Translations under genes and position numbers: made by a program
The notes under the pieces: generated by a model
Seen by the model: the letters and a program-made list of their open reading frames with translations, nothing else
What the model was told of the DNA's origin: nothing
Databases searched by the model: none
Part shown: positions 1 to 64,000 of the stretch, piece after piece
Layout of the letters: the number at the start of each line of letters is the position of its first letter
How positions within the stretch are numbered: position 1 is the first letter of the stretch
Assembly: GCA_035758565.1 (NCBI GenBank)
Contig: DASTXL010000001.1
Coordinates: 396,981 to 460,980, forward strand
Direction: 5' to 3'
Origin: Candidatus Saccharimonadales bacterium
Lineage (GTDB): Bacteria > Patescibacteriota > Saccharimonadia > Saccharimonadales > UBA10212
DNA: 64,000 bases

Positions 1-841
1 AACAATCACCTTCGCGAGTATTGATAATATTTCTAGCTTTTCTAAGGACGGCATCATCAAGAATTTTTTTAAGCTTCTCTGTTCTTTTTGATTTACCAAT
101 GCTATTAATGTGGTAAATGGCTTGCTCTATCTGCTCTGTGCGAATACATTCTTCTATGAATTCTAGATCGGGCTTCGCCTCGCTATCGCTCCTCAACTCC
201 CGCTGAGATTCATTGGCCCGGGCGCCAAGCGTATTCATGGCAGTATCCGCCTCTTTTTGGAGAGCCTCTATTCTCTCGCGGGCCAGCGCTCTGAAATGAT
301 CAAATGCCTCGTTTATAATGTCGGGCTGTATTAAGCCAGGCTCCAGCGCTCTTTCGGCAGCTTCTTGAAGACTCATAGATAGAATTTTGTCCAGTTCAGC
401 CATTACTTCCGGGGCAAAGTCTGCCACATCTAAACCGTCTTCTGCGAAGTCGCCGAGCTGCGCTCGCAATGCTTCCATTAACGGCTTACGATATGCAGCC
501 ACCAGCTCACACGGTGGCACTTGGTCCTCCAAGCTAGCTGGCGGCAAAGTTAACTGAACATCGGGAGAAGTCAGCTCACGAGTGGTGGCGTAGGCGAATT
601 GCATCCTGACGCTGTAGTGGCATTGCTTCAGGACTTTGGACATAGATCCCAGAAAAGCCAGTTCAAGGTTCAACTCATTAACAGGCTGGCCGCTATCTTC
701 TAGCATCTGCCTTCCCTCAAGAACTATCGCGTTAAGCTCTTCAGCCACAGCCTCCTGAAAAGTTTCTTGTCTTTCTGCGGCTAGATCTAGTTTTCGTGAT
801 CTTATTTCGTGGTCACTGTTGCCCAAAAAACTTTCGGTCAT
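1..841 (-). CDS. hypothetical protein, mostly helical (3' end truncated by the window edge; start ATG at 841..839)
   Basis: Open reading frame verified by manual translation across all of 1..841 (MTESFLGNSDHEIRSRKLDLAAERQETFQEA...). It lies 5 nt downstream of the lysS stop on the same strand. No recognisable family. Confidence 0.55.
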   Translation of the reverse strand, partial: MTESFLGNSDHEIRSRKLDLAAERQETFQEAVAEELNAIVLEGRQMLEDSGQPVNELNLELAFLGSMSKVLKQCHYSVRMQFAYATTRELTSPDVQLTLPPASLEDQVPPCELVAAYRKPLMEALRAQLGDFAEDGLDVADFAPEVMAELDKILSMSLQEAAERALEPGLIQPDIINEAFDHFRALARERIEALQKEADTAMNTLGARANESQRELRSDSEAKPDLEFIEECIRTEQIEQAIYHINSIGKSKRTEKLKKILDDAVLRKARNIINTREGDC

Positions 842-846
842 ATTGT

Positions 847-2355
847 CTACTCAAACTTTAAGTCTGGATAAATCCCGCGGGTGACGTCATCGACATCGTA
901 ACGCAGCTGCGGGAAAGGCACGCCTTCGCGAGCAGTGACTCCCTCTAGTAACCAAAAAACCCGCTCAGAATGACCCCAACCGCAAGTTGGCGGCATACCA
1001 TATTCCAGCATTTCTACGTAATCTATATCAAGCATCTGGGCTTCTTCGTCACCGGCGTCGCGCATAGCTTGCTGTTCGCGGAAGCGAGCCAGCTGGTCTA
1101 GTGGATCATTCAGCTCGCTATAACCGTTACCGAGTTCGGTACCGGCAATTACGGGCTGGAAACGCTCTACGGTTTCTGGACGCTCTGGATTCTTTTTGGC
1201 CAGCGGGCTGATAAATAGCGGCGTATTAATTAACCAAGTCGGACCTTCTAAGTCTTTTCTGATGTTCTTCCAGAGTTTGTCTATGCCCCGAGCTTTGTTG
1301 TCGGTCTTTTCGACCACTAACTTATTGTCGGCTAGGGCTTTTTTAACGTCTTCTAGGCTGCAGTTATAAGGATCAATGCCATATTTTGATTCAATAGCCT
1401 CGGCATAATCAAGCTTTTGCCACTGCTTATCGAGGTCCACTTTAAAATCGCCTATTTCAAACTGCATTTTGCCAAAGGTTTTAAGCGCAATGTATTTAAA
1501 CATGTCTTCCATAAATGCCATACCATCGCGCCAGTCGGCGTAAGCCCAGTACCATTCCATGGCTACGTGCTCAGGCAGATGCTCGTCGGTGTAATGTTCG
1601 TTGCGAAAGCGCGGACCGATATCATATACCTTTTCGTAACCGCCGCCAATTAGTTTTTTGAGCGGTAATTCATGACTAATGCGCAAGTAAAAATCCTGGT
1701 CTAAAACATCCATGTGGGTTTTAAAAGGTTTAGCATCAGCCCCGCCGGTTGTGTGCTCTAAAACTGGAATATTTACCTCAACAAAACCATGTTTATTCAG
1801 ATATTCGCGGTTAGCTTCCCAGAATTTGCTGCGCCGGATAAAACGCTCGTAGACTTCCTGGTTGGCATTAAGGTCGACGTAGCGGCGGCGAAAACGCTCT
1901 TCTTTATTAGTCAAACCGTCTCTGCCCGGCAGCGGCCGCAAGCTTTTAGCCAGCAATCTGAGCTCACTAACCTGAACTGATATCTCGCCAGTTTGAGTCT
2001 TGATAACAGGCCCAGTAGCCTGGATAAAATCTCCACTGTTTAATAGGCCGATTTCAGAAAAATTAAGCTGGCTTTTACTGTGGTCGGCTGCCGGCATATT
2101 TGTTTCCGTCAAGAACAACTGGAGCTGGCCGCTATGGTCTTTTAAAACAATGAAGGCAATCTTACCAAAGCTGCGAATACCAGTTACCCGGCCAACGACA
2201 CTGACTTCATTGCCGGATAACTCCTCGAATTTCGGAGTTATGTCGCCAAGTAAATGAGTCCTTTTAGCGTGGGCGGGGTATGGATCGATGCCGAGCTTCT
2301 TGATTTCTTCAAGTTTTTTCAGCCGCTCGTCGCGATAGTCTTTCAGAGTTGCCAT
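847..2355 (-). CDS. lysS: lysyl-tRNA synthetase, class II
   Basis: 502 aa with an N-terminal OB-fold anticodon-binding region plus class II core motifs; full-length similarity to bacterial LysRS. Confidence 0.9.
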   Translation of the reverse strand: MATLKDYRDERLKKLEEIKKLGIDPYPAHAKRTHLLGDITPKFEELSGNEVSVVGRVTGIRSFGKIAFIVLKDHSGQLQLFLTETNMPAADHSKSQLNFSEIGLLNSGDFIQATGPVIKTQTGEISVQVSELRLLAKSLRPLPGRDGLTNKEERFRRRYVDLNANQEVYERFIRRSKFWEANREYLNKHGFVEVNIPVLEHTTGGADAKPFKTHMDVLDQDFYLRISHELPLKKLIGGGYEKVYDIGPRFRNEHYTDEHLPEHVAMEWYWAYADWRDGMAFMEDMFKYIALKTFGKMQFEIGDFKVDLDKQWQKLDYAEAIESKYGIDPYNCSLEDVKKALADNKLVVEKTDNKARGIDKLWKNIRKDLEGPTWLINTPLFISPLAKKNPERPETVERFQPVIAGTELGNGYSELNDPLDQLARFREQQAMRDAGDEEAQMLDIDYVEMLEYGMPPTCGWGHSERVFWLLEGVTAREGVPFPQLRYDVDDVTRGIYPDLKFE

Positions 2356-2407
2356 ATAAATAGTAGTTTATATTCTTTGGTATCTATTATCAAAGAATAG
2401 CGTAAAG

Positions 2408-2854
2408 TTATGAGATGTCAGTAATCTTGTAGGAGACCGAATTTATTTCGATCTGGTCACCAACTTTTTTGCCCAGCAAAGCTTTGCCAATTGGAGCCTC
2501 GTCGGATAGTTTACCGTTCAAGGGATCGGCCTCCATGGTGCCCACAACTTGGAATTCCTTAGTGGTGCCGTCGTTTTTTAGCTTAACCACCGAACCCAAA
2601 CGTACCTGGCCGTCGCTTTTAGGTTTCTTGATAACCTGGGCGTTTTGCAAAATGTGGTCTAGCTCGGAAATGCGGGATTCTAAGCGATCTTGCTCTTCGC
2701 GGGCAGTTTGATACTCGGCGTTTTCGCTTAAGTCACCTAACTCACGAGCTTCTTTAATGCGGTCAGCAACAGCCACACGCTGAGACATTAAACCTTCAAG
2801 CTCACTTTTAAGCTCGTCTAGTCCGGATTGGGTCAGTTTAAACTGTTTTTTCAT
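2408..2854 (-). CDS. greA: transcription elongation factor GreA
   Basis: 148 aa with a coiled-coil N-terminus carrying acidic tip residues (DLSENAEY) and a C-terminal FKBP-like domain. Confidence 0.9.
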   Translation of the reverse strand: MKKQFKLTQSGLDELKSELEGLMSQRVAVADRIKEARELGDLSENAEYQTAREEQDRLESRISELDHILQNAQVIKKPKSDGQVRLGSVVKLKNDGTTKEFQVVGTMEADPLNGKLSDEAPIGKALLGKKVGDQIEINSVSYKITDIS

Positions 2855-2941
2855 GATTTACTAAAACCTTGTCTTAAAAAAATAACCCCAAGTTCCCCAC
2901 GAAAGAACTAAGAATGTCGCTTGATTATAGCAAGCCAAGAT

Positions 2942-4189
2942 TTATTTGCCTAGTACTTGGATTACAGAAGTTAAGCCGACAATTTGAGTCTCTTCTGAGC
3001 TGCGCGATTTAAGCTCAAAACCGCCGCTCTCAAGAGATTTAGCACTAACCACTAGGCGGAATGGCAGACCCAATAAATCGGCGTCAGCAAACTGCTCGCC
3101 AGGCCGCTCGCCTCGATCGTCGTAGAGCACCTCGATGCCAGCTGATTTAAGCTTTTCATAGGCTTCGTCGGCTGCTTTTAATATCGCGGGATCATCGCCC
3201 AATCGGCACAAATAAACATGATACGGGGCTACATTCACTGGCCATACCAACCCGCGCTCGTCGGCAAACTTTTCAGCTATAACACCCATAAGTCTAGTGA
3301 TCCCGATGCCATAAGACGCCAAGTAGACTGGCTTCTCTTGCCCTTCGGCGTCGCTAAAGTAAACGCCCATTTGCTGAGCCTTATCGGACCCAAAGTTAAA
3401 AATGTTACCTACTTCGGCGCTTTTGACCACTTCTAGTTCGTCTTTTGAAATGTTAAGTTCCTTGATAGCTTCATCTAGAACTTCTTCGTTTACAGCAATA
3501 TTTCGGCCACGATGCAAGTAAAGAACATCTTCGCCAGCATCACAAATGGTCTGGAACTCATGACTGAATTTAGTAAACGCGCCACCGCTCGCGAAAGTTA
3601 CGAATGTTTCCTTGCCAATGCCAAGCCGTTCGTAAACTTTTTTGTAGGCTTCGATAACTTTGTTGTAGTAATCATCCAGATCTTCGGCCGAAGTGTGCAG
3701 AGAGTACATGTCTTTCATGACGAATTCGCGGCCGCGCATTATGCCGCTTTTGGCCCTAAGTTCGTTACGCAGTTTTGTTTGGAATTGGTAAACGCTAGCT
3801 GGCAAGTCTTTATAACTCTGGATGAACTGCTGCATCATGGCCAGAATTGGTTCCTCATGACTCCAGGCCAAGCCCAACTCACTTCCATCCTGCAAATGAG
3901 TCTTAAACCAAACGTCTACGACCTTTTCGTCCCAACGGCCGGTTTTCTGCCAGATATCCGGTCGTTGCAGATTGGTCATTATCAGCTCTTGGCCGCCAAT
4001 AGCATTCATTTCTTCGCGAACAATTTGTTTGATGTTTTCCAGCACCTTAAAGCCGAGCGGCAAATAATCATAAACGCCGGCCATTTCTTTATGCACAAAA
4101 CCAGCGCGAATCAATAATTGTGCGTTAAGAGATTCTTCGTCAGCCGGTGTTTGCTTGCGAGTAGAAATAAATAGTTGGCTTCGTCTCAT
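2942..4189 (-). CDS. proS: prolyl-tRNA synthetase (short form lacking the editing insertion)
   Basis: 415 aa with class II aaRS core and C-terminal anticodon-binding domain; no INS editing domain. Confidence 0.85.
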   Translation of the reverse strand: MRRSQLFISTRKQTPADEESLNAQLLIRAGFVHKEMAGVYDYLPLGFKVLENIKQIVREEMNAIGGQELIMTNLQRPDIWQKTGRWDEKVVDVWFKTHLQDGSELGLAWSHEEPILAMMQQFIQSYKDLPASVYQFQTKLRNELRAKSGIMRGREFVMKDMYSLHTSAEDLDDYYNKVIEAYKKVYERLGIGKETFVTFASGGAFTKFSHEFQTICDAGEDVLYLHRGRNIAVNEEVLDEAIKELNISKDELEVVKSAEVGNIFNFGSDKAQQMGVYFSDAEGQEKPVYLASYGIGITRLMGVIAEKFADERGLVWPVNVAPYHVYLCRLGDDPAILKAADEAYEKLKSAGIEVLYDDRGERPGEQFADADLLGLPFRLVVSAKSLESGGFELKSRSSEETQIVGLTSVIQVLGK

Positions 4190-4219
4190 ATCTTGATTTA
4201 GTTTACCTAGAAAAGTCCG

Positions 4220-4984
4220 CTAGTGGAAGTGAACACCAAAAGCGACCAGATTGTTGAGCATGTGCACTAATATTCCAGCATAGAGCGCACCAGTCGATTC
4301 CCTAAGATAAACCAGCACCAACGAAAGAACAAAAGTATCGATGCCAGCGGCCCAAAGCAGTGGCGCACCACCACCAATTTCTAGATGGGCAATTCCAAAC
4401 AAAATGCTGGTAACAATTGCCGCCGGCCAAAACTTTAGCCTGGCTCTTAAGCCCGAAAATAAATAACCACGAACCAGCGGCTCTTCGCCAAGAGGCGGCA
4501 CAATCACCAGAGCTGCGAAAGCCAGCAGATTATCAGTGGTGGTAGTTATATTGTTAAAACCCAGATCCTGTTGCTGATTGGTGTTAACATTGGGCAAAAA
4601 TACACTGACTAGCAGGCTGGCAACTATAAGTAGTCCGTAAAATACGGTGAAGCCAATCAGGGCTTTGAATACGTCGTCCCAAATCGGCCGGCGGCCAAGT
4701 CCTATGAATCTTGGCGGCAAACGACGGTTTTTAAGACTCAATAAAACTAGGGCTACCGCCAGACCTTCGGCGAGTATGACATAAAAAAATTGCCCAGCCG
4801 ACGAATTATCAAGCAGGCCGGCCACATTGATATGGGGGTGCATAATCGACAAAATCAACTCAACTATAAAAGCAGCCAGAATTTGACTAAAGAAAAAAAT
4901 GACTAGCGTGTTGAAAATTAGCCAATACGGACCGCCCAGGTCTGCCCTGTCTCGGCCCTTAAAAAGATTTAGCTTTGTCTTCAT
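4220..4984 (-). CDS. CPBP-family (CAAX) intramembrane metalloprotease
   Basis: Multi-TM protein with the EExxxR motif (EEPLVRGY) and FxxxH motif (FGIAHL) typical of Abi/CPBP proteases. Confidence 0.75.
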   Translation of the reverse strand: MKTKLNLFKGRDRADLGGPYWLIFNTLVIFFFSQILAAFIVELILSIMHPHINVAGLLDNSSAGQFFYVILAEGLAVALVLLSLKNRRLPPRFIGLGRRPIWDDVFKALIGFTVFYGLLIVASLLVSVFLPNVNTNQQQDLGFNNITTTTDNLLAFAALVIVPPLGEEPLVRGYLFSGLRARLKFWPAAIVTSILFGIAHLEIGGGAPLLWAAGIDTFVLSLVLVYLRESTGALYAGILVHMLNNLVAFGVHFH

Positions 4985-4991
4985 GTTTCCT

Positions 4992-6170
4992 CTAGAAGAA
5001 TCGCCTGACGTCTACAATGGTTATTAAAACCATCAAAGCCAGCAATACAACCATGCCAGCGCCGACGATTTTTTCTTCAGTCTCCGGAGCGAGGGGTTTC
5101 TTAAAGATGCCGCGCGACACCAGCATCATAAAGAGCCGTCCGCCATCCAGAGCCGGTATCGGCAAGACATTCATGAGTGCCAAAGTCAAAGATATAAGTG
5201 CGATTAAAGCAATAACAAAATTAAAGCCCAGGCTGCCGCTGTTCCAAAGAACATCCATAATAGCCACCGGACCGCCAACTTGGCTCTCGGCTGCTGTTTG
5301 ACCATTAACCCTGGCCGCGTGATTGCCCGTAACCAATCCAGCAATCAACGATCCCAGCCCGCCGATTGCGTGGCCCAGGCCTTGAACGGTTAACCAGACA
5401 AGTTGACTGGCAAAACCGATTGCCGTAAGCGGAGCGCTCCAGGTTGAGCGCTGAATTGTAATCTGATTAGGCGACACTCCTAGATAACCCTTCTGGCCGT
5501 TGCTGGCCTCAACTTCTTTAGCGCCCAGAAGCTGCACGTCTTTGGTCTCTATTTTTCCGCTGTGCTTATAAGTCAGCGTCACTTTTTTGCCGGCAAATCG
5601 AGTAGTGGCGTCATGGAGTTGCGAAGTAGTATTGATGTTATCGTGCTGATTCTTGTAGCTAACCGAGGTAATAATATCTTGACTGGATAGTCCAATCTTT
5701 TGGGCCGGCGAGCCGTCGATTACAAGACCAGCTTCTACTTGCTGTTGAATAACGTGCGTATCGTTTTTAATAGTGAATTGATCTTGGCCGTTATAGTCTT
5801 TACTAATCAGGACCGGCATACCAACCCAGCCCAAAATTGTTAAGAGAACAAGTCCAATTAAGGCATTCATGGCTACGCCAGCCAATAAAATTTTGGTCTT
5901 TGAGCCGAGAGCGGCCGCGCCAAAACTACCCTTGGCGGTATCGTTATCGTGCTCGCCTTTAAGTTTCACAAAACCACCCAGCGGCAGCCAGTTAACGCTT
6001 AGTAGCAAGCCGCTTTTTAGACGGCGGCCGTAAGCTCTCGGCGGAAAACCTAAGCCGAACTCTTCGGCGTCAACGCCGTTTCGTCGAGCCACAATAAAAT
6101 GGCCCCATTCGTGACCTAAAATCAAGCCTATGAAAAGAATTACGGCCAACACAAACAGAGCTATTTGCAT
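4992..6170 (-). CDS. rseP: RIP site-2 metalloprotease RseP
   Basis: HExxH zinc motif (HEWGHF), PDZ-like middle region, and the LNVLPIPALDGG motif in the last TM region. Confidence 0.85.
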   Translation of the reverse strand: MQIALFVLAVILFIGLILGHEWGHFIVARRNGVDAEEFGLGFPPRAYGRRLKSGLLLSVNWLPLGGFVKLKGEHDNDTAKGSFGAAALGSKTKILLAGVAMNALIGLVLLTILGWVGMPVLISKDYNGQDQFTIKNDTHVIQQQVEAGLVIDGSPAQKIGLSSQDIITSVSYKNQHDNINTTSQLHDATTRFAGKKVTLTYKHSGKIETKDVQLLGAKEVEASNGQKGYLGVSPNQITIQRSTWSAPLTAIGFASQLVWLTVQGLGHAIGGLGSLIAGLVTGNHAARVNGQTAAESQVGGPVAIMDVLWNSGSLGFNFVIALIALISLTLALMNVLPIPALDGGRLFMMLVSRGIFKKPLAPETEEKIVGAGMVVLLALMVLITIVDVRRFF

Positions 6171-6211
6171 AAGCTAAATTGTATCACGCTAACCTGATAA
6201 TAATCTGTTAG

Positions 6212-6895
6212 CTAAGCTCCATATCGGCGCTGGCGATTGGCGAACTCGTCTAGTGCGAAGTCAATGTCTTCGGGAGTAAAGTCGGGCCAGTGCTTATCTA
6301 GAAATAGCAGTTCAGAATAGGCTGCCCTATAGAGCATGAAGCCACTTAGTCGCTGTTCGCCAGAGGTTCGGATAATCAGATCCAGTGGTGGCACTTCCGG
6401 CTTGTATAAGTAGCTTTCAAAGGTTTCTAAGTCTAGTGAATCTGCATTAATTTTTTGTTCAATTATCGCCTTGGCCGCATCTACTATTTCCTGCTGCCCG
6501 CCATAATTGAAGCATAAAGCCAGAGTCCCGCCGGTATTGCCAGCTGTTTTACTCTCGGCCTGCTCAATGGCTTTGAGAACCGGCTTTGATAGTTTATCGC
6601 GGCTGCCAAGAATTAAAATCTTGATATTATCGCGGTGAAAATCGTCTAAGTATTCTGTAATTGCCCGCGTAACCAAACGCATCAAAAAGCCTACTTCTTC
6701 TTCGGTACGCTTCCAGTTCTCGGTAGAGAAAACAAAGGCGCTAAGATACGGGATTTTCTTTTCTAGAAACGTGTAGCGTGAAAGTTCATAAAAGTTCTTG
6801 TAACCGGCCAGGTGGCCGTCCATTGGTTTTTTGCCCTGGGCGCGCGCCCAGCGACGATTGCCGTCCATAATGACGCCTATATGCTGTGGTTTCAC
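6212..6895 (-). CDS. uppS: undecaprenyl-diphosphate synthase (isoprenyl transferase)
   Basis: MDGNRRWA motif and cis-prenyltransferase fold signature. Apparent GTG start lies immediately after the stop of the upstream gene. Confidence 0.9.
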   Translation of the reverse strand: MKPQHIGVIMDGNRRWARAQGKKPMDGHLAGYKNFYELSRYTFLEKKIPYLSAFVFSTENWKRTEEEVGFLMRLVTRAITEYLDDFHRDNIKILILGSRDKLSKPVLKAIEQAESKTAGNTGGTLALCFNYGGQQEIVDAAKAIIEQKINADSLDLETFESYLYKPEVPPLDLIIRTSGEQRLSGFMLYRAAYSELLFLDKHWPDFTPEDIDFALDEFANRQRRYGA

Positions 6896-7948
6896 CTATT
6901 TATTCCTGCTCGTAACATAATCTATTAAATCTGATAAAAAATCTTTGGCGGCCTGATCAAAACTACTGGAAGTGATAGCTTTTTTAGTCTTAGTAGAAAA
7001 CTCTTGGGCTTTGGCCTCTACGGCAGAACGAGCGCCGCAATTTTCGACAATTGCCTGTACTTCTTCAAATTCTGATTGACTTAAGTGCTGGTTCCCCAAC
7101 GCCTTGCGCACTAAACCTGCGTTTTGATGGCCTGCACGCTCCAAAGTATACAGCATTAAGAGCGTAAATTTACCTTCTTTTAGATCGTCTTGAGCCGATT
7201 TACCCGTTTCTGTTGGATTGCCAAACAGGCCTAAAAGATCATCTTGCAACTGAAAAGCCACACCGGCCGGCCGGCCAATCGATTCTATTTCCTTCATAAA
7301 GTCTGGCTCGGCTTTGCCGGCTAAAATAGCGCCGAGCTGCAATGGGCTAATGAAGCTGTAGTAGCTGACTTTCATCTCTAGTAAATGGATAATTTGTGCC
7401 TCGGTAGCTTGAACTTTTAGGTCATTATTCAAATCATCCATTTGCCCGTAAACCGTAGCTAAGATATTCCTATGCAGGACCTGCGATGCCTGGCTTAAAC
7501 GAGCCGGCTCGGCCTCAATTAAGCTCAAGATGTACGAAGCTAGATGCTCGCCCAGCAAACCAACATTAATAGCCATCATGCTGGCCAAATACTCACTGCT
7601 TTTACCTAGTTCGGCAGCCAACAGTCTATGGACCGTTGGCTTGCCTCGACGCTCTGGCGAACGATCCATAACATCGTCAATAATGCATAGATAACTTTGA
7701 ACCAGTTCTTGGGCAATGGCGGCGTTAATAATAGAGTCCGAAGACTCACCGGCTAAGCTTTCGTACGCAAAAAGAGTCAGAGCACCGCGCAGCCTCTTGC
7801 CTGGCCGCAAAGTGAACTCTTTTAAGTACCCTAGAAGTTTAAGTTCGTAGTCATTAAGCTCCAGACCGCCCGCCGAAAGATCCGATTCAAAAAAATCAGC
7901 CAAGGCATTGTCGATCCGCTGGCGATAACTTTCGAGCTGGGACTGCAT
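6896..7948 (-). CDS. trans-polyprenyl diphosphate synthase (IspA/GGPPS-like)
   Basis: Two aspartate-rich motifs (DDVMD and DDLLG) of the trans-isoprenyl diphosphate synthase family. Confidence 0.8.
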   Translation of the reverse strand: MQSQLESYRQRIDNALADFFESDLSAGGLELNDYELKLLGYLKEFTLRPGKRLRGALTLFAYESLAGESSDSIINAAIAQELVQSYLCIIDDVMDRSPERRGKPTVHRLLAAELGKSSEYLASMMAINVGLLGEHLASYILSLIEAEPARLSQASQVLHRNILATVYGQMDDLNNDLKVQATEAQIIHLLEMKVSYYSFISPLQLGAILAGKAEPDFMKEIESIGRPAGVAFQLQDDLLGLFGNPTETGKSAQDDLKEGKFTLLMLYTLERAGHQNAGLVRKALGNQHLSQSEFEEVQAIVENCGARSAVEAKAQEFSTKTKKAITSSSFDQAAKDFLSDLIDYVTSRNK

Positions 7949-7957
7949 GCTAACCCG

Positions 7958-8536
7958 CTAAACGGTCATTATCTCTTGTTCTTTGGCTTTGGCTAGAGCT
8001 TCAACTTCAGCTTTTTGTTTAGCAAGCAGTTCATCTACTTGTTTTTCAAAACGAGCAAGATCGTCTTTGCTAATATCTTTATCTTTTTCGGCTTGCTCGG
8101 CGCGTCGGAGTGCCTCGTGGCGGATATTGCGGGCACTGATCATAGTTTCTTCAACTTTCTGGCCCAGGACTTTGACCATTTGCTGTCTGGTTTCGGTAGT
8201 TAATGGCGGAATCTGGATACGCACGACACGGCCGTCATCTGCCGGATTTAGACCCAGGGACTGGTTGTTGCGGATGGCGTCGCTAATAGCCTGCAGATTG
8301 TTTGGGTCAAAAGGTGTTATTTGTAACAACTGGGCCTCAGGCGCCGTAATAGTAGCCGTGGCTTTCAATGGCATCTGCTGGCCGTAAACCTCAACCATGA
8401 CATTATCAAGCATACCCGGATGGGCCCGGCCAGTGCGGATTTTGGCTATCTCTTGCTTGAAGTGCTCAGCCGCGGCGTTAAGTTTTGTACGGGCGTCATC
8501 AAGAGTTTGGTTTGGATTCATAAAAGAATTATACAA
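7958..8536 (-). CDS. frr: ribosome recycling factor (probable true start is ATG at 8521; the track start at 8536 is TTG)
   Basis: Full-length RRF similarity (KIRTGRAHPGMLD...). A TATAAT box sits 6 nt upstream of the ATG at 8521, suggesting a leaderless mRNA. Confidence 0.9.
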   Translation of the reverse strand: MYNSFMNPNQTLDDARTKLNAAAEHFKQEIAKIRTGRAHPGMLDNVMVEVYGQQMPLKATATITAPEAQLLQITPFDPNNLQAISDAIRNNQSLGLNPADDGRVVRIQIPPLTTETRQQMVKVLGQKVEETMISARNIRHEALRRAEQAEKDKDISKDDLARFEKQVDELLAKQKAEVEALAKAKEQEIMTV

Positions 8537-8547
8537 CGCCCCGCCCC

Positions 8548-8576
8548 TGTTTAAAAATGAATAAATATTTTATAAT
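8548..8576 (+). promoter_or_regulatory. candidate sigma70 promoter: TGTTTA, 17-nt spacer, TATAAT
   Basis: Hexamers and 17-nt spacing read directly. Sits in the AT-rich stretch just upstream of the first high-GC islet gene. Confidence 0.4.
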
Positions 8577-8666
8577 TTAAGACCTAGTCAGTGGAAATCT
8601 CCCGTCCAAACTTATCTATAATGCGTGCGGGCCTGCTGGCTTGCACATCAAGAAACGGAGGATTGA

Positions 8667-9041
8667 GTGCTTCTTCGCACCTACCTGCTGCAAGCGTCAG
8701 CGGTGCTGCTGAGCTTCGGTTTGCTGGGGCTCGGCTTGCTCGAAGACTGGTGGCTGATCGCAGACATGCTGCTAGTCCTGGCGATCGCAATGACCGCCGC
8801 TGCGGTGCTCGTGGGCAACGACCACGAGATGCGCGTGATCGCGCTCCTCTTTTCCATCGTCTTTTTCGAGGCGTGGCAAGGGGCGCGCTGGCACTACAAC
8901 GGCTGGCAGCTCGCGGCTGTCGTGCTGTTCGCCGGCATCATCCCGCCCATGACCCTCGTCAACATCGCGGTCTGGCCGGAGATCTGGCGGGAGCGCAAAG
9001 CCCGCCGGTTTCCAGAGACCACCAGCCTGAATCTCGTGTAA
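8667..9041 (+). CDS. small integral membrane protein (about 4 TM), in a high-GC islet
   Basis: GTG start preceded by GGAGG; hydrophobic helices. About 65% GC against a roughly 47% GC host background. Confidence 0.55.
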   Translation: MLLRTYLLQASAVLLSFGLLGLGLLEDWWLIADMLLVLAIAMTAAAVLVGNDHEMRVIALLFSIVFFEAWQGARWHYNGWQLAAVVLFAGIIPPMTLVNIAVWPEIWRERKARRFPETTSLNLV

Positions 9042-9067
9042 ACGTCCCAACACCCAAAGGATCGGAT

Positions 9068-9841
9068 ATGCTACTGTACGCGTTCTTGGGCGGTCTTGCC
9101 GTCCTGGCCGTCGCCGCAGGCGTCGGCTTGCAGAAGTACTACATCGGCGGTGTCCGCCGGGCCGTCGGCTGGATCGTCAGCCACAGCCTGCCGGTCTTCG
9201 TCAAGCTCGGCATCACCCCGAATCGCATGACCTCCGCAGGCGTCAGCCTGTGCGTGGCCGCCTCTGGGCTGGTGCTGCTCGCCCACTACGACCGCGTGTT
9301 CTACTGGGTGGCAGCGGCCGTGTTCTTCGTCGGCGCCATGCTCGACGTGTTCGACGGCACGCTGGCCCGGGCTACCGGAGCGAGCACGCTATTCGGTGGC
9401 TTCGCCGACTCGGTGACCGACCGCCTGGGCGAAGGCATGATGCTCTCGTGCATCGGCCTGCTGTTCATGTGGCAACACCACCGGTTCGCCGCCTTCATCA
9501 TCGGCCCGACGATCCTGGGCTCCTGCTTGGTCAGCTACGCGCGGGCCAAGGCGGAGCAGCTGGACATCGAGTGCCGCGACGGCATCGGCGGCCGCGCCGA
9601 GCGCTGCTTCCTGATCATCGCTGGCCTCGTTCTGGCTCCGAAAGGCGCACTGCCGTGGGCGATCTACGTCCTGGCGGGTATCGCCTGGCTCACGGTCGGG
9701 CATCGAATGCTGGTGGTTCGCCAGAAGCTCGAGGGCCGCGCCACGTTGCTGAAAGCAGGTGAGCGCTTCGTCGGCCTGCTGGCCGGCATCCTCACCCTGT
9801 CGATCGTGATGATGTACTTCGGCATCGACTCGCCGTGGTGA
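9068..9841 (+). CDS. CDP-alcohol phosphatidyltransferase family protein, in a high-GC islet
   Basis: Perfect signature D-G-x2-A-R-x8-G-x3-D-x3-D (DVFDGTLARATGASTLFGGFADSVTDR) in a multi-TM protein. ATG at 9068 preceded by AAAGGA. The track ORF 8591..9841 is an upstream in-frame over-extension. Confidence 0.85.
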   Translation: MLLYAFLGGLAVLAVAAGVGLQKYYIGGVRRAVGWIVSHSLPVFVKLGITPNRMTSAGVSLCVAASGLVLLAHYDRVFYWVAAAVFFVGAMLDVFDGTLARATGASTLFGGFADSVTDRLGEGMMLSCIGLLFMWQHHRFAAFIIGPTILGSCLVSYARAKAEQLDIECRDGIGGRAERCFLIIAGLVLAPKGALPWAIYVLAGIAWLTVGHRMLVVRQKLEGRATLLKAGERFVGLLAGILTLSIVMMYFGIDSPW

Positions 9842-9873
9842 GCGCGCCAGAGCGTGCCAATCCTCCACCCTAT

Positions 9874-9903
9874 AGGCGGGATCCAAAACTCAATGGATCC
9901 CGC
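9874..9903 (+). terminator. perfect 10-bp inverted repeat hairpin (GGCGGGATCC, 10-nt loop, GGATCCCGCC)
   Basis: Lies immediately after the phosphatidyltransferase stop; there is no strong U-tract. Confidence 0.4.
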
Positions 9904-9977
9904 CTCGCGGCATGGGCTAATTAAGTAGCATTCGCTCGCCCGTGCCGCCTCAACTCCTTATAATCTCATGCAGAGTA

Positions 9978-10006
9978 TTGACTTTTATGTAGTTTTATGC
10001 TAATAT
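9978..10006 (+). promoter_or_regulatory. candidate sigma70 promoter: TTGACT, 17-nt spacer, TAATAT
   Basis: Consensus-like hexamers with 17-nt spacer in an AT-rich spacer inside the high-GC islet, upstream of the third islet gene. Confidence 0.45.
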
Positions 10007-10098
10007 ATCCCTAACCATCAAGCTTATGCTTTGTTGGAGTCCCTCAAGGTATTACTTCCTTGTCAATTGCAGTAGCGAGAGAAAGGAATCAGCTGGCC

Positions 10099-10590
10099 AT
10101 GCTGGCTACCTTCATTTCGTTCCACCCGTTCTGGTTCGGGGTCGCGAACGCGCTGATCATCATCGGACTCACCGTCCTGACGGTTATCGTCGCCGCCATC
10201 GCGTTCTTCTCGGTGGGATCGAAGAACGGCCCCACACCGTTCGTGCTGTTCGCGCTGTTCTTCGCCGCCATCACGGTCTTCCTCCCGTACTTCCGAACGA
10301 AGACTCGCGAGCACACCCATCTTGCCAGCCGGCAGATGACCGCCGCCTACGGCGGCAAGGTGCTCAAGGTGCACGTCAACGACCACAACGCGATCATGCA
10401 GCTTCCGGGCTGCAAGACGCCGTTCGTCCACGAGATGCGGCAGTTCAAGAACTACCACTACCGTGGCGGCGTGGTGAACGGCTACCGCTATGCGGCCGAC
10501 TACCAGATCACCACCAAGAACGGTGACGCTGTCACCGAGCACCATCCGCTGAGCAAGCAGCTGGTGCTTCAGCTCTGCAAGACGGCGTAA
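10099..10590 (+). CDS. membrane-anchored hypothetical protein (2 N-terminal TM plus a soluble C-terminal domain), in a high-GC islet
   Basis: ATG at 10099 preceded by GAGAAAGGA; the track start at 10060 is TTG. No recognisable family. Confidence 0.55.
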   Translation: MLATFISFHPFWFGVANALIIIGLTVLTVIVAAIAFFSVGSKNGPTPFVLFALFFAAITVFLPYFRTKTREHTHLASRQMTAAYGGKVLKVHVNDHNAIMQLPGCKTPFVHEMRQFKNYHYRGGVVNGYRYAADYQITTKNGDAVTEHHPLSKQLVLQLCKTA

Positions 10591-10607
10591 GGAAGAACCA
10601 AAGAGGC

Positions 10608-10681
10608 GCCGGTGAGCGTGCTCGCGAGGCAACTCGCGCCGCTCACCGGCAAGCGGCTTTCAGTCGAAGGCCGCTTTTTTA
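10608..10681. terminator. two consecutive hairpins; the second (AGCGGC, loop, GCCGCT, then TTTTTT) is a classic intrinsic terminator
   Basis: GCCGGTGAGCG...CGCTCACCGGC is followed by AAGCGGCTTTTCAGTCGAAGGCCGCTTTTTT. They sit between convergent genes (islet gene 3 and tsf) and probably act bidirectionally. Confidence 0.55.
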
Positions 10682-10732
10682 GTACCAAATCAAAATAGGC
10701 CCCCATTAAGGACTTATTTTGTTCAGAAACTT

Positions 10733-11335
10733 TTATTCGTTGACTTCGCCAAGTTGCATGCGAGCAAAGCGCCGAACAACAATGTTCTCGCCCAGCTTGG
10801 CAATGCCCTCTTTAACATAATCGCCAACTGTCTGGTCGGGGTTTTTGATAAAGGGTTGTTCCAGCAAGCAGCGCTCAGCAAAATGTTTCTTAAGCATACC
10901 TTCTACGATTTGCCCTACCATATTCTCTGGCTTGCCCTCACCCTTAACTTTCTCCGTAAACTCGGCTTCGACGGCAGCCTTAACATCGGCTGGGACATCA
11001 TCAACACTAACGAATTCCGGTGCACTAGCGGCAATATGCATAGCCACGTCTTTTACCAAATTGGTGAAGTTTTCGTTACGGGCTACAAAATCAGTCTCGC
11101 AGTTAACCTCCAAGAGGACGCCTATGCGGTTATCGTGGCTGTAGGTGCCGATAACTCCGGCACGGGCTTCACGCTCACCTCGTTTTTCGGCCTTGGTTAA
11201 GCCCTTTTTGCGCATGGCTGCCAAAGCTTTGTCGAAATCGCCATTGGATTCGACCAAAGCCTGCTTGGCGTCGGTAATGCCGACCCCTGTCAGTTCGCGT
11301 AAACGCTTGATCTCATCAATGCTGATGTCAGCCAT
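10733..11335 (-). CDS. tsf: elongation factor Ts
   Basis: 200 aa with UBA-like N-terminus and EF-Ts core similarity. Confidence 0.9.
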   Translation of the reverse strand: MADISIDEIKRLRELTGVGITDAKQALVESNGDFDKALAAMRKKGLTKAEKRGEREARAGVIGTYSHDNRIGVLLEVNCETDFVARNENFTNLVKDVAMHIAASAPEFVSVDDVPADVKAAVEAEFTEKVKGEGKPENMVGQIVEGMLKKHFAERCLLEQPFIKNPDQTVGDYVKEGIAKLGENIVVRRFARMQLGEVNE

Positions 11336-12087
11336 TATTCTTTGCCCTCCTCTTTTGATTCAACTTTTTGCTCGGTTTTGTCGGTAGGATTCTTAGCCTT
11401 ATTTTTGCCTGATTCAATAGCGGTCTGGACGTAGTCTAGGATCAGGTTGATGGTCTTAGTAGCGTCGTCGTTGCATGGAATCGGATAGTCAATAAGCGTT
11501 GGGTCGGCATTAGTATCAACCAAGGCGACAACTGGAACGTGCAGTTTACGGGCTTCACGAACAGCATTGATATCGTTTATTACGTCCACCACAAAAACAG
11601 CACCCGGTTTGGCTGCCAATTCCTTGATGCCACCGTACAAACGGTTCATTTCGTCTATTTCTTCAGCGAAGCGCTGGACTTCCAGCTTGTTGTAGCGGCT
11701 TTCCAGCTCGCCGCTAATCATGCGGCTCTCTAGGTCTTTGAGCTGCTTGATGCGAGCGCCGATGGTGGCTTGGTTGGTTAACATGCCACCGAGCCAGCGC
11801 TCAGTCACGAACGGCATACCGGTTGCAGCGGCAACTTCGCGAATCTTATCTTTGGCCTGACGCTTAGTGCTAACCAACAAAACTTGCTTGCCGGCGGCTG
11901 AAGTGTCGGTCAAAAAAGCCAGAGCTTTGTCTAGAGCCTCTACGGTTTTAGTTAAGTCAATGATATGGTTGCCCTCTCGCTTAGAGTGAATGTAGGGCGC
12001 CATTTTTGGATGCCAACGGCTGGTCTGGTGGCCAAAGTGCGCGCCAGCCTCGAGCAATTTTTTAATATCTACGTCTGTCGTAGCCAT
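11335..12087 (-). CDS. rpsB: 30S ribosomal protein S2
   Basis: Full-length S2 similarity; its stop overlaps the tsf start by 1 nt. Confidence 0.92.
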   Translation of the reverse strand: MATTDVDIKKLLEAGAHFGHQTSRWHPKMAPYIHSKREGNHIIDLTKTVEALDKALAFLTDTSAAGKQVLLVSTKRQAKDKIREVAAATGMPFVTERWLGGMLTNQATIGARIKQLKDLESRMISGELESRYNKLEVQRFAEEIDEMNRLYGGIKELAAKPGAVFVVDVINDINAVREARKLHVPVVALVDTNADPTLIDYPIPCNDDATKTINLILDYVQTAIESGKNKAKNPTDKTEQKVESKEEGKE

Positions 12088-12237
12088 TTACTTCGAAATC
12101 CTTTCTCACCGTAAGGTCGCTTGCCATCACGGTCCTATCAAGGTGCCGGTCAGGAGGATTATTTGCAACCCACTGTTTAATTAATACTTAGGTTATTCTA
12201 CCTCTGTTACCTTTTTTTTGCAACACCTTAAATTCCC

Positions 12238-12266
12238 TTGAAAGATATATATAATTATGGTAAAAT
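12238..12266 (+). promoter_or_regulatory. candidate sigma70 promoter: TTGAAA, 17-nt spacer, TAAAAT
   Basis: Hexamers read directly; located upstream of the second high-GC islet gene pair. Confidence 0.4.
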
Positions 12267-12341
12267 ATTGCAGTCACTTAACAGAGGTGGCGCTGGCCTG
12301 GCAGCACCAAACCACGGCAGAACCTTGCGAAAGGAAGACGC

Positions 12342-12692
12342 ATGACTTCCTCGCCCATTCAGGTAAGCATCTACCACCACCTCGCCGCAGAAGATCAGAC
12401 GGCCGTAGCAGACGAGCTGATTCGTCTCTTCAGCTACAAGCCTCCGATCGGTCTCGGTCGGCCCGAAGGCGACGAGTTCAGCATCAACTTCGTCGAGCGG
12501 GAACATCCCCTGAACACCACCATCCGGGTGGTTCTGCCGGCGGAGATCTTCAACCAGCTCGTGCCTGGCAAGAAGCCCGACGAGGTCCTGCGCCATTCGC
12601 TGAACGTCCGCTTCCACCGCGACGACTTCTACGTCATCGTCACAGGGGTCAACCTGGACGAAGAGGAGGAAGAAGCAGAGGAGTGGGAATGA
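12342..12692 (+). CDS. small acidic hypothetical protein (paralog A), high-GC islet 2
   Basis: ATG preceded by GAAAGGAAG. The C-terminus is a poly-Glu tail. Its stop overlaps the next start in an ATGA arrangement. Weak beta-alpha-beta pattern reminiscent of tautomerase-like small proteins, but the Pro is not at position 2. Confidence 0.5.
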   Translation: MTSSPIQVSIYHHLAAEDQTAVADELIRLFSYKPPIGLGRPEGDEFSINFVEREHPLNTTIRVVLPAEIFNQLVPGKKPDEVLRHSLNVRFHRDDFYVIVTGVNLDEEEEEAEEWE

Positions 12693-13006
12693 GCCTCGAA
12701 CCAATCGAAGTCCAGCACTCCGAAGACCTGGACCCCAACGAGCAGGCGGCGATCGAAAGCGCGGTGCGAGAACTGTTCGCCGAACAGTTTGGCGATCAGC
12801 TCGGCATCGAGCCGGATGACGTAGAGGTCAGGTTCAGCCTCGCCAATATTGGGCCGAAGCAGCTCAGGATCTACGCGATTCTGCCCGCCAACCTCGACCT
12901 CGGCATTGGCGAAGTGATGTACGGCGAGAGCCTCAATACCATCTACATGGAGCTAGTCAAACGATTCCCTGGCCGGGTGGTCATCATGAGCGCCGAGAGC
13001 GGCTAG
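12689..13006 (+). CDS. small acidic hypothetical protein (paralog B), high-GC islet 2
   Basis: ATGA overlap with the upstream gene. Alignable to paralog A (I-x-V, EDQ/NEQ-AA, LPA motifs). The track ORF 12257..13006 is a different-frame read-through artefact. Confidence 0.5.
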   Translation: MSLEPIEVQHSEDLDPNEQAAIESAVRELFAEQFGDQLGIEPDDVEVRFSLANIGPKQLRIYAILPANLDLGIGEVMYGESLNTIYMELVKRFPGRVVIMSAESG

Positions 13007-13018
13007 TTCGCAAGGAGG

Positions 13019-13055
13019 AGCAGAAGAAACATCGAACTTTGGGGGTTTCTTCTGC
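13019..13055 (+). terminator. perfect 11-bp inverted repeat hairpin (GCAGAAGAAAC, loop, GTTTCTTCTGC)
   Basis: Lies directly after the stop of paralog B. Confidence 0.45.
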
Positions 13056-13129
13056 TCCGCAGCGCTAAGGGCGCGCCTATTTAGATTTTATATAGAGCGG
13101 CGCCCGGCGCCTCAAACCCATATATTATG

Positions 13130-13158
13130 TTGACCGACAGAGGTGAATAAGATATACT
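13130..13158 (+). promoter_or_regulatory. candidate sigma70 promoter: TTGACC, 17-nt spacer, TATACT, 10 nt upstream of the rpmE ATG (leaderless or near-leaderless)
   Basis: Hexamers read directly. There is no Shine-Dalgarno sequence between the -10 box and the ATG at 13169. Confidence 0.45.
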
Positions 13159-13168
13159 AACTTAGCTT

Positions 13169-13525
13169 ATGAAAAAGAGTTTACACCCAACTGACTATCG
13201 ACCGGTTGTCTTTCAAGACTTGAACGACAACTCTACTATTGTTGTCCGCTCTACCGCTCCGGCCGAAGAAACTATTACATTAGAAGGCGTTGAATATCCG
13301 CTTATCAAGATTCATATTTCTAGCTCTAGCCATCCTTTCTTTACCGGCGAAGAGCGCATCGTCGACGTAGAAGGCCGGGTTGATAAATTCAAGGCTCGCC
13401 AGGCTGCCGCTGCCAAGGCCCGCGAAGCCCGCGCTGCTGCCAAACCAAAAACCACCAAAAAGGCCAAATCCGAAGCCCAGAAGCTAGGCGCTACCCAAAC
13501 TACCAAACCAGCCGCCCAAGAATAA
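13169..13525 (+). CDS. rpmE: 50S ribosomal protein L31, type B (no zinc motif), with a Lys/Ala-rich C-terminal extension
   Basis: N-terminal L31 similarity ([17 protein letters not shown]...) without a CxxC motif, followed by a KA-rich tail. Confidence 0.85.
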
Positions 13526-13588
13526 CTAAGCATTAATAAAACTCCCTGGCTCTGATTATCCGGGGAGTTTTTATATACTGGAGAAGTA

Positions 13589-14635
13589 ATGCAAGAAGAA
13601 CCTCTACGAACTGAATACAAGGAACTGCAAGAACGTTTGCAGGATCCTTCTATTTATTCCAGTAAAGATTATCCTCGGCTAGCCAAACGCCAGGCTGAAT
13701 TGGAGGAGTTGCTTTCGCAATATGATAAAGTTTTTGAACTTGAACAGCAGCTAGGGTTCACTGAGGAGTTGCTTAGCGAACCTGATTTAAAAGAAGATGC
13801 CCAGCGGGAAATAATTGATTTGAATATGAAGCTAAGCGAAGCCAAGCAACATCTTTTAGAACTACTTACACCCAAAGACCCTAACGACGAACGCGACTGC
13901 ATCATAGAAATCCGGGCCGCCGCTGGCGGTGATGAATCCAGTTTGTTCGCTGGTGAACTGTACCGTATGTACATCCGCTGGTGCGAAGTCCACGGGTTTA
14001 AAACAGAGCTTGTTAGCGAAAGTCCTAGCGAAGCCGGCGGATTTAAAGAAATATCTTTTGAAGTTCACGGCGCTGATGCTTACCGCAACCTCAAGTTTGA
14101 AGCCGGCGTTCACCGCGTGCAACGCGTACCGGTTACCGAAAGTCAGGGGCGAATACATACCAGCACCGTAACCGTAGCCGTGTTACCGGAGGCCGAAGAA
14201 ACCGATATAGAGATCAAGCCGGAAGACGTTCGTGTGGATGTTTTTCGAGCCAGCGGTCATGGTGGGCAGTCCGTCAATACTACAGACAGTGCCGTACGTA
14301 TCACTCACCTGCCCACCGGTATCGTAGTTAGCCAACAAGATGAGAAAAGTCAGATTAAAAATCGCGAAAAAGGTATGAAAATTCTACGTTCTCGTTTGCT
14401 GCAAATGAAAATCGAGGAGGATCAAAAGAAGCTTTCCGATACCAGAAAGTCTTTGATCGGCAGCGGCGACCGGGCTGAAAAAATCCGCACCTACAACTTC
14501 CCGCAGGATCGCATCACCGATCATCGCATCGGCTACAGCCGCAGTAATATTCCGGGCGCCCTAAACGGCGAAATAGAAGACCTGATAGAGAATCTGCAAG
14601 CTGCCGAGCACGAGCTAATTCAAAAAGAAGGCTAA
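13589..14635 (+). CDS. prfA: peptide chain release factor 1
   Basis: GGQ motif ([11 protein letters not shown]) and RF1-type full-length similarity. Confidence 0.92.
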
Positions 14636-14638
14636 CCC

Positions 14639-15604
14639 GTGCCGAAATCTGTCGGTGAATTTCTGCAAGCCGCAACCGACAAATTGACAGAGGTCGGCAT
14701 TGCTTCAGCACGGCTGGATTCTTTGATTTTGATAGAGGATTTATTAGAACGCGACCGCGCTTATTTAATAGCACACCCCGAAACTGAACTTTCAACCGAA
14801 CAAGCCAATAGATTGAACAAACAAGTAGCTCGCAGAGCCCGCCATGTTCCCCTGGCCTACATCCGCGGTTTCACCGAATTCTATGGCCGGAGATTTTTGG
14901 TTAATAAATATGTGCTGGAGCCGCGTCCAGAATCCGAAACTATGATTAATCTTTTAAAAGACCTGTATAAAAGTGGGCAATTGCAGCGCTTGGATGGAGC
15001 GCAAGACGGCAGCGAGCAGCGGACTAAGCCGTATATAAAATACGGTGAAGGAGCGGCGGAGCTGACAACACAGCGATTCGCCAACAGAGCTAGCAGAGTG
15101 GCCGGCTCCGCCGGACAGCAGGCTAGCTCGGCGCTGACGATTGCCGATGTTGGAACCGGCAGTGGTGCGATTGGCATTACAGCTGCCTTAGAAATCCCAG
15201 GCGGCCAAGTTGACTTATACGATATAGATAGCAATTGCTTGGCCGTTGCCAAGCATAATTCCGTATTACACGAACTCCGTTTGCATACTCGAAAAAGAGA
15301 CTTGCTTAACAGGCCTTTGCGCCACTACGACGTAATTTTATCTAACCTGCCTTATGTTCCTAAGGATTGGCAGATAAATAAGGCGGCCATGATGGAGCCG
15401 CGAATCGCTATCTTTGGTGGCAAAGACGGTTTGGATTTATACCGGCGCATGTTTAGCCAGCTATCAAGGCAGCACCGACCGCCAAAATTTGTTCTTACCG
15501 AGGCTTTGCCGCCACAGCACGAAGAGCTCGCTAAGATTGCAAAAACTAACAACTACGCACTTCGTGCCAGCCAGGATTTTATTCAGGTATTTGCTCTAGC
15601 TTAA
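14639..15604 (+). CDS. prmC: release factor glutamine N5-methyltransferase PrmC/HemK
   Basis: SAM-binding VGTGSGAIG motif. The catalytic motif reads NLPY rather than the canonical NPPY, and there is a long insertion ahead of the SAM motif. Adjacent to prfA. Confidence 0.8.
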   Translation: MPKSVGEFLQAATDKLTEVGIASARLDSLILIEDLLERDRAYLIAHPETELSTEQANRLNKQVARRARHVPLAYIRGFTEFYGRRFLVNKYVLEPRPESETMINLLKDLYKSGQLQRLDGAQDGSEQRTKPYIKYGEGAAELTTQRFANRASRVAGSAGQQASSALTIADVGTGSGAIGITAALEIPGGQVDLYDIDSNCLAVAKHNSVLHELRLHTRKRDLLNRPLRHYDVILSNLPYVPKDWQINKAAMMEPRIAIFGGKDGLDLYRRMFSQLSRQHRPPKFVLTEALPPQHEELAKIAKTNNYALRASQDFIQVFALA

Positions 15605-16878
15605 TTTGTTGAAGCAGAACCCAAAATCACATGTTTGGTGATTGTTTTGTCGCCTCGAACGATGGTCAAAGTAAGCTTATCGCCCACCTTAAATCGGCTA
15701 ATAGCGGCCGATAAACTGGTGTCTTGGTCGATATTTACATTGTTAATTTTAGTAATCACGTCTTTCTCGCGAATGCCGGCCTTATCTGCCGGGCTGCCGG
15801 ACACCACAGCTGGTTCATCATTGCCACTGATGACGTAGGCACCGCGCTTAACACTCAGGTTAAATTCGTAAGCAATGTCGTCCGTTAGCGAAATGTATCG
15901 CACGCCCAAATAAGGCTGCTGGAGCTGGCCATTGTTTAGCACACTATCGATCATTCCCTTAAGATCGTTGATTGGCTGAGCAAATCCAATATTCTGACCC
16001 GAGCTCGCCGTAGCCGTATTAATCCCAATCACTTCGCCGTTTATGTTGACTAGCGGTCCACCAGAGTTACCTTCATTGATAGCTGCGTCCGTTTGGAACA
16101 AGTCGGTTAAAGTTTCGTCGCCTTGGGCGCCGGACTCGTCGCCGGCAGTTACGTCGCGGCCATAGCCAGAGATAATTCCACTGGTGACCGTGTTTTGAAA
16201 CTGGCCTAGTGCGTTACCGATAGCAATTACTCTATCGCCAACTTGAACTTTAGATGAATCGCCAAGCGTCACGGGTGTTAAAGTCTTGCCTTTCAGATCG
16301 TTGATTTTTAGGAAGGCGATGTCTTCCGGACTTGACGCGTTAGAGCGTCCAATTACTTGCACGTTGTCGTAGCGGGTGCCGTCGGCTAAGGTTACGCTAA
16401 CGCTTGTCGTACCGTCTGGCACCACGTGGCGGTTGGTCACAATAATGCCACTAGAGCTAATAATAAAACCTGTTCCTGCGCTTTCCTGGGAAGTCGGCTC
16501 GCTAAATCCAAAGAAATCCGTGCTCGTACTTTGACTTTGAACATCAACGCTCACCACACTTTGGCCCACGTTTTTAGCAATTTCGCTAATTAGTGAACTT
16601 TCGTCAGAAATATACTGCTGTTTTTGTTCGGTCGTGCCCAGACCAGAGTGATTATGATCATAAATATCGCTACCAACGAATCCTCCGCCCAATCCCAAAA
16701 GAAAAACTACGACCAAAATCACCGGAACTACCGCCTTTTTTGGATAACGAACACCTTTAATTTTGGCTGCGTGAGAGTTGACGCGCTCCGACGCCCGACG
16801 CAGTGATACTAACTTGTCCGACCTAGTCGAGAACGTCGCCGGCAACGTTTTTCCTTTAGTTTTTTCCTCTGGCTGCAT
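15601..16878 (-). CDS. htrA: HtrA/DegP-family trypsin-like serine protease with PDZ domain, N-terminal TM anchor
   Basis: GNSGGPLVN serine motif, catalytic His/Asp context and a C-terminal PDZ. Confidence 0.85.
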   Translation of the reverse strand: MQPEEKTKGKTLPATFSTRSDKLVSLRRASERVNSHAAKIKGVRYPKKAVVPVILVVVFLLGLGGGFVGSDIYDHNHSGLGTTEQKQQYISDESSLISEIAKNVGQSVVSVDVQSQSTSTDFFGFSEPTSQESAGTGFIISSSGIIVTNRHVVPDGTTSVSVTLADGTRYDNVQVIGRSNASSPEDIAFLKINDLKGKTLTPVTLGDSSKVQVGDRVIAIGNALGQFQNTVTSGIISGYGRDVTAGDESGAQGDETLTDLFQTDAAINEGNSGGPLVNINGEVIGINTATASSGQNIGFAQPINDLKGMIDSVLNNGQLQQPYLGVRYISLTDDIAYEFNLSVKRGAYVISGNDEPAVVSGSPADKAGIREKDVITKINNVNIDQDTSLSAAISRFKVGDKLTLTIVRGDKTITKHVILGSASTN

Positions 16879-16958
16879 TTATTATTCCTCTTACTCTTAT
16901 TTTAGCAGTCAGCCTGAATCAAAGCTGAAAAAATCTACTAAGATTTCGAAAGGGATTG

Positions 16959-17708
16959 CTATACCGTCGCGCCTGTCCAATCGGACAGGACAAGTACTAT
17001 TAAAAGAATTGCGAACATTATACCTAGCAACTGGCGCTCCAAAACTTTATTCAAACGACCATTAGCATCTATGTAATAAAGAGCTGCCAGGCCATAGCCA
17101 ATGGTAGTCATAATAATGATGATTTGGGCTATTGAGCCATAGAACAGTAACCAGTGTCCTAAAATAAATGCTACGCAGGCTCCAAAATAGCCCCAAATAT
17201 GGGCCAGCAGAGCTGAATATGGCTCTTCAAAGCTAGTCAAATAATGCCGAGCGGCCAGGTAGGTTACTGCCCAGGTGGCCAAAATTAGCCATATCAATGA
17301 CGCGTCGCCAAACTTTAAGTAAAGAACGGTCAGGCCTAAAAGCTGCCCTATCATGGCCTGCGCCGAAACACTTAAAACATCGTAGCGAGGCTTAAGATAA
17401 ACCAGCCAACCAGCGTATAGCACCACCCAAAGCAGCTGCCACCATGTGACGCTGGTGCTAGCCATAAACAGAATAAACGAAACGCTGACGATAATGTCCA
17501 CTCCGTTAGCCACGATGTTGGCAAGCCAATAACGCGGCCGGACCGCAAACATTCTCCACTTGGCCAAGACAACCAACAGGATTGCTAGTGGTACAAATTC
17601 AATCTTGACCAGTATGTAGGCCAAAACCGGCAGTAAGCCATTTAGAGCAATATGAAGAACGTGAGAAAATCCGCGCGTCGGCTTAATTTTGGCTGGAAGT
17701 TGCAGCAT
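16959..17708 (-). CDS. polytopic integral membrane protein (about 8 TM), unknown function
   Basis: Highly hydrophobic and W/Y-rich; overlaps the upstream LCP gene by 26 nt. Confidence 0.6.
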   Translation of the reverse strand: MLQLPAKIKPTRGFSHVLHIALNGLLPVLAYILVKIEFVPLAILLVVLAKWRMFAVRPRYWLANIVANGVDIIVSVSFILFMASTSVTWWQLLWVVLYAGWLVYLKPRYDVLSVSAQAMIGQLLGLTVLYLKFGDASLIWLILATWAVTYLAARHYLTSFEEPYSALLAHIWGYFGACVAFILGHWLLFYGSIAQIIIIMTTIGYGLAALYYIDANGRLNKVLERQLLGIMFAILLIVLVLSDWTGATV

Positions 17709-19329
17709 CTTCGCCTAAGATTATAACAAAATCGGTGCCTTGCGGCGGGTTAATACCGCTACCCGACGGAATACTGGTCTTGGCTGTTACGCCAAACCGC
17801 TCCTCTAGATAATGGCGAGTGTATTTATCCTTGCCTTTTGTAAGATCCACCACCGTGGTTGTGGCTTGGTTGGTAACCGTTGCAGTATTGCCAACCGTAG
17901 TGACCGTATAGCCATAAGACTTCAGTAGGCTTGCCTTAGAATTAGCCAGACCAACTTTGTCGGTCGCGTTATAGACCGTTACTTTAGCGTTTTCCTTGGC
18001 CAAAAAGCCATCGCGTAAAGTGTTGCGAATATAGTTTGTAATGTCGCCGTATTGGAAGAGTCCCGCTTTGGGCTCTACTATAGATAAACCGTTCATATTG
18101 CCGGTAGTCAAATAATTGTGCGGCGCAGTTACTAAGTCGATCGAGGATATTTCCTTCGATGGAATTCGCTGGGTTATTTTATAAAGTCGGGTCATGTCGT
18201 TTAGTGAAAAATCGGTATACACATTGTTGCCGAAGCCACTTAACAGATTCGAGATCTTGATCGGATTGCTAAAGGTACCGGCGCTCAGAGCCTTGTCTTT
18301 TATGGCCACCAAAAGCTGTCTCTGGCGTTCGGCGCGTGAAAAGTCCGATGAAGTCTCGCGCGAGCGAGCGAACAATAAAGCCTGTTGACCGTGCATTACT
18401 TGCGGGCCAGGCTTGGCAATCACCGGGTTCCAGTTGTTCTCCCACTCAATGGTTGGATCATAGACTTCGCTAGTTACGTTTATATTCACGCCGCCCAAAG
18501 CGTCAACTACATCTTTAAATGCCGAAAAATCGACTACTACATGATAATGGATTGGAATACCGATTACCGGAGATATGGTGCGGTCCAGCAAGTTAAGCCC
18601 ATCTTGCTCTTTGCCGGCTAAGGTCTTAGCCCTGGATTCCGATTTTCCATCCGGATAAGCCGCGTTAATCTTTTGATAACCATTGCCGGGAATCTTCACC
18701 CACAAATCGCGCGGAATGCTCAAGAGCGCTACTTTGTTATTAACGGGGTCAATACTGGCAACCATGATAGTGTCGGTTAAGTCCGGGCCGTCATGCCCTG
18801 GCCCACCCACGCCTAGCAGCAAGATATTTATACGGCCGTCACCCTCGCCTTTGAGCTGACTTATATCGACATTATCAGATAGGGCGGGCGCTCCGCCGCC
18901 GCCGTGAAAAAGATGGCGCTCGGTCATAAAAGCTTTGGCGCCCAAATAGGCCGCACCAATTAAAATAAGAGCTATGAGTGTTAAGGCGCTTCTCTTTATA
19001 AGTTTGCGAGCAGTTGGGTGAGCACTGACAAAGTAATAGCGCTTTTTCTTTTTGGTGCCGCTATCGTCTAAGATTATGGGCTCGTCAAGCAACGCGGCCT
19101 CTTCGGCCTCGGGCATTTTGTTGAGGCCTTGCGGAGTTGTTCGTGATGGATAAAATCCATCCACTCTCCTAGCACCAGCACCAATAGAAGAAGTCTGAGC
19201 CACCCTGACTGGTTTCATTGGGCTATAAGAGTTGCTGGTCGCACCCCCAATTATCCGACCATTTGATACAAAACCATCAATCGAGGCCGAACGTCGATTC
19301 GGTCCGTTAAACTTCTTATGCCTATCCAT
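17683..19329 (-). CDS. LytR-CpsA-Psr (LCP) family cell-wall glycopolymer transferase
   Basis: LCP core motifs (LLLGVGGPG...DTIMVASIDP...LSIPRDLWV) plus a C-terminal LytR_C-like region. The long N-terminal cytoplasmic extension suggests the real start may be at an internal Met. Confidence 0.85.
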   Translation of the reverse strand: MDRHKKFNGPNRRSASIDGFVSNGRIIGGATSNSYSPMKPVRVAQTSSIGAGARRVDGFYPSRTTPQGLNKMPEAEEAALLDEPIILDDSGTKKKKRYYFVSAHPTARKLIKRSALTLIALILIGAAYLGAKAFMTERHLFHGGGGAPALSDNVDISQLKGEGDGRINILLLGVGGPGHDGPDLTDTIMVASIDPVNNKVALLSIPRDLWVKIPGNGYQKINAAYPDGKSESRAKTLAGKEQDGLNLLDRTISPVIGIPIHYHVVVDFSAFKDVVDALGGVNINVTSEVYDPTIEWENNWNPVIAKPGPQVMHGQQALLFARSRETSSDFSRAERQRQLLVAIKDKALSAGTFSNPIKISNLLSGFGNNVYTDFSLNDMTRLYKITQRIPSKEISSIDLVTAPHNYLTTGNMNGLSIVEPKAGLFQYGDITNYIRNTLRDGFLAKENAKVTVYNATDKVGLANSKASLLKSYGYTVTTVGNTATVTNQATTTVVDLTKGKDKYTRHYLEERFGVTAKTSIPSGSGINPPQGTDFVIILGEDAATSSQN

Positions 19330-19364
19330 TTCGCACGTTTAAGTATACCATTTGGCCCCCACCC

Positions 19365-20084
19365 ATGCGCAAATCGTTTATCAATGATGAGCCGCTAAGT
19401 TATAATGTTACGGTCGTGCAACATTCAGAGGAAATTAAACATGAGCCAAATCCCGAGGAACACGCCAAAGAGCATGTAGCCTCTGAGAAGAGTGTCCCTA
19501 AACCTCCTGCAGATGATAGTTCCTGGAAATCGGTTGTATCTACCCTAATACTTTTTGCGGCCGCCATCTTAATTGCCTTTTTTGTAAAAGCCTTTATTGT
19601 TCAGCCCTATATAGTTGACGGCCAGAGCATGGAAAATACTCTGCAGAACAATGACCGCCTGATTGTCAACAAAATTCCGCGCACACTTGCCAGGATAGAC
19701 GGTCATTCATACATACCTAAGCGCGGCAATATTATCATCTTTAATCAGTCAGGCTTGCCTGGCTATAACGGTAGCAAGCAACTTATTAAGCGGGTTATCG
19801 GGCTGCCCGGAGAGCGCGTAGTGGTAAAAGACAATAATATAACTATCTATAATTCTACTCATCCTAATGGATTCAATCCGGACGCAACCTTGAAGTATCA
19901 CGTTGTGCCCAACTCTACCTTAGGAAGCGTAGATATTAAATTAGGGCCCAATCAAGTATTTGTTTGCGGCGATAACCGCGAAAACTCAGAGGATTCACGC
20001 TATTTTGGCCCAGTCGACGTAAAGAATATAGTGGGCAAGCTGGTTTTGCGCATAATGCCAATAAGCAAGTTTGAGTCTTTTTAG
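19365..20084 (+). CDS. lepB: signal peptidase I
   Basis: SMENTL (box B, Ser nucleophile) and GDNRENSEDSRYFG (box E) motifs. Confidence 0.88.
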   Translation: MRKSFINDEPLSYNVTVVQHSEEIKHEPNPEEHAKEHVASEKSVPKPPADDSSWKSVVSTLILFAAAILIAFFVKAFIVQPYIVDGQSMENTLQNNDRLIVNKIPRTLARIDGHSYIPKRGNIIIFNQSGLPGYNGSKQLIKRVIGLPGERVVVKDNNITIYNSTHPNGFNPDATLKYHVVPNSTLGSVDIKLGPNQVFVCGDNRENSEDSRYFGPVDVKNIVGKLVLRIMPISKFESF

Positions 20085-20133
20085 ACAATATATACATTAG
20101 AATGATCCTCTGGCTCAGGGTTGGACTATTTTT

Positions 20134-20994
20134 TTATTCAAATCGTTTTACGATGTGCTCCAAGTCTTCATCGGACTTGAATTTAATAATCAGCTGTCCG
20201 CCTCGGGCAGTATGCTTAACCTGCACATCGGTATTCAATTTCTTACTCAAGGAGCGTGTTATTTCATTTTCGGAATCCGTTGTTTTTCTAGCCTTTTCTG
20301 AGTCCGCACCTTTTTTTGCCGCCACGGCAAACTGTTCAGCCTGACGAACCGTCCAGCTATTGTCAAGGATACAACGTAGTAATTCATCTTGTTTGGCTTT
20401 ATCGCTCCTCAGCGCCAGGATTGCGCGAGCATGACCTTCACTAATTCTACCTTGTCGCAAAGCCTCCATGGCCGCCTCTGGCAACTGAAGTAAACGAGCT
20501 AAATTACTTACTGTGCTGGGTGCTTTGCCTAGTTTTTCGGCTATTTGATCAAGTGCTAGATTAAATTGCTGTTGTAATTTATATACACTCATCGCCTGCT
20601 CGAGCGGCGATAAGTCAACTCTCTGAATATTTTCAATTAAAGAAAGCTCTATCTCTTCCAGTTCCTCAAGTGATCGCACTATTGCCGGCACATGAGTCAG
20701 CTTAGCCGCTTTAGCAGCTCGCCAGCGACGCTCTCCAGCTACTATTCTGTAACCATTTCCGGCCTTGGCATGTACTACTATTATGGGTTGTAGGACTCCG
20801 TGGCGCCTTATTGAGTCTGCTAATTCGCTAAGTGCCTCGTTATCAAACTGGCGCCTAGGTTGATCTGGATTTGGAAGAATATCCTGGATGAGTAGCTTTT
20901 GTACTCGTTCATTATCATCTTGAAGAATTGTTTTGTCTAAATCTTTGGGTATAAGGGAATCAAAGCCCTTGCCCAAGCCTGTTTGCCTTGCCAT
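20134..20994 (-). CDS. parB: chromosome partitioning protein ParB
   Basis: ParB N-terminal GERRWRAA motif and HTH; overlaps parA by 1 nt. Confidence 0.9.
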   Translation of the reverse strand: MARQTGLGKGFDSLIPKDLDKTILQDDNERVQKLLIQDILPNPDQPRRQFDNEALSELADSIRRHGVLQPIIVVHAKAGNGYRIVAGERRWRAAKAAKLTHVPAIVRSLEELEEIELSLIENIQRVDLSPLEQAMSVYKLQQQFNLALDQIAEKLGKAPSTVSNLARLLQLPEAAMEALRQGRISEGHARAILALRSDKAKQDELLRCILDNSWTVRQAEQFAVAAKKGADSEKARKTTDSENEITRSLSKKLNTDVQVKHTARGGQLIIKFKSDEDLEHIVKRFE

Positions 20995-21749
20995 TATGTT
21001 CTCGCCTCCACTTCTTTGGCTAACGCCTTATATGCCCTAGCACCTTTGCTCCATTTGTCATGCTCTAATATTGTTTTACCGTAACTGGGCGCTTCCGCTA
21101 AGCGTACGTTCCTAGGAATAACTGTTTTGAAAACTTTTTCGCCAAAGTGCTTTTCTAGTTCAGATTTAACTTGACTAGAAAGCCCGGTGCGACTGTCGTA
21201 CAAAGTCACCACTACGCCCAAAAGGTTCAAATTTGTGTTCAATGCCACATGAACCTGTTGAATAACCTCAAGTAGCTGCCCGAGGCCCTCGAGCGCATAG
21301 TATTCAGCTTGCACCGGAATCAAAACATCAGTAGCGGCCGTAAGGGCGTTAACCGTTAAAAGGCCTAAGGCCGGTGGGCAGTCTATAAGTATGTAGTCGT
21401 AGTCTAGATTGACCAATGCACGACGTAATTGCTGTTCTCTGTCGGCAATGCTAACCAGTTCAACCTCCGAGTTAGCAAGTTGAGCGTTTGTTGGCAATAA
21501 ATAAAGATTACTTTTACCTATCTTAATAATAGCCTGCTTAGCTTCGACTCTAGAAAACAGTACGTCGTACAATGTTGACTTAAGAGCTTGTTTCTCTATC
21601 CCTAACCCGCTGGTAGTATTGCCTTGAGGATCTAAGTCTACAACCAAAACTGAATGGTTTTTAGCCAGGTATGCCGCCAAATTAATGGTGCTGGTAGTTT
21701 TACCTACACCGCCTTTTTGATTTAGTACAGCAATGATGCTTTTAGCCAC
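20994..21749 (-). CDS. parA: chromosome partitioning ATPase ParA/Soj
   Basis: Deviant Walker A motif KGGVGKTT with full-length ParA similarity. Confidence 0.92.
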   Translation of the reverse strand: MAKSIIAVLNQKGGVGKTTSTINLAAYLAKNHSVLVVDLDPQGNTTSGLGIEKQALKSTLYDVLFSRVEAKQAIIKIGKSNLYLLPTNAQLANSEVELVSIADREQQLRRALVNLDYDYILIDCPPALGLLTVNALTAATDVLIPVQAEYYALEGLGQLLEVIQQVHVALNTNLNLLGVVVTLYDSRTGLSSQVKSELEKHFGEKVFKTVIPRNVRLAEAPSYGKTILEHDKWSKGARAYKALAKEVEART

Positions 21750-21827
21750 TTTTTATTTATACCCCTGTCAAACAATACCATAAGCGTATCACTTAGAGGT
21801 TAATCAGTAAATGGTTGAGTTTCTTTC

Positions 21828-24800
21828 CTAATTGCTTACCCAGCGTACGTAGCAGGTCAGATTATTGATGCCTATGGAAGCTCCGGAACTGGATGCTGTG
21901 ATATAGAGGTCGGGCTCCAAGTTGTCGGCATTGGTATAGCTACTTAAATCTTTCCAACCGGAGTCTTCAAAGACTTCTGAAGTTGGGTATGAATCTGTTG
22001 GGATAAATGTGGCAAAAGAGTTAATCCCGCTCATTGTACCGCCATTATTACTGGTATGAAAGGCCACACTCACCGTACCGTGAGCGCTGCCATTATCATA
22101 GGTGCTCATCATAAATCTGATCTGTGGATGCAAGCCGGCATTAGTTGGTCCACGCAGCGGCACTACCGGCAAACCTATGAATGTCCCTGCGGTGTTGCTG
22201 CCCAAACTTCGATTGGCATTACCCAGATAACTTGTGCCTTGCGTTATTATGCCCGTGTACGGCTGCTGATCCGATACCCATTTGCCATAGGTAGCGTCAT
22301 AAGTCAGCGTCAACATATCATAAGGACTGGAGCCTGCACGAATACGTACCTGGCGGCCATCATATAGATTGGTCGTCGGCAGTGTGGTAACTACGTCTAC
22401 GCCGGCCAAATTATTGTAAGCACCATTATCGCAGCCGCGGAACTGATTAGAACTGGAGTTATAGTAGATGCCTCCACTGGTACAACCGCCAGCAGGGTCG
22501 CCCGAAGTATTTTTAACCCCTAGAACCAGTATTACGGGCGTGGAGCTGGCCGAACCCAAATTAATCTGCATATTCGTGGTGTCAACCGTGAACAAATTAG
22601 TACCGCTGGCATTTTGGATCTGAAAAGCAGAAATGGAATCTGCGGCATTCTGGAACAGGGCTGAACCAGTACTACCCGACAGGCTAGCTACGGTAGAAAG
22701 ACTATTGGCTGCAGTTCCAAAAACAAGCCTACCTATCGCATGATTAGTTTGATTAGCCCAGTAAACATCATTGATGCTCGAGGTCATGTCGGCAAGGTTG
22801 CCAGAAGCCGTAATGAAGTTCGAGTTACTGCCTGTGCCGTCTAGGCTGGCACGGCCGATAGTCCCACTACTGTTGGTCCAGTAGAGGAAGGTGGGAGTAA
22901 CAGTTATGCCTTGTGGTGTGCCAACGGCGATAGCCACCAGGCTATTATTTGCACCCGTGCCGTCGAGATTAGCGCGGCCAAGAGAATGACTGTTAGTCCA
23001 GTAAATATGCGAGCTGTCTATGGCAACGTCCGTTATGTGCTCGCCTACAACACCCGAAATAAAGCTCTGGTTTACCCCGGTGCCATCAATATTGGCTCGA
23101 GCAACGGTATCGCCGTTATATTCTCCCCAGTAAATGTAGTTAGTATTAACGACTATGTTTTGCGGCACGCCAGATAACCCTGTTATAAAGCTACCGTTTG
23201 CACCGGTGCCGTCGAGGTTAGCGCGACCAATGGCGGTGCCCGTGGACCAGTAAATGTAGGTATTATCTACGGCCAAACCTACGGCTCCCGAGATGCCGGT
23301 TATAAACGATGTGTTTACCCCGGTGCCATCAATATTGGCTCGACCGATAGAATTAGTAGGAGCATTAATCCAGTAGATAAAGTTATTGTCCACCGCTACT
23401 CCAAAAGGTCCTGTTGGCGAGCTTACGCTCATGAAACTGGGGCTTAGGCCGTTTGTATTAGGCTTAGCGATCTGCAGATTGATATTGCCGCCATTGCCCG
23501 CCCCCGTACCTTGACCGCCTGCTAATATCAAGTTACTTCCGGCTACGTCGGCTCCGGCGCTGGCCGCCACCTGCAACATTCCGCTACCACCCGGGTTAGA
23601 TAGCAGCAATCCCCCTGCGCCAGACCCTACAGCCAGCGTGCCGTCAGTCTTCAAGGTGTTGCTAGCTGAGCGATACAGGTTAGTGTCCGTACCAAAACTT
23701 ATACCGCCAGTGGAGGTTGTGGTATTTGTTCCCACAACCAGCACGCTACCAGCGTCCGAAGTAGCGTTAACGGTTATTAAATTATTGGCCGAAGCATCTT
23801 GTACTTGAAGCGCGATAGGATTATTAATGCCTGTCTGCCATTGGTAAGTGGTCGAGTTGGCATTCCATATCATAGTGGGCAGCCCCGTAAGAAGAGACGT
23901 AGATAGATTAGTTAACGTAGGGTCGGTATTGCCGTAAGTGTTAAGGGTCGAGGCGTCCGCGGCACTCAAGGTTCCCTTTCCGGCAGCGAACCAGAATACA
24001 TCGCTATCGGTACTGCTATTGGCAATCGTAAAGCTTGATGAGTTGATGGTCGGCATGCCCGAGTAAGAAGTGGTACTGAATGCCGATCCGTTTACCGATA
24101 CGCCAATCTGCGAGCCTGTCCAGAAAGCCACCAAGGTGTAAAGATTAGTCTGAGTTATATCTACGTTACTTTTGAGCGCTAGTGCTGAATTGACGCCAAA
24201 ACGCACATCAGACGTAGGTCCGCCGCCGCCCCCATGAATACGGAGTAAGGCCTGGTTGGTACCATCAGTCCAGTTAAAGGTTGCTATGTCGCCCACTCTG
24301 CTGGCCGGCTGATCCATTCTAAAGCGTATAGCTATCCATCCTTGTGCTTGGTTGAGGAGGCTGGATGGGGCGGTGATATTACCGGCGGATCTAGTCTGAG
24401 TAGTACCATTGGTTTCTACGTAAGGTGTCGCGTATGGCCTTGCTTCAGCCTGGGCCCCGTCAATATAGAACGTAGTATTTTGCTGGACATCAGTTTCGAC
24501 ATATAAGCGGAAGGTGCCTGAGCCCAGAGGCGAAGAAGTAGTTAGAGTCAGCCTGGTCCAGCTGGTACTAGACAGCGTAACCGGGGAGCTTGTAATTACT
24601 GCTGTTGGTGTATTATCGGTCAGGCGCAGGCGCACCGTAGGACTGCCGGTGCTCGCTTTAGCCCAAACACTAACGGTATGGATTTGGTTACTTGATTGGA
24701 CAAAGGTAGTATAAGCCCCCTCATTGGCCGTGGAATTGCTGGTGACTATTTGGGCTGAACGCGAACCGAACTTTGCGATACTGGACGAGCTAACAGAAGA

Positions 24801-27800
24801 AGATACAGAGGTCCAGCCGCTGGTGCTGCTCTCGAATCCGCCGTTGGCCACCAGGTTGTTGACTGATTCCCACACCCCATAGCTACTGTCGCTGGTGATG
24901 CCGTCGTACGAGTGACCGGCCACATTAGTGGTGCTTGCTCCTTCGGCGCGCATGGCATCATTTATTTCACTGCCGCTAGCCGTTAGATTAGCGCTCAATA
25001 CCGGACTAGAGAAGTTGTCTTTTATGGCTAGAGTAGCAATCGGGCTGCTGGTGCCGATGCCTATCTTGCTATTTATAGTGTCCGCTACCAGAAGGTTGGA
25101 CGTACCGGCGGCATTTTGTACCTGAAATGCGCTCATTGAATCAGCGGCGTTTTGGAATAGTGCCGATGTATTGGCAGTCAAAGAACTGCCAGAAGAACTC
25201 ACGTTCAATAGGTTTGAGCCGGCAGCGTTTTTAACCTGAAAGGCGTTGGTGTTATCTGTAGCGTTTTGGAATAGTGCCGAGCCGTTGACACCAGAGATAG
25301 TGGCGACAGTAGAGAGAGAATTGGCTCCGCTGCCAAAACTGTAGCGACCAACAGTAAGCAAGCTTGAGTTAGTCCAGTAGAGGAATGAACTATCCACGGC
25401 CACGCCTCCCGTATTAGATCCAGTGATGTAGCTGGTATTTATGCTGGACCCATCAAGGTTGGCACGGCCGATATTTCCCCCACTTACCGACCAATAAAGA
25501 TGACCACTGTCGACAGCGACCTCTGCAGAAGCAGTGTTCGCGCCTGTCATAAAACTCTGATTAACGCCGGTGCCATCTAAATTGGCACGGCCGATATTAC
25601 CTGGGAGAGAAGTAGCGGCAAAAGTCCAATAGACATGTGAGCCGTCAACTGCTATTCCGTATCCGGCTTGGCTGATGCTAGTAACCAGGGCCTGCACGTT
25701 CGTGCCGTCCAAGTTAGCACGACCGATGGCGAATGCGCCTTGAGCGTCGGTGAAGTAGATATAATTACTGTCTACCGCTATGCCTCTTATAGCAGCACCC
25801 TGCCCGGTTATAAAACTATTGTTAACACCTGTGCCATCCACATTAGCGCGGCCGATGGAGCCGCCCCCTATTGTCCAGTAAACATAGTTATTATTAGCTG
25901 CTAAAGCAACTATGCTGCCAGAAGTTATAAAATTCGGGTTAGCATTAGTGCCATCCAGGTTGGCACGGCCGATCTTAGTGCCGCTATTTACCCAGAAGAT
26001 GTAATTATTGTTTACAGCTACTTGTCCCGCGGAACTCAGCCCGGTAATAAAGCTCTGGCTAGGTACGTTAACTGATGGTTTAGCAATTTGCAAATTAATG
26101 TTACCGCCATTGCCAATCCCGGTGCCCGCGCCACCGGCTAATATCAAGCTACTACCGGCTACATCAGCTCCAACAGCTGTCGCCGCCTGCAGCGTACCAG
26201 CGTTGCTGGCTCCGCCAGCAAGAATCAAGTTGCCCGCGCCATTACGGTAAAGTTGCGTATCTGTGCCAAAGGTTACGCCGCCAGCAGAGGTTGTCGTGTT
26301 AGTGCCAATTGTCAGCAACGAACTAGTCGGAACCGCTCCTATGCCTATGCGAGTATTTTGAGTATCAGCGACAAATAGATTACTGTTCCCTGCCTGATTC
26401 TGAATTTGGAAAGCCGTGGTGCTGTCGGTAGCATTTTGGAACAGCACATTGCCGCGAGCTCCAACCGTAGCTACACTTTGACCGCTATCGCCAGCTACCA
26501 GATCAAACAAGTCAGCAGTTTGACCAGAGGCGCCGCGGATAGTGGCAACAACATGATTGTTGGCATCTGACTGAATAGCGAAATTAGCAGTCTGCAAAGA
26601 GGTAGAATTTTGAATATAGTTGCCACTGCCGGCTCCCGGTGTACAGCCACCAGCTGAACAAATTATATTTCCACCCACGCGAATGGCCGTTGTTGAGTTA
26701 ATGTCGCCCCCGACATCTAGCGTATAGGTTGGTGGCGTTGGCATGGCTATGGCCACCCTGTCATTCACAGTATCACCGCCTATGAGATGCGAGGTACCGG
26801 CAGCATTTTGCACCCAGAAAGCGTTGGTCGAATCTGTGCCTGGCTGAATTAATACGTTGCCTGTTGGCCCAACCGAAAAGACTGTGTCGTTAAAGCCGTC
26901 GTTAACCTGGAAAATATTAGCGATTTGTCCAGACGCACCCTTTACTAGCCCAGCGACAGAGTTAACATCGGCGCTTTGAACAGCAAAGTTCGCGCTCTGT
27001 ACCGAGGTTCTGTTTTGGATATAACTGCCCGATCCCGAGGCGGCCGTACAACCAGCACCCGAGCACAATGCAACACCGTTAATCCTTATTGAACCTCCAG
27101 CAGTTACATTGATGTCGCCGTTAACATCCAAGGTGTAATTAGCGCTTGTTTGATTTATAGCCACCCGCCGGTTTGAGGTATCTACTAAGAACAGCGCTGT
27201 GGTGCCGGCGGAGTTCTGAATCTGAAAAGTGTTGGTAGAATCAGCGCCAGGTTTAAATAGGTTATTGTTAGAATTTTTTAAAGTAACGTTCGAGCTCAGG
27301 CGAGCATCAGGTAGCGTGCCGGATGAAATATTGCCAGCATTTAGTGCAAGTAACGCTGAACCATTTAGTGCCGGCAAAATGCCACTTGGCCCTAGTTGAA
27401 CAAGTTGCAGTGCACCATTGAAGCTATTGCCAGCCTGGGTAACATTTGGGCTGAGCTGGGTTGACGAGGAAACTATATTCGGAGCATTGAGTTTACCATT
27501 GATAGTAACCGTACCTGTCTTGGTGTCAACATTTATAAGGCTTGTGCCAGAAGCGTCTTGGACAGTAAAGGCCTTGGTTGAATCGGTGTCATTTTTAAAG
27601 GCCACCGGTCCAGACGCGGTTAGCTTTTTGCCGTTAGCGATCTTAGTGTCGATGCCAAAGGTTACAGACTCAGCGCTCACATCGCCGAGCGTATTAGATG
27701 ATGGCTCTTGATTATTGACCTGTGATTGTGGGGTATTTGTATGGCGATTCATAACGAATAATGTAGTGGCGGCGCAAACTAAGACTATTAGGCCAACCAC

Positions 27801-28118
27801 TAAGAAAGATCGCTTCGGTATTCCTGGCGCCCAACTTATCTTTTTGGACTGTGCAACCGGCGGCTCAGGTGCCACAGCATAAATAGACTCATTAAGAGTC
27901 GGCGCAGCTGGGCTAGGTACCATGCCCTGCGTAGCGAGAGTTGGCGCGGCTTCTAGCGAGCCTATTTCGGGTACACCTGGAGTTATAACGCTATTAGGCG
28001 TTTGAGTAAGCTGAGATGTACTGGCAATAGCCGGTGCTTTAGTCACGGCAGAAGTACTGTTTTGAACAGGGGTAGGCTGGATAGAACTAATAGGAGTCGG
28101 CTGCTGCTCTGGATTCAT
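21828..28118 (-). CDS. giant membrane-anchored surface protein (2096 aa)
   Basis: Pro/Ser/Thr-rich N-terminus with one TM (about aa 100-125). About 13 copies of an ALFQNAADSxxAFQIQNAAGTxLLxADTxNxRIGIG-type repeat. A ConA/LamG-like jelly-roll (about aa 1060-1400). Two YWTD-type six-bladed beta-propellers with YWT...IGRANLDGTGxN.SFITG...VAVD blades (about nt 25346-26051 and 22721-23441). A Cys-containing C-terminal domain (GGCTSGGIYYN...RGCDNGAYN) is shared with the 4696-aa paralog. Strong AGGAG ribosome-binding site. Confidence 0.85.
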   Translation of the reverse strand: MNPEQQPTPISSIQPTPVQNSTSAVTKAPAIASTSQLTQTPNSVITPGVPEIGSLEAAPTLATQGMVPSPAAPTLNESIYAVAPEPPVAQSKKISWAPGIPKRSFLVVGLIVLVCAATTLFVMNRHTNTPQSQVNNQEPSSNTLGDVSAESVTFGIDTKIANGKKLTASGPVAFKNDTDSTKAFTVQDASGTSLINVDTKTGTVTINGKLNAPNIVSSSTQLSPNVTQAGNSFNGALQLVQLGPSGILPALNGSALLALNAGNISSGTLPDARLSSNVTLKNSNNNLFKPGADSTNTFQIQNSAGTTALFLVDTSNRRVAINQTSANYTLDVNGDINVTAGGSIRINGVALCSGAGCTAASGSGSYIQNRTSVQSANFAVQSADVNSVAGLVKGASGQIANIFQVNDGFNDTVFSVGPTGNVLIQPGTDSTNAFWVQNAAGTSHLIGGDTVNDRVAIAMPTPPTYTLDVGGDINSTTAIRVGGNIICSAGGCTPGAGSGNYIQNSTSLQTANFAIQSDANNHVVATIRGASGQTADLFDLVAGDSGQSVATVGARGNVLFQNATDSTTAFQIQNQAGNSNLFVADTQNTRIGIGAVPTSSLLTIGTNTTTSAGGVTFGTDTQLYRNGAGNLILAGGASNAGTLQAATAVGADVAGSSLILAGGAGTGIGNGGNINLQIAKPSVNVPSQSFITGLSSAGQVAVNNNYIFWVNSGTKIGRANLDGTNANPNFITSGSIVALAANNNYVYWTIGGGSIGRANVDGTGVNNSFITGQGAAIRGIAVDSNYIYFTDAQGAFAIGRANLDGTNVQALVTSISQAGYGIAVDGSHVYWTFAATSLPGNIGRANLDGTGVNQSFMTGANTASAEVAVDSGHLYWSVSGGNIGRANLDGSSINTSYITGSNTGGVAVDSSFLYWTNSSLLTVGRYSFGSGANSLSTVATISGVNGSALFQNATDNTNAFQVKNAAGSNLLNVSSSGSSLTANTSALFQNAADSMSAFQVQNAAGTSNLLVADTINSKIGIGTSSPIATLAIKDNFSSPVLSANLTASGSEINDAMRAEGASTTNVAGHSYDGITSDSSYGVWESVNNLVANGGFESSTSGWTSVSSSVSSSSIAKFGSRSAQIVTSNSTANEGAYTTFVQSSNQIHTVSVWAKASTGSPTVRLRLTDNTPTAVITSSPVTLSSTSWTRLTLTTSSPLGSGTFRLYVETDVQQNTTFYIDGAQAEARPYATPYVETNGTTQTRSAGNITAPSSLLNQAQGWIAIRFRMDQPASRVGDIATFNWTDGTNQALLRIHGGGGGPTSDVRFGVNSALALKSNVDITQTNLYTLVAFWTGSQIGVSVNGSAFSTTSYSGMPTINSSSFTIANSSTDSDVFWFAAGKGTLSAADASTLNTYGNTDPTLTNLSTSLLTGLPTMIWNANSTTYQWQTGINNPIALQVQDASANNLITVNATSDAGSVLVVGTNTTTSTGGISFGTDTNLYRSASNTLKTDGTLAVGSGAGGLLLSNPGGSGMLQVAASAGADVAGSNLILAGGQGTGAGNGGNINLQIAKPNTNGLSPSFMSVSSPTGPFGVAVDNNFIYWINAPTNSIGRANIDGTGVNTSFITGISGAVGLAVDNTYIYWSTGTAIGRANLDGTGANGSFITGLSGVPQNIVVNTNYIYWGEYNGDTVARANIDGTGVNQSFISGVVGEHITDVAIDSSHIYWTNSHSLGRANLDGTGANNSLVAIAVGTPQGITVTPTFLYWTNSSGTIGRASLDGTGSNSNFITASGNLADMTSSINDVYWANQTNHAIGRLVFGTAANSLSTVASLSGSTGSALFQNAADSISAFQIQNASGTNLFTVDTTNMQINLGSASSTPVILVLGVKNTSGDPAGGCTSGGIYYNSSSNQFRGCDNGAYNNLAGVDVVTTLPTTNLYDGRQVRIRAGSSPYDMLTLTYDATYGKWVSDQQPYTGIITQGTSYLGNANRSLGSNTAGTFIGLPVVPLRGPTNAGLHPQIRFMMSTYDNGSAHGTVSVAFHTSNNGGTMSGINSFATFIPTDSYPTSEVFEDSGWKDLSSYTNADNLEPDLYITASSSGASIGINNLTCYVRWVSN

Positions 28119-28300
28119 CGCCTTGCTCCTGTAGTTATTAGACGCGGAACTCGCTCTACATGATGGGCTGCCTGTAGCCTAAAGTCATAGCCAGCCCTGG
28201 ATAGCCGTTTTCGGCATTTGGGCGAGCAGGTTTTAGCGTCTCGCCTGCCCTCGAAGAGACAGGCGCAGCCAGCGCAGATTTTTATCTTTTTTGACGCCAT
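28115..28300 (-). CDS. small Cys-rich protein (61 aa; putative zinc-ribbon), translationally coupled to the 2096-aa giant gene
   Basis: Motif CAGCAC...(x10)...CSPKC. Its stop TGA overlaps the giant gene ATG in an ATGA arrangement. A-rich leader with no Shine-Dalgarno sequence. Local GC is higher than the surroundings. Confidence 0.35.
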   Translation of the reverse strand: MASKKIKICAGCACLFEGRRDAKTCSPKCRKRLSRAGYDFRLQAAHHVERVPRLITTGARR

Positions 28301-28337
28301 TTTTGTTTTTGTTTTAAGCCTTTTTGTTTTAATTGGG

Positions 28338-28381
28338 CTTAAGCTTAATTATTCGCTAAAAATGTGACCTCGTCAAGAGAA
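28338..28381 (-). promoter_or_regulatory. candidate promoter (TTGACG, 17-nt spacer, AATAAT on the minus strand) embedded in two direct repeats of GTCACATTTTT spaced 23 nt apart
   Basis: Plus-strand AAAAATGTGAC at 28348-28358 and 28371-28381. One copy lies in the -35/-10 spacer and one is upstream of the -35 box. Confidence 0.35.
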
Positions 28382-28414
28382 AAAATGTGACTTTGTGCCT
28401 AAAATTAATCAGTT

Positions 28415-31400
28415 TTAGTACTTGATAATGTAGTTAAGGGTCAAGTACGCCCCGGTATCTGTTGGCACATTAGTCTGAGGACCAACCGTTACAGTAGTGT
28501 TAGTTGTTGTGGTAGTGACTGTATTAACACCGAAGCTTGAGGTCGGCCAGTTGTTACCGCCGCTGCCGCCCTGGAAACCGCTGCCTGCTCCGTTATAAAC
28601 TACGGCATTTCCACTCACCGGACTGGTTACCGTAGACGTAGAGTTGGAGGTCGATGTAGAAACAGCTGAGGCGCTGCCTTTGTGGTAAGGGGTTCGGCTA
28701 CCAACCACTACACCCTCGTTGTTGCCTAGAGCGGTTACGTCAGTACGCCCAACCTCGGCTGGGTTCAGTCCAACGGCGGTTCGGCCGCGCAGATCAGGTA
28801 GGTTAAAGGTGGTCGAACCATCACCAACACCATAGGTCGTGCCGATAACGGCAAATAGCGCGGCATAAGTCGTTCGCGACACGGCTGACCCATCGGCAAC
28901 CAGATATCCCATTGGAGCAGTCAAACCAGCATAAGCTTGTATTGTCCCCGCTGGCGTCCCAGCCATCGAAAAGTCATTCCAACTACCATTAGCACAGCCA
29001 CGGAAGGTATTAGATGTTGAATTATAGTAAGTTGCGCCATTTTTACAGGTTGGATCGCTGGTTTTGATACCCATCACCAGCAAACCGTTACCGTCGAGTG
29101 TAAAGTTACCGCTGCTATCCAGAGAGGCCTGCAGAACCCCGTTGGTATAAAAGTCCATCAGATTAGAGCCGGCATCCTGGATTTTCAGGCTGTCAGACGG
29201 TCCAAAGCTCAAGAAATTACCGCCAGCAATCCTAATAGAGCCGTTAACATCCAACTTTTGGCCCGGAGTGGATGTTCCTATGCCTACCCGGCCATTAGCC
29301 GTATCAACGTCTAAGACCGTGCTGGAATTGGAATCCTGAACCTGAAAAGCAGTAGTGGAGTTAATACTGCTTTGGAGCAAGAAGTTGGAATTGGTTTGCA
29401 GAGTGTTGGCGGAGCCACGGTACAAACTAGCGTCGTCCAAGGTCAAGGCGCTTTGAACCACGGTGCCGGTGCTGGAACTATAGGTGGAAGTTGAGCCGTT
29501 CCAGACCATTGTCGGTACAGCTGCACCGGAGTTCATGGTGGTTAGGCTGCTTAGGGCTGGATCAGTATTACCATAACTGTTAAGAGTGGCGGCATCGGGG
29601 TTGGATAAAGTGCCCGTACCGCCGACAAACCACAGGAAGTCGCCATCTGCCCAGCGGGCGTTAGCCACGGAGCCAATATCGAATAATGAATTCATGGCGC
29701 CGAAAGCAGCAGCGGGAGTTTGGTTGGTATTAACGAAGTTCCCTCCATTTACAGAAACATCTACGGCAGAGCCGGTCCAGTAAAATACCAGCGTAAATAC
29801 TGTTCCTTTTGAGAACGGGCCGACCGTCACCGCAGCGTTTGAACCCGTATCGTGAGTACGGGTTATGGCAAGCCCGTTAGTGTTGTTAAAGTAAGCCGTT
29901 ATACCGTGACCGCTACCATCTTCCCAATCGAACAAATGGGCCTCGCCGTTAAGGAAGTTACCAATATCAGTGCTGGCCACATCCGTGCGGAACCTCATAG
30001 CTACCCAGCCCGTGGTACTGCTACCAATAGCTGCAGACGGAGCTCGGATGCGGGCTGCGCTGCGGCTTGAAGTGGTAAATGGCGTCGCATAAGCTTTTTG
30101 CTCCATTTGGATTCCATCTAACCAAGCAGTGACAGACGAACCGGTGTTTTGGATATTTCTAAAGAAAACTTTTCCGCTAGCTGCATTTGAAGGACTGGTA
30201 CAGCCGCCACTAAACCTCTGCCAATCTGTTGATGAGGTCCATTGATTACCGCCACAGGTATTTATAACTGATCCGGTGCCATTAGTTCCTGTGTACCAAT
30301 CTATAGAAAATCCGACGGTAATAGCAGCGCTTGTCTTAGTCCATTCCGAAATCGTGTAAATGGTACTGGGACTTACGTTAACATTCGTCTGGTATAAATT
30401 GTGCCAGTTATTATCACTAGCTACAGAAGCGCTTAAGCTCTGGGTCCCAAACTTAGCCGTGCTGGTATCGTTCCCCGTGCTTTCAAAGCTCGGGTCGCTA
30501 AACATATTTGTTGTAGCCTCCCAAACACCGGTGCTGCTATCCGGTGGAGTCACGCCATCGCCTTGGGTGTTGGTGCGGCGGGTAGCATCGGTAATTTCGT
30601 TGCCCGACATGGTTAGGCCGGTAGAAGATAGTAGGTTCCAGCTTAGCTGAGCACTGGCCGTACCGGAAGCGCTGCCAACGGTACTGGTGGCCTGAAGCTG
30701 GGTGGTAGAGACTTTGAAGTTAGTGGTATCAGCCGTCAGCAGGTTGAGCCCATTAGCGTTCTGGATTTGGAGAGCGGTGGTGGAATTGGTAGCGGTCTGG
30801 AACAAATTAGCATTACCGGTAGCCCACAAACTGCTTAGAGTCTTAAGCGAGCCACCAACCCCGTAAAGTTCGTCGCCCGCGCCAAAGTATACTCCGGTGG
30901 CGCTACTGGTAGCAGCCGCAAAGCTTACGCGACTATTGCTCGTATTTACATTAAAGATATTAGCGCCGCTGGCATTTTGTATCTGGAAAGCATTAGCAGA
31001 GTCGGCTGTGTTCTTAAACATAGCCGTGCCGTTTCCGGTCAGATTGCCAGCTACTACTAAGTTGCCGTCGGTCTTTAAAGTACTATTGGCTGAGCGGTAC
31101 AGGTTGGCGTCGCCGCCTATCAAAATGGCACTGGAACTCACGGTGGCATCGGGCAATAGTATCTGTCCGGTAATGGTATCGGCGGTCAGCAATGGTTGGG
31201 CCGAAGCGTTTTGGATCTGGAAAAAGGTGTGCGATCCGGCAGAAGAATCTTTAAACAGGGCCTGGCCCTGGTTGCCAATGCTGGTGACTACGGCGCCGCT
31301 GCCGTCTTTCAGTTCCAAAAGGTCCGCTGTTTGCCCGCTCTTACCCTTTAATATGCCCACCACGTTGCTGGCCGAGACAGATTCTATGTTAAAGTTAGCG

Positions 31401-32989
31401 TCGCTCTGCAAACTTATTCCGTTTTGGATATAGTTGCCAGAACCGCTGGCCGCCGTGCATCCCCCCGCAGTACAAAGCGTAGAGCCGTTTATCTCATAGT
31501 TACCGGTAATATTTACATTGCCCTGGGGATCTAGCGCATAAACCGTGCTGCCTGTGGAATCTTTACCCTCAAACAAATCGGCAGTCTGGCCACTGGCGCC
31601 CTGGATTATGCCACCAACATCGGTAGCGTCGGCAGAACGGATGTTAAAATTGGCGTCCGCTTGCTGAGTCGTAGTGTTATTGACGTAATACGACGAACCG
31701 GAAGCCGGATTACAGAGCCCGCCAGAACACACATCGGTTCCGTCAATTCGGAACGTGTGGCCGGCGCTAACGTTCACGTCTCCGTTCACGTCCAGCGTGT
31801 AATTAGGCGTGGCCACACCTATGCCGATGCGAGTATTTACGGTGTCGGCTATTAGCAAGTTATCATTACCGGCAGCATCTTGGATCTGAAAAGCGTTAGT
31901 GGCGTTTGTGGCTGATTTAAATATGTTATTGCCAGTAAAAATGTTGTTGGCGTCCAGGAGCGCCACATTGGTGCTTAACCTGTTATCGTTTACCGTACCG
32001 CTTGTTATGTTGCCGGCGTTCAACGCGCTCAATCCTGATCCATCACCGACAAAAGTATTGCCAGCCGCCGTGAATGAATTAATTCCACTGAATGTTTGGT
32101 CGGTGTTTAGACGAGCTATGTTGCCCGAAAGCAGGCTGTCACTTAGCGTTCCCGCGCTCAAATTAGACACATTGGCGTAATAGCTGGCACCGTGTCCCCC
32201 TAGGGTCGCCGCATCACCGGTAAAGGCGAGGCCTTGGGGCTTACAGCCGCTAGCCGTACACACTAACACGGAATTTATAATTAACCCCGAGTTGCTTAAT
32301 TCAGTAGCGCCGCCACCCGAGCTAACAGAGCCAGTTGCCGAGATATCGCCGCCAACTTGCAAGGCAGCGTTGCCAGTTGGAGTGGCGCCAATTCCCACCC
32401 TGCCGTTTTGAGTATCGGCCACCAGCAAATTGGCACCAGCAGCGTTTTGAATTTTGAAGGCAGTCAGGCTATCGGCAGCGTTTTGGATAATAACCGGGCC
32501 GGTGGCGGTGAATGTTTTGCCGTTGGCAATTTTAGTATCTATGCCGAAGGTTACAGATTCCTCACTGATGTCAGCCAGCTGATTCGGGCCGGAGCCGGTT
32601 GAGGCTTGGTTGTTAACCGGCACGTTTGTTCTTGGCCGGTTCATAATATAGAAGGTTCCCGCAGCCAGTGCCAGGATTACTAAAGCTACACCTAGCCATG
32701 ATTTTTTAGACGGGCGCAGCATTTCACGAACCGGAGGACCGGCGAACGGCGGTTGGCTAGGAGGCGAAAAGTCTGGCTGATTAATTAGTGGTTCTGCTGG
32801 AGCGGCGGCGACTCCAGAGATGGGCGGCGAAGCCGTTTCCAGCGAAGAAGCTGTTACCGTTTCAGAGCTCGCAGTCGGTGGAACTAGCGACGGATCTAAA
32901 GGAGTGGTTGGCGGACTTGAAAACATAGTAGCAATACCGCTTGGTGCGGTTGGTTGCGGCTGGGTTAGGTTTTTGTTTTGGTCGTCCAT
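28415..32989 (-). CDS. giant membrane-anchored surface protein (1524 aa) with a C-terminal phage tail-collar (tail-fibre-like) domain
   Basis: Low-complexity N-terminus plus one TM. Shares the FGIDTKIANGK module and the AFQIQNAAG repeats with its neighbours. Has a jelly-roll domain (WVAMRFRTD...). The C-terminus reads YLVADGSAVSRTTYAALFAVIGTTYGVGDGSTTFNLPDLRGR, the hallmark of the phage tail-collar domain (about nt 28640-28850), and is preceded by the YYNSTSNTFRGCANGSWN motif. Confidence 0.85.
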   Translation of the reverse strand: MDDQNKNLTQPQPTAPSGIATMFSSPPTTPLDPSLVPPTASSETVTASSLETASPPISGVAAAPAEPLINQPDFSPPSQPPFAGPPVREMLRPSKKSWLGVALVILALAAGTFYIMNRPRTNVPVNNQASTGSGPNQLADISEESVTFGIDTKIANGKTFTATGPVIIQNAADSLTAFKIQNAAGANLLVADTQNGRVGIGATPTGNAALQVGGDISATGSVSSGGGATELSNSGLIINSVLVCTASGCKPQGLAFTGDAATLGGHGASYYANVSNLSAGTLSDSLLSGNIARLNTDQTFSGINSFTAAGNTFVGDGSGLSALNAGNITSGTVNDNRLSTNVALLDANNIFTGNNIFKSATNATNAFQIQDAAGNDNLLIADTVNTRIGIGVATPNYTLDVNGDVNVSAGHTFRIDGTDVCSGGLCNPASGSSYYVNNTTTQQADANFNIRSADATDVGGIIQGASGQTADLFEGKDSTGSTVYALDPQGNVNITGNYEINGSTLCTAGGCTAASGSGNYIQNGISLQSDANFNIESVSASNVVGILKGKSGQTADLLELKDGSGAVVTSIGNQGQALFKDSSAGSHTFFQIQNASAQPLLTADTITGQILLPDATVSSSAILIGGDANLYRSANSTLKTDGNLVVAGNLTGNGTAMFKNTADSANAFQIQNASGANIFNVNTSNSRVSFAAATSSATGVYFGAGDELYGVGGSLKTLSSLWATGNANLFQTATNSTTALQIQNANGLNLLTADTTNFKVSTTQLQATSTVGSASGTASAQLSWNLLSSTGLTMSGNEITDATRRTNTQGDGVTPPDSSTGVWEATTNMFSDPSFESTGNDTSTAKFGTQSLSASVASDNNWHNLYQTNVNVSPSTIYTISEWTKTSAAITVGFSIDWYTGTNGTGSVINTCGGNQWTSSTDWQRFSGGCTSPSNAASGKVFFRNIQNTGSSVTAWLDGIQMEQKAYATPFTTSSRSAARIRAPSAAIGSSTTGWVAMRFRTDVASTDIGNFLNGEAHLFDWEDGSGHGITAYFNNTNGLAITRTHDTGSNAAVTVGPFSKGTVFTLVFYWTGSAVDVSVNGGNFVNTNQTPAAAFGAMNSLFDIGSVANARWADGDFLWFVGGTGTLSNPDAATLNSYGNTDPALSSLTTMNSGAAVPTMVWNGSTSTYSSSTGTVVQSALTLDDASLYRGSANTLQTNSNFLLQSSINSTTAFQVQDSNSSTVLDVDTANGRVGIGTSTPGQKLDVNGSIRIAGGNFLSFGPSDSLKIQDAGSNLMDFYTNGVLQASLDSSGNFTLDGNGLLVMGIKTSDPTCKNGATYYNSTSNTFRGCANGSWNDFSMAGTPAGTIQAYAGLTAPMGYLVADGSAVSRTTYAALFAVIGTTYGVGDGSTTFNLPDLRGRTAVGLNPAEVGRTDVTALGNNEGVVVGSRTPYHKGSASAVSTSTSNSTSTVTSPVSGNAVVYNGAGSGFQGGSGGNNWPTSSFGVNTVTTTTTNTTVTVGPQTNVPTDTGAYLTLNYIIKY

Positions 32990-32997
32990 TCTTATTC

Positions 32998-35900
32998 TTA
33001 CTGGCTACGCCACCTAACCATCGCACCTAGATTTTCATAGGTGGCATTAACGCTGGCTGTATTGTACTCAACAGATAGTTCACATTCGGCATTTGCGGGA
33101 GCGCCGCTATAAGTGGCGTCTGTCCAATTGGCGATCTGGTAGACGTTGTTGGCAAACACGCTAACCGACGGACCGGTAGCCCACAACGACCCGTAAGGCG
33201 AGGCACTGCTTCCACCGTGGGTATACAAAGAAGCCCGTATATAAGTAGTGGTCCCAGTTCCACTAGAGTTCATATAGCCGGATACGTATATCTGTGGGCG
33301 AAGGCCGGCATTGTATAGAGACATACAATTTGACAGCGGCATGGCACCATATGGCGACCACGCGCTACTGTTTAGGGTCGTAGCTGAAGGCAATTCGTTA
33401 ATTGTTGCGTCGGCTTCAGAGTACCAATGGCCCTGAGCGGCATCATACGTCAGTTTAAGGTAGTCTGCCGGAGCGCTAACTTTTAGGTATACAGTTTCAC
33501 CATCGTGCAGGTTAGTTGTTGGAATGGTTGTTACTATATCTATGCCGTTCAGGCTGTTCCAGGCACCGTTCGCGCAGCCCCTTATTTGATAGCTGGTCGT
33601 ATTGTAGTAGAGCCCACCGTTGGTACAGCCTGGATCACTAGTGGAGGCTCCCAATACTACCGTGCCGCTAACCGCTAAGTTGCCGGCAACGCTAACGTTA
33701 CCGGTCGGACCTACGTTGAACAATATTGAACCGCTGCTATTTTTAACGTCCAGGATGTCAGCTGATTGACTGGTGGCGCCTTGCAGAACCATGGTCGGAT
33801 TGCTGGCGCTACTGGATTGAATATTAATATTCCCTGTTTGAGTCGTCGTGCCGTTGTTTATTCCACTGCCGCCCTGCAAGCTTGGGTTAGCAAGGGTAAC
33901 GCGAATGTAGCCAGGGACATAGTTCCCAGAGCCACCATTACCGCCCTGAACCGTGGCATTAGATACTGCTTCATATGCCCGAATTGAAAACGTATGCGCC
34001 CCCGCCGACGGTGTAATCTCGCGACTTTCCATTATTCCCGTGAAGGTTAAGGCGCCCACATTGTTAGATATGATGGTTTGGCCCATCTTGCCAATAGACG
34101 ATCCGTCTTCGTAAAGCACAAATGTTAATGAAGGATAAGCAGCATTATTAAAGTCTATTTCGGGAGTATAGAACTCGATCATATAGGGAGTAGCTCCGTC
34201 AGCCGTGAAAGATGACGCGGTGACTACAGTGTTGGCAGTTGACTCGGAAGTGGCACTGATTGTTACTGGCGAAGTGAATTGGTTGTAAGCCAATTGATAG
34301 TTACTGCCGCTTGTTTGACTGCTGGTGCCGGACCCGCCGCCGGAGCCACCGTTAGAATCTATCTTCCAGCTTGGGTTACTACTCAGGTCAGGACCCCCGT
34401 CGTATATAGGCGCCGACTGTATCACGCTTACACCAGAACCGCCAAGCACGTATGCAGCATTGCCAGCGATGAATGCCGGTGATAGATAAGAACTGCTCGG
34501 CAGACTATCAGTCGCTGCCCACAACAAAGGATTGTTGATTGGAGCTTCCTGAACGGTCGTTCCAGCCATCAGATAAATATGGTCACCCACTATTAATATA
34601 GTGGCGTTCTGCATATTGGTGTTTAATGTGTAGCCGGTAGATACCCATGAGGTCGGTGAACTAATTGCCGCGCGGTAGATATTGCGCATCGGGCCGCCGC
34701 CGTTATTGCCACCAAACATGTAAACATAGTTGCCAATGACGGCTAGTTGGCTGAAGAATATATTGAATCCGAGCGTACCGGCTGAACTCCAGCTAGTAGG
34801 TGAGCTGATGCTAGCAGTATAGATTACATTGCCCGCCGTATTCACCGCGCTGGCCCCACCGAACAGATATATATTGCTGCCGATGATCGCCAATTGAGAG
34901 TTTACAAGGTTGCCAGGCAAAGTTCCGGCGGCTGTTTGCCAACTATTAATCGGGTCAGAGACCGGCGCGTAATAAATCACGTTGGTTGCCGCCGATCCAT
35001 TATAGCCGCCGAATAGATACACGTAGCTACCTACTACTGCTACTTGGGACTCTTCCAGCGCACCCGGCAATTTAGCGCCTTGGTCAGTCCATGATGTCGG
35101 GTTAGACACAGGAGCCGTATATACATGCTGCGAAGTAGAACCGCCTACATTACCACCGAATAGGTAGATGGTGTTGCCAATAGTGGCTACCTGGCCGCCA
35201 TACATATTAGCCGGCAATGTCCCGGCATTGGTCCAGTCGCTTTCCATTAGGCCGTAGCCGGCGCCAGACCCCGAACCACCGGCGCCGTTACCCGGATTTA
35301 ATCGGACCCAGACGGTACCGTTAGAGCCGGCAGTCTTAGCGCTCATGGCCTGGCCGATTATTCCACCACTTGGGTAGGCAGAATCAGTGGCTTTACCAGC
35401 AGTACCACTAGTTACCAGATAGTCGCCTACGTTCACCGCAGCTGTATCGACGTTGACCTGGTAAATACCGCTGATAGCAATTGGCTGGCTCTGCCCGGCG
35501 CTCATCGTTTTAGTGGCTACGCCAAATACTTTGGTCGAGTTAGCAAGAGTCGTAGTGGTCACCTGCCCAGCATTGTTGGTATCTATTACCACCACGTCGT
35601 TAGCATTTACGCTGGTAGTTACTGTTTCGTTGACGGTCATTATCTGGCTGGCGTTGCCAGAATTATTGAAGCCAATAGCGCCAGTTATGCCTAAATTGCC
35701 ATTAGCATCTACGCTCAGCAAATTTGAACCGCTGCTATTACGGACATCAAGAATATCCGCGCTTTGACTAGATGCACCTTGAATTATCGCAGTCGGGTTG
35801 TTGCCGCTTGCAGACTGGATGTTGAAGTTAGCGGTTTGAGTGGTGGTACCATTGTTGATCCCGCTGCCACCTTGGATTTGAGGATTGGCGAGAACTACTC

Positions 35901-38900
35901 GAATATAGCCCGGCACAAATGTAGTGCCGCCAGTGCCACCGGGACCAGCCTCTACCGTACCGTTGGCGTTAATTCGCCATGCCCGAATAGAAAATGTATG
36001 AGCGCCAGCAGTCGGCGTAAGTCTGCGCGTTACGTGTACAGGATCATAGCCTTGCATATTTGCCCCGCTATATACTTGTCCAAATATGTCGCCTATGGAA
36101 CTGCCGTCTTCATAAAGCGAAACAATTGTATGCCCATCGGCGCCAGCATCTACTCTAGGCGCGAAGAATTCAACTACTACAGGTGTATTGCCGTCTGAAC
36201 TAATAGATGTAGCCGTGACTACTGTATTAGCGGTTGAAGCAGATGTAGCCGACACGGTCACAGGAGCCGTAAATTCGCTATAGGCAAGCTCTGTATTGTT
36301 ATTTGCTGTTTGGCTGCTGGTGCCGGACCCGCCAGTACCGACGTTAGAATCGGTTATCCAGCTTGGGTTAGAGCTAACATCCGGCGAGCCATTGATTATC
36401 GGTGCCGAATAAATCTTATTGCTGTACGCCGTCCCAGTGTAACCGCCCCAAACGTATAGGGCATTTCCAACAATTGATACTCTGCTATCTACAAGCACGC
36501 CATTCATATAAGCGGTTGTTGCCCAGCCCCATACCGGATCAGTAACCGGAGCTCTAAAGATTACTGACACATATCCTCCGTTATAGCCACCCAGAAGATA
36601 TACATAGTTTCCAACGATGGCAAGCGAGGAATTATCCAAACCTGACCCGGTACCCGCATTAGGAATAGTGCCACCGCTATTAACCCACGATGTAGGACTA
36701 CTTATAGGAGCACGGTAGATGGTGTTCAGAGTGGAGCTACCATTAGCTCCGGCAAACAGGTAGACGTAGTTACCGATGACGGCTAAGTTGGAGTCGCCTA
36801 TACCACTAGACGCAGGCGCTATGCTACCAGCCGTACTCCAGCTTAGTGGGTTAGACACAGATGCCGTGTATATTGTGTTAATGTAGCCAGTACCGGTGTG
36901 ATAACCACCAAACAAATATATATTGCTGCCAATTATCGCAAGAGAGCTGCTCGTCAAACTAGTGGACAAGCTGCCAGCTAGCGTCCAGCTACCTACTGGA
37001 TCGGAAACATTCGCTGAATATATATTGGCCGTAGACGCGCCAGCTATCGCGCCGCCGAAGAGATAAATCTTGCTGCCGATAATTGCTAATTGCGAAGAGT
37101 AAAGATTAGCACCGGAAGGCAGGTTGCCAACAGCGGTCCAGCTGGTTGGATTACTTACGGGGGCCCTCATTATAGTTGTAACGCCAGCGCCAGCGCCAGT
37201 CGCGCCGCCAAACATATAGACGTAGTTACCAATGGTTGCTGGAGCACCCTCTACTAGCCCTGGTGCCACTGGCAGTGTTGCCCCGGTATCAATAAAGTCA
37301 CTTTCCATTAGCCCGTAACCGCTGCCAGATCCGGAACCGCCGGCGCCGTTGCCGGGGTTGATTCGGGCCCAAACCGTGCCGTTAGAACCAGCAGCTTTAG
37401 CGCTCAAAGCTTGGCCGATTACGCCGCCACTAGGCGAGCTAGAAGAAGTTGCCATGCCGGTAGTTGAAGAAGTTACGAGATAATCGCCGATATTAACCGC
37501 GGCCGTGTCTACATTAACTTGATAAATACCGCTTACAATAATCGGTTGGCTAACTCCTGCTGAATTTGTAGTCGTAGCTACACCGAATACTTTAGTACTA
37601 TTGGCCGTCGTACTATCTGTTACCTGGCCGGCAGTTGTTGTATCTACAACTACAACATCCCCGGCCGTAACACTGCTAGTTACGACCATATTAAGGCTTA
37701 TACCCTGGTTCTGATTGCCAATGTTGCTAAAGCCAATTGTGCCGCCAACGTTCAAGTTGCCAGCCACGAATGTGTTGCCGTTTGGATCGACGGAAAGCAG
37801 GTTGATATTGCTAGAGTTCTGAACGTCCAGTATGTCGGCGCTCTGACCAGATGTACCGTGAATAGTTGCGGTAACGCTGCTGGGGCTTGCGCTTTGTATA
37901 TTAAAGTTTGCACCGATCTGCAAGGTAGTGCCGTTTTGTATACCCCCACCACCCTGCAAAGATGTTCCGTATTCGGTCACAATAATCACACCGCCGGCAC
38001 CGTACCCACCGGACAGCGACGAGCTAGAAATACCACCCGCGCCACCACCGCCACTACCATATGCGACGCCGGCACCGCCGGCAGTAGTGTAGTTCCCGCC
38101 GGCGCCACCGCCGCCAAAGTAACTAGCGCCACCATTGCCACCTGATTGACCAGTGTAGTTATATGCACCGTCATTTCCGGTGCCGCCAGTAACGTTAACG
38201 TCGCCCCCCGTACCTGTGCCACCCGTGCCTCCAGCAGGGGCAGTGCCGCCGCCGGCATCTGTGCCACCGGTGGCACTCAATGCGCCAAAGGCTGTTGTGC
38301 CACCGCTAGTATGAGCGCCACCGCCCCAAGGAGCACCGGCTGCTCCCACTGCATAAGAGTAGCTGGAGCTTGGGCTTGATATAAACTTACGGACGTAACC
38401 ACCAGCACCACCACCACCGCCAGAACCATATTGATTTCCAAGACCACCACCACCGCCACCACCAACAAGTTCAACCTGCAAAGATGTTACGCCCGCCGGC
38501 AGATTAAACGTTCCAGAGCCCGATGTATAAGTTTGAACACCCACAATACCAGATCCACCACTGCCACTTCCACCGGAGTTAGAACCTCCTATGCCATAGA
38601 TTACAAGCCGGCTGCCAGCCTTGAAATTAGATCCGTTCATAGAAATAACCTGGATCCTATTGATTGCCGAGGTACTAGTCCATGTATCCGACCACGTGGA
38701 GCCATCAAGGCTGGCCGCAGTGTAGGCAACGTTAGAGCTATTAATAGCAGTGAATGATTTATGGAAAGAAGTTCCCGCGTAATTTGTGATGGTCGCCTCG
38801 GAACTTCCGGCGGCAAACGTGTTGTTTGACGCGCTGCTGCCAGGTAGCCAGCCGATAGAGGCTGAGCTCATCCCGGTATTAGCGGCACCGTTTACCGCTG

Positions 38901-41900
38901 TGTTATTGCCTTCGACTTTCTGGAAATCATAGTCCGCGCTTGAGTCGCCATTGAATCTAAGTGCTATCTGATCGAACTGACTATTCATAGCCGTCCTACC
39001 ATAGACAGCAATTTTGAGCTGGCTATAAGTACCAGGGATACTAGATACATCGAAGCCGGCGGTGTCGCTAGTAAGAGTAGAGTCATAAAGTGTAGTCATC
39101 CCGCCGCCGCCGGAGCCACCGGTTCCGCTAGCCGGCTTAATCAGCGCCCAGACTTTACTGCTGGAAGCTGTACTTGTAGCCTGACCTACCACACCGCCAG
39201 TCGGCGAGCTTGAGGCCATAGCCTCACCTGCGCTGCCGTCCGTAACCAAGTAGTCGCCAATATTGACTGAGTTGGACCCGACATTTATCTGGTAAAGGCC
39301 ACTGACGACAATCGGCTGATATTGCCCAGCGCTCTTGGTTTGAGTGGCGATACCGAATACTTTAGTAGAGTTTGCAGAGGTACTGTCGGTGACCTGTCCG
39401 GCGTTAGCAGTGTCTATGACCACCACATCGCCGGCGGTAACGGCACTCGTGACCTTCATGTTCAAGGTTATACCTTGATTGGCATTGCCCTGATTGGCAA
39501 AACCAATATTACCTTTGACCGTCAGGTTGCCGCTAGGATCTACCGCTAGCAGGTTAGTGTTACTTGAATCTTTGACTTCCAAAATATCGGCGCTTTGTGA
39601 TGTGGCACCTTGGATTACCGCAGTGACGCTACTAGCAGAGCTAGACTGAACATTAAAGTTAGCCGTCTGAGTGGTAGTGCCGTTAGCGATACCAGAGCCG
39701 CCCTGGATCTGCGGGTTGGCGAGAGTAACGCGGATGTAGGCTGGAGCATACGAACCTGTGGTGCCATCACCACTTCCCACATATGCCTGTCCTCCTGATT
39801 CAAAAGCCGCAAATGTAAAGGTGTGCGATCCGGCTGAAGGAGTATATCTATAACTTAGCACCCCTGCTGATGACTGAAACGTAGACGGTGAAGAGCCATC
39901 TGTATTAAATATGCCGGGGATTTTAACCACTGATCCGTTGTCCAAGATGGCGATGAACAAAGTACCACCATTTGTCGCCGGAGCATAGTAATAAGGCGAG
40001 TATACCTCTACATTTATAGGAGTATTGCCGTCCATGGTTATGCTTGGAGCAGTTACGATGGTGGTGTATGATCCAGAGCCAGTGGCAGTAACGGAAATGG
40101 AGTTAGAGTTTCTTTCGGCATAAGCAAGCTCGTAATTTGTATTCGCTGTTTGGCTGCTGGTGCCGGAGCCGCCGCCAGTAGAATAATTAGAATCCGTAAT
40201 CCAGCTCGGGTTAGCGCTCACATCCGGCGAACCGCTATATATAGGAGCGGAGTAGATGCTCCCAGAGTACCCACCAACTCTTATCCCGCCGTATAGATAT
40301 ATGGCATTGCCTACTATTTGCAAGCCACCCATAGTCAAACCGTTGGGCAAAACTGAACCAGTATCAGCCCATCCGTTTACCGGATTGCTAACAGGGGCTC
40401 GCCAGATAAAGTTGGCATAACCACTGTTGTAGTATCCGTCAATTAAATAGATGTAGTTACCTATTATGGCAAGGTTGGTTGAAGCATTAGCCGTCGATCC
40501 AGGGAAGCTGCCGTTAGTCGTGGTCCAGCCAGTTTCAGGACTGGAAACAGGCGCGCGGTAAATAGCATTAACTGTACTACCGGAGCTGTTGATGCCACCA
40601 AACAGGTAAACATAGTTGCCTATAACTGCTACCGAAGACTGCCTAAGCGCCACAGGAACAGTGTGGCCCGTATCAACAACGGTGGCCGGAGAACTTATAG
40701 ATGCCCGATAAATCTCGTTCGTATAAGTGCTGGTGCCATTTAGCCCACCGAAGAAATATATATTGCTGCCAATTATAGCTAAGGATGATTGATTAAGAGC
40801 TAGCCCGCCCGGCAGCGTTCCGGCAGAGCTCCACGAGGTTGGATTGCTAACCGATGCCGTGTATATAGCATTTATTGCTGTACCTGTATTGTCTATGCCG
40901 CCATACAAATAGATGTTGCTGCCCACTATGGCTATTACGCTGTTCCTAACATAGTTTGGCAGATTAAAGCCCGTATAAGTAACATTTGTGGGGTTGGATA
41001 CCGGGGCGGAGTATATTTTGTTTGTCGCCGTAAATGTGGAAAGATCGGCGCCGCCAAAGAAGTAAATAGTGTTCCCTATAGTAACGGTCTGGTTATGGGC
41101 TATGTATGGAACGGTTGCTCCTGTATCAGTGAAGTCGCTCTCCATCAAACCATAGTTGTTGGAGGAGCCAGATGAGCCACCCGCCCCGCCAGCTGGTTTA
41201 ATTAGAGCCCAGGCTTTATTGCTAGATGCCGTACTCATGGTCTGGCCGATAACACCACCAGATGGACTCGCGCTGGTAGTAGCCTGACCGGTGGTAGAGC
41301 TAGTGACTAAGTAGTCGCCAACGTTCACGCTCGTCGCACCCACATTAACTTGGTAAATGCCGCTGATGACGATCGGCTCTGAGCCGCCAGTCTGGGTCTT
41401 GGTAGCAATACCAACGACTTTAGTAGAATTCGCCGTTGTAGAATCCGTCACATAGCCGGCATTGGAAGTATCTATGACCACCACATCGCCGGCGGTTACA
41501 GAGCCGGTGATATTTTCGTTGATAGTAAGGGCCTGGCTAGCATTGCCGGCATTACTAAAGCCAATTGTGCCGCCAACCGAAAGATTACCAGCAATAGAGA
41601 CATTGCCGGTTGGACCGACGTTAAACAAATTAGTTGAACTAGCGTCCTGCACTTCAAACACATCGGCAGATTGGCTGGTTGCGCCTTTCAAAATTCCAGT
41701 GACCGATGTTTGGCTAGAGCTTTGCAAATTAAAATTTCCGGTCTGAACAGTCGTACCATTCTGTATCCCCGCCCCACCCTGCAGCTGTGGATTAGCCAAT
41801 GTAATACGGATATAGCACGGATCATGGTCAGTCGACACGCTAGTGCCACAAAAAATCTGACCTGTACCCGAGCCTACTACTGCTCCTGCCGAAAATGTAT

Positions 41901-44900
41901 GCGCTCCTGCTGAAGGCATTATCCTTCTAGCCGCGCTTACGATTAAGTCCTCCGAAGAGTTTGGATTATAGGCCTGGCCTAAGGATCCAACAGGAGAACC
42001 ATCTTCATAAAGAATAATGTTCGTAACAACACCCGCACCAGGAGACCGGACTATTGGTGCATAGAATTCCACCATAACTGGTGTATTGCCGCTGAATGTT
42101 AACGAAGGCGCCGTAACCACCGTGTTTGGCGATGCGGGGTTGGTGGAAGTCACATTTATTTGGCCGGTGGAATTCTCGGTGTATGCCAATTCAGTACTTG
42201 TGGTTGTTGTCTGACTACTAGTGCCGGAACCACTACCGCCTAGAGAATAATTAGAATCTACCTTCCAGCTTGGATTAGAGCTTAAGTCTGGCCCGCCATT
42301 ATATATAGGAGCAGACTGAATAGTATTCTGTACGCTGCTTCCGTTGTAGCCACCTAGCAGATAAAGCGCGTTGCCTACAACCTGAATTGAGCCGTAGGTA
42401 GTGGCGGTTGGCAGGAAGTTGCCAACACTCGTCCACCCGGCGACCGGATCGTTAATTGGAGCACGATAGACCGCCTGCGTAATAGTGCCGCCTGGCTGGC
42501 CACCGATGAGATAAACGTAGTTGCCAATGATAGCCAGCTGCTGCCCTGTGGCGGCTACCGCATTGTAGTTGGTATATGTCCAAGTCAATGGATCGGAAAC
42601 TGAGGCACGGTAAACCCCGCTAAAGTAAGCGCTTCCATTATAGCCACCAAACACGTAGACATAGTTGCCTATAACAGCCAGTTGGGATCCAAACATGTTC
42701 AATGGCATGACATGCGAACCATTGGCAACCGAACTCATATTAGACCAGGTCAATGGATCGGAAACTGAGGCACGGTAAATTACATTCGTCGCCCCAGCAC
42801 CGCTGGAAGCCGCCCCGTTATTTCCTCCGTACAGATAGATGTAATTGCCAATTATAGCCAGCTGCGAACTTGCTAGATTACCCGGAAGCGTAGCTCCGGT
42901 ATCGACCCAAGTAGTTGGGTCAGATACGCTAGCACGGTAAATAACATTCGTCGCATTGTTACCACTTGTTCCACCGAAACCGCCAAACATATAAATGTAG
43001 TTGCCGATGATAGCGGTCTGTGACTGGCCAAGGTTATTGGGCAGTGTTTTGCCTGTGTCGGTCCAGCTGGTTGGATTAGATGTTGTTGCGGTGTAAATAG
43101 TCTTCGTATAAGTAGTAGGAAAGACGGAAGAACCGCCAAGCATGTACAGGTTGTTGCCCACCGTGATTACTGAAGCCTCAGCTCGTGCGGCCGGAAGTGT
43201 TCCGGCGCTTGTCCAGTCGCTCTCCATCAAGCCGTAGTTATTACTGGAGCTTGAGCCACCACCGCCCGCACCAGACGCCGGCTTAATGAGTGCCCATGCC
43301 TTACCACCAGACGCGGTAGACATAGCTTGGCCAACAATTCCTCCGGATGGCGACGAGCTGGACTGAGCTTGACCGGTGGTAGATGAAGTAACTAGGTAGT
43401 CGCCAACATTGACAGTTCCAGTTACATTGACTTGATAGATACCAGAAACTACCACCGGCTCGGAGCCGCCAGTTTGAGTCTTAGTAGCTATACCAAACAC
43501 TTGAGTGGAGTTAGAAGAAGATGAATCTTTAACGTAGCCGGCATTGGCAGCATCTATAACCACCACATCACCTGCGGTTACAGAACCGGTGATGTTTTCG
43601 TTGATGGTGAGGCCTTGATTCTCATTGCCGGTATTTGAGAAACCAATGGTCCCGCCAACGCTCAGGTTACCAGCTACACTCACGTTGCCAGCCGCACTGA
43701 CGCTCAAAAGATTGGCATTGCTAGCGTCCTGAACGTCCAGTACATCAGCAGTCTGGCCCGTAGTACCGTGGATGGTCGCCGTCACGCTGCTAGCGGTAAT
43801 ACTTTGGATGTTGAAGTTCGCACCCGTCTGCAAAGCCGTACCATTTTGGATACCACCACCACCCTGCAGGCTTGGATTAGCCAGAGTAACACGGATATAG
43901 CCAGGGATCGTGTTGGTTCCGCTAACCTGAGCGCCCGAGCCGCCATCTTGATCAGCCGAAATTGTAAACGTATGTGAACCAATCGAAGGTGTAAGCTCCG
44001 TCGTCAGGTAAACAGTATCGTAGTCGGTGGTGGTAGAGCCGGAATTATTGGTATGCCCAACATACCCAAGCCTATCCACAAGCGAGCCGTCCTCATAAAG
44101 ATTAAACTCAGTGTGCGCTGACTGAGAGTTGGGAACTCCGTTATACTGCGGCGCATAAAACTCTACCATAACCGGAGAACCATCATAGGTAGCAGATGCC
44201 GAAGTTACGATCGTGGTTGCGGATGTGCCAATAGAATGTGTCCCCGTGAAAGTAGTGTATGCCAGCTGATAGTTGGACGCTTGGCTGCCGCTTGAACCGG
44301 AGCCACTAGAAGAAATATATGGATCGCCGTTGCCGCCGTTATACAAGTCCGAAACTTCCTGGGCGGAAAGCACTTTATTCCACAAACCGACTTCGTCAAT
44401 GCTGCCTTTGAAGTAGTTACTGCCGGATCGTCCGCCAAGATAGTAGTGTGAGCCCGTGCTAAAACCAGTAGAATAGGCAACTGGATTAGCCGAATCTGCT
44501 ACTCCGTCTACATAGAATCTTAGCTGACTGCCACTATATGTCATCACAACGTGGTGCCAGCTTGTTGTGTCAGTTATGGCTATGTTTCCGGACGCCCCGC
44601 TTATGCCAATTTTACCGAAGGATACTTTACAGCTACCATTGAGAAGATAGAAGCCATAACCATTGTTGTCACCACCCAGTATATAGCTGCCAACGCCTGA
44701 ACAAGTAGGATCATTATTTTTTATCCAGGCGGATATGGACAACGTGGAAGTTTGATTCAGGGTGTTGCCGTTACCCAAATCTACGTAGTCGCTAGTCCCG
44801 TTAAAGCTCCTGGCATAGTTCTTTTTACCGCCAGTTATGGTCGTACCGTTAGCCACGCCGTAGTTAGTGTTTACCGAATCTTTGACGGTTGTACCGGATG

Positions 44901-47088
44901 CTTCGTCCAGGTTCCAGTAAGACATCAACCCTGTGGTCAACGAATTGCCAGAATCAACCGCGAATCCAGAGTAACTGCTGCTGGAGCCGCTACCGCCACC
45001 GCCGCTCCCTACTCCACTGCTTGGGTTTATATAAACCCAAACCGTGCCGTTGCTGCCAGAAGATTTAGAGCTCAGCGCTTGGCCGATCGTCCCGCCAGTT
45101 GGTGATGTTGAATCAGTACCAAGGCCGGTGGTTGAACTGGTAACTATGTAATCACCCACGTTCACTGCCGCAGTGTCAACATTCACCTGATAGACGCCGC
45201 TCACCACAATCGGTTGAGCTACGCCAGCGCTATTTGTCGTGGTCGCCACGCCGAAAATCTTAGTGGAATTAGCCGAAGTACTATCTGTCACCTGCCCAGC
45301 GTTGCTGGAATCTATAACCACGATGTCGCCGGCTGTAGTGGCCGATGTAACCACCATGTTAAGATCAATCCCCTGATTGGCGTTACCGGTGTTGGTAAAG
45401 CCAATACTAGAAGTGGTGGTCAAGTTACCAACAACCTGAAGGCTATCATCAGTTTTTAGTGCGTTGTTGCCGGATCGATAAAGGTTGACGTCCGTACCAA
45501 AGTATAAGCCGCCACTAGCGGTTGTAGTGTTGGTGCCGACATTCAAAAGTCCATTTGTGGTAGTGGAGCCGATGCCCACCTGGCCAGCCGAAGCAATAGT
45601 CACGGCTTGGACTCGTGACGACCATCCGCTCTGAAGGTTTGTATAAAATGTAATCGTATTATCTGATGTAAGCGCCAAATTCTCGTTGGAATAGGCGATG
45701 TTTGCTGCCGCGGTCGCAGCCGACTCACCAGAGCCTAAGATTGTTGAGCCGCCGGCACCAATGGCAATGCCAGCCCCATTGGCATCTTCGCCATACTTGT
45801 TAACAATAACCCCGTTGTACGTGCCCGCCAGATTGATATTGCCACCTACGGTTAATGTGCCGCCAACTACACCCGTTCCACTGATATTGAAGTTGGAACT
45901 TGGCTGCTGTGATGTGCCGTTTTGGATATAGTACGACGAACCAGAAGCGGCCGTACAGCCGGTACTTGAACAAATTTGCACACCACCCACGCGGTAAACT
46001 CCAGAGACGTTGGCGTCGCCGCCTACGTCCAGCGTGTAGCCTGGAGTAATGCTACTGCCGATAGCAATGCGTACGTTTTGAACTCCGCCGGCACCATCCG
46101 ATTCGCCGTAAACAGTAAAGGCGTTGGTTGAGCCAACTCGCATAGTGTAGCTTTCTGGCGTACCAGTGGCAGCCGAGCTATCAATGGGTAAATCACTGAA
46201 AGTCACCTGGCCAGCATCTGTTGGCAAGACAATACCGCCATCTATAGCCAGCGCAGCACCTAGTTGAATTTGGTTGTTTGAATTAACTTGCAGGATGTTT
46301 ACGTTGCCGGTGCCACTAGCATCAACCGCGTTAATCCACGCACTGTTGGCGATAGTCAACGCACCCTGCGGGTTTGTAACACCAATGCCCAACGCCCCGG
46401 CCACGTCAAAGCTGCCGTCAGTTTTGATGGTTCCAGATGCCGAACGATAAAGATTGGCAGTAGTGTCGCCGCCGAACGTCAAAGCACTGGACGAACCAGT
46501 GGCATTAGGCAAAGATATCTGGTTACCAGAAGTTGTGAGCAGCGTAGAGCCGCTAGAGTTTTGGATCTGAGCAGCGGCATTGGCTTTGAACGCGTACGGG
46601 ATAGCGGTCAGTTGGATGCGCGGATTCATCTCGCCATCCCAGCTTGGGCTGCCGGTACCGCCGATATTCATGGTTAACCATAGCTGCTGGTCCCAGGGCA
46701 TAGTGGATGGGAATGGATTAACCGATCCCAGGTTAACAGTCAGGTAACCATCAACCACTCTAACCTGGTTGCCACTGGTGCGAGTTTCGTACCATAAACA
46801 GTGAGCATCACCACTACACGACCCCTGCCCCGAACCGGTTGACGAGCTGGCATCGTAGATCTTGAACTCGACATTGTAGTTGCCGTCTTGCACGATAGCA
46901 CCGGTAGAACTCATCAAGCGAGCTTGGAAGTTTAAGTAACTACTCGTGACAGCCGTGGCGGTCGGTGCGCCAGAAAAACAAACAGCCAAAACGCCAAACA
47001 GCCCCATTAAGGGGCCGGCCAGGGCAATTCGAATGCTTTTACGCACGCGTAGTAAATAATCACGCGCCCGCAAGGAGCTTTTAGGCAT
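32998..47088 (-). CDS. giant secreted or anchored surface protein (4696 aa) built of six tandem modules of about 2 kb, with four Kelch-like beta-propellers
   Basis: N-terminal signal peptide. A LamG_3-type domain (LMSYWNLDEASG...WHHVVMTYSG...DEVGLWN, about nt 44390-44950). The modules recur six times with the motif LQGGxGIxNGTxxQTxNFNxQS, roughly every 2 kb. There are four Kelch-type propellers (GNxIYxFGG blades with a conserved W). A glycine-rich segment lies at about nt 37980-38480. The C-terminal Cys domain is homologous to that of the 2096-aa protein. Only 8 nt separate its stop from the next gene start. Confidence 0.85.
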   Translation of the reverse strand: MPKSSLRARDYLLRVRKSIRIALAGPLMGLFGVLAVCFSGAPTATAVTSSYLNFQARLMSSTGAIVQDGNYNVEFKIYDASSSTGSGQGSCSGDAHCLWYETRTSGNQVRVVDGYLTVNLGSVNPFPSTMPWDQQLWLTMNIGGTGSPSWDGEMNPRIQLTAIPYAFKANAAAQIQNSSGSTLLTTSGNQISLPNATGSSSALTFGGDTTANLYRSASGTIKTDGSFDVAGALGIGVTNPQGALTIANSAWINAVDASGTGNVNILQVNSNNQIQLGAALAIDGGIVLPTDAGQVTFSDLPIDSSAATGTPESYTMRVGSTNAFTVYGESDGAGGVQNVRIAIGSSITPGYTLDVGGDANVSGVYRVGGVQICSSTGCTAASGSSYYIQNGTSQQPSSNFNISGTGVVGGTLTVGGNINLAGTYNGVIVNKYGEDANGAGIAIGAGGSTILGSGESAATAAANIAYSNENLALTSDNTITFYTNLQSGWSSRVQAVTIASAGQVGIGSTTTNGLLNVGTNTTTASGGLYFGTDVNLYRSGNNALKTDDSLQVVGNLTTTSSIGFTNTGNANQGIDLNMVVTSATTAGDIVVIDSSNAGQVTDSTSANSTKIFGVATTTNSAGVAQPIVVSGVYQVNVDTAAVNVGDYIVTSSTTGLGTDSTSPTGGTIGQALSSKSSGSNGTVWVYINPSSGVGSGGGGSGSSSSYSGFAVDSGNSLTTGLMSYWNLDEASGTTVKDSVNTNYGVANGTTITGGKKNYARSFNGTSDYVDLGNGNTLNQTSTLSISAWIKNNDPTCSGVGSYILGGDNNGYGFYLLNGSCKVSFGKIGISGASGNIAITDTTSWHHVVMTYSGSQLRFYVDGVADSANPVAYSTGFSTGSHYYLGGRSGSNYFKGSIDEVGLWNKVLSAQEVSDLYNGGNGDPYISSSGSGSSGSQASNYQLAYTTFTGTHSIGTSATTIVTSASATYDGSPVMVEFYAPQYNGVPNSQSAHTEFNLYEDGSLVDRLGYVGHTNNSGSTTTDYDTVYLTTELTPSIGSHTFTISADQDGGSGAQVSGTNTIPGYIRVTLANPSLQGGGGIQNGTALQTGANFNIQSITASSVTATIHGTTGQTADVLDVQDASNANLLSVSAAGNVSVAGNLSVGGTIGFSNTGNENQGLTINENITGSVTAGDVVVIDAANAGYVKDSSSSNSTQVFGIATKTQTGGSEPVVVSGIYQVNVTGTVNVGDYLVTSSTTGQAQSSSSPSGGIVGQAMSTASGGKAWALIKPASGAGGGGSSSSNNYGLMESDWTSAGTLPAARAEASVITVGNNLYMLGGSSVFPTTYTKTIYTATTSNPTSWTDTGKTLPNNLGQSQTAIIGNYIYMFGGFGGTSGNNATNVIYRASVSDPTTWVDTGATLPGNLASSQLAIIGNYIYLYGGNNGAASSGAGATNVIYRASVSDPLTWSNMSSVANGSHVMPLNMFGSQLAVIGNYVYVFGGYNGSAYFSGVYRASVSDPLTWTYTNYNAVAATGQQLAIIGNYVYLIGGQPGGTITQAVYRAPINDPVAGWTSVGNFLPTATTYGSIQVVGNALYLLGGYNGSSVQNTIQSAPIYNGGPDLSSNPSWKVDSNYSLGGSGSGTSSQTTTTSTELAYTENSTGQINVTSTNPASPNTVVTAPSLTFSGNTPVMVEFYAPIVRSPGAGVVTNIILYEDGSPVGSLGQAYNPNSSEDLIVSAARRIMPSAGAHTFSAGAVVGSGTGQIFCGTSVSTDHDPCYIRITLANPQLQGGAGIQNGTTVQTGNFNLQSSSQTSVTGILKGATSQSADVFEVQDASSTNLFNVGPTGNVSIAGNLSVGGTIGFSNAGNASQALTINENITGSVTAGDVVVIDTSNAGYVTDSTTANSTKVVGIATKTQTGGSEPIVISGIYQVNVGATSVNVGDYLVTSSTTGQATTSASPSGGVIGQTMSTASSNKAWALIKPAGGAGGSSGSSNNYGLMESDFTDTGATVPYIAHNQTVTIGNTIYFFGGADLSTFTATNKIYSAPVSNPTNVTYTGFNLPNYVRNSVIAIVGSNIYLYGGIDNTGTAINAIYTASVSNPTSWSSAGTLPGGLALNQSSLAIIGSNIYFFGGLNGTSTYTNEIYRASISSPATVVDTGHTVPVALRQSSVAVIGNYVYLFGGINSSGSTVNAIYRAPVSSPETGWTTTNGSFPGSTANASTNLAIIGNYIYLIDGYYNSGYANFIWRAPVSNPVNGWADTGSVLPNGLTMGGLQIVGNAIYLYGGIRVGGYSGSIYSAPIYSGSPDVSANPSWITDSNYSTGGGSGTSSQTANTNYELAYAERNSNSISVTATGSGSYTTIVTAPSITMDGNTPINVEVYSPYYYAPATNGGTLFIAILDNGSVVKIPGIFNTDGSSPSTFQSSAGVLSYRYTPSAGSHTFTFAAFESGGQAYVGSGDGTTGSYAPAYIRVTLANPQIQGGSGIANGTTTQTANFNVQSSSASSVTAVIQGATSQSADILEVKDSSNTNLLAVDPSGNLTVKGNIGFANQGNANQGITLNMKVTSAVTAGDVVVIDTANAGQVTDSTSANSTKVFGIATQTKSAGQYQPIVVSGLYQINVGSNSVNIGDYLVTDGSAGEAMASSSPTGGVVGQATSTASSSKVWALIKPASGTGGSGGGGMTTLYDSTLTSDTAGFDVSSIPGTYSQLKIAVYGRTAMNSQFDQIALRFNGDSSADYDFQKVEGNNTAVNGAANTGMSSASIGWLPGSSASNNTFAAGSSEATITNYAGTSFHKSFTAINSSNVAYTAASLDGSTWSDTWTSTSAINRIQVISMNGSNFKAGSRLVIYGIGGSNSGGSGSGGSGIVGVQTYTSGSGTFNLPAGVTSLQVELVGGGGGGGLGNQYGSGGGGGAGGYVRKFISSPSSSYSYAVGAAGAPWGGGAHTSGGTTAFGALSATGGTDAGGGTAPAGGTGGTGTGGDVNVTGGTGNDGAYNYTGQSGGNGGASYFGGGGAGGNYTTAGGAGVAYGSGGGGAGGISSSSLSGGYGAGGVIIVTEYGTSLQGGGGIQNGTTLQIGANFNIQSASPSSVTATIHGTSGQSADILDVQNSSNINLLSVDPNGNTFVAGNLNVGGTIGFSNIGNQNQGISLNMVVTSSVTAGDVVVVDTTTAGQVTDSTTANSTKVFGVATTTNSAGVSQPIIVSGIYQVNVDTAAVNIGDYLVTSSTTGMATSSSSPSGGVIGQALSAKAAGSNGTVWARINPGNGAGGSGSGSGYGLMESDFIDTGATLPVAPGLVEGAPATIGNYVYMFGGATGAGAGVTTIMRAPVSNPTSWTAVGNLPSGANLYSSQLAIIGSKIYLFGGAIAGASTANIYSANVSDPVGSWTLAGSLSTSLTSSSLAIIGSNIYLFGGYHTGTGYINTIYTASVSNPLSWSTAGSIAPASSGIGDSNLAVIGNYVYLFAGANGSSTLNTIYRAPISSPTSWVNSGGTIPNAGTGSGLDNSSLAIVGNYVYLLGGYNGGYVSVIFRAPVTDPVWGWATTAYMNGVLVDSRVSIVGNALYVWGGYTGTAYSNKIYSAPIINGSPDVSSNPSWITDSNVGTGGSGTSSQTANNNTELAYSEFTAPVTVSATSASTANTVVTATSISSDGNTPVVVEFFAPRVDAGADGHTIVSLYEDGSSIGDIFGQVYSGANMQGYDPVHVTRRLTPTAGAHTFSIRAWRINANGTVEAGPGGTGGTTFVPGYIRVVLANPQIQGGSGINNGTTTQTANFNIQSASGNNPTAIIQGASSQSADILDVRNSSGSNLLSVDANGNLGITGAIGFNNSGNASQIMTVNETVTTSVNANDVVVIDTNNAGQVTTTTLANSTKVFGVATKTMSAGQSQPIAISGIYQVNVDTAAVNVGDYLVTSGTAGKATDSAYPSGGIIGQAMSAKTAGSNGTVWVRLNPGNGAGGSGSGAGYGLMESDWTNAGTLPANMYGGQVATIGNTIYLFGGNVGGSTSQHVYTAPVSNPTSWTDQGAKLPGALEESQVAVVGSYVYLFGGYNGSAATNVIYYAPVSDPINSWQTAAGTLPGNLVNSQLAIIGSNIYLFGGASAVNTAGNVIYTASISSPTSWSSAGTLGFNIFFSQLAVIGNYVYMFGGNNGGGPMRNIYRAAISSPTSWVSTGYTLNTNMQNATILIVGDHIYLMAGTTVQEAPINNPLLWAATDSLPSSSYLSPAFIAGNAAYVLGGSGVSVIQSAPIYDGGPDLSSNPSWKIDSNGGSGGGSGTSSQTSGSNYQLAYNQFTSPVTISATSESTANTVVTASSFTADGATPYMIEFYTPEIDFNNAAYPSLTFVLYEDGSSIGKMGQTIISNNVGALTFTGIMESREITPSAGAHTFSIRAYEAVSNATVQGGNGGSGNYVPGYIRVTLANPSLQGGSGINNGTTTQTGNINIQSSSASNPTMVLQGATSQSADILDVKNSSGSILFNVGPTGNVSVAGNLAVSGTVVLGASTSDPGCTNGGLYYNTTSYQIRGCANGAWNSLNGIDIVTTIPTTNLHDGETVYLKVSAPADYLKLTYDAAQGHWYSEADATINELPSATTLNSSAWSPYGAMPLSNCMSLYNAGLRPQIYVSGYMNSSGTGTTTYIRASLYTHGGSSASPYGSLWATGPSVSVFANNVYQIANWTDATYSGAPANAECELSVEYNTASVNATYENLGAMVRWRSQ

Positions 47089-47350
47089 GTTTTACCTGTT
47101 TATTTTAGTTTTAAGGTTTTTGTCTTGCCTTGCAGTTTTAGCCCACGTTTTCTGCTAAAAGCGCAATAAGACTAGTTACAGATTACGCTTCCCTGTGGAC
47201 AATGTCAACGAAAGTGCTCATGTTTTCCACACCTTGTCTCCAGGTAGACTCAGTCACTGGGGCTTGAAACCACTACACATTTCGGCAAAAAAAGTTACTA
47301 TTTTGTGGGATACTCAATTGAATATTTATCTGTTGACTAACCTTATAGTA

Positions 47351-49420
47351 CTAGCGGTATATGGAATATAGGTCTGCCACTTCGACTTGCGAGAGCGCTC
47401 TGTTCCAAACGCGGGCGTCGTCTATGCTCCCGTTCCACGCGTTCGTTGCACCGGTGAAATTCAGGCCTCCAAAGCTGGGATTAAGAGCCACTGTGGTAGT
47501 AGATTTTAGTGCGGAATCCCAGTAAGACCTAAGGGTAGCTCCATCATAAGTTACGGTGAACATGTGCCACTGATTGACCGGAAGGGTCTGGCCAGAAGTG
47601 CTAGCAAAGGTAGATCCAGCGTAAGGTGTGGTGCCATATTCAAGCCCAATCGAATCACCGAAATTTTGGCTTCTTATACCGAAATAAGTATGCGTGTTAC
47701 TCGATCCCATTATTTCTGGCCAGTGGTAAATCGAAGAAGTAGTACGCATTAGCCAAATATTATAGGTAAAACCGGCCGGTAAGTTAGAGTAAATGCTCGG
47801 ACTGCCCACACCTATCCAGGCACCTGAATCACCTAGCTGGTAAGCACTGTTTGCTCGACCTTTGCGGTCTGCGGTTAAGGTTGCGCCATTCACAGTGCCA
47901 TTGTTGCCGTATGGCGTAGCATCGCGAGCGTTGCCGTTAAAGTCCCATTCGCTAATCAGCCCGGATGAAAGATTGATACTGCCACCTGAACTAGTCGCAC
48001 TATATAGAGGTATTTGTGAGTCGTAAGTGTTATATAAACTAGATACTTCGCTGGCACTTAAGTCGCGGTTATATATTCTGATGTCATCGAGCGACCCGTT
48101 AAAGTAACGGGACGAAGCCATAGGTCGGCCAAAGTATATCCAGTTCGCATAATTGGAAAAGTTGGGCGTGCCCGTTACGGCTGTCGAGATTTTTTGCGCC
48201 CCATCCACATAGATCTTCGTGGTAGTGTCCAAAACGACTACAACGTGATGCCAATTGTTGTTTGTGATTACCGGAGTTGACTGACTGAAATTAACCGTTC
48301 CGCCGGTTTGGCAATAGAACTGCAAATTAGTATTGCTTTGGCTTAAATGGCACTCGTTTTGGCCGCCAAAACCATCGCCATTGGTATTTTCTCCAGCGTA
48401 AATCATATGACCTAGAGTATTAGTTGTATTAGCCTTAAACCATAATGATACGCTCATAGGAAAAGTGAATTTTACACCATTAACCTGCAAGTAGCTTGAC
48501 GCCCCATCAAAAATGTAAGCGCTGCTGGCAGTGTTTTTTCTGTCTACGGCCAGTGTCGCTCCGCTTATAGTTGCATCGTGGTTGAATGGCGTCGAGTCCT
48601 TGCCATTGCCATTCATGCGCCACCAGCCAATTAAACCGTTTTCGCCGGCCCCTAGAGCAACCGAGGAGTTGTAAGTACCGTAAAGGACAGAGACCTCGGC
48701 GGCCGATAAAGCCCGGTTGTAGATTCTTACATCGTCGATTGAGTGAGTAGACGAGCCGGCGGCGTGTTCGCCGACTGTCCAATTGCCGGTGTTGTGCAGG
48801 GTAACCCCACTGACCGACTTTGTGGTAGAGCATACATTGCCGTCAAAATAGACTTTAACCGTTGAGCCATCGTAAGTTCCTACTAAATGGTGCCATGAAT
48901 TTATTGTCATAGTGCCGGTACTGCAGGCCGAATTGTACTGCAAGCCGGAATGGAAAACTCCAAACAACACCTGCCCATTGCCAAGCGTATAGAGGTCCCA
49001 GCTTCCCTCTGAAGTCCAGTTATTAGCGGCTAGATCGTAATAATTCACCAGGGTTGATTGGTTAACCCAGAGACTAACCGTGATTGCTGATGTTGGCAAC
49101 CCGCCGGCCGGCAAAGCAACATATTGGTTGGTACCATTGAAGCTCAGAGCTGAGTTCGCAGCACCATGGCGGTCGGTTGTTCCCGTGGGCCCACCCGTAA
49201 GTGTTCCGTTGTTGGCGTACGGTGTGGCATCTCTAGCGTTTCCGTCCATCTTCCACCAGCCAACCAAGCCCCTTTGGAGTTCAATGTCGCTCGAAGATAC
49301 TGGACCACCACCATTGCCCAGCAGCAAAGCTCGGGTTATGGTAGCTCCAGCACCCACTACTAAAACAGCTAGAGCAATAACAATATATTTTTGCCGGCGT
49401 GACCTAAACATAAGCCCCAT
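47351..49420 (-). CDS. secreted or anchored protein (689 aa) with three LamG_3 / concanavalin A-like lectin domains
   Basis: N-terminal signal anchor. Three repeats of LxGWWxMxGNxxDxTPxxNNGT ... WHHxV.TYDGxT...YxDG (LamG_3 signature). Confidence 0.8.
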   Translation of the reverse strand: MGLMFRSRRQKYIVIALAVLVVGAGATITRALLLGNGGGPVSSSDIELQRGLVGWWKMDGNARDATPYANNGTLTGGPTGTTDRHGAANSALSFNGTNQYVALPAGGLPTSAITVSLWVNQSTLVNYYDLAANNWTSEGSWDLYTLGNGQVLFGVFHSGLQYNSACSTGTMTINSWHHLVGTYDGSTVKVYFDGNVCSTTKSVSGVTLHNTGNWTVGEHAAGSSTHSIDDVRIYNRALSAAEVSVLYGTYNSSVALGAGENGLIGWWRMNGNGKDSTPFNHDATISGATLAVDRKNTASSAYIFDGASSYLQVNGVKFTFPMSVSLWFKANTTNTLGHMIYAGENTNGDGFGGQNECHLSQSNTNLQFYCQTGGTVNFSQSTPVITNNNWHHVVVVLDTTTKIYVDGAQKISTAVTGTPNFSNYANWIYFGRPMASSRYFNGSLDDIRIYNRDLSASEVSSLYNTYDSQIPLYSATSSGGSINLSSGLISEWDFNGNARDATPYGNNGTVNGATLTADRKGRANSAYQLGDSGAWIGVGSPSIYSNLPAGFTYNIWLMRTTSSIYHWPEIMGSSNTHTYFGIRSQNFGDSIGLEYGTTPYAGSTFASTSGQTLPVNQWHMFTVTYDGATLRSYWDSALKSTTTVALNPSFGGLNFTGATNAWNGSIDDARVWNRALSQVEVADLYSIYR

Positions 49421-49460
49421 TAACTTCAGTATGACAGAAGTTAGGGGCTTTAAAAAGTTC

Positions 49461-49766
49461 TTAAGCGATCTTGGTGATTTTTACCAAAGTATGGCGCTGG
49501 CGATGGCCGCGGACTTTACGAACACGCTTTTTAGCTTTGTAGCGGATAGCAACTACTTTGTCGGCTTTTACTTCTTGTTCGACTACTTCGGCACTAACTT
49601 TAGCACCGCTCACCAGCGGGGTGCCAACGCTCACTTTCTCGCCATCAATAACTAGCAATGGATCGAAGTCTACCGTCTTGCCAGCCTGCAAAAGCTCAAC
49701 TTCAACTTGCTCGCCTTCACTAACGAGGTATTGCTTTCCACCAGTGGCGATAACTGCTTTTTTCAT
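49461..49766 (-). CDS. rplU: 50S ribosomal protein L21
   Basis: MKKAVIATGGKQYLVSEGE..., full-length L21 similarity. It is not followed by rpmA. Confidence 0.9.
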   Translation of the reverse strand: MKKAVIATGGKQYLVSEGEQVEVELLQAGKTVDFDPLLVIDGEKVSVGTPLVSGAKVSAEVVEQEVKADKVVAIRYKAKKRVRKVRGHRQRHTLVKITKIA

Positions 49767-49990
49767 AAATCTTTTCTAAGTTTAATCCTTTTGATAACTA
49801 TTCTCCGGAAGAGCAGCGAGCTTGAACCGCCCTAAAGGCGGGCTCGGCTTTGCCGACGAGCGATGAGAAACCGCGAAGCGGTGTCTCATTTATCAAATAA
49901 GAGCTTAACAGATTAAGCAGTCAGTGTAAAGGGTTAACCCCTCTTGCCTTGCCTGAAGGGCCTCAGAGTTAACTAGCCATATAATGCTAG

Positions 49991-52906
49991 TTAACTCTTT
50001 ACTTTGGCTAGTGTAATCGTAACTTCTGCGCCATCCAGGGTGATCTGCTCGCTATGATCATTACCGCTCGGGTGGTCGGAAGCGGCAAGAGTCTCGGCAA
50101 AGATCTCAGTCTTAAAATTCTTGAAGGCTTGATTAACGCTATCAGAGTTGCTTTTAATATCTAGCTCAATTCGGTCATCAACATTAAGACCGGCATTTTT
50201 ACGGGCGTTCTGAATATGGCGAATGAGCTCGCGCATCAGGCCTTCTTGCCTAAGCTCTGGTGTTATCTTGGTCGAGATGGTTACGCCAATCTCGCCTTTT
50301 GGATCAAGCTTAACTTCTTTGACATTGAGCTCTTCGGCCACAATGTCGGCAAGTTCCGGTTTAAGTTCTCTAAGGCCATGCAGGGTTACAGCCTGCAGAG
50401 GTTGGCGCACTCTTATACCGGCTTCGGCCCGCTGCGCCAGACCTTGAGTGATTAGGTCGCGAACGGTAACCATTTCTTCTAATACCAGGCCGTTGGTCTG
50501 CCCGTTTGGCGGCCAGTCACAAAGGTGCACAGATTCCCCGCCAGTCAAATTGCGGTAAAGTTCATCGGCCAGGAACGGTGTGAAAGGTGCTAACACCAAG
50601 CTCAAACGAGCAAGAATGTAGTGCAATGTGCGGTAAGCCATATCTTTATCAGTATCGTTATCACTCTTCCAGAAACGCTTGCGCGAACGGCGGATATACC
50701 AGTTGCTGGCATCGTCAACAAACGGCAGAACACCTTTGAGAGCGCTCGGGATATCGTAGTTATCCATGTGTTCTTCTACTTGCGCAGTTAGCTCGTGCAC
50801 GCGGCTGACAATCCACTGGTCTAGTGGATGGGTTAAATCCTGATAGGGATCCTCGAGCTTGCCATCCCACTCCCAGCCATCAACCGATGCGTAAAGTGTA
50901 AAGAAGTCGTACATATTCCAAATCATGGCCAGTTTGCGCTGAACGTCCTGCACGTCTTTGTCGATCAGGGTAACATCTTCCCCTTTCATTACCGGCGAAG
51001 CTAGCAAAAACAGCCGCCAAGCGTCCACCGAATATCGATCAAATACTTCGCTCGGATCGGTGAAGTTGCCACGCGACTTGCTGAGCTTAAAGCCGTCGCT
51101 GCCCATAAGGTTCCCGGTAACAATGACGTTCTTAAAGGCGTTGTGGCCAAACAGCCCAACGTTTACGGCATGCACATAATAGAACCAGGCACGAACCTGT
51201 CCTACGTATTCGACAATAAAATCGCCTGGGAAGTTTTGCTCAAACTTATCCCTATTCTCAAACGGGTAATGGAATTGCGCAAAAGGCATAGAGCCACTTT
51301 CGAACCAGCAGTCCAAAACCTTATCGATTCGCTTGTAGTGCTTCCCTTCAAAATCAAACTCAACGTCGTCAATCCATGGGCGATGATAATCTTCTAGCTC
51401 TACGCCGCTTAATTCTTTGAGTTCAGCGTAGCTGCCAACCACTTTAATATCGCCGTCATCACTCTTCCAGACCGGCATGGCGGTAGCCCAGAAGCGATCA
51501 CGACTCAGGTTCCAATCTGGTGCCTGCAGAATGGTTTTTTCGAATCGACCGTGTTTAATGTATTCAGGGAACCAGTTAATATGTTCGGTGTTTTCTTCTA
51601 ACATTTCGGTTCGTTGGCCGTCGATATCCATAAACCAACTCGGATGCGCGCGGTACATTAAGCGATTGCCATTACGCAAATTGTGCGGGTATTCGTGCTG
51701 GATGTAATCGATCTTCCAAACTATGCCGCGGGCATGCAAGTCCTTGGCTATGGTTTTGTTAATTTCCCAGACATTTTCGCCTTTCCAGTCACCTTCGGTG
51801 TAATTTCCGTATTCGTCTAGTACGTGTACGACCGGGATGCCCTTTTCATGGGCCAGCTCAAAATCTTCTTCGCCATAGGCGGGCGCCAGGTGCACAATGC
51901 CACTACCATCATCGGTACTAAGGTCGGGGTAATCCCACACTCTGTGCGCGTTTTCACCGCGATGTACACCTAATAATGGCTCGTATTCAAGACCAATTAA
52001 TTCATGACCCTTAATGTCGTCACGAACAACTTTGTGCGGCACTGGCTGATGCTTTTCGTCTGTAAGGACTTTATCGATCAAGCTAGCCAAGAGGATCAGG
52101 TGATCGCCATTACTTACTTCGACTTCAGCATAAGTTTCGTTTTTGCCGACGCCAACCGCAGTGTTGCCCGGCAGAGTCCAGGGCGTTGTGGTCCAAGCCA
52201 GCAAAAAAGCTGGCGTTGCGCTGCCCTGCTCTATGGTTTCCTGTACTGGGAAGTTCTTTAATTTAAACTTCACGTAAACGCTCGGATCGGTCACTACCTG
52301 GTAGGCGCCAGCGTCCATTGTTACTTCGGCTTTAGAAAGCGGCGTAGCCCACTTAGTGTCATACATTAAGACCTTTTCGCCTTCATAGATTTTGCCAGCC
52401 TCATAGAGCTTCTTAAAGGCCCACCAGACGCTTTCCATATATTCTTTGTCCATGGTTTTGTAAGCGCCCTTAAAATCTACCCAGCGGCCAATACGATCAA
52501 TGGTGTCTTCCCACTCACTACTAGTCTGCACCATGCTTTCGCGGGCAGTTCGGATGTAGTCTTCTAGGCTAATCTTGGTGCCAATATCATGGCGATCGGT
52601 AATACCCAGCTTTTTTTCAACAAAGTTCTCGGCTGGCAAACCATGACAGTCCCAGCCCCAAACGCGCTCTACTCGCTTGCCTTTCATAGTCTGATAGCGC
52701 GGCACGGCGTCTTTAACGATGCTAGAAAGCAGCGTACCGTGGTGCGGCACCCCTGTAATAAATGGAGGGCCGTCATAAAACACATAGCTGTCGGCAGCCG
52801 GTCGCTGCTGCACCGACTTTTCGAAAATCTTGTTGTCGCGCCAATAATTGACGAGGTCTTTCTCGTATTCGATTGCTTTTCGGCGAGTGCCTTGTTTGAA
52901 TTTCAT
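49991..52906 (-). CDS. ileS: isoleucyl-tRNA synthetase (type 2, eukaryote-like)
   Basis: 971 aa; HIGH-region variant PHHGT, KMSKS variant KLSKS, and the CP1 editing domain. Confidence 0.9.
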   Translation of the reverse strand: MKFKQGTRRKAIEYEKDLVNYWRDNKIFEKSVQQRPAADSYVFYDGPPFITGVPHHGTLLSSIVKDAVPRYQTMKGKRVERVWGWDCHGLPAENFVEKKLGITDRHDIGTKISLEDYIRTARESMVQTSSEWEDTIDRIGRWVDFKGAYKTMDKEYMESVWWAFKKLYEAGKIYEGEKVLMYDTKWATPLSKAEVTMDAGAYQVVTDPSVYVKFKLKNFPVQETIEQGSATPAFLLAWTTTPWTLPGNTAVGVGKNETYAEVEVSNGDHLILLASLIDKVLTDEKHQPVPHKVVRDDIKGHELIGLEYEPLLGVHRGENAHRVWDYPDLSTDDGSGIVHLAPAYGEEDFELAHEKGIPVVHVLDEYGNYTEGDWKGENVWEINKTIAKDLHARGIVWKIDYIQHEYPHNLRNGNRLMYRAHPSWFMDIDGQRTEMLEENTEHINWFPEYIKHGRFEKTILQAPDWNLSRDRFWATAMPVWKSDDGDIKVVGSYAELKELSGVELEDYHRPWIDDVEFDFEGKHYKRIDKVLDCWFESGSMPFAQFHYPFENRDKFEQNFPGDFIVEYVGQVRAWFYYVHAVNVGLFGHNAFKNVIVTGNLMGSDGFKLSKSRGNFTDPSEVFDRYSVDAWRLFLLASPVMKGEDVTLIDKDVQDVQRKLAMIWNMYDFFTLYASVDGWEWDGKLEDPYQDLTHPLDQWIVSRVHELTAQVEEHMDNYDIPSALKGVLPFVDDASNWYIRRSRKRFWKSDNDTDKDMAYRTLHYILARLSLVLAPFTPFLADELYRNLTGGESVHLCDWPPNGQTNGLVLEEMVTVRDLITQGLAQRAEAGIRVRQPLQAVTLHGLRELKPELADIVAEELNVKEVKLDPKGEIGVTISTKITPELRQEGLMRELIRHIQNARKNAGLNVDDRIELDIKSNSDSVNQAFKNFKTEIFAETLAASDHPSGNDHSEQITLDGAEVTITLAKVKS

Positions 52907-53135
52907 CTTTCTCCTTAATAAAATAACCTCTTAAAAGTTCCCTGGAGCCCTTGCGGGCGGTACCATCCAGATTCCTTTAAAGAGGCACTTATTTTCTCCG
53001 GTAACGACGGATCAACTCGTCGGGTTCTACTTGCCAAAAGGCTTTCTTCCCACTCCGCAACCTTTATGCAAGGTTTCGCAGTTGATAGCTGCTGATAACG
53101 GACTTCTTTGAATTGTTCACTTAGAGAATAACCTA
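52907..53135 (-). ncRNA. candidate T-box leader (Ile specifier) upstream of ileS
   Basis: On the minus strand, AAGGAATCTGGATGGTACCGCCCGCAAGGGC matches the T-box core (AGGGUGGNACCGCG). It is followed by a bulged hairpin (CTGGA...TCCAG) plus UUUU, then AAGGAG and the ATG. An upstream stem-loop carries an AUC-A specifier candidate (plus-strand gat at 53084-53086). Confidence 0.55.
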
Positions 53136-53158
53136 AAGGGGTAAAAACTGCAATGAGG

Positions 53159-53425
53159 CTAGGGTCTTGCGTAGGAATAGACTTCGTCAAGGGAGGGCCA
53201 GGGTAAATCTTGCCAGAGTTTTTGCAAACCGCCATCCCCTGTCAAAACCAAAAGTGCGGGATACCGGACTATATCATAAAGCGCAGCCATATCAGACCCT
53301 TCTTTTGTCTCTAAGCTAACTAGTTCAATGGTTTGGCCATAGTGACGAGCCTCGAAATCACGCTTAAAATCCTGAGTCATTCCGTCTTGTTCGCTGTTGG
53401 GATGATAAAGGATAACTATTCTCAT
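53159..53425 (-). CDS. small thioredoxin/glutaredoxin-fold-like protein lacking a CxxC motif (88 aa)
   Basis: Secondary-structure pattern beta-alpha-beta-alpha with RYPALLVL at the cis-Pro position and GDGG, but NSEQ where CxxC would be. Preceded by an extended -10 box TGTTATACT. Lies immediately downstream of nrdJ. Confidence 0.4.
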   Translation of the reverse strand: MRIVILYHPNSEQDGMTQDFKRDFEARHYGQTIELVSLETKEGSDMAALYDIVRYPALLVLTGDGGLQKLWQDLPWPSLDEVYSYARP

Positions 53426-53501
53426 TTGGATTTAGCCATAATAATTTTCAGTATAACAAACTGCTCTTGTTTAGATTTGGACTGGCCCAATATCCAAACA
53501 G

Positions 53502-53530
53502 TAAAAGGGCTTTAAAGAAAAGCCCTTTTA
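53502..53530. terminator. intrinsic terminator hairpin (AAAAGGGCTTT, loop, AAAGCCCTTTT) after nrdJ
   Basis: Perfect 11-bp stem flanked by A/T runs on both sides; probably bidirectional. Confidence 0.65.
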
Positions 53531-53548
53531 ACTTACCTAGCTCAGTCT

Positions 53549-56341
53549 TTAGCTGCAACCCGTAGTTGAACCGCAGCTAGTGCAGACGTAACAGCTACCG
53601 GCACGCTGAGTCTGATTACCGCAGTTAAAGCACATTGGCGCGGCATCGTCAGCCTTGGCGGCTTCAGTTGGGTTAGTGTTTTGACTAACTGTGGCAGCCG
53701 GAGCTGTACTGGCAGATACAACTTTAGGCTGTTCGCTGATTGGCTGCTCTTCTTTAACTTCTGGCTTAACCTCTTCGAGCAAACTGGTTTGGTTTTCTGG
53801 CATATCATCGATGGATGCCAGACCCAGCTCTAAGCGATCGTCAAACGACAGATAAGTCAGCGCCAAGCGACGAGCAATGTAGTCAACTAGTGAAGTAGCT
53901 GTGCGAATTTCTGGATCGCTAGTGATACCGGATGGTGCAAAGCTCATGCTAGTGAAGGCCTGAACGTATGTCTTGAGAGGAACGCCATATTGCAAGCCGT
54001 GACTAATGCTAATCGCAAAGGCGTCCATCAGACCACGCAAGGTCGAGCCCATCTTAGAGACCGAGATAAATAACTCGCCAGGGGCACCGTCGTCGTACTC
54101 GCCGACTGTGAAGTAACCCTTGCTATCAGCAACCGAAAAACTAAAGGTTTTGGAGTTGCGAATCTTTGGCATATCACGGCGAACTGCGCCATGAGGCACA
54201 GCCACTGCAGTGGTCACGACCTCAACGGCCGCAGCTGGAGCTTCCTTGTTGCCGTCATCTTTTTTAGCCATAGCCAGCGGCTGGGCAACCTTACAGTTGT
54301 CGCGGTAGATAGCAACCGCTTTAAGGCCAAGTTTCCAGGCCTCCAGGTGCAGTTGTTCTATTTCTTCAACAGTGGCTTCTTCTGGCATGTTAACCGTCTT
54401 GCTAATAGCGCCGGAAATGAACGGCTGAACAGCAGCCATCATCTTGACATGGCCGAGGTAGTGAATAGGATTGTCGCCCATAGAACAGGCAAACACATTT
54501 TGGTGCTCGCTCTTAAGATGCGGAGCGCCAGTAATAGTCTTTTCGGTATCGATGTAGTTAACAATATCTTCGATCTGACCCTTGTTGTAGCCAAGGGCCT
54601 TTAGCGCTCTGGGCACAGTTTGGTTAACAATACTCATAGTACCGCCGCCAACTAATTTTTTGACCTTAACCAAGCCTAGATCCGGTTCAATACCAGTGGT
54701 ATCGCAGTCCATCATCAGTCCGATGGTGCCAGTTGGAGCAAGAACAGAAGCCTGAGAATTCCTAACTCCATGCAGTTCAGCTAGCTCAATAGCCTCATCC
54801 CATGCGTTAGCGGCAGCATTTAAAAGCTCTTCACTAACCAAAGCGGCGTCGATCTTGTTGACTTCGTCGCGGTGCTGGCGCAGGACTTTATTCATAGCCT
54901 CACGATCTTTGTGGTAGCCGGCAAATGGACCAACTTTGCGAGCCATCCGGGCACTAGTGGCATAAGCATGGCCCGTCATTAGAGCTGTGATAGCAGCAGC
55001 TTGGGCGCGGCCTTCATCGCTGTCGTACGGCAAGCCCTGAGCCATGAGCAAAGCACCTAGATTGGCATAGCCAAGACCGAGTTCTCGGTAAGCTTTAGCG
55101 TTCTTGGTGATGTTTTCGGTTGGATATTCGCTATAGCCCACCAATATTTCTTGAGCCGTGAACATCAGCTCAACGGTATGCTTGAAAGATTCAATATCGA
55201 AACTAAAGTCATCGTTCAAGTACTTAAGCAGGTTTATGCTGGCCAAGTTACAAGCCGAGTTATCCAGGTGCATGTACTCGCTGCACGGGTTAGAGCCGTT
55301 GATGCGGCCGGCGTTTGGCGCAGTGTGCCAGTGGTTGATAGTAGTATCAAACTGCAAGCCAGGATCGGCGCATTCCCAAGCGGCTTTGGCGATTTGGTGC
55401 CAAATGTCGCGGGCTTTAACGGTTTGGACGGTTTTGCCATCTTTAACGGTTCTTAGTTGCCAATCGGCATCGTTTTCTACAGCGCGCATAAAGTCATCTG
55501 TTACACGCACAGAATTATTAGCGTTTTGGTATTGCACACTAAAGCTGTCTTTGCCGTCCAAGCTCATATCCCAACCAGCGGCTTCTAGGTCGCGAGCTTT
55601 GCGCTCCTCGATTGCCTTACACCAAATAAACTCTTCTACATCGGGGTGATCAACGTTAAGAATGACCATCTTAGCGGCCCGGCGAGTCTTGCCACCGCTT
55701 TTAATAGCTCCAGCACTAGCATCAGCGCCGCGCATAAAGCTCAAAGGTCCACTGGCAGTACCAGCACTTTTGCCTAAGGACTCTTTGCTGGAACGCAAGG
55801 TGCTGATGTTGATACCAGAACCAGAACCACCTTTAAAGATCATGCCCTCTTCTTTGTACCAGTTAAGAATTGACGGCATAGTGTCTTCGACAGCCAAAAT
55901 AAAGCAAGCGCTAGCCTGCTGAGAACGCTCGGGAACGCCAATGTTGAACCAAACCGGTGAGTTAAACGCAGCGCGCTGCGTAGCTAATACGTACTTAAGT
56001 TCTTCTCGAAAATCTTCGGCTTCCGATTCTGAGTCAAAATAGCCTTCCTGCTGGCCCTGGCGGGTAACCGTATCAACGACACGGTCAATCAAAGTTTTGA
56101 GAGAGGCTTCACGCTCAGGAGTGCCTGGCGTACCCGTAAAATATTTCTGGGCAACGATATTAATAGCGTTGAGGCTCCAGCCCTCTGGAAAATCCACGCT
56201 TTTTTGTTCGAAAACCGGCTTACCGGTCATTGGGTTGGCGATTAGCGAATCACGCTTTACCCATTTTAGTGAGTCGTAGGCCTTGCTCTTCGGTTTTGTG
56301 AAGAGTCTATTAACCCTACCGTCTTTAGTTGCCTGAGCCAT
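53549..56341 (-). CDS. nrdJ: adenosylcobalamin-dependent ribonucleotide reductase (class II)
   Basis: 930 aa; NPCSE active-site motif; C-terminal Cys-rich zinc-ribbon tail (CFNCGNQTQRAGSCYVCTSCGS). Confidence 0.9.
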   Translation of the reverse strand: MAQATKDGRVNRLFTKPKSKAYDSLKWVKRDSLIANPMTGKPVFEQKSVDFPEGWSLNAINIVAQKYFTGTPGTPEREASLKTLIDRVVDTVTRQGQQEGYFDSESEAEDFREELKYVLATQRAAFNSPVWFNIGVPERSQQASACFILAVEDTMPSILNWYKEEGMIFKGGSGSGINISTLRSSKESLGKSAGTASGPLSFMRGADASAGAIKSGGKTRRAAKMVILNVDHPDVEEFIWCKAIEERKARDLEAAGWDMSLDGKDSFSVQYQNANNSVRVTDDFMRAVENDADWQLRTVKDGKTVQTVKARDIWHQIAKAAWECADPGLQFDTTINHWHTAPNAGRINGSNPCSEYMHLDNSACNLASINLLKYLNDDFSFDIESFKHTVELMFTAQEILVGYSEYPTENITKNAKAYRELGLGYANLGALLMAQGLPYDSDEGRAQAAAITALMTGHAYATSARMARKVGPFAGYHKDREAMNKVLRQHRDEVNKIDAALVSEELLNAAANAWDEAIELAELHGVRNSQASVLAPTGTIGLMMDCDTTGIEPDLGLVKVKKLVGGGTMSIVNQTVPRALKALGYNKGQIEDIVNYIDTEKTITGAPHLKSEHQNVFACSMGDNPIHYLGHVKMMAAVQPFISGAISKTVNMPEEATVEEIEQLHLEAWKLGLKAVAIYRDNCKVAQPLAMAKKDDGNKEAPAAAVEVVTTAVAVPHGAVRRDMPKIRNSKTFSFSVADSKGYFTVGEYDDGAPGELFISVSKMGSTLRGLMDAFAISISHGLQYGVPLKTYVQAFTSMSFAPSGITSDPEIRTATSLVDYIARRLALTYLSFDDRLELGLASIDDMPENQTSLLEEVKPEVKEEQPISEQPKVVSASTAPAATVSQNTNPTEAAKADDAAPMCFNCGNQTQRAGSCYVCTSCGSTTGCS

Positions 56342-56555
56342 TTGTATATTCCCCTCTCTTACTTGCTCTTGTTTTAGAGTTTGTTTTAAAAATTTTTATC
56401 TTTTACGAGCTAGTGAATGAGTGCTCTTCTTCGTCCCTCTCGATCAAGCACCACCCTTGCTCCTCTAGACAATTCTCATAATAGAACACGACAAGTGCCT
56501 AGAGCAACACACTAATTTATTTGTTTTAGTGCGGCTTAGAGTTTAAGCCTCGTTT

Positions 56556-57053
56556 TTATTTTGCAGCTGACTTTTTGGTAGTAGTTTTATCGGCGTTAGC
56601 TTTTTCTTCGCGAATGCGAGAAAGCTCACGTTCAAAACTAGAAATATCGCGGAATTTCCTATATACGCTTGCGAACCGCACATAGGCAACCTCGCTGAGT
56701 TTTGGCAAGCCGGCCATGACTAACTCGCCAATATCGGTCGAGCAAACTTCCGGCTCCCCTCTGTCATAAAGTTCGCGCTCAATCTGAGCTACAAAATTTT
56801 CTAGCTGCAAATGAGTCACATTGGTTTTTTCGATTGCGTGCTGCAAACCTTTCAGCAATTTATCGCGACTGAAAAGCTGCCTTGTGCCGTTGCGCTTAAC
56901 GACTATTAAACTCGGACGTTCTAAACGCTCGTAAGTCGTCCAGCGATAGCCGCAGTTTAAGCACTGGCGGCGGCGGCGGATAGCTTCGCCATCGGCGACA
57001 TCACGCGATTCTATAACCTTATTTTCTAATGAATGACAGTGGTGACACTTCAT
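56556..57053 (-). CDS. nrdR: transcriptional repressor NrdR
   Basis: N-terminal zinc ribbon (CHHC...C..C) plus an ATP-cone. Confidence 0.9.
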   Translation of the reverse strand: MKCHHCHSLENKVIESRDVADGEAIRRRRQCLNCGYRWTTYERLERPSLIVVKRNGTRQLFSRDKLLKGLQHAIEKTNVTHLQLENFVAQIERELYDRGEPEVCSTDIGELVMAGLPKLSEVAYVRFASVYRKFRDISSFERELSRIREEKANADKTTTKKSAAK

Positions 57054-57089
57054 TATTACTACCTCTGAAGTTTAGCTGGTTTAATGTGC

Positions 57090-57105
57090 TATCACTATAT
57101 GTAGT
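57090..57105. promoter_or_regulatory. NrdR box (TCACTATATGTAGTGT) overlapping the predicted nrdR promoter
   Basis: 14 of 16 positions match the acaCwAtATaTwGtgt consensus. It lies just downstream of a minus-strand TATAAT (57119..57114), 36-53 nt upstream of the nrdR ATG. Confidence 0.6.
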
Positions 57106-57213
57106 GTTCGTGATCATTATATTAACCCTGGATGTAGCGCAAGCGCAAGCACTTTATTGGTGTATTAATCACAAAATTCTGTAATCTGATAATGATTTTA
57201 TCTTCTCTTTAAC

Positions 57214-58518
57214 TTATTGCTGGTCTTGATTATTTTCTTCGTCGCCTCGATCGTCGACATAAGGCTGGCCGCGCTCGCGCTTGAAGGCACGCCGCAGGAA
57301 TGATGGCCGATCAAACTCATCTTCTTCGCTCGCATCCTGAGCCGCACCGTTGGCGTCATCGCTCAGGGCCCAGATATTTGGCGTTTCGTCACTAGAGAAA
57401 TCTTCGGCTGTTGTCTCGCCCGACTCCTCGAGGTCCATATCGATGTCGGCCATATCTTTTTCTTCGATACGCTGGGGAGTAGGCTCTTCAGTCTCCGTAG
57501 CGTTACGCAAAAGATCCGCAGTTTTAGCATCACGGCTGGCGTAGTAAGACTCTTCGAAGCCGGTAGCCACAACGGTGACAATGATTTCTCCCTCAAGCTC
57601 AGGATTAATGGTTGCACCAAAGATAATGTTTGCCTCGGAGTCAGCTGCAGCAGTAATGGTTTCGGCTACAGTATTGATCTCGTGCATGCTCATGTCCATG
57701 CCGCCAATAACGTTGAACAAAATGCCACGAGCGCCATCGATAGAAACTTCCAGAAGCGGCGAGCTAATGGCCTGCTGGGCAGCTTCTACGGCACGGTTTT
57801 CGCCACTAGCCCGACCGATGCCCATTAACGCCGAGCCGGCGTTAGCCATAACTGTTTTAACATCAGCAAAGTCAAGGTTGACTAAACCGTGGACAGTTAT
57901 GAGGTCAGAGATGCCCTGCACGCCTTGACGCAGAACATCATCAGCCACCTTGAAAGCTTCTAGTAAAGGAGTACGCCGATCAATAGTTTGAAGCAAACGA
58001 TCGTTTGGAATAGTGATTAGAGTATCAACATTCTTGCGTAGCCTCTCAATGGCCGTATCGGCGTTGCGGCGACGCTTCTCGCCTTCAAATGCAAACGGCC
58101 GGGTCGCAAAGCCAATAACTAGCGCGCCCTCTTCTCGAGCTGCTTGGGCAACAAGATAACCAGCTCCACTACCGGTACCACCACCAGCGCCAATAGTTAC
58201 AAACACCATATCAGAGCCCTTTACCGCTTCTTTGATTTCGTCCAATGATTCTTTAGCCGCCTTTTCGCCGACTTCTGGATCGGCTCCAGCACCCAAGCCC
58301 CTGGTTTCTTCTTTGCCAATATGTATCTTTTGATTGGCCTTGGAATGATGCAGCGCCTGAGCATCTGTGTTAACGGCTACAAAATCTACACCTTTGATGC
58401 CGGCTTCAACCATACGGTTAATCGCCGCCCCACCAGCACCTCCGACACCTACTACCTTTATTCTCGCAAACGTTTCAATTTCGGGCTCCACCTGAGGCAT
58501 GGCTATTAAATTCTCCAC
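57214..58518 (-). CDS. ftsZ: cell division GTPase FtsZ
   Basis: GGGTGSG tubulin signature and an acidic C-terminal tail. Confidence 0.95.
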
Positions 58519-58624
58519 TTAAAATGATGATCTAATTATAAGCAACAAGCTCGTTTGAATGCAATTACTACTCACGAACCAAAGGCCGCTCGCAACATTG
58601 AATAAAAAAATTACCTGCTAGCTA

Positions 58625-59863
58625 TTAGTGCTTTTTAAAGCGGTTAAAAAGACTGTTCAATGACACATTTACAGATTGCAGCAGGCCGCTTGACGGGTCG
58701 GTGTAGGTTATATCCTGCACTGGTCCAAGGTACATATCAAGCAGCATTAGTCCGATTACTGGAGCGAAAATCTGCTCGTCCATGCCGTCTACAATTCGCT
58801 CAACATGCTTCCAACTGCCAATCCTTGCCGGAAGCTCCAACGCTTCTTTAGTAAACTCAACCAAGCCGGGTAGCTTTGCGCCGCCGCCAGTCAGAACTAC
58901 GCCGCCAGGCAGCTTGCGCGAACGATGAATAGATTTAAGTTCTTTATCAACAAATTCTAAAAGCTCTTCAACCCGAGCTTCGGCTATCATGCGCATCATT
59001 TCTCTATCAAAGCGATGAGTCTCACCGCCTGCCGTAATACTGACCTGACCGACAGAATTCTTGCTCAAGCTAGCATGCTTGAGTTTGACGGCTTCGGCAA
59101 TATCAAGATCTGTTTTAAGACCGATAGCCAGATCGTTAGTAATGTGATTACCGCCCATCGGTACCACGGCCACATGCTCAACCTCACCGTCTTCAATAAC
59201 AATCATATTGGTAGTGGTGGCGCCGATATCCAGTACGAGAACGCCTGATTCTTTTTGTTTGCGATCAAGCGTCGCCTCAGCAGCGGCCAAAGACGTAACT
59301 GTTTTGTGCGACGAGTTCACCTCTGCTCTTTCAAGTACTTGATCAAGCGAGCGTAGGGCTGGCGAGCTAGCCATAATAATATGAGTGTCAACCTCTAGGC
59401 GTACGCCGTGCATACCAACCGGATCTTTAATATTCTCTTGCCCGTCTAATCGGTAGTTTTTAGCAAAAACCTGAATTATCTCTTTGTTGGCCGGCAGCTG
59501 AACAATAGTAGCTGCTTCTTCCACCCGCATCCGATCCTCTGGAGTGATTTGGCGATCCGGCGAGCTAATAGCAATAACGCCTTTGGAGTTTACGCCCTGT
59601 ACATGTGCGCCGTTAATATTAACTGTTGCCGCTTTAATTTCGCGCCCGCTCATTCGTTCGGCTTCGGCAATAGCCCCGGCTACCGCCTGCACAACTTCCT
59701 CTGTATGGGCAACATTGCCTTTGCGCATGCCCGTGTTTTCTACACTGGAAAAGCCAATAATTTTTGGCAGGTTTACATCACCGGAAAGCTCGCCCACTAC
59801 ACACCGAACGGCTGTTGTGCCTATATCTAGTCCTACAAAGTAGCTAAGTTCATTTTCTGACAT
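58625..59863 (-). CDS. ftsA: cell division protein FtsA
   Basis: Actin-like ATPase fold motifs (DIGTT..., GGG) with full-length FtsA similarity. Confidence 0.92.
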   Translation of the reverse strand: MSENELSYFVGLDIGTTAVRCVVGELSGDVNLPKIIGFSSVENTGMRKGNVAHTEEVVQAVAGAIAEAERMSGREIKAATVNINGAHVQGVNSKGVIAISSPDRQITPEDRMRVEEAATIVQLPANKEIIQVFAKNYRLDGQENIKDPVGMHGVRLEVDTHIIMASSPALRSLDQVLERAEVNSSHKTVTSLAAAEATLDRKQKESGVLVLDIGATTTNMIVIEDGEVEHVAVVPMGGNHITNDLAIGLKTDLDIAEAVKLKHASLSKNSVGQVSITAGGETHRFDREMMRMIAEARVEELLEFVDKELKSIHRSRKLPGGVVLTGGGAKLPGLVEFTKEALELPARIGSWKHVERIVDGMDEQIFAPVIGLMLLDMYLGPVQDITYTDPSSGLLQSVNVSLNSLFNRFKKH

Positions 59864-59926
59864 ATTTATTTTAAGTATATCTTACTAATCCGCAGTATAC
59901 CGCTAGAGTTAAATAGCAGCAAGCTC

Positions 59927-60679
59927 TTAGACTAAGGTGAGGATTTCGGCGCCGTTATCCGTAACTAAGACAGTATGCTCAAAGTGGGCACCCAAAGACC
60001 CGTCGCGGGCGACAATGGTCCAGCCGTCTTTAGCTACGTTAATACGCCAATCGCCTAAAGTCGCCATGGGCTCAACGCAGATTGTGGCCCCGGCCGGCAA
60101 GACGGACCCCGTACCAGCTACACCATAATTCGGCACATTTGGTTCCTCGTGGATATTTTGACCCACTCCATGTCCCACCAAATCTCGGATCACACCTAGT
60201 TTGTGTTGATTTAGCACCTTCTCGACTGCGGCGGCAATATCACCAACCCTGGTTCCCTCTCCCTTTATGGCATTGATGCCGGCCTCCATTGCAAGCTTAG
60301 TACCCTCCACAAGTCTTTTTTTATCACCTGTTGGCTCTTCGCCAGCAATCAAAGTAAGAGCCGAGTCGACCACATAACCCTTATGGGCAACTGTTAAATC
60401 CAGCTTAACTACATCGCCAGTCTTAAATGGTTCTTTGCCCGGTATGCCATGCACAATCTCGTCATTGACAGAAATGCATATAACATCTGGATACCCTTCG
60501 TAGCCAAGCAATACTGCCTGAAGACCAGCTTCTTGGATATAACCCGCTGCGCTTTTAGCTATTTGCTTAGGGGTTACGCCGGGCTGAACTTCTTTTTTTA
60601 ATTGATCAAGTATCTGGGCCAGCATTTGGCCGCCAGTCCGCATTAATTCAATTTCTTGATCTGTTTTTGGTCTAATCAC
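59927..60679 (-). CDS. map: methionine aminopeptidase type I
   Basis: Pita-bread fold with metal ligands (D..D..H..E..E) and full-length similarity. Confidence 0.92.
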   Translation of the reverse strand: MIRPKTDQEIELMRTGGQMLAQILDQLKKEVQPGVTPKQIAKSAAGYIQEAGLQAVLLGYEGYPDVICISVNDEIVHGIPGKEPFKTGDVVKLDLTVAHKGYVVDSALTLIAGEEPTGDKKRLVEGTKLAMEAGINAIKGEGTRVGDIAAAVEKVLNQHKLGVIRDLVGHGVGQNIHEEPNVPNYGVAGTGSVLPAGATICVEPMATLGDWRINVAKDGWTIVARDGSLGAHFEHTVLVTDNGAEILTLV

Positions 60680-60685
60680 TCGGCT

Positions 60686-61222
60686 TTAAGTTTCTAATAT
60701 CTTTTTAATAGCTGCCTCGACTGCATCGGGAGTGTTCTCGCCATTCACTTCGTCAACTTTGAGGCCTTGGCTGCGCAAATAATCAATCACTGGAGTAGTA
60801 ATTTTGTTGTAGGTTTCCAAACGGTGAAGAATTATTTCTTTTTTGTCGTCGTAGCGACCGCGGGCCAGCATGCGCTTCAATACAACATCGCCCGAAACGT
60901 CCAGTTTTATAATAGCGCCGAGCTTAATTTTGCCAGATTTAACTTTTTTAACCAGCCATTCAGCTTGCGGCACCGAGCGCGGGAAACCATCTAGTATGAA
61001 GTCGGTGCTCGAAGATTCCAATTGCTGCAAGGCAGGCTCCACAATATCTATTACTTCTTGATCGTCGACTAAATCGCCAGCGCGCATTTTGGCTTCGCGT
61101 TCCGGGGTTAGTTCGCGGCGCAATAGATTGCTAGTTGAGATCCTAGGGATAAAAAGTCGGGCAGCTAAGCGAGCAGTCTGTTCACTCTTGCCCGAGCCCA
61201 CCGACCCCATGATAATAATCAT
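60686..61222 (-). CDS. adk: adenylate kinase (short form, no zinc lid)
   Basis: P-loop GSVGSGKSE; 178 aa. Confidence 0.85.
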   Translation of the reverse strand: MIIIMGSVGSGKSEQTARLAARLFIPRISTSNLLRRELTPEREAKMRAGDLVDDQEVIDIVEPALQQLESSSTDFILDGFPRSVPQAEWLVKKVKSGKIKLGAIIKLDVSGDVVLKRMLARGRYDDKKEIILHRLETYNKITTPVIDYLRSQGLKVDEVNGENTPDAVEAAIKKILET

Positions 61223-61671
61223 TGCTTCTCCAGTGCCGCCTTGACTAACCGGGCTATTGTAGCGCCGTCGGCCCGAGCGCCTAGCCTGCTACGAACCGCT
61301 CCAATAACTTTGCCCATATCAGCTGGTGAGGGATTTTCCATCTTGGCTAGCTCTTCATCAACCACAGCCTGAACTTCCTCCTCAGAGAGCTGAGCCGGCA
61401 AATAGACGTCTATAATAGCCTTTTCGTCTTGTTCCGCTTGGGCGCGTTCGGTCTCGCCGACTTTTTCATACAGTTCGGCGGCTTCGGCACGCTTTTTTGA
61501 TTCGCGACTTAGTATTTTAGTGACTTGGTCGTCGTCTAAGCCCGTCTCGCGAGCATTTTGGCTGATAGCCTCATTAAGCAAAACACTTTTAACTAAGCGT
61601 AGTGTCTCAACTTTTTTCTTATCACCAGAGAGTAGTGCGGCCTTTAAGTCGCGTTCTATTTGCTCTTGCAT
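61219..61671 (-). CDS. yqeY: GatB/YqeY domain protein
   Basis: 150 aa GatB_Yqey-type helical domain; 4-nt overlap with adk. Confidence 0.8.
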   Translation of the reverse strand: MQEQIERDLKAALLSGDKKKVETLRLVKSVLLNEAISQNARETGLDDDQVTKILSRESKKRAEAAELYEKVGETERAQAEQDEKAIIDVYLPAQLSEEEVQAVVDEELAKMENPSPADMGKVIGAVRSRLGARADGATIARLVKAALEKQ

Positions 61672-61681
61672 GATGGCGTTC

Positions 61682-61894
61682 CTACCGTCCTAGTTTGAGC
61701 TTCTTAACCTTAGCAGCTTTGCGCTCGCGACGAACAATAGCTTTGACTCGACGGTCGCGCTTACTCATTGGCTTTTCAAAATACTGAGACTGCTTAGCGG
61801 CAGACAAAACACCAGACTGAGAAACCTTGCGACCAAAACGACGAAGCAGATTCTCAACTGATTCTTTTGAGTCTTTTCTTGTAACTTGTATCAT
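61682..61894 (-). CDS. rpsU: 30S ribosomal protein S21
   Basis: 70 aa basic protein with S21 similarity. Confidence 0.88.
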   Translation of the reverse strand: MIQVTRKDSKESVENLLRRFGRKVSQSGVLSAAKQSQYFEKPMSKRDRRVKAIVRRERKAAKVKKLKLGR

Positions 61895-61963
61895 TGCTTG
61901 GTTATTTTACATTAACAGAGGTAATCCATCAACCCCTATTCTCCGTTAACTGCCTTCTGGCGG

Positions 61964-62257
61964 CTAGAGGCGTTGCTGGCGCTTTTGATTAGCCGCGCGT
62001 TGACTCTTTAAAACAATGCTCTGCAGTTCCTTAAAGATTGGAAACTGTTTATTAGTGTAGTAAATCTTGGTGTTGCTTTGCTTTTCCGAGATCAAAAAAC
62101 CGATCTTTTCTAGGCGTTTTAGTTCGCGCTGAATGTTGCCAGCATCTTCTTTAATAAGTTTAGCCAGGCCCCGGACGTGTGTTTTAAAGTCGGGATATTT
62201 AGCATAGACCACGATGATCTTGCGCCTTACACGAGATGTAATGAAGGTATCTAGCAT
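61964..62257 (-). CDS. small winged-helix DNA-binding protein (putative transcriptional regulator)
   Basis: 97 aa with a helix-turn-helix/wing pattern (LAKLIKEDAGNIQRELKRLEKIGFL). Family not assignable. Confidence 0.5.
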   Translation of the reverse strand: MLDTFITSRVRRKIIVVYAKYPDFKTHVRGLAKLIKEDAGNIQRELKRLEKIGFLISEKQSNTKIYYTNKQFPIFKELQSIVLKSQRAANQKRQQRL

Positions 62258-62359
62258 GCTCCACCTTATTGTTATTCAGACAACGTATAGTATAGCTAAA
62301 GGTTGCGATGTTTGCAACGCTTGAGTATTAACCCTACTTTGGCAGTATAAACTATAACC

Positions 62360-64000
62360 ATGCATTACTACGAGGTACTGATTGCTGACGGACATTATCA
62401 TTCCAATGCTCCGCTGACTTATTCTTCGGACGATGCGTTGCCGCTGCTTAGTGTGGTCACTGTTCCTCTGCGCCAACGGAATGTGACTGGTTTTATCGTA
62501 AGCGAGCCGACTACGCCGCCCCAGTTCAAGGTTAAGCCAATAAAAAGTGTCCTCAGCGAGCAGCCCTTGCCTTACCACTGCCTGCAGCTAGCCGAATGGA
62601 TAAAAGATTATTACCACTCAACGCTTGCCGAAGCTTTGCGCCAATTTGCACCAAGTAAACCCACTATTAGGCGCAGTAAAAAGGAACCGACTGTCTTAGA
62701 GCCGCAAGACTCAGGCGCCGCAGAACCGCCGCTTACCGCCGAACAAAAAAAAGCTTTGGACTTTATAAAAGATCTAGCTAGCACCACCGTACTTTTACAC
62801 GGAGAAACTGGCTCGGGAAAAACAAGAGTTTATCTAGAATTAGCCAAAAAGACGCTGAGCAGTGGAAAATCAGCTATTTTACTAACCCCCGAGATATCTT
62901 TAACATCTCAACTTTTATTAAACGTCCGACGGCAAATCAAAAGTCCGGTGTTTGTCTTGCACTCGCAGCTCAGCGATGCCGAAAGAAAGCGTATTTGGTT
63001 TGAAATATTAGAGGCTACCGAGCCGATTGTCGTTATTGGCCCTCGCTCGGCCTTATTTACTCCGGTTAATTCCATAGGTCTCATCGTTCTGGATGAGACT
63101 CATGAGCCCGCCTATAAACAAGATCAGTCTCCTTACTACCACGCTGCCAGGGTAGCCAGCCAATTAGCCAGCCTAACAGAAGCTAAAGTTATTTTGGGCA
63201 GCGCTACTCCATCAGTCGCTGACTATTATTTAGCCCAACAAAAACAGGCCATAGTCCGCATGAAGCAACCGGCAATTCAATCTGAAACATCGGTGCTAAC
63301 CGAAATAGTAGACCTAAAAGAGCGCTCTAACTTCGGTAGAAGCTCTTATCTATCAAATAAGTTGCTTGATGCTATAAAAACAACATTATCTGCCAAAAAA
63401 CAGATAATAATCTATTTGAATCGTCGCGGCTCTGCTAGAGCTATCCTCTGTAATGCCTGTGGCTGGCAATTCTATTGCCCTAATTGTGATGTACCTCTGG
63501 TATATCACGGTGATGACCATCTGGCCCGTTGCCATATCTGCGGTTTTAAAAAATCGCCACCGGTTGCCTGCCCCAAATGCAACAATCCAGAGATCATATA
63601 TCACACTATGGGCACTAAGGCTTTGGTTGATGAAGTTGCCAGGCTTTTTCCCGAGGCTTTTGTTCGACGTTTCGACAGCGATAACATCGCTGGTGAGCAA
63701 CTTCACGACGTTTATGACGAGCTCAGAAGCGGCAAGGTTGACATCCTGGTGGGCACCCAGTTGCTTGCTAAGGGCCTAGACTTGCCAAGCCTAGGGTTAG
63801 TAGGCATAGTCAACGCCGAAGCCTCTTTGGGCCTGCCCGACTACACCGCCGAAGAGCGAGCCTTTCAGCTGCTTTACCAGATTATCGGTCGAGTTGGCCG
63901 CGGCCACGGCGAAGGACGCGTAGTGGTACAAAGCTATGACCCTCAGAATATTGTGGTCAGTTCGGCCCTGAAACGCGACTGGGAAGCTTTTTATGAGCGC
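62360..64000 (+). CDS. priA: primosomal protein N' (PriA helicase), 3'-truncated by the window end
   Basis: MHYYEVLIADGHYHSNAPLTY... N-terminus, Walker A GETGSGKT, DExH-like motif, and a Cys4-Cys4 zinc-binding insertion (CNACGWQFYCPNCD...CHICGF...CPKCN). Confidence 0.88.
   Translation, partial: MHYYEVLIADGHYHSNAPLTYSSDDALPLLSVVTVPLRQRNVTGFIVSEPTTPPQFKVKPIKSVLSEQPLPYHCLQLAEWIKDYYHSTLAEALRQFAPSKPTIRRSKKEPTVLEPQDSGAAEPPLTAEQKKALDFIKDLASTTVLLHGETGSGKTRVYLELAKKTLSSGKSAILLTPEISLTSQLLLNVRRQIKSPVFVLHSQLSDAERKRIWFEILEATEPIVVIGPRSALFTPVNSIGLIVLDETHEPAYKQDQSPYYHAARVASQLASLTEAKVILGSATPSVADYYLAQQKQAIVRMKQPAIQSETSVLTEIVDLKERSNFGRSSYLSNKLLDAIKTTLSAKKQIIIYLNRRGSARAILCNACGWQFYCPNCDVPLVYHGDDHLARCHICGFKKSPPVACPKCNNPEIIYHTMGTKALVDEVARLFPEAFVRRFDSDNIAGEQLHDVYDELRSGKVDILVGTQLLAKGLDLPSLGLVGIVNAEASLGLPDYTAEERAFQLLYQIIGRVGRGHGEGRVVVQSYDPQNIVVSSALKRDWEAFYER

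Follow-up and report, generated by a model that had tools for sequence, protein, structure and literature searches.

In the window, the whole 64,000-nucleotide stretch of Saccharimonadales DNA analysed here, a GC-rich islet lies between the genes for ribosome recycling factor (frr) and elongation factor Ts (tsf). Its three genes are on the plus strand, while frr and tsf on either side are on the minus strand. Comparison with a related locus (L001) revealed that the islet consists of two modules rather than one. The features are as follows.

4992-6170: rseP
6212-6895: uppS
7958-8536, minus strand: frr, host flank (PF01765, 183 bits; GC3 0.47), the likely true start being the ATG at 8521
8555-8528, minus strand: frr promoter (promoter scan)
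8537-8666, plus strand: AT-rich divergent promoter/leader spacer, 0.43 GC (sequence, promoter scan)
8571-8576, plus strand: -10 element TATAAT (sequence)
8625-8646, plus strand: 9-bp leader hairpin GTGCGGGCC-TGCT-GGCTTGCAC (pattern search, folding)
8657-8661, plus strand: ribosome-binding site GGAGG (sequence)
8667-9041, plus strand: orfA, 124 aa, GTG start (GC3 0.85)
9068-9841, plus strand: CDP-alcohol phosphatidyltransferase of the phosphatidylinositol-phosphate (PIP) synthase/AIPS type, 257 aa (PF01066; GC3 0.89)
9875-9904, plus strand: 10-bp inverted repeat ggcgggatcc/ggatcccgcc without a T-tract, conserved in L001 (sequence)
9949-10732, plus strand: orfC module, comprising promoter, orfC and terminator (comparison with L001)
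9978-10006, plus strand: promoter TTGACT-17-TAATAT with TG (promoter scan)
10099-10590, plus strand: orfC, 163 aa (GC3 0.89)
10651-10676, plus strand: orfC terminator plus T-run (terminator call)
10733-11335, minus strand: tsf, host flank (PF00889; GC3 0.54)
12238-12266: promoter of a second GC-rich islet (promoter scan)
12342-13006, plus strand: second GC-rich islet, two overlapping small acidic ORFs of 116 and 105 aa (GC3 0.78 and 0.79)

The regulatory signals proposed in the initial annotation stood in part. The second of its two sigma70 promoters, that of orfC, was called by the promoter scan; the first has a perfect TATAAT, but its -35 element TGTTTA agrees with the consensus at only two of six positions, and this promoter went uncalled. 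The terminator of orfC is canonical, but the hairpin at 9875-9904, downstream of the transferase gene, has no T-tract and was not called as an intrinsic terminator. The spacers described as short and AT-rich measured 0.43 GC (8537-8666) and 0.49 GC (9842-10098). As had been remarked, cdsA is missing between uppS and rseP; it was also not found among the scanned unassigned genes of the 64-kb window. Inositol-1-phosphate synthase and PIP phosphatase were likewise missing from the islet and from the window genes that were scanned.

The foreign composition of the islet, noted in the initial annotation, was confirmed by measurement. The stretch 8584-10700 has a GC content of 0.613, against 0.469 in the left flank (1-8536), 0.487 at 10733-12250 and 0.491 at 13101-64000; the contrast with the flanks thus holds (61% vs 47-49%). 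Within the islet, 300-bp windows reach 0.69, and the highest value among background 500-bp windows, located in a giant gene, was 0.612. The GC3 values of the three islet genes (0.85, 0.89 and 0.89) compare with 0.482 ± 0.035 in 36 host genes (maximum 0.554). The tetranucleotide distance of the islet to the background was 0.040, about 9 sd above the values for 2.1-kb background chunks (0.020 ± 0.0023, maximum 0.028), and its codon usage correlates with that of donor-like high-GC loci (r=0.95) rather than with that of host genes (r=0.42). The best RpsB matches are all from Saccharibacteria MAGs, and the organism is a Saccharibacterium.

An assembly or binning chimera, in which actinobacterial DNA was joined to a Saccharibacterial contig, would also produce a sharp GC jump, and such soils are dominated by high-GC organisms (PMC6031116). 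The jump is the sole support for a chimera, and in a MAG it is by itself evidence neither of chimerism nor of recent transfer. A 12,983-bp Logan contig (SRR25158471) independently recovers both islet junctions at 100% identity, and the transferase gene adjoins tsf-rpsB in a second sample (SRR12170513). Analogous junctions were found in SRR12170513, SRR28521204, SRR28624400, two JGI metagenomes, an ENA forest-soil assembly and an NCBI MAG. Since independent assemblies carry the same or analogous junctions, the chimera was rejected, its probability being practically negligible. The islet is a genuine, compositionally foreign piece of a soil Saccharimonadales chromosome.

The central gene encodes, as first recognized from its signature, a textbook CDP-alcohol phosphatidyltransferase. 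It matches PF01066 with 63.5 bits (cut-off 22, E 4e-17), and the signature D93-x2-D96-G97-x2-A100-R101-x8-G110-x3-D114-x3-D118 is complete and invariant in 39 aligned homologs, except that R101 is nearly invariant. Its sequence matches in the PDB are M. tuberculosis (Mtb) PgsA1 and the PIP synthases (PIPS) of M. kansasii and Renibacterium. In Mtb PgsA1, the phosphate of inositol phosphate is bound by R94, S132, R152, R155 and R195 (PMC6506517). By alignment, the equivalents in the islet enzyme are R119, S156, R176, R179 and R213; the four arginines are invariant in the 39 homologs and S156 is nearly so, and Mtb K135 and R137 are replaced by R159 and K161. In the AlphaFold model (pLDDT 83.8), the six-transmembrane core is extended by a hydrophobic helix at the N-terminus and by a further helix at the C-terminus (residues 225-252). 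Its top Foldseek matches were 5d92, 6wmv and 6h5a; ranks 1-13 were all PIP synthases of Renibacterium, M. kansasii and M. tuberculosis, followed by DIPPS and AF2299, with PgsA at E 1.6e-2. The enzyme is thus likely a PIP synthase, as predicted from sequence and model, and motif, binding residues and fold bear out the PIP-synthase side of the earlier guess of a phosphatidylinositol/PGP-synthase type.

The solved actinobacterial PIP synthases (Mtb PgsA1, 6H53/6H59; Renibacterium salmoninarum PIPS, 5D91/5D92; M. kansasii PIPS, 6WM5) share with the islet enzyme the Pfam family, the motif, the phosphate-binding residues and a six-helix fold with a juxtamembrane helix (for PgsA1, TM-score to target 0.72-0.79). 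The islet enzyme differs from them in its low identity (22-25%, under the NCBIfam PIPS cut-off), in the added hydrophobic N-terminal and C-terminal helices, and in genetic context, because its gene is not linked to pimA, an acyltransferase gene or Ino1 and resides in a reduced genome of about 49% GC. Its best-scoring NCBIfam model is AIPS (NF040950 / KEGG K17884), whose acceptor is likewise inositol-1-phosphate. The lipid donor of archaeal AIPS is CDP-archaeol.

It is improbable, in our judgement, that the enzyme uses another acceptor or donor, such as glycerol-3-phosphate, another phosphorylated polyol or, as in archaeal AIPS, an isoprenoid CDP-lipid. Such a function would be in keeping with scores that stay under the equivalog cut-offs, with AIPS (119 bits, cut-off 180) above PIPS (NF045883, 98 bits, cut-off 170) and the Bacteroides-type PIPS model also falling below its threshold (88 bits, cut-off 350). 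It would likewise agree with a polyprenyl synthase and uppS in the neighbourhood, the lack of Ino1 and PIP phosphatase in the window, the two additional helices, and a transferase dN that is 5-8 times the flank dN. It is opposed by the conservation of the catalytic motif and of all five phosphate-binding residues, by the structural ranking of PIP synthases before DIPPS and PgsA, and by the operon linkage of inositol-1-phosphate synthase to the nearest homologs; moreover, the PgsA models reach just 27.9-28.8 bits (cut-offs 109-304) and the PssA model 25.9 bits (cut-off 107). As a PIP synthase, the enzyme would most likely transfer the phosphatidyl group of CDP-diacylglycerol to inositol-1-phosphate, giving phosphatidylinositol phosphate.

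To our knowledge, Saccharibacteria lack fatty-acid synthesis and presumably subsist on lipids taken from their actinobacterial hosts. With the predicted enzyme, a fatty-acid-deficient cell could re-head scavenged lipids into host-like inositol lipids. The idea that the islet provides a lipid-scavenging cell with its own head-group chemistry is plausible and has a precedent: a phosphatidylinositol/PIM pathway was predicted for the soil Saccharibacterium 'Ca. Teamsevenus rhizospherense' (about 50% GC), in which scavenged phosphatidate is converted via CDP-DAG into inositol lipids like those of the actinobacterial hosts (Starr et al., 2018; PMC6031116). In that genome, however, the transferase (210 aa) lies at 1.076 Mb in a cluster with a cdsA-like gene and a PHP-phosphatase gene, not at frr, which is directly followed by the next gene, and the description reports neither a compositional anomaly nor a conserved frr-tsf islet (PMC6031116). 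If the locus described here is a conserved accessory PIP-synthase locus, one soil subclade would re-head scavenged lipids into the hallmark lipids of Actinobacteria, a matter of relevance to membrane mimicry, attachment and host range.

As had been noted, the transferase is accompanied by two small membrane proteins. By inspection, the orfA protein has about four hydrophobic helices, and it has no match in Pfam, NCBIfam, PHROG or PADLOC. When 1.84 billion representatives were searched exhaustively, a single relative (P0252, 39% identical) emerged besides a spurious repeat-protein match; it sits in the frr-tsf gap of another Saccharibacterium (L101). This makes orfA a near-ORFan. The model of the orfC protein (pLDDT 62) has two transmembrane helices and a low-confidence beta-rich domain; its only match in the homolog search was itself (NCBI VFT49_02325), so that orfC is an ORFan. 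The orfC module is a separate insertion/deletion unit, in place of which L001 carries about 240 bp of unrelated AT-rich DNA. The second GC-rich islet, between rpsB and rpmE, is missing from all related loci, and its ORFs have no family or phage matches; it resembles the frr-tsf islet in composition.

The islet had been described as a recent insertion at the place where pyrH normally sits. Neither part of this description was supported. Of 72 Saccharibacterial loci, 27 have a tsf-frr gap shorter than 200 bp and the others hold unrelated genes there (for example RecF, a HAD hydrolase or unknowns), and no pyrH was found among ten representative Saccharibacterial gap genes scanned against Pfam. 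The divergent arrangement of frr and a GC-rich gene, with matching high GC, was found in six other lineages (L001, L008, L083, L084, L086 and L101). In the first five, the GC-rich transferase gene is flanked by frr, and by tsf where the contig extends so far; in L101, an orfA homolog lies between frr and tsf and the transferase is absent. The flanks of these lineages have diverged, with 4-fold divergence from 0.5 to >2.5. The promoter/leader DNA is nevertheless alignable across six lineages (the window, L101, L083, L008, L084 and L086), L001 being excluded as the junction is not on its contig. The conserved leader includes GTCAATGTGAG and the 9-bp hairpin, which was found by pattern in every aligned lineage, was folded, and carries a few compensatory changes, its covariation being weak in the automatic alignment. 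In L086, one promoter/leader copy precedes each of the two genes. Every Saccharibacterial transferase allele has the hydrophobic N-terminal helix, which none of 243 other homologs has, and the Saccharibacterial alleles read 'RAERC' where outside homologs read 'RAERV'. Synteny across diverged flanks, the common promoter/leader and the N-terminal helix together indicate that the locus is ancestral to the subclade. It is therefore probably not a recent insertion but an old, clade-wide accessory locus whose genes have been lost differentially and whose proteins have evolved fast.

The search for a donor was also at variance with recent acquisition from an actinobacterial host. The nearest non-Saccharibacterial homologs of the window transferase are 48-54% identical (46% or less for the L008-type allele), and no homolog above 54-57% was found outside Saccharibacteria among 5.8 billion proteins. 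For orfC no homolog was found, and the sole relative of orfA is Saccharibacterial. The nearest outside relatives of the transferase belong to high-GC bacteria of actinobacterial type, as had been expected, and the only named ones are Gaiellaceae. They are encoded in genuine inositol-lipid operons, PAP2-PIPS-inositol-1-phosphate synthase (L087, L088), of soil bacteria of 67-70% GC. The operons resemble the islet in GC3 (0.84-0.92) and codon usage (r=0.95), but they contain a phosphatase and a synthase that the islet does not, and the hydrophobic N-terminal helix is missing from their PIPS proteins, which read RAERV. That this one genome recently captured the islet in a single event from its actinobacterial host is consequently very unlikely. 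Such a capture would account for the unameliorated GC3 (0.85-0.89), the sharp edges, a codon usage resembling that of soil bacteria with 67-70% GC, the Gaiellaceae relatives and the epibiotic life of Saccharibacteria on Actinobacteria (PMC6031116). Against it stand the best outside identity of 54%, the six other lineages with diverged flanks, host-like spacers with a homologous promoter-leader in six lineages, and putative donors without the N- and C-terminal helices.

Mobility hallmarks were sought as well. No tRNA was found in the 64-kb window, no flanking direct repeats at the islet boundaries, no integrase-like gene in the gap (all gap ORFs are accounted for, and only the transferase matches Pfam), and no phage, plasmid or viral-contig match to the islet; the PHROG search gave only a weak transferase match to an unannotated family, and PADLOC gave none. 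Among the features of a recently acquired island, compositional deviation is thus present, while a close donor homolog, absence from relatives and mobility hallmarks were not found. Sharp compositional edges, foreign codon usage, accessory content and patchy presence among relatives are shared with classical genomic islands, but the islet has no integrase, tRNA or direct repeats, and its position, promoter and leader are conserved across deep lineages. Nor has the composition of the islet ameliorated as the model of Lawrence and Ochman predicts.

GC3 at the islet locus is 0.80-0.94 across lineages, whereas the genomes themselves have 43-69% GC3. At flank 4-fold divergences of 1.0 to >2.5, neutral amelioration would allow maxima of about 0.81, 0.72 and 0.61 according to our own calculation, which assumes that the gene has been resident since the lineages split; the observed values are 0.94, 0.89 and 0.81. 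This excess counts against long residence since the lineage split, and the persistence of G/C at synonymous sites is unexplained. It is one of the points that favour a hot spot of repeated acquisition or allele replacement, at which unsampled high-GC donors or, through recombination, other Saccharibacteria keep supplying GC-rich cargo to a gap behind a resident promoter/leader. The window allele, and perhaps others, would then be xenologs that replaced earlier alleles instead of descending from a single ancestral gene. The donor-like codon usage (r=0.95) fits such reloading, as does the window allele, which shares 48-54% identity with outside homologs against 37% with the L008-group alleles and whose position disagrees with the Frr tree. 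The gap content is variable (no transferase in L101, orfC as an indel, s1/s2 alternating with orfA), the tsf-frr gap varies throughout the phylum, and in all pairs the transferase alleles show less 4-fold divergence than the flanks. Next to the islet there is a recombination tract: the alignment of window and L001 is a mosaic of 98%, 75-89% and 95-100% identity, and one of its breaks coincides with the orfC indel. An ancestral locus is favoured by the L008 group, in which the transferases diverge in step with Frr. Reloading at a hot spot nevertheless appears rather unlikely, because donors should outnumber epibionts, yet none above 57% identity was found in 5.8 billion proteins and two metagenome scans gave Saccharibacterial contigs alone. 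In addition, all alleles have the N-terminal helix and RAERC, which outside homologs lack, orfA and orfC are near-ORFans despite their high GC, and no integrase, att-like repeat or tRNA is present.

We therefore favour, with some reserve, a single ancient acquisition that gave rise to a clade-specific accessory locus at frr-tsf. The ancestor of the subclade may have gained the PIP-synthase gene from a high-GC inositol-lipid maker of an actinobacterial (Thermoleophilia/Gaiellales-like) type. The gene would have become established in the frr-tsf gap, in divergent orientation to frr and preceded by an AT-rich sigma70-type promoter and a hairpin leader. In the course of inheritance, small membrane-protein genes (orfA-type, s1, s2, orfC) would have been lost and gained differentially, adjacent DNA would have been exchanged by homologous recombination, and the proteins would have evolved very fast. 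Apart from the GC3 excess and the position of the window allele, this reading is opposed by the low NJ bootstrap support (35%) for monophyly of the Saccharibacterial alleles, the PIPS and AIPS scores under their equivalog cut-offs, the lack of inositol-1-phosphate synthase, PIP phosphatase and cdsA in the 64-kb window, and the weak covariation of the leader hairpin.

A more speculative and doubtful extension of this history regards the frr-tsf gap as a long-lived expression platform with a conserved promoter and hairpin leader. Its membrane-protein cargo would be actively maintained in the codon dialect of high-GC hosts for long periods of evolution and would provide the epibiont with host-mimicking inositol lipids and fast-evolving host-interaction membrane proteins. 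The dialect might be maintained by continual re-seeding with host DNA taken up by competent epibionts, or by a locus-specific force favouring G/C, such as biased gene conversion or selection on synonymous sites. In these orthologous, syntenic genes, synonymous sites have turned over but are still G/C, which standard amelioration theory does not predict; the locus could thus be used to test for biased gene conversion or GC selection in bacteria with reduced genomes.

The islet, a set of plus-strand genes at window 8584-10700 between the minus-strand genes frr (7958-8536) and tsf (10733-11335), is ancestral to its subclade rather than recently captured, which related loci show decisively. Its compositional anomaly, recognized in the initial annotation, is correct and strong, with GC content, GC3 and tetranucleotide values all deviating from the host. 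The GC content is 61.3%, against 46.9% on the left side and 48.7-49.1% on the right side, and its tetranucleotide profile lies at double the mean background distance, about 9 standard deviations out. The GC3 of the three genes, in their true plus-strand frames, is listed below; that of the 36 host genes of the window is 0.482 ± 0.035, with a maximum of 0.554. Islet codon usage correlates at r = 0.95 with genes of two soil-bacterial loci (67-70% GC) versus r = 0.42 with the host genes, and the short spacers are AT-rich like the host (0.43 and 0.49 GC).

Genes of the islet (window positions)
8667-9041, plus strand: orfA, small membrane-protein gene, GC3 0.85
9068-9841, plus strand: CDP-alcohol phosphatidyltransferase of 257 aa, GC3 0.89
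10099-10590, plus strand: orfC, small membrane-protein gene, GC3 0.89

The proposed expression signals were borne out for orfC, for which a consensus scan found a TTGACT-17-TAATAT promoter on the 5' side and a canonical terminator on the 3' side, but not elsewhere: the orfA promoter has a perfect -10 and a poor -35, and the hairpin 3' of the transferase gene is without a T-tract. Nothing credible was found among known RNA elements in the spacers (Rfam, E-value mode, 8000-13500). Selection on mRNA structure was rejected as the source of the high GC, as the folding of both strands of the transferase gene, just 2-3 standard deviations better than that of 20 dinucleotide shuffles, does not discriminate.

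The evidence places the transferase in the PIP-synthase/AIPS group of its family. It matches Pfam PF01066 with 63.5 bits. Among NCBIfam models it scores best against archaetidylinositol-phosphate synthase (119 bits), followed by bacterial PIP synthase (98 bits), each below the equivalog cut-off, so that it cannot be filed as an equivalog; the PgsA and PssA models score below 30 bits. By sequence, its nearest solved structures are PIP synthases from M. tuberculosis, M. kansasii and Renibacterium, and these are also the best Foldseek matches of the AlphaFold model (built from 39 homologs, pLDDT 83.8), with DIPPS and PgsA ranking lower. The catalytic signature is complete (D93, D96, G97, A100, R101, G110, D114, D118). 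In M. tuberculosis PgsA1, the phosphate of inositol phosphate is held by R94, S132, R152, R155 and R195 (PMC6506517), and the equivalents R119, S156, R176, R179 and R213 are all kept. The closest homologs outside Saccharibacteria show 48-54% identity, the only named ones being from Gaiellaceae, and their genes form operons with a PAP2 phosphatase gene and an inositol-1-phosphate synthase gene, in DNA that has 67-70% GC. Because of these family scores, structures, signature, phosphate-holding residues and neighbors of the outside homologs, the protein is probably a PIP-synthase-type enzyme by motif, residues and predicted fold. The inositol-lipid enzyme class and the actinobacterial-like affinity suggested in the initial annotation are thus supported. 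Pathway partners of the transferase were absent from the 64-kb window.

A chimeric assembly, which had been raised as a possibility, is excluded because independent assemblies span the junctions. An independently assembled contig from SRR25158471 (12,983 bp) is 100% identical over both islet junctions, and one from SRR12170513 carries a 98%-identical transferase gene adjoining tsf-rpsB; the junctions were recovered independently in several samples. RpsB of the window matches only Saccharibacteria/Saccharimonadales MAGs (62-85% identity).

Among 72 Saccharibacterial loci (L003-L082) holding both tsf and frr, the gap between the two genes is a variable spot phylum-wide: it is shorter than 200 bp in 27 and at least 1 kb long in 25, and where it is not short it is filled by unrelated genes, e.g., RecF, a HAD hydrolase (one locus) and many unknown proteins. 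In oral Nanosynbacter-like genomes, recF occupies the gap alone or with two more genes. The ten representative gap genes scanned were RecF, HAD hydrolase or unknowns, and none was a UMP kinase (pyrH); the view that the islet sits where pyrH normally does, and has displaced it, was therefore rejected. A GC-rich patch (0.50 versus a locus median of 0.39) was also seen at 12051-12700 of L012, within the tsf-frr gap of a low-GC Saccharibacterium.

In L008, the nearest GTDB species, with Tsf 90% and Frr 84% identical to those of the window, this gap carries a 231-aa transferase gene on the opposite strand with GC3 of 0.93, followed by genes for two 2-TM peptides. Searching with the L008 transferase revealed three further alleles, 57%, 52% and 46% identical (L083, L084 and L086), each directly beside frr and divergent from it. 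The sole relative of orfA comes from L101 (Logan SRR28624400, 1-1157; Frr 81% identical), a further related lineage whose frr-tsf gap contains this gene (144 aa, GC3 0.90), maybe a small TM peptide as well, and no transferase gene. Seven lineages (the window, L001, L008, L083, L084, L086 and L101) therefore have GC-rich membrane-protein genes at this site. Substitutions per 4-fold site in their flanks range from 0.5 to more than 2.5, the value being 0.5 for the close pair of the window and L001 and at least 1.0 between other lineages, which contradicts the recent capture from the host proposed initially. Two scans of JGI metagenomes for extra alleles gave only the known L084 contig and distant (33-38%) non-syntenic homologs.

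The spacer from frr to the first islet gene is alignable in six lineages. Within it are a TTGAxAA...TATAAT promoter, a GTCAATGTGAG box and, about 20 nt 5' of a GGAGG ribosome-binding site, a GC-rich hairpin of 9 bp; the positions are as follows.

Promoter-leader units
Window: 8571-8661
L101: about 330-375
L083: 2606-2634
L008: 2500-2472
L084: 694-721
L086: 207-233 and 992-1019, one unit ahead of each of two genes

Aligned by hand, the hairpin has 9 pairs; 49 of the 53 cells are paired, and two positions show compensatory changes. An automatic alignment gave 5 pairs with one compensatory change; covariation support for the hairpin is suggestive only. In L084, L086 and L101, a CCUUC/CCUCC stretch able to pair with the ribosome-binding site stands right behind the hairpin. 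Rfam held no match for the unit, and no leader of the same type was found 5' of orfC or islet 2, a second GC-rich patch between rpsB and rpmE. The proteins also share features: every Saccharibacterial allele of the transferase has a hydrophobic helix at the N-terminus (Kyte-Doolittle 2.2-3.1), which is found in 0 of 243 other homologs (maximum 1.1), and RAERC, where the other homologs have RAERV.

The simplest reading is a single ancient gain of a locus of the form [orfA-type][transferase][s1][s2], s1 and s2 being the small membrane-protein genes of the related loci, with differential loss afterwards and, in the window, fusion of orfA and the transferase gene into one operon. The window transferase has an additional C-terminal helix. 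Several observations do not fit a single ancient gain, among them the position of the alleles in the NJ tree, the identity between the window and L008 alleles, the unameliorated composition and the dN of the transferase. In the tree, both Saccharibacterial allele types attach basally to the outside clade by long branches, and their joint monophyly has only 35% bootstrap. The window allele is only 37% identical to the L008 group, though Frr is 84-85% identical; the L084 transferase (Frr 70% identical) is 50-52% identical to those of L008 and L083.

The persistence of high GC3 at the islet is unexplained. From lineage to lineage, the alleles differ at 33-71% of conserved 4-fold sites, and A+T still makes up 6-26%; between the 98%-identical window and L001 alleles, A or T is involved in 7-8 of 10 third-position differences. 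With flank 4-fold divergence as the clock, a starting GC3 of 1.0 and neutral decay to host composition, the predicted maxima are about 0.81 (L008/L083), 0.72 (window) and 0.61 (L084), versus observed values of 0.94, 0.89 and 0.81. The dN of the transferase is 0.33-0.76, versus 0.05-0.24 for the flanks. Unsampled high-GC donors may have supplied cargo again and again to a resident promoter platform, but such a donor is absent from very deep databases, and the derived features common to the Saccharibacterial alleles also speak against this. Alternatively, a locus-specific force, either selection or GC-biased gene conversion, may keep synonymous sites G/C.

Comparison of window 9949-12280 with L001 965-2743 shows directly that the locus has undergone homologous recombination with a divergent lineage. 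Window 8985-9948 is 98% identical to L001, the stretch from 10743 to about 11840 (tsf and the 3' two-thirds of rpsB) is 75-89% identical, and the rest to 12280, covering the 5' part of rpsB, returns to 95-100%. At the boundary of the 98% and 75-89% blocks, the window has the 0.8-kb orfC module where L001 has 240 bp of unrelated, AT-rich sequence. Because of this mosaic identity and replacement, orfC is regarded as a separate indel unit tied to the homologous-recombination tract; the divergent tsf/rpsB patch plus the orfC indel could equally well be the recombinant piece. The argument that the islet is mobile since it is more conserved than its flanks (98% versus 87% between the window and L001) was dropped, because the flank proved to be mosaic.

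OrfC has a promoter and a terminator of its own, its product has two confident TM helices, and no homologs were found anywhere; the single-sequence model of the protein (pLDDT 62, below 50 in the soluble domain) is too poor for a fold clue. The Logan gene caller annotated an antisense 189-aa ORF (window 10063-10632, minus strand) instead. OrfC on the plus strand is favored by frame-specific GC (GC1 0.85 and GC3 0.56 for the antisense ORF, GC3 0.89 for orfC), by the TM helices, and by NCBI, where a Candidatus Saccharimonadales bacterium MAG has orfC as a hypothetical protein on a 483.5-kb contig. Islet 2 encodes two small, acidic ORFans behind its own promoter (TTGAAA-17-TAAAAT); none of the 80 related loci contains it, and searches for families and phage relatives gave no matches.

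Islet 2 (window positions)
12238-13006, plus strand: GC-rich islet with its promoter, between rpsB and rpmE
12342-12692, plus strand: ORF of 116 aa, GC3 0.78
12689-13006, plus strand: ORF of 105 aa, GC3 0.79, overlapping the former by ATGA

A phage, plasmid or defence origin of the islet was rejected on the search results. PHROG gave no informative matches, the sole one being that of the transferase to an unannotated family, and PADLOC gave none; orfC and both islet-2 proteins had no phage matches (tblastn), the whole islet had no plasmid match (blastn), and viral contigs yielded nothing with the transferase alignment or orfC. Integron- or island-type mobility was likewise rejected, as there are no boundary repeats, no tRNA gene in the window and no integrase-like ORF in the gap.

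Inositol-lipid head-group chemistry in soil Saccharibacteria is not new, because it was predicted that 'Ca. T. rhizospherense' converts scavenged phosphatidate to PI and PIMs via cdsA (Starr et al., 2018, PMC6031116). In the supplementary gene table of that study, genes 1165-1167 (about 1.076 Mb) are a cdsA-like gene (186 aa), a COG0613 PHP phosphatase and a K17884 transferase (210 aa). This cluster is far from frr, and no islet lies beside frr there (PMC6031116). At genes 1336-1337, frr has as its immediate next gene one of 200 aa, given there as a questionable ATP synthase subunit (PMC6031116), which by size and position could be tsf. What is new is that the transferase forms a lineage of its own with two extra helices, keeps its frr-tsf place together with a common promoter and leader, evolves fast as a protein and does not ameliorate in composition. 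Of the initial interpretation, foreign composition, PIP-synthase type and actinobacterial-like affinity stand, but recent capture and pyrH replacement do not. The interest lies mainly in the unexplained lasting high GC3 and the implied host-like inositol lipids in an epibiont.

Two other regions of the window were noted. A polyprenyl diphosphate synthase gene (PF00348; 6896-7948, minus strand) lies between frr and uppS; its best NCBIfam likeness, below the cut-off, is to an encapsulin-cargo-type polyprenyl transferase, and such a gene occupies this site in a minority of related loci (L003, L006, L007, L026, L069, L071 and L073). A run of giant genes (21828-49420, minus strand) has products of 2096 aa (with DUF5050/LDL-receptor repeats), 1524 aa (with a phage tail collar domain close to the C-terminus) and 4696 aa, and is followed by a gene for a 689-aa triple laminin-G/concanavalin-like protein; these are probably cell-surface or attachment proteins.

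Follow-up and report, generated by a model that had tools for sequence, protein, structure and literature searches.

The DNA analyzed here (the window, a stretch of 64,000 nucleotides in all) carries an array of four genes, A to D. The initial annotation had described four consecutive minus-strand ORFs between rplU and parAB; the flanks are rplU/IleRS upstream and ParA/ParB downstream, and the ORFs were recovered with exactly the lengths and coordinates it had reported:

49461..49766, minus strand: rplU (L21), upstream boundary of the array
47351..49420, minus strand: gene A, 689 aa, signal-anchor TM and three LamG/ConA-like jelly-rolls
32998..47088, minus strand: gene B, 4696 aa, signal-peptide-like N-terminus, stalk, super-repeat, neck and tip
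28415..32989, minus strand: gene C, 1524 aa, low-complexity tail, TM, stalk units, divergent LamG-like module, neck and Collar tip
28115..28300, minus strand: mini-ORF in the C-D spacer, 61 aa, Cys4, highly basic
21828..28118, minus strand: gene D, 2096 aa, low-complexity tail, TM, stalk, YWTD propeller, stalk/LamG-like module, YWTD propeller, neck and tip
20134..21749, minus strand: parA-parB, downstream boundary of the array

The array spans 27,593 nt (43% of the window), with intergenic gaps of 40 (rplU-A), 262 (A-B), 8 (B-C), 296 (C-D) and 78 nt (D-parAB), and its GC content equals that of its flanks. Protein D is identical to an NCBI entry from a Candidatus Saccharimonadales MAG. The encoded proteins are rich in Ser, Thr, Gly and Asn and poor in Cys and Lys, a composition typical of envelope proteins. 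Genes in the neighborhood have housekeeping and envelope functions, the latter including LCP, signal peptidase and HtrA. Genes for capsid, portal, terminase, tube, sheath, baseplate and integrase were not found at the locus.

The largest protein, B, has a signal-peptide-like N-terminus, as had been proposed, and is organized around a super-repeat of ~690 aa that consists of a stalk half-unit, a cement module, a Kelch propeller and a linker. Its cement modules lie at aa ~550-690, 1140-1270, 1835-1965, 2520-2653, 3110-3245 and 3800-3932, and a further module of ~190 aa (aa ~2660-2850) precedes the Gly_rich_2 module. The features of B are:

35293..45441 (span), minus strand: six Phage_cement_2 modules (PF09956, E 2.6e-27, six stretches; phrog_673, six stretches)
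44338..44943, minus strand: LamG module, aa 716-917, a paralogue of A's three LamG modules (32-36% identity)
42289..43221, minus strand: Kelch propeller 1, aa ~1290-1600
40219..41151, minus strand: Kelch propeller 2, aa ~1980-2290
37975..38523, minus strand: Gly_rich_2 module, aa ~2856-3038 (PF21722, E 7.1e-11)
36379..37311, minus strand: Kelch propeller 3, aa ~3260-3570
34489..35241, minus strand: Kelch propeller 4, aa ~3950-4200
33559..33627, minus strand: Cys-loop neck, aa 4488-4510, CTNGGLYYNTTSYQIRGCANGAW
33001..33558, minus strand: distal jelly-roll tip, aa 4511-4696, C-terminal end ...VRWRSQ, homologous to phage tail-fibre C-terminal heads

Proteins C and D share a different beginning, a low-complexity, predicted-cytoplasmic tail followed by a TM at aa 98-117 in C and aa ~105-126 in D. 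C would be 1503 aa long if translation starts at Met22. Its Collar-type tip matches tail and tail collar PHROGs and, weakly (E 0.0013), the solved long tail fibre 8kec_A. The two propellers of D match the YWTD propellers of LRP4, LRP2 and LRP6 in the PDB with E-values down to 1.6e-41, and its tip bears the signature DGR..R.R.GSSPYD..-L.YDATYGKWVS ... AGL.PQ ... DSGW ... VRWVSN. The features of C and D are:

28979..29047, minus strand: Cys-loop neck of C, aa 1315-1337
28418..28948, minus strand: Collar-type tip of C, aa 1348-1524 (PF07484, E 2.2e-23)
25236..25928, minus strand: YWTD propeller 1 of D, aa 731-961 (LRP2, E 7e-26)
22794..23408, minus strand: YWTD propeller 2 of D, aa 1571-1775 (LRP4, E 1.6e-41)
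22416..22484, minus strand: Cys-loop neck of D, aa 1879-1901
21831..22415, minus strand: distal jelly-roll tip of D, aa 1902-2096

Protein A starts with only 12 residues ahead of its signal-anchor TM (aa 13-35), and its jelly-rolls occupy aa ~47-685 (Laminin_G_3, E 7.5e-70, three stretches). It also matches PHROG families of virion structural proteins and tail fibres. In the C-D spacer, a promoter-like site lies at 28376-28348, and the TGA stop codon of the mini-ORF overlaps the ATG of D (ATGA). A Pfam scan of a 49-aa portion of the mini-ORF gave no match, no counterpart was seen in the other loci examined, and it is uncertain whether it forms part of the fibre system.

The initial annotation was confirmed in part by these analyses. 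HMM searches found Laminin_G_3 in A, Kelch in B, Collar in C and DUF5050/Ldl_recept_b in D, module types that it had predicted for the locus, and most of its named domains hold, while several motif and topology details proved only partly right. The low-complexity N-terminus plus TM that it assigned to three proteins is present in C and D (~97-104 aa ahead of the TM, 61% P/S/T/A/Q) but not in A. Of the shared motifs it listed, the FGIDTKIANGK module does occur in C and D, but in those two alone among all homologues; the exact string AFQIQNAAG occurs nowhere, although the variant AF.[IV]QN[AS][AS]G is found twice in C, three times in D and in neither B nor A; and B and C carry the Cys motif YYN..S...RGC.NG.WN exactly, D only a variant of it. 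It had overlooked the distal tip, the divergent LamG modules that C and D contain and, in B, six Phage_cement_2 modules and the Gly_rich_2 module.

The AF.[IV]QN[AS][AS]G variants mark the start of a stalk unit of ~140 aa; seven copies of this unit, full or partial, are present in each of B, C and D. The three proteins are paralogous in parts, as had been claimed: C and D are 35% identical over 684 aa and 34% over 572 aa, and the C-termini of B and D are 34% identical over 291 aa. The claim that all four genes form one paralogous set holds for B, C and D, which share the stalk, but not for A, a separate protein with three LamG modules in which the stalk unit was not found. Because A lacks this unit, it is uncertain whether it belongs to the fibre system. 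A is probably a co-expressed accessory lectin. The N-terminal anchors show a positive-inside charge pattern. At the other end, a conserved Cys-loop neck situated 186-199 residues from the C-terminus bears a Collar tip in C and an unannotated jelly-roll tip in B and D, so that two unrelated tips occur on one neck type within this single locus.

Searches with D identified 114 homologues of 1150-3560 aa, and those with names come from Saccharibacteria, Patescibacteria or unclassified MAGs (one labelled Dormibacteraeota). They are mosaics of Kelch, CBM_4_9, Collar, YadA, LVIVD, collagen or Gly_rich_2 modules, and 19 of them carry Peptidase_S74 at the C-terminal end. Among the 59 homologues examined, 55 have a strong N-terminal TM and 57 have the stalk unit, with a mean of 7.2 copies. 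Judged from sequence, B, C and D are members of a Patescibacterial family of more than 100 proteins defined by a TM anchor, a repeated stalk and interchangeable heads. Some annotators have named homologues "tail fiber domain-containing protein", and automatic annotation has named others adhesin or hemagglutinin. In a related Saccharimonadales MAG, a fibre gene is followed by genes for ParA (69% identity), ParB (69%), LCP and HtrA; its product is 68% identical to D in the stalk but only 45% in the tip, and the ~1200 aa of D that comprise propellers and LamG are missing. The rplU-parAB position was not kept in the distant relatives examined, and relatives elsewhere occur as single or paired genes in varied contexts.

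The phage-related tip is the most informative part of the array. At the sequence level, the tips of B and D are homologous to C-terminal domains of phage-contig proteins, with 11 invariant columns in the alignment, and their fold matches are generic jelly-rolls at 12% identity or less. A tip profile retrieved 673 cluster representatives (369 with E<=1e-10), mostly of 190-450 aa with the domain C-terminal, and the copies sampled sit in phage contigs. In contig L005, the tip gene is preceded by a tail tube gene, an ORF of 1139 aa that is probably the tape measure, and another two large ORFs, and an Rv2525c-type glycoside hydrolase is encoded two genes beyond it; contig L006 contains terminase and portal genes; and the N-terminus of the tip protein of contig L007 matches three tail-fibre PHROGs. 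The tip was found in seven IMG/VR contigs, and not in 50,697 GenBank phage genome records (INPHARED) or in PHROGs. Across 185,579 species genomes, a search with one narrow peptide pattern placed the tip signature only in Saccharibacteria (three loci) and Actinomycetota (three loci). A phage integrase is located 3.6 kb from one Actinomycetota copy, the only one of the three loci with a phage hallmark nearby, the neighbors of L014 being uninformative and L013 lying outside the comparison. Giant tip copies all reside in DNA of 47-48% GC and 22 of the 23 distinct non-giant loci in DNA of 55-71% GC, high GC not being specific to Actinomycetota. Relatives of the tip-bearing phage contigs infect Thermoanaerobacterium, Arthrobacter, Bacillus or Clostridium, and host assignment for the contigs failed or was ambiguous. 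Actinobacteria are the hosts on which cultivated Saccharibacteria grow (PMC10633639).

The initial annotation had stated that the architecture corresponds to no characterized adhesin family. This was too strong, given the more than 100 mosaic relatives, some already named tail fiber, and the parallel between B, C and D and the mosaic adhesive trimer (MAT) fibre superfamily of Bdellovibrio bacteriovorus (Caulton et al., 2024, PMC10769870). The only PDB sequence match of the stalk profile was to the Bd3182 MAT beta-helix, on the capping loops and at a sub-significant E of 0.089. The published MAT capping-loop consensus was absent from all four proteins; a variant with one extra residue ahead of the Pro occurs twice in C and twice in D. 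Compared with MAT fibres, the proteins described here are 1.5-4.7 times longer, belong to a monoderm organism, have an N-terminal TM and cytoplasmic low-complexity tail rather than a signal peptide and conserved ~130-aa N-terminal domain, and have a stalk interrupted by whole beta-propellers and by LamG and cement modules; their trimeric state is putative. We also compared them with phage tail fibres and receptor-binding proteins, namely T4 gp12-type Collar tips, S74 fibres such as T5 pb1 and K1F endosialidase, and RBPs of Gram-positive siphophages. Common to both are Collar, Gly_rich_2, a distal tip homologous to phage-contig proteins (one with a tail-fibre N-terminus), the modular stalk-plus-head logic and mosaic evolution. 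Unlike phage fibres, the present proteins are membrane-anchored, up to ten times longer, and encoded on the chromosome, where housekeeping genes flank them and virion genes are absent from the vicinity.

A CPR "tail fibre-like protein" has been reported as a conserved neighbor of ATP synthase genes and the pam pilus operon, in a study that mentions it as a neighbor only and does not analyze its domains, tip or function (bioRxiv 10.64898/2026.03.03.709456). It probably belongs to the same family as B, C and D, two homologues of which (P0015 and P0003) directly follow an ATP synthase operon, whereas the locus described here is a four-gene array at rplU-parAB. Giant1-5 of Apilactobacillus kunkeei are reported to be extracellular proteins of 3,000-8,000 aa (PMC12863079). 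As in the present array, consecutive genes encode giant surface proteins and account for several per cent of a small genome; the comparison is descriptive and claims no homology, and organism and lifestyle differ.

Our findings suggest that B, C and D are probably cell-surface host-recognition fibres of an epibiont, following the design of phage tail fibres and Bdellovibrio MAT fibres, with tips shared with phages. The general idea of a surface adhesin or host-attachment apparatus, put forward in the initial annotation, is partly supported by the sequence evidence. The fibres would be held in the membrane by the N-terminal TM with the N-terminus inside, or in B by the signal-like sequence, and the repeated ~140-aa units would form an outward-projecting, putatively trimeric stalk lined with lectin-type modules (Kelch and YWTD propellers, LamG, cement-like and Gly-rich). 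The Cys-loop neck would bear an exchangeable distal tip of ~190 aa, of the Collar type in C and a jelly-roll of the carbohydrate-binding-module/TNF-like lectin class in B and D. Most likely, such fibres would recognize and bind glycopolymers of the host bacterium's envelope and so contribute to host specificity, possibly at receptors shared with phages. The repertoire may diversify through module insertion or loss and through exchange of tips, phages included.

Alternatively, these may be general-purpose adhesins or matrix proteins. They would then attach to polysaccharides in the environment, to biofilm matrix or to abiotic surfaces, or serve nutrient capture, and would play no part in host choice; their likeness to phage proteins would come only from common beta-sandwich modules being reused. 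The Kelch, YWTD, LamG and CBM-like folds serve binding of many kinds, and the adhesin and hemagglutinin names of homologues fit this explanation. However, the tip likeness extends beyond fold to sequence, as the invariant columns attest, and the tip signature is confined to two bacterial groups among the species genomes searched. Moreover, the swapping of tips on a conserved neck, and tip divergence faster than that of the stalk or adjoining genes, are expected for specificity determinants. We regard a general adhesin as unlikely, if still plausible. It is distinctly improbable that the proteins are structural, S-layer-like envelope components that coat and protect the cell instead of forming adhesive fibres. 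Their composition and the nearby envelope genes would suit such a role, but SLH or other S-layer domains were not found, relatives occur singly or in pairs in varied contexts, and four architectures per array with exchangeable tips and module gain and loss are a misfit for a lattice protein.

Tail fibres of a degenerate prophage or a tailocin could account for the Collar, Gly_rich_2 and cement modules and the phage-type tip, but this explanation, which we hold to be very improbable, is largely refuted by the lack of virion and integrase genes, the chromosomal flanks, the matching GC content, the N-terminal TM anchors and the retention of the place upstream of parAB in the related MAG. Hardly credible, too, are contact-dependent polymorphic toxins of the CdiA/Rhs type, in which a filamentous stalk delivers a variable C-terminal toxin: giant size, a repeat stalk, a C-terminus that varies past a conserved junction and a host-damaging lifestyle would agree, but TPS, RHS/YD, PT-/VENN-type junctions and toxin domains were not found, the variable C-termini are lectin-like jelly-roll and Collar domains, and the short gaps downstream of B and D contain no ORF of the size of an immunity gene.

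The initial annotation had also allowed for an assembly artefact of collapsed repeats. An artefact of collapsed or chimeric repeats we consider barely conceivable: B is highly repetitive at the protein level, and contigs of the independent Logan assembly (run SRR25158471) end within B (42614-42749) and within D (23314), but these contigs, from a second assembler, match the window at 23314-42613 and 42750-59420 with 100% identity over about 36 kb (19.3 kb + 16.7 kb), the internal repeats of B are only 60-83% identical in DNA, reading frames stay open across 14 kb with a coherent domain order, and homologues of similar size occur in many genomes.

The array consists of four consecutive minus-strand ORFs, whose coordinates match the initial annotation exactly and which together occupy 27,593 nt, or 43% of the window:

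A, 47351-49420, minus strand, 689 aa
B, 32998-47088, minus strand, 4696 aa
C, 28415-32989, minus strand, 1524 aa
D, 21828-28118, minus strand, 2096 aa

Upstream lie the genes for L21 (rplU) and IleRS, and downstream those for ParA, ParB, signal peptidase I, an LCP protein and HtrA. The gaps measure 40 nt between rplU and A, then 262, 8 and 296 nt within the array, and 78 nt between D and parA. GC content is 49-53% in the array versus 43-49% in the immediate flanks, and no tRNA or Rfam element was found in the window. At window 49421-49766, rplU runs straight into the giant-gene array and not into rpmA (L27), its usual partner; a simple pattern scan detected no L27-like motif anywhere in the window. 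Elsewhere, a rise in GC at 8001-10000 (58% versus ~47% nearby) coincides with a plus-strand ORF of 416 aa (8591-9841), in which a match to CDP-alcohol phosphatidyltransferase is confined to the C-terminal half and the N-terminal ~200 aa have no match.

Misassembly, by which the ORFs would be artefacts of collapsed repeats, was argued against on two counts. Contigs from Logan (run SRR25158471), an independent assembler that possibly used the same reads as the MAG, matched window 23314-42613 and 42750-59420 at 100% identity, spanning C entirely, B almost entirely and 1601 residues of D. The internal DNA repeats of B, spaced at ~2.06 kb, share only 60-83% identity and are thus too diverged for collapse. 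Contig L034 with its protein P0013, considered as a related strain's array, was ruled out because its 100% identity marks it as the same organism; it is therefore usable only as an assembly check and for an alternative start of C. That start (window 32927-32989, minus strand) is ambiguous: the ORF opens 8 nt past the B stop, giving 1524 aa, and the Logan gene call (P0013) begins at Met22, giving 1503 aa and a 71-nt gap after B. The spacer between C and D is occupied by a mini-ORF (28115-28300, minus strand) of 61 aa, highly basic and with four cysteines (CxxC...CxxxC). Its TGA stop overlaps the D start codon (ATGA), a hint of translational coupling. Near the mini-ORF, at 28376-28348, is a promoter-like TTGACG-17-AATAAT; a promoter and terminator scan gave no excess over shuffle expectation. 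A truncated 49-aa version of the mini-ORF had no Pfam match, and no counterpart was found in the Saccharibacterial loci L001-L004, L009-L011 and L015.

Domain searches bore out the modules that the initial annotation had proposed: three Laminin_G_3 domains in A (Pfam), Kelch propellers in B at about aa 1290-1600, 1980-2290, 3260-3570 and 3950-4200, a tail-collar (Collar) domain in C (Pfam), and in D two YWTD propellers (DUF5050/Ldl_recept_b; aa 731-961 and 1571-1775) matching LRP4 at E-values down to 1.6e-41. Overlooked there were the distal tip, the divergent LamG modules of C and D and, in B, six Phage_cement_2 modules plus one Gly_rich_2 module. In the super-repeat of B (~690 aa), half a stalk unit is combined with a cement module, a Kelch propeller and a linker. 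One super-repeat, at aa ~2660-3038 (window 37975-39110), carries a ~190-aa module without assignment plus Gly_rich_2 and no Kelch propeller, which looks like a module replacement within the repeat array. The proposed paralogy is reflected in the 35% identity of C and D over 684 aa, and the motifs cited for it have a narrower distribution than had been claimed: the FGIDTKIANGK module is shared by C and D only, AFQIQNAAG occurs not as the exact string but as variants (two in C, three in D), and the Cys motif, exact in B and C, has only a variant form in D. A low-complexity N-terminal stretch followed by a transmembrane segment (TM), predicted for three of the proteins, was recovered in C and D (~100 aa before the TM, 61% P/S/T/A/Q) and not in A, whose TM follows 12 residues. 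The N-terminus of B looks signal-peptide-like, as had been suggested for the largest protein. In all four proteins, 4-6 Lys/Arg immediately precede the hydrophobic segment, consistent with an N-in orientation.

Other kinds of surface protein fit these architectures poorly. Pfam detected no TPS, RHS/YD or toxin domain of the polymorphic toxins (CdiA/Rhs) in A-D, and the room for an immunity gene amounts to 8 nt after B and 78 nt after D. An S-layer would be expected to consist of a single lattice protein, whereas A-D have four different mosaic architectures, and none matched an SLH domain (Pfam). Homologues bear JGI names of trimeric autotransporter adhesins or two-partner-secretion hemagglutinins; neither a C-terminal YadA-type anchor nor an N-terminal TPS domain was detected in A-D or their unassigned segments (Pfam), and the organism is a monoderm according to PMC11665869. 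The C-terminal LPxTG sorting signal of sortase-anchored Gram-positive adhesins (MSCRAMM type) is absent as well: A-D contain no LPxT[GAS], and the C-termini of B, C and D are the tips themselves.

B, C and D are built on a repeated stalk unit of ~140 aa, defined by iterative HMM, with the consensus ST.AF.IQNAAG...ADT.N.RIGIG..P.YTLDV.GDIN...C..GC...GSG.YIQN.T..Q..ANFNIQS...GA.GQTADLL. Each of the three holds seven full or partial copies, and A holds none. A conserved Cys-loop, the neck (C..GG.YYN......RGC.NG.W), lies 186-199 residues from the C-terminus in all three. The sequences that follow it form two unrelated groups, Collar in C versus a tip common to B and D, which amounts to a tip swap at the conserved neck junction, seen inside one locus.

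An NCBI protein identical to D comes from a 483.5 kb contig of a Candidatus Saccharimonadales MAG; D has 114 homologues of 1150-3560 aa at E<=1e-5. Those with a source name come from Saccharibacteria, Patescibacteria and unclassified MAGs, with one exception labelled Dormibacteraeota. They are mosaics of Kelch, CBM_4_9, Collar, YadA, LVIVD, collagen or Gly_rich_2 modules, with Peptidase_S74 at the C-terminal end in 19 of the 114, and go by the database names 'tail fiber domain-containing protein', 'microcystin-dependent protein' or adhesin-type names. A strong N-terminal TM is present in 55 of the 59 homologues examined; 57 contain the stalk unit, on average 7.2 times. Distant homologues occupy other genomic positions, singly or in pairs. 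In two Saccharibacterial MAGs, giant Peptidase_S74-tipped homologues (L003 10001-18373 and L004 10001-18631) lie directly 3' of the ATP synthase operon, in agreement with a 2026 preprint that mentions, without analysis, that a 'tail fibre-like protein' is conserved in CPR beside ATP synthase and the pam pilus operon (bioRxiv 10.64898/2026.03.03.709456). L004 also encodes a UvrD-type helicase with Hint/intein-splicing domains (24032-26947), which appears to hold an intein. Upstream of P0002, the closest D homologue, contig L033 carries two LAGLIDADG homing-endonuclease ORFs (6474-6962 and 8075-8551), which may lie within an intron-bearing rRNA; such rRNAs are common in CPR bacteria.

One comparison, with locus L010 of a related Saccharimonadales MAG, supported the reading of a variable locus. 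There, a giant gene with a tip immediately precedes the counterparts of D's neighbours (identities: ParA 69%, ParB 69%, signal peptidase 57%, LCP 57%, an unnamed ORF 70%, HtrA 62%). The giant shares 68% identity with D in the stalk (D aa 355-593) and 45% in the tip, and does not contain D's ~1200 aa of propellers and LamG. At that distance, then, the position is conserved, the tip has diverged beyond the neighbours, and whole modules come and go.

The initial annotation had found no characterised adhesin family to which the array corresponds; the 114 homologues of D are relatives, and precedent exists in phage fibres and in the mosaic adhesive trimers (MATs) of Bdellovibrio. The latter are phage-like surface fibres of ~1000 aa, intertwined homotrimers with a conserved N-terminal domain, swappable tips, and S74 and non-S74 subgroups, and one member binds prey glycans (PMC10769870). 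MATs and the B/C/D family share the logic of a stalk with a swappable C-terminal tip, both divide into S74 and non-S74 members, and the tip of B and D resembles MAT tips in fold. The sole PDB match of the stalk profile was the MAT protein Bd3182 (8ojn), aligned on both capping loops but only at E 0.089. MAT stalks are of beta-helix/beta-prism type with a capping-loop motif, whose consensus as printed (V-G-G/N-pi-x-x-P-x-x-x-L) had no match in A-D; a variant with one extra residue before the Pro, [VI]GIG...P...L, occurs twice in C and twice in D versus ~0.01 expected. The families differ at the N-terminus, where MATs have a signal peptide and a conserved ~130-aa beta-rich domain, whereas C and D start with a cytoplasmic tail of ~100 aa, followed by a TM and a post-TM FGIDTK motif unique to them. 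The proteins here are 1.5-4.7 times the length of MATs and have stalks into which propellers, LamG and cement modules are inserted. As for phage fibres, A-D as a set contain Collar, Gly_rich_2 and tail PHROGs, and the tip is homologous to C-termini in phage contigs (L005, L006, L007) and IMG/VR. Phage tail fibres, however, are encoded within a virion tail gene module, whereas A-D are flanked by rplU/IleRS and parAB, with no phage hallmark genes by them in the window. By analogy, B, C and D probably 'work like' MATs and phage fibres, with membership no more than a possibility. The adhesin reading of the array is probably broadly right, although everything we say about the function of A-D we infer from sequence.

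For the C-terminal ~190 aa of B and D, no sequence match was found in Pfam, PHROG or the PDB. Searches from window coordinates returned a few giants and several proteins of 258-365 aa, whose alignment has 11 invariant columns (DG..R.GSSPYD..YDATYGKWVS, AGL.PQ, DSGW and a terminal RWV). An exhaustive profile search yielded 673 cluster representatives, 369 of them at E<=1e-10, nearly all 190-450 aa long with the domain C-terminal; these clusters define a large tail-fibre head family missing from Pfam, PHROGs and the PDB. A first structural model (12 sequences, pLDDT 67, weak fold matches) was superseded by one from 142 sequences. The tip occurs in seven IMG/VR contigs, and tblastn against INPHARED (50,697 phage genome records) found no match. 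In L005 (66% GC), the tip gene follows a tail tube gene, a probable tape measure gene (1139 aa) and two large ORFs, the slot in which siphophages usually encode the receptor-binding protein, and a Rv2525c-type hydrolase gene lies two genes past it. L006 (55% GC) has a terminase gene as well as an ORF with matches to portal proteins, and L007 (IMGVR_UViG_3300036859_000040, 7320-8228) encodes a 302-aa tip protein whose N-terminus matches three 'tail fiber protein' PHROGs. Assigning hosts to the phage contigs by comparison with cultured phages gave an ambiguous picture, with distant, mixed matches to phages of monoderm hosts, or nothing useful. In a crude neighbour-joining tree without support values, tips from Saccharibacteria fall among those of phage type, and B groups with a protein of 244 aa.

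Scanning one genome per species (185,579 species) with the tip signature, a narrow pattern that yields a small sample, we found six loci: three giant genes in Saccharibacteria and three loci in Actinomycetota (one unclassified, two Thermoleophilia). Actinomycetota make up roughly an eighth of GTDB species; on this share, the chance that all three non-Saccharibacterial loci of so small a sample fall in that phylum is about 0.2%. In one Actinomycetota locus, 3.6 kb separate the tip gene from a phage integrase that abuts dnaX, and the Thermoleophilia locus L014 has no phage genes in its context and uninformative neighbours; prophage origin is thus supported for only one of the three loci, two of which were looked at (all but L013). 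Across 28 loci, two of which are the same contig, the giant tip copies all lie in DNA of 47-48% GC, versus 55-71% for 22 of 23 distinct non-giant loci. The amino-acid composition of the short tip proteins is a weak proxy for host GC.

Saccharibacteria in culture grow on Actinobacteria (PMC10633639), and cell-wall glycopolymers are typical receptors of phages of Gram-positive bacteria (PMC11032452). We tentatively raise the possibility, doubtful as it is, that Saccharibacterial epibionts and the phages of their Actinomycetota hosts share one pool of receptor-binding tips, exchanged at the conserved neck, and that the epibiont would find its host via the very envelope receptors used by that host's phages. 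Were this the case, hosts of uncultured Patescibacteria could be predicted from matches between fibre tips and the heads of (pro)phage tail fibres, and epibionts and phages would either compete for a common set of receptors or exert selection on it.

According to PMC11623550, the means by which ultrasmall epibiotic bacteria recognise and attach to their hosts are largely unknown, and work to date has focused on type IV pili and unnamed 'adhesins' (PMC10633639). Three things are added here at the level of sequence: the recognition of a phage-fibre-like family that spans Saccharibacteria, a conserved neck on which tips can be exchanged, and a family of tail-fibre heads, so far without annotation, that links Saccharibacteria, phages and Actinomycetota through one tip type. 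The array supplies concrete candidates for host binding, namely three fibre proteins with defined, expressible ~190-aa tips, which opens host recognition to experiment and could allow the hosts of uncultured CPR bacteria to be predicted computationally.

The one non-giant tip locus outside the 55-71% GC range is phage contig L007, whose GC content of 47% is Saccharibacteria-like; it could derive from a phage whose host has low GC, conceivably even a Saccharibacterium.

Follow-up and report, generated by a model that had tools for sequence, protein, structure and literature searches.

The means by which ultrasmall Patescibacteria locate their bacterial hosts and attach to them are stated to be largely unknown (PMC12206443); so far, only type IV pili and a small number of proteins with lectin domains have been implicated (PMC10633639). 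The nearest functional precedents for the locus described here are both adhesins. The first comprises the mosaic adhesive trimer (MAT) fibres of Bdellovibrio bacteriovorus, which have conserved N-termini and variable tips (S74, a phage tail-spike chaperone, and others, including TNF-like tips), are displayed on the surface, and include one fibre that binds glycans (Caulton et al. 2024, PMC10769870). MAT proteins carry a signal peptide and a conserved, beta-rich N-domain of ~130 aa, form intertwined, trimeric beta-prism/beta-helix fibres, and occupy the outer surface of a Gram-negative cell; the word "collar" is absent from the main text of PMC10769870, which accordingly mentions no Collar/MdpB tip. 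The second is a PilV-Collar fusion, a shufflon adhesin located at the tip of a type IV pilus and diversified by programmed inversions (Milman et al. 2023, PMC9881135).

The Collar fold is present in T4 gp12 (1ocy/5lye), the T4 gp37 needle (2xgf), and the cyanophage A-1(L) fibre (8kec). The fibre tips of T4 and A-1(L) are virion components that are encoded in tail modules, attach to the baseplate, and contain His-metal sites. The module is also present in the MdpB/COG4675 "microcystin-dependent protein" family (PF07484), for which a structure of Bizionia argentinensis C24 has been solved (6ov6); a typical member is a stand-alone protein of 150-420 aa having at least one HxH motif. To our knowledge, no biochemical function has been established for MdpB-type proteins except in phage. 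Nothing specific on tail-fibre or Collar proteins of Saccharibacteria or Patescibacteria came up in our literature searches.

Our analysis of a 64-kb window from a tiny, parasitic-type Candidatus Saccharimonadales (TM7/Patescibacteria) bacterium (the whole stretch of DNA considered here; the coordinates below all refer to features on its minus strand) reveals an intact open reading frame, gene A (28415..32989), whose 1524-aa product is a membrane-anchored protein of mosaic fibre type that ends in a Collar/MdpB tip. The protein begins with a Pro/Ser/Thr/Ala-rich tail (aa 1-96; 32702..32989), which is presumed from the predicted topology to be cytoplasmic and which is conserved between A and its paralog B, aligning with the B N-terminus from aa 10 onward. 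The tail is followed by a hydrophobic signal-anchor or transmembrane segment (aa 97-119, WLGVALVILALAAGTFYIM; 32633..32701). The Kyte-Doolittle maximum for a 19-residue window is 2.15, at aa 98, and no other segment exceeds 1.6, in agreement with the transmembrane anchor proposed in an earlier, sequence-only reading of this DNA. The proximal stalk (aa 120-790; 30620..32632) comprises repeated units of the form "tnAFQIQNaaG..ll.aDT.n.rVGIG" at aa 178, 367, 590, and 668, and small CxxGGC loops (Cys pairs 244/249, 421/426, and 506/511); its DNA repeat families D4, D6, and D12 are also present in paralogs B and C. The central region (aa ~791-1190; 29420..30619) is common to A and B (BLASTP, A 653-1188 vs B 945-1443, 33% identity, E=2e-43). 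The distal stalk unit (aa 1191-1304; 29078..29419) contains FQVQD...RVGIG at aa 1215 and is 43-64% identical to its counterparts in the closest Collar-tipped relatives. A Pfam search at E<=5 with the stalk, central region, and distal stalk of A and with the tip of B gave nothing usable, and an NCBIfam search with A and B gave no family; as judged by these profiles, the stalk and central regions of A are without a recognisable fold.

The functional tip unit of A extends from aa ~1305 to aa 1524 (28415..29077). Its Collar core (aa 1348-1404; 28778..28948) is the sole Pfam-A match in the protein (PF07484, E=2.2e-23, 82.4 bits against a cutoff of 24, profile positions 1-56 of 57). The PHROGs profiles "tail protein" and "tail collar protein" match the same stretch, and no Pfam or PHROGs match is present in A outside it. 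A phmmer search of the PDB with full-length A gave a single match, of the Collar to 8kec. These results, together with the presence of the quoted peptide, bear out the assignment in the sequence-only reading of a Collar domain to the C-terminus of the protein; the interval proposed there (28415-28900) covers the C-terminal 161 aa and leaves off the Pfam domain's first ~16 residues.

The tip contains more than the Pfam domain. In particular, the core, with the motif YAG..AP.G(W/Y)L..DGSAVSRTTYA.LF..IGT.YG.GDGSTTFNLPDLRGR, is followed by a hypervariable Ser/Thr/Gly/Asn-rich insert (aa 1405-1500; 28490..28777), defined by identity comparison, and by a C-terminal closing strand (aa 1501-1524, ...PTDTGAYLTLNYIIKY; 28418..28489), defined by its match to the family consensus. 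In an alignment of 97 homologs, the terminus, which reads NYIIKY in A, matches the MdpB consensus P.D.PAYLV.NYIIKT / AYL.LNYIIK, and the last ~185 aa correspond to a full-length member of the MdpB/COG4675 module family. By alignment, the tip of A is thus a complete MdpB/COG4675-type module, in which core and terminal strand bracket the hypervariable insert. Among relatives, identity is 73-94% in the Collar core, 67-96% in the closing strand, and 21-39% in the insert; the insert of A is 78% identical to that of P0122, a near-ortholog of which the best local alignment with A has 83% identity and spans 20% of A. Insert length varies widely, from P0168, the shortest, to P0124, the longest, which has tandem-repeat expansions. 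At least one HxH motif, which we treat as typical of the MdpB family and not as strictly defining it, is present in 95 of the 98 aligned sequences and absent from A, which has PYHKGS where the consensus is PKHxHT.

An AlphaFold2 monomer of the tip has pLDDT >90 in the Collar core, ~90-93 in the closing strand, and mostly 50-66 in the insert. With this monomer as query, the top Foldseek matches are 8kec, 2xgf (T4 gp37 tip), 6ov6 (bacterial C24), and 1ocy (T4 gp12); the TM-scores, at 0.27-0.33, are low owing to the intertwining of the matched fibres. Every solved Collar-module protein among the matches was deposited as a multi-chain fibre or trimer.

Gene A lies in a tandem array of three giant paralogs, which have in common the stalk and a junction loop with two cysteines. 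Paralog B (2096 aa; 21828..28118) has an anchor, a stalk, and a Cys loop as in A, two DUF5050/YWTD propellers, and a jelly-roll tip (aa ~1897-2096; 21828..22430), defined by modelling and paralog comparison. The model of the B tip (pLDDT 74.5, pTM 0.71) gives weak fold matches to TNF-like lectins and phage minor-tail proteins. Paralog C (4696 aa; 32998..47088) contains Kelch and Phage_cement_2 repeats, the Cys loop, and a B-type tip (32998..33573), recognised by its likeness to the B terminus (34% identity across 291 aa, E=1e-37). Upstream, gene D (689 aa; 47351..49420) has an N-terminal anchor and three LamG_3 lectin-like domains, and belongs to the same surface-protein island.

The junction loop of A (aa 1305-1342, SDPTCKNGATYYNSTSNTFRGCANGSWNDF; 28964..29077), identified by paralog comparison, has the motif SDPxC..G..YYN......RGC.NG.W, with cysteines at C1315/C1332 in A, C1879/C1896 in B, and C4488/C4505 in C. 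Homology between the paralogs stops directly after this loop. The loop is 50-97% identical among Collar-tipped relatives, and in homologs it precedes at least four distinct tip types. The paralogs therefore do differ from A in their terminal domain at this position, as had been proposed; the Cys element, which had been taken for that rival domain, is instead the junction loop common to all three. Recent recombination or gene conversion at the junction is ruled out, because nucleotide identity between paralogs there is 60-73% and because long near-identical repeats between A, B, and C are absent. No near-identical repeat pair involves the A tip. This pattern of divergence indicates that tip swapping is ancient.

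The same architecture recurs well beyond this window. The 123 stalk homologs fall into at least 10 tip classes, Collar, S74 chaperone, and jelly-roll among them, and 102 of the 123 have an N-terminal hydrophobic segment equivalent to that of A. Specifically, the A stalk (aa 140-700) is homologous to stalks ending in S74, YxYxVQQ, INLSYLSxF, and B-type tips, with identities of 31-59% over the proximal stalk. At least 13 homologs carry S74 (PF13884), and YadA-head repeats (PF05658) are present in some family members. Judged by these homologies, A is a member of a Saccharibacteria family of giant mosaic proteins with a common anchor and stalk and interchangeable tips. The notion of a swappable cassette thus holds at the level of the family, and fails for recent exchange between the paralogs.

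The island occupies a defined position in the chromosome, a slot of variable content between IleRS and ParA. Its neighbours in the window are ParA/ParB, signal peptidase, LytR, HtrA, IleRS, RNR, NrdR, FtsZ/FtsA, aminoacyl-tRNA synthetases, RF1, and ribosomal proteins; every neighbouring ORF tested across the 64 kb is a housekeeping gene. A scan of genome contigs with full-length A gave no relative, and we therefore performed a second contig scan with ParA as the synteny anchor, which yielded the loci of relatives. Other Saccharibacteria have the same backbone, RNR-IleRS-[slot]-ParA-ParB-SPase-LytR-249aa-HtrA, and in two of them a Collar-tipped protein occupies the slot; elsewhere the slot holds differently tipped giants or is empty. 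The orthologs of A keep their Collar tip, being retained at the ParA locus in three genomes. The slot is empty in three related Saccharibacteria, so the lineage at large can do without the giants.

DGR-diversified surface proteins are common in CPR. We rejected DGR or shufflon diversification of A: no reverse transcriptase, invertase or recombinase, or inverted-repeat shufflon was found among the tested ORFs of the 64-kb window, and the tip has no near-identical repeat pair.

Comparison with the published description of MAT fibres reveals several points of correspondence. Both are cellular, chromosomal, surface-displayed (as predicted for A), and related to phage tail fibres; in each, the cell-proximal end is conserved and the C-terminal tip variable, with S74 and non-S74 tips on a conserved stalk, as seen for A at the level of its family; and both occur as many paralogs per genome in a bacterium living on other bacteria. 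The A family differs in having an N-terminal membrane anchor in a Patescibacterium, in being much larger (1.5-4.7 kaa), and in carrying propellers and lectin-like inserts; and whereas MAT tips include TNF-like jelly-rolls, the B-type tip gives only weak jelly-roll or TNF-lectin-like fold matches. Relative to typical MdpB proteins, A has the module fused through the Cys loop to a 1300-aa anchored stalk, and has lost HxH. With phage fibre tips A shares the insertion of a variable distal part between conserved collar strands; it differs from them in being membrane-anchored, chromosomal, and devoid of HxH. With PilV-Collar it shares a Collar at the tip of what would be a cellular adhesive appendage, tied to variable specificity, although no inversion system is present among the tested ORFs of the window. 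YadA-like trimeric autotransporter adhesins are likewise long, repetitive, and, as presumed for A, trimeric surface fibres, and JGI labels some A homologs as such; unlike them, A is anchored N-terminally, lacks a C-terminal beta-barrel translocator, and has no Pfam match to YadA_anchor (PF03895).

We propose that A is a chromosomal mosaic surface fibre that probably serves, in the manner of MAT, in recognition of and attachment to glycans or proteins on host-cell or other surfaces. The single N-terminal hydrophobic segment would direct Sec export and remain as the cytoplasmic-membrane anchor. The repeat-rich beta stalk of ~1200 residues would project outward, probably as a homotrimer, since the matched solved Collar proteins are multi-chain or trimeric and since S74, a trimerisation chaperone, is found at the end of stalk homologs. 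The conserved two-Cys loop, as the comparison of sequences shows, links stalk to tip, where the core and terminal strand frame the Ser/Thr-rich insert, which would form the distal face. Ligand specificity is probably set by this insert and not by the Pfam Collar core; the variability of the insert is observed, and a binding role is suggested by the parallel with the fibres of T4 (gp12/gp37) and cyanophage A-1(L). Saccharibacteria require several envelope adhesins for epibiotic growth (PMC10633639), and host attachment by A is a plausible predicted role. Anchored fibres with phage-type interchangeable tips in a variable island are concrete, testable candidates for host-range determinants. If the proposal is correct, the use of phage-like mosaic fibres, shown experimentally so far for Bdellovibrio alone, extends to a second, unrelated lineage living on other bacteria.

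The strongest competitor is that A is a surface protein with a role other than host attachment: it would contribute to envelope architecture, mediate aggregation or the recognition of kin, or cover the cell surface as a shield or decoy against phages. MdpB-type modules are extremely widespread in free-living, non-epibiotic bacteria, the island is missing from some related genomes and adjoins the envelope-biogenesis genes LytR, signal peptidase, and HtrA, and the Ser/Thr-rich insert resembles glycosylated spacers; this low-complexity segment might be a glycosylated or disordered spacer instead of a binding surface. We consider a role of this kind clearly the less likely one, as a hypervariable distal insert in a conserved frame combined with tip swapping is a signature of ligand-specificity diversification, as lectin-like modules (LamG, propellers, and the jelly-roll with its weak TNF-lectin-like matches) occur in the paralogs, and as MAT and PilV-Collar are both adhesins.

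A more far-reaching version of the adhesin reading, which we advance as speculation and think unlikely, is that Saccharibacteria have their own MAT-like superfamily of membrane-anchored trimeric fibres, of which the tips (Collar/MdpB, S74-capped, and jelly-roll) come from a pool shared with the receptor-binding proteins of phages infecting the Gram-positive hosts of the epibionts, and that the repertoire in the IleRS-ParA slot encodes host range. Were it true, an epibiont and the phages of its Gram-positive hosts would recognise the same host-surface receptors.

The origin of the Collar is a separate matter. The Collar/MdpB module class comprises 51,377 cluster representatives, from phages and cells both, and many clusters are long cellular proteins carrying 3-11 tandem modules. 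Close homologs of the A module are similarly divided: P0014 is located in a phage-like structural cluster, and P0055 in a cellular or conjugative-element context. A non-phage Collar is accordingly unsurprising in itself and, taken alone, is ordinary; the sequence-only reading had implied recruitment of a phage receptor-binding module into a cellular adhesin, and with the module abundant on both sides this is one of two possible directions of transfer. The opposite position, that the Collar is an ordinary vertically inherited bacterial domain, called "phage" by an accident of naming and never exchanged with phages, would fit the cellular clusters, P0055, and the stable Collar-tipped orthologs at the ParA locus. 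We nonetheless regard strict vertical inheritance as improbable: close homologs such as P0014 also occur in phage-like clusters, two further tip classes of the family (S74 and B-type) are linked to viruses, and such a pattern would hardly arise unless exchange had taken place repeatedly, in one direction or the other.

The reading of A as a prophage or tailocin tail fibre lying in the chromosome is refuted for the 64-kb window and retains next to no probability: the Collar, PHROG, and phage-fibre structure matches of A and the Phage_cement_2-like domains of C would be expected of such a fibre, but no capsid, portal, terminase, tube, sheath, baseplate, integrase, or lysin gene is present among the tested ORFs of the window, in keeping with the earlier remark that no phage genes are nearby, A belongs to no structural gene module and is flanked by ParAB, IleRS, RNR, and FtsZ in a synteny conserved in other Saccharibacteria, its N-terminus is a Pro/Ser-rich tail and membrane anchor in place of a baseplate-attachment domain, and proteins of 1524-4696 aa with propellers and lectin-like domains are unlike virion fibres. 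No tRNA or ncRNA integration landmarks were found. Gene A is a chromosomal surface fibre gene and not part of a phage.

The homolog P0244 of the B-type tip is located in a siphophage tail module (tube / presumed tape-measure / ... / lysin), in which the 1139-aa tape-measure is presumed from size and position, and further relatives are present on two IMG/VR viral contigs. A tblastn search of the B-type tip against cultured phages gave no match, and P0244 has only a weak N-terminal match, to Thermoanaerobacterium phage THSA-485A; for these reasons, we do not call the phage contig L085 an actinophage. The siphophage bearing P0244 is related to phages of Gram-positive hosts.

Gene A itself comes from a metagenome-assembled genome (MAG) of an uncultured organism. 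A protein from another assembly, P0121, is 100% identical to it across 1503 aa, and paralog B is identical to the NCBI MAG protein P0129 ("Candidatus Saccharimonadales bacterium").

Gene A (nt 28415..32989, - strand) is an intact open reading frame encoding a 1524-aa protein. A comparison with Pfam-A returned one family only, PF07484 ('Phage Tail Collar Domain'; E = 2.2e-23; 82.4 bits versus a cutoff of 24 bits), at aa 1348-1404 (nt 28778..28948). The same stretch is matched by the PHROG profiles 'tail protein' and 'tail collar protein', and the sole solved-structure sequence match of A is 8kec, the cyanophage A-1(L) long tail fibre. The Collar observation is genuine and far exceeds what chance would produce, confirming the sequence-only reading of a tail-collar domain at the C-terminus of A; the membrane anchor claimed with it corresponds to the single strongly hydrophobic segment (aa 97-119). 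The interval proposed for the domain, 28415-28900, covers its C-terminal part but clips its start, and the functional unit extends further, over aa ~1305-1524.

The C-terminal 241 aa of A recover more than 7900 small proteins, labelled 'microcystin-dependent protein' (MdpB/COG4675) at JGI. By alignment, A holds a complete MdpB module, in which a variable insert follows the Collar core and PTDTGAYLTLNYIIKY forms the terminal strand (P.D.PAYLV.NYIIKT in the family consensus); the HxH motif, present in 95 of 98 aligned sequences, is absent from A. In an AF2 monomer model of the tip, the core and last strand are confidently predicted (pLDDT >90) and the insert poorly, and the best Foldseek matches in the PDB are 8kec, the T4 gp37 tip (2xgf), the Bizionia bacterial protein C24 (6ov6), and T4 gp12 (1ocy). 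Among seven Collar-tipped Saccharibacteria relatives, identity is 73-94% in the Collar core, 67-96% in the closing strand, and merely 21-39% in the insert, with the exception of the near-ortholog P0122 (78%). The insert is also highly variable in length. In particular, the C-terminal insert of relative P0124 (locus L002, 4160-8401) carries tandem peptide repeats (VVQPTISTPSIN in several copies, SGGSASLASAPIA three times), which suggests that distal-tip length may vary through repeat expansion. The layout of the A tip, a hypervariable distal element in a conserved frame, is that of phage receptor-binding tips. Collar domains are routinely found outside phages, as in the MdpB family and a PilV-Collar fusion (PMC9881135). 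An exhaustive HMMER search identified 51,377 cluster representatives of the Collar/MdpB module, many of them long proteins; 3, 6 or even 11 tandem modules occur in chains of up to 4832 aa (metagenomic proteins P0251, P0252, P0272, P0331 and others), and triple sets could form single-chain pseudo-trimers.

A is one of three giant genes (C, A, and B) arranged in tandem on the - strand and preceded by D. C (32998..47088, -; 4696 aa) has six ~2.06-kb internal repeats, each encoding a Kelch beta-propeller and a head-decoration-like Phage_cement_2 domain, a second 'phage-named' module in the island. B (21828..28118, -; 2096 aa) has two DUF5050/LDL-receptor-YWTD-type propellers that arose from a ~2.5-kb internal duplication. 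D (47351..49420, -; 689 aa) carries three lectin-like domains of the LamG_3 family behind its N-terminal anchor, and matches the TafC fimbrial family weakly, far under the family cutoff. A and B share an N-terminal tail, anchor, stalk, and central region, and all three giants contain a two-Cys loop (SDPxC..G..YYN......RGC.NG.W) ~190-230 residues before the C-terminal end. Homology of A to B and C ends exactly past this loop, where B and C still share a ~200-aa terminal domain (34% identity). The paralogs thus do carry a different domain at the equivalent position, as had been proposed; however, the Cys-containing element assigned to that domain is the junction common to all three giants, past which the alternative cassette is found. 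At the nucleotide level the junction regions are no more than 60-73% identical, indicating that the tip exchange is old.

A full-length A query recovers 132 giant proteins, the named ones all from Saccharibacteria or Patescibacteria. When 123 family members were clustered on their C-terminal 170 aa, the tips fell into at least 10 classes: a small beta domain with a YxYxVQQ ending (61 members, some with a PF13884/S74 chaperone domain as well), INLSYLSxF (16), Collar (8), B type (about 7), and several smaller classes. An N-terminal hydrophobic anchor is present in 102 of the 123, the Cys loop stands before at least four different tips, and the A stalk (aa ~140-700) shares 31-59% identity with the stalks of proteins whose tips are quite different, so that the proposed swappable cassette holds at the level of the family.

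The B-type tip (nt 21828..22430, -, in B) is rare, with 10 database matches, and ends in RWVS. Its model is a jelly-roll (pLDDT 74.5, pTM 0.71) weakly resembling trimeric TNF-like lectins and many phage minor-tail or uncharacterised proteins. One homolog, P0244 (365 aa; phage contig L085, 10001-11098), lies inside a siphophage tail module, between genes for the tail tube and a 1139-aa presumed tape measure and a lysin-like gene (Rv2525c_GlyHyd-like); the tube protein is 42% identical to that of Thermoanaerobacterium phage THSA-485A and 27% to those of Arthrobacter phages. The domain also occurs on two IMG/VR contigs. The alternative tip, too, therefore has phage relatives.

These features of A fit a mosaic fibre that is anchored in the membrane, keeps its proximal part conserved, and bears an exchangeable tip behind a junction loop. 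The described system closest to it in architecture is the Bdellovibrio MAT superfamily, whose phage-like trimeric fibres end in S74 tips or in others (TNF-like, lectin); these fibres are surface displayed, and one of them binds prey glycans (PMC10769870). Saccharibacteria are obligate epibionts whose host-recognition mechanisms are described as largely unknown (PMC12206443) and which require several envelope adhesins (PMC10633639). A host- or surface-recognition role is therefore the best-supported mechanism for A, which would be trimeric, surface exposed and able to bind. When A was tested against two other groups, virion tail fibres and trimeric autotransporters, it fitted neither. The prophage explanation is refuted, in keeping with the sequence-only reading that no other phage genes are nearby: every flanking gene tested is housekeeping, B matches residue for residue (100%) a MAG protein at NCBI assigned to 'Candidatus Saccharimonadales bacterium', and the close ParA loci are all from Candidatus Saccharibacteria.

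The island is flanked on one side by ParA/ParB, signal peptidase, LytR, a conserved 249-aa protein, and HtrA, and on the other by IleRS, class II RNR, NrdR, FtsZ, and FtsA; farther out are aminoacyl-tRNA synthetases, RRF, EF-Ts, S2, L31, RF1, and PrmC. The backbone RNR-IleRS-[slot]-ParA-ParB-SPase-LytR-249aa-HtrA is kept in related genomes, and the IleRS-ParA interval is a hypervariable slot in Saccharibacteria. Specifically, it holds four genes over ~28 kb here (21750..49990), one 943-aa collagen, Cys-loop and Collar protein at locus L003, a Collar protein of at least 1143 aa on the P0123 contig, giants with other tips at three loci (L009-L011), and nothing in three species (L006-L008), bearing out the expectation of alternative C-terminal domains at this locus. 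Collar-tipped orthologs are kept in several genomes while stalk length differs, and two other Collar-tipped giants (P0124 and P0134) occupy a different conserved locus, adjoining another giant. In the searchable literature we found no description of anchored Saccharibacteria giants with swappable phage-type tips, of their common Cys-loop junction, or of the variable IleRS-ParA island. The 64 kb of chromosome (1..64000) contain neither a tRNA gene nor a match to any Rfam family at gathering threshold. The 249-aa open reading frame (16959..17708, -) is without a Pfam match, and its LytR-HtrA position is conserved in at least three Saccharibacteria genomes. G+C content peaks at 8001..10000 (58% versus ~47-50% elsewhere), over a 416-aa open reading frame (8591..9841, +) whose CDP-alcohol phosphatidyltransferase match is limited to its C-terminal half.
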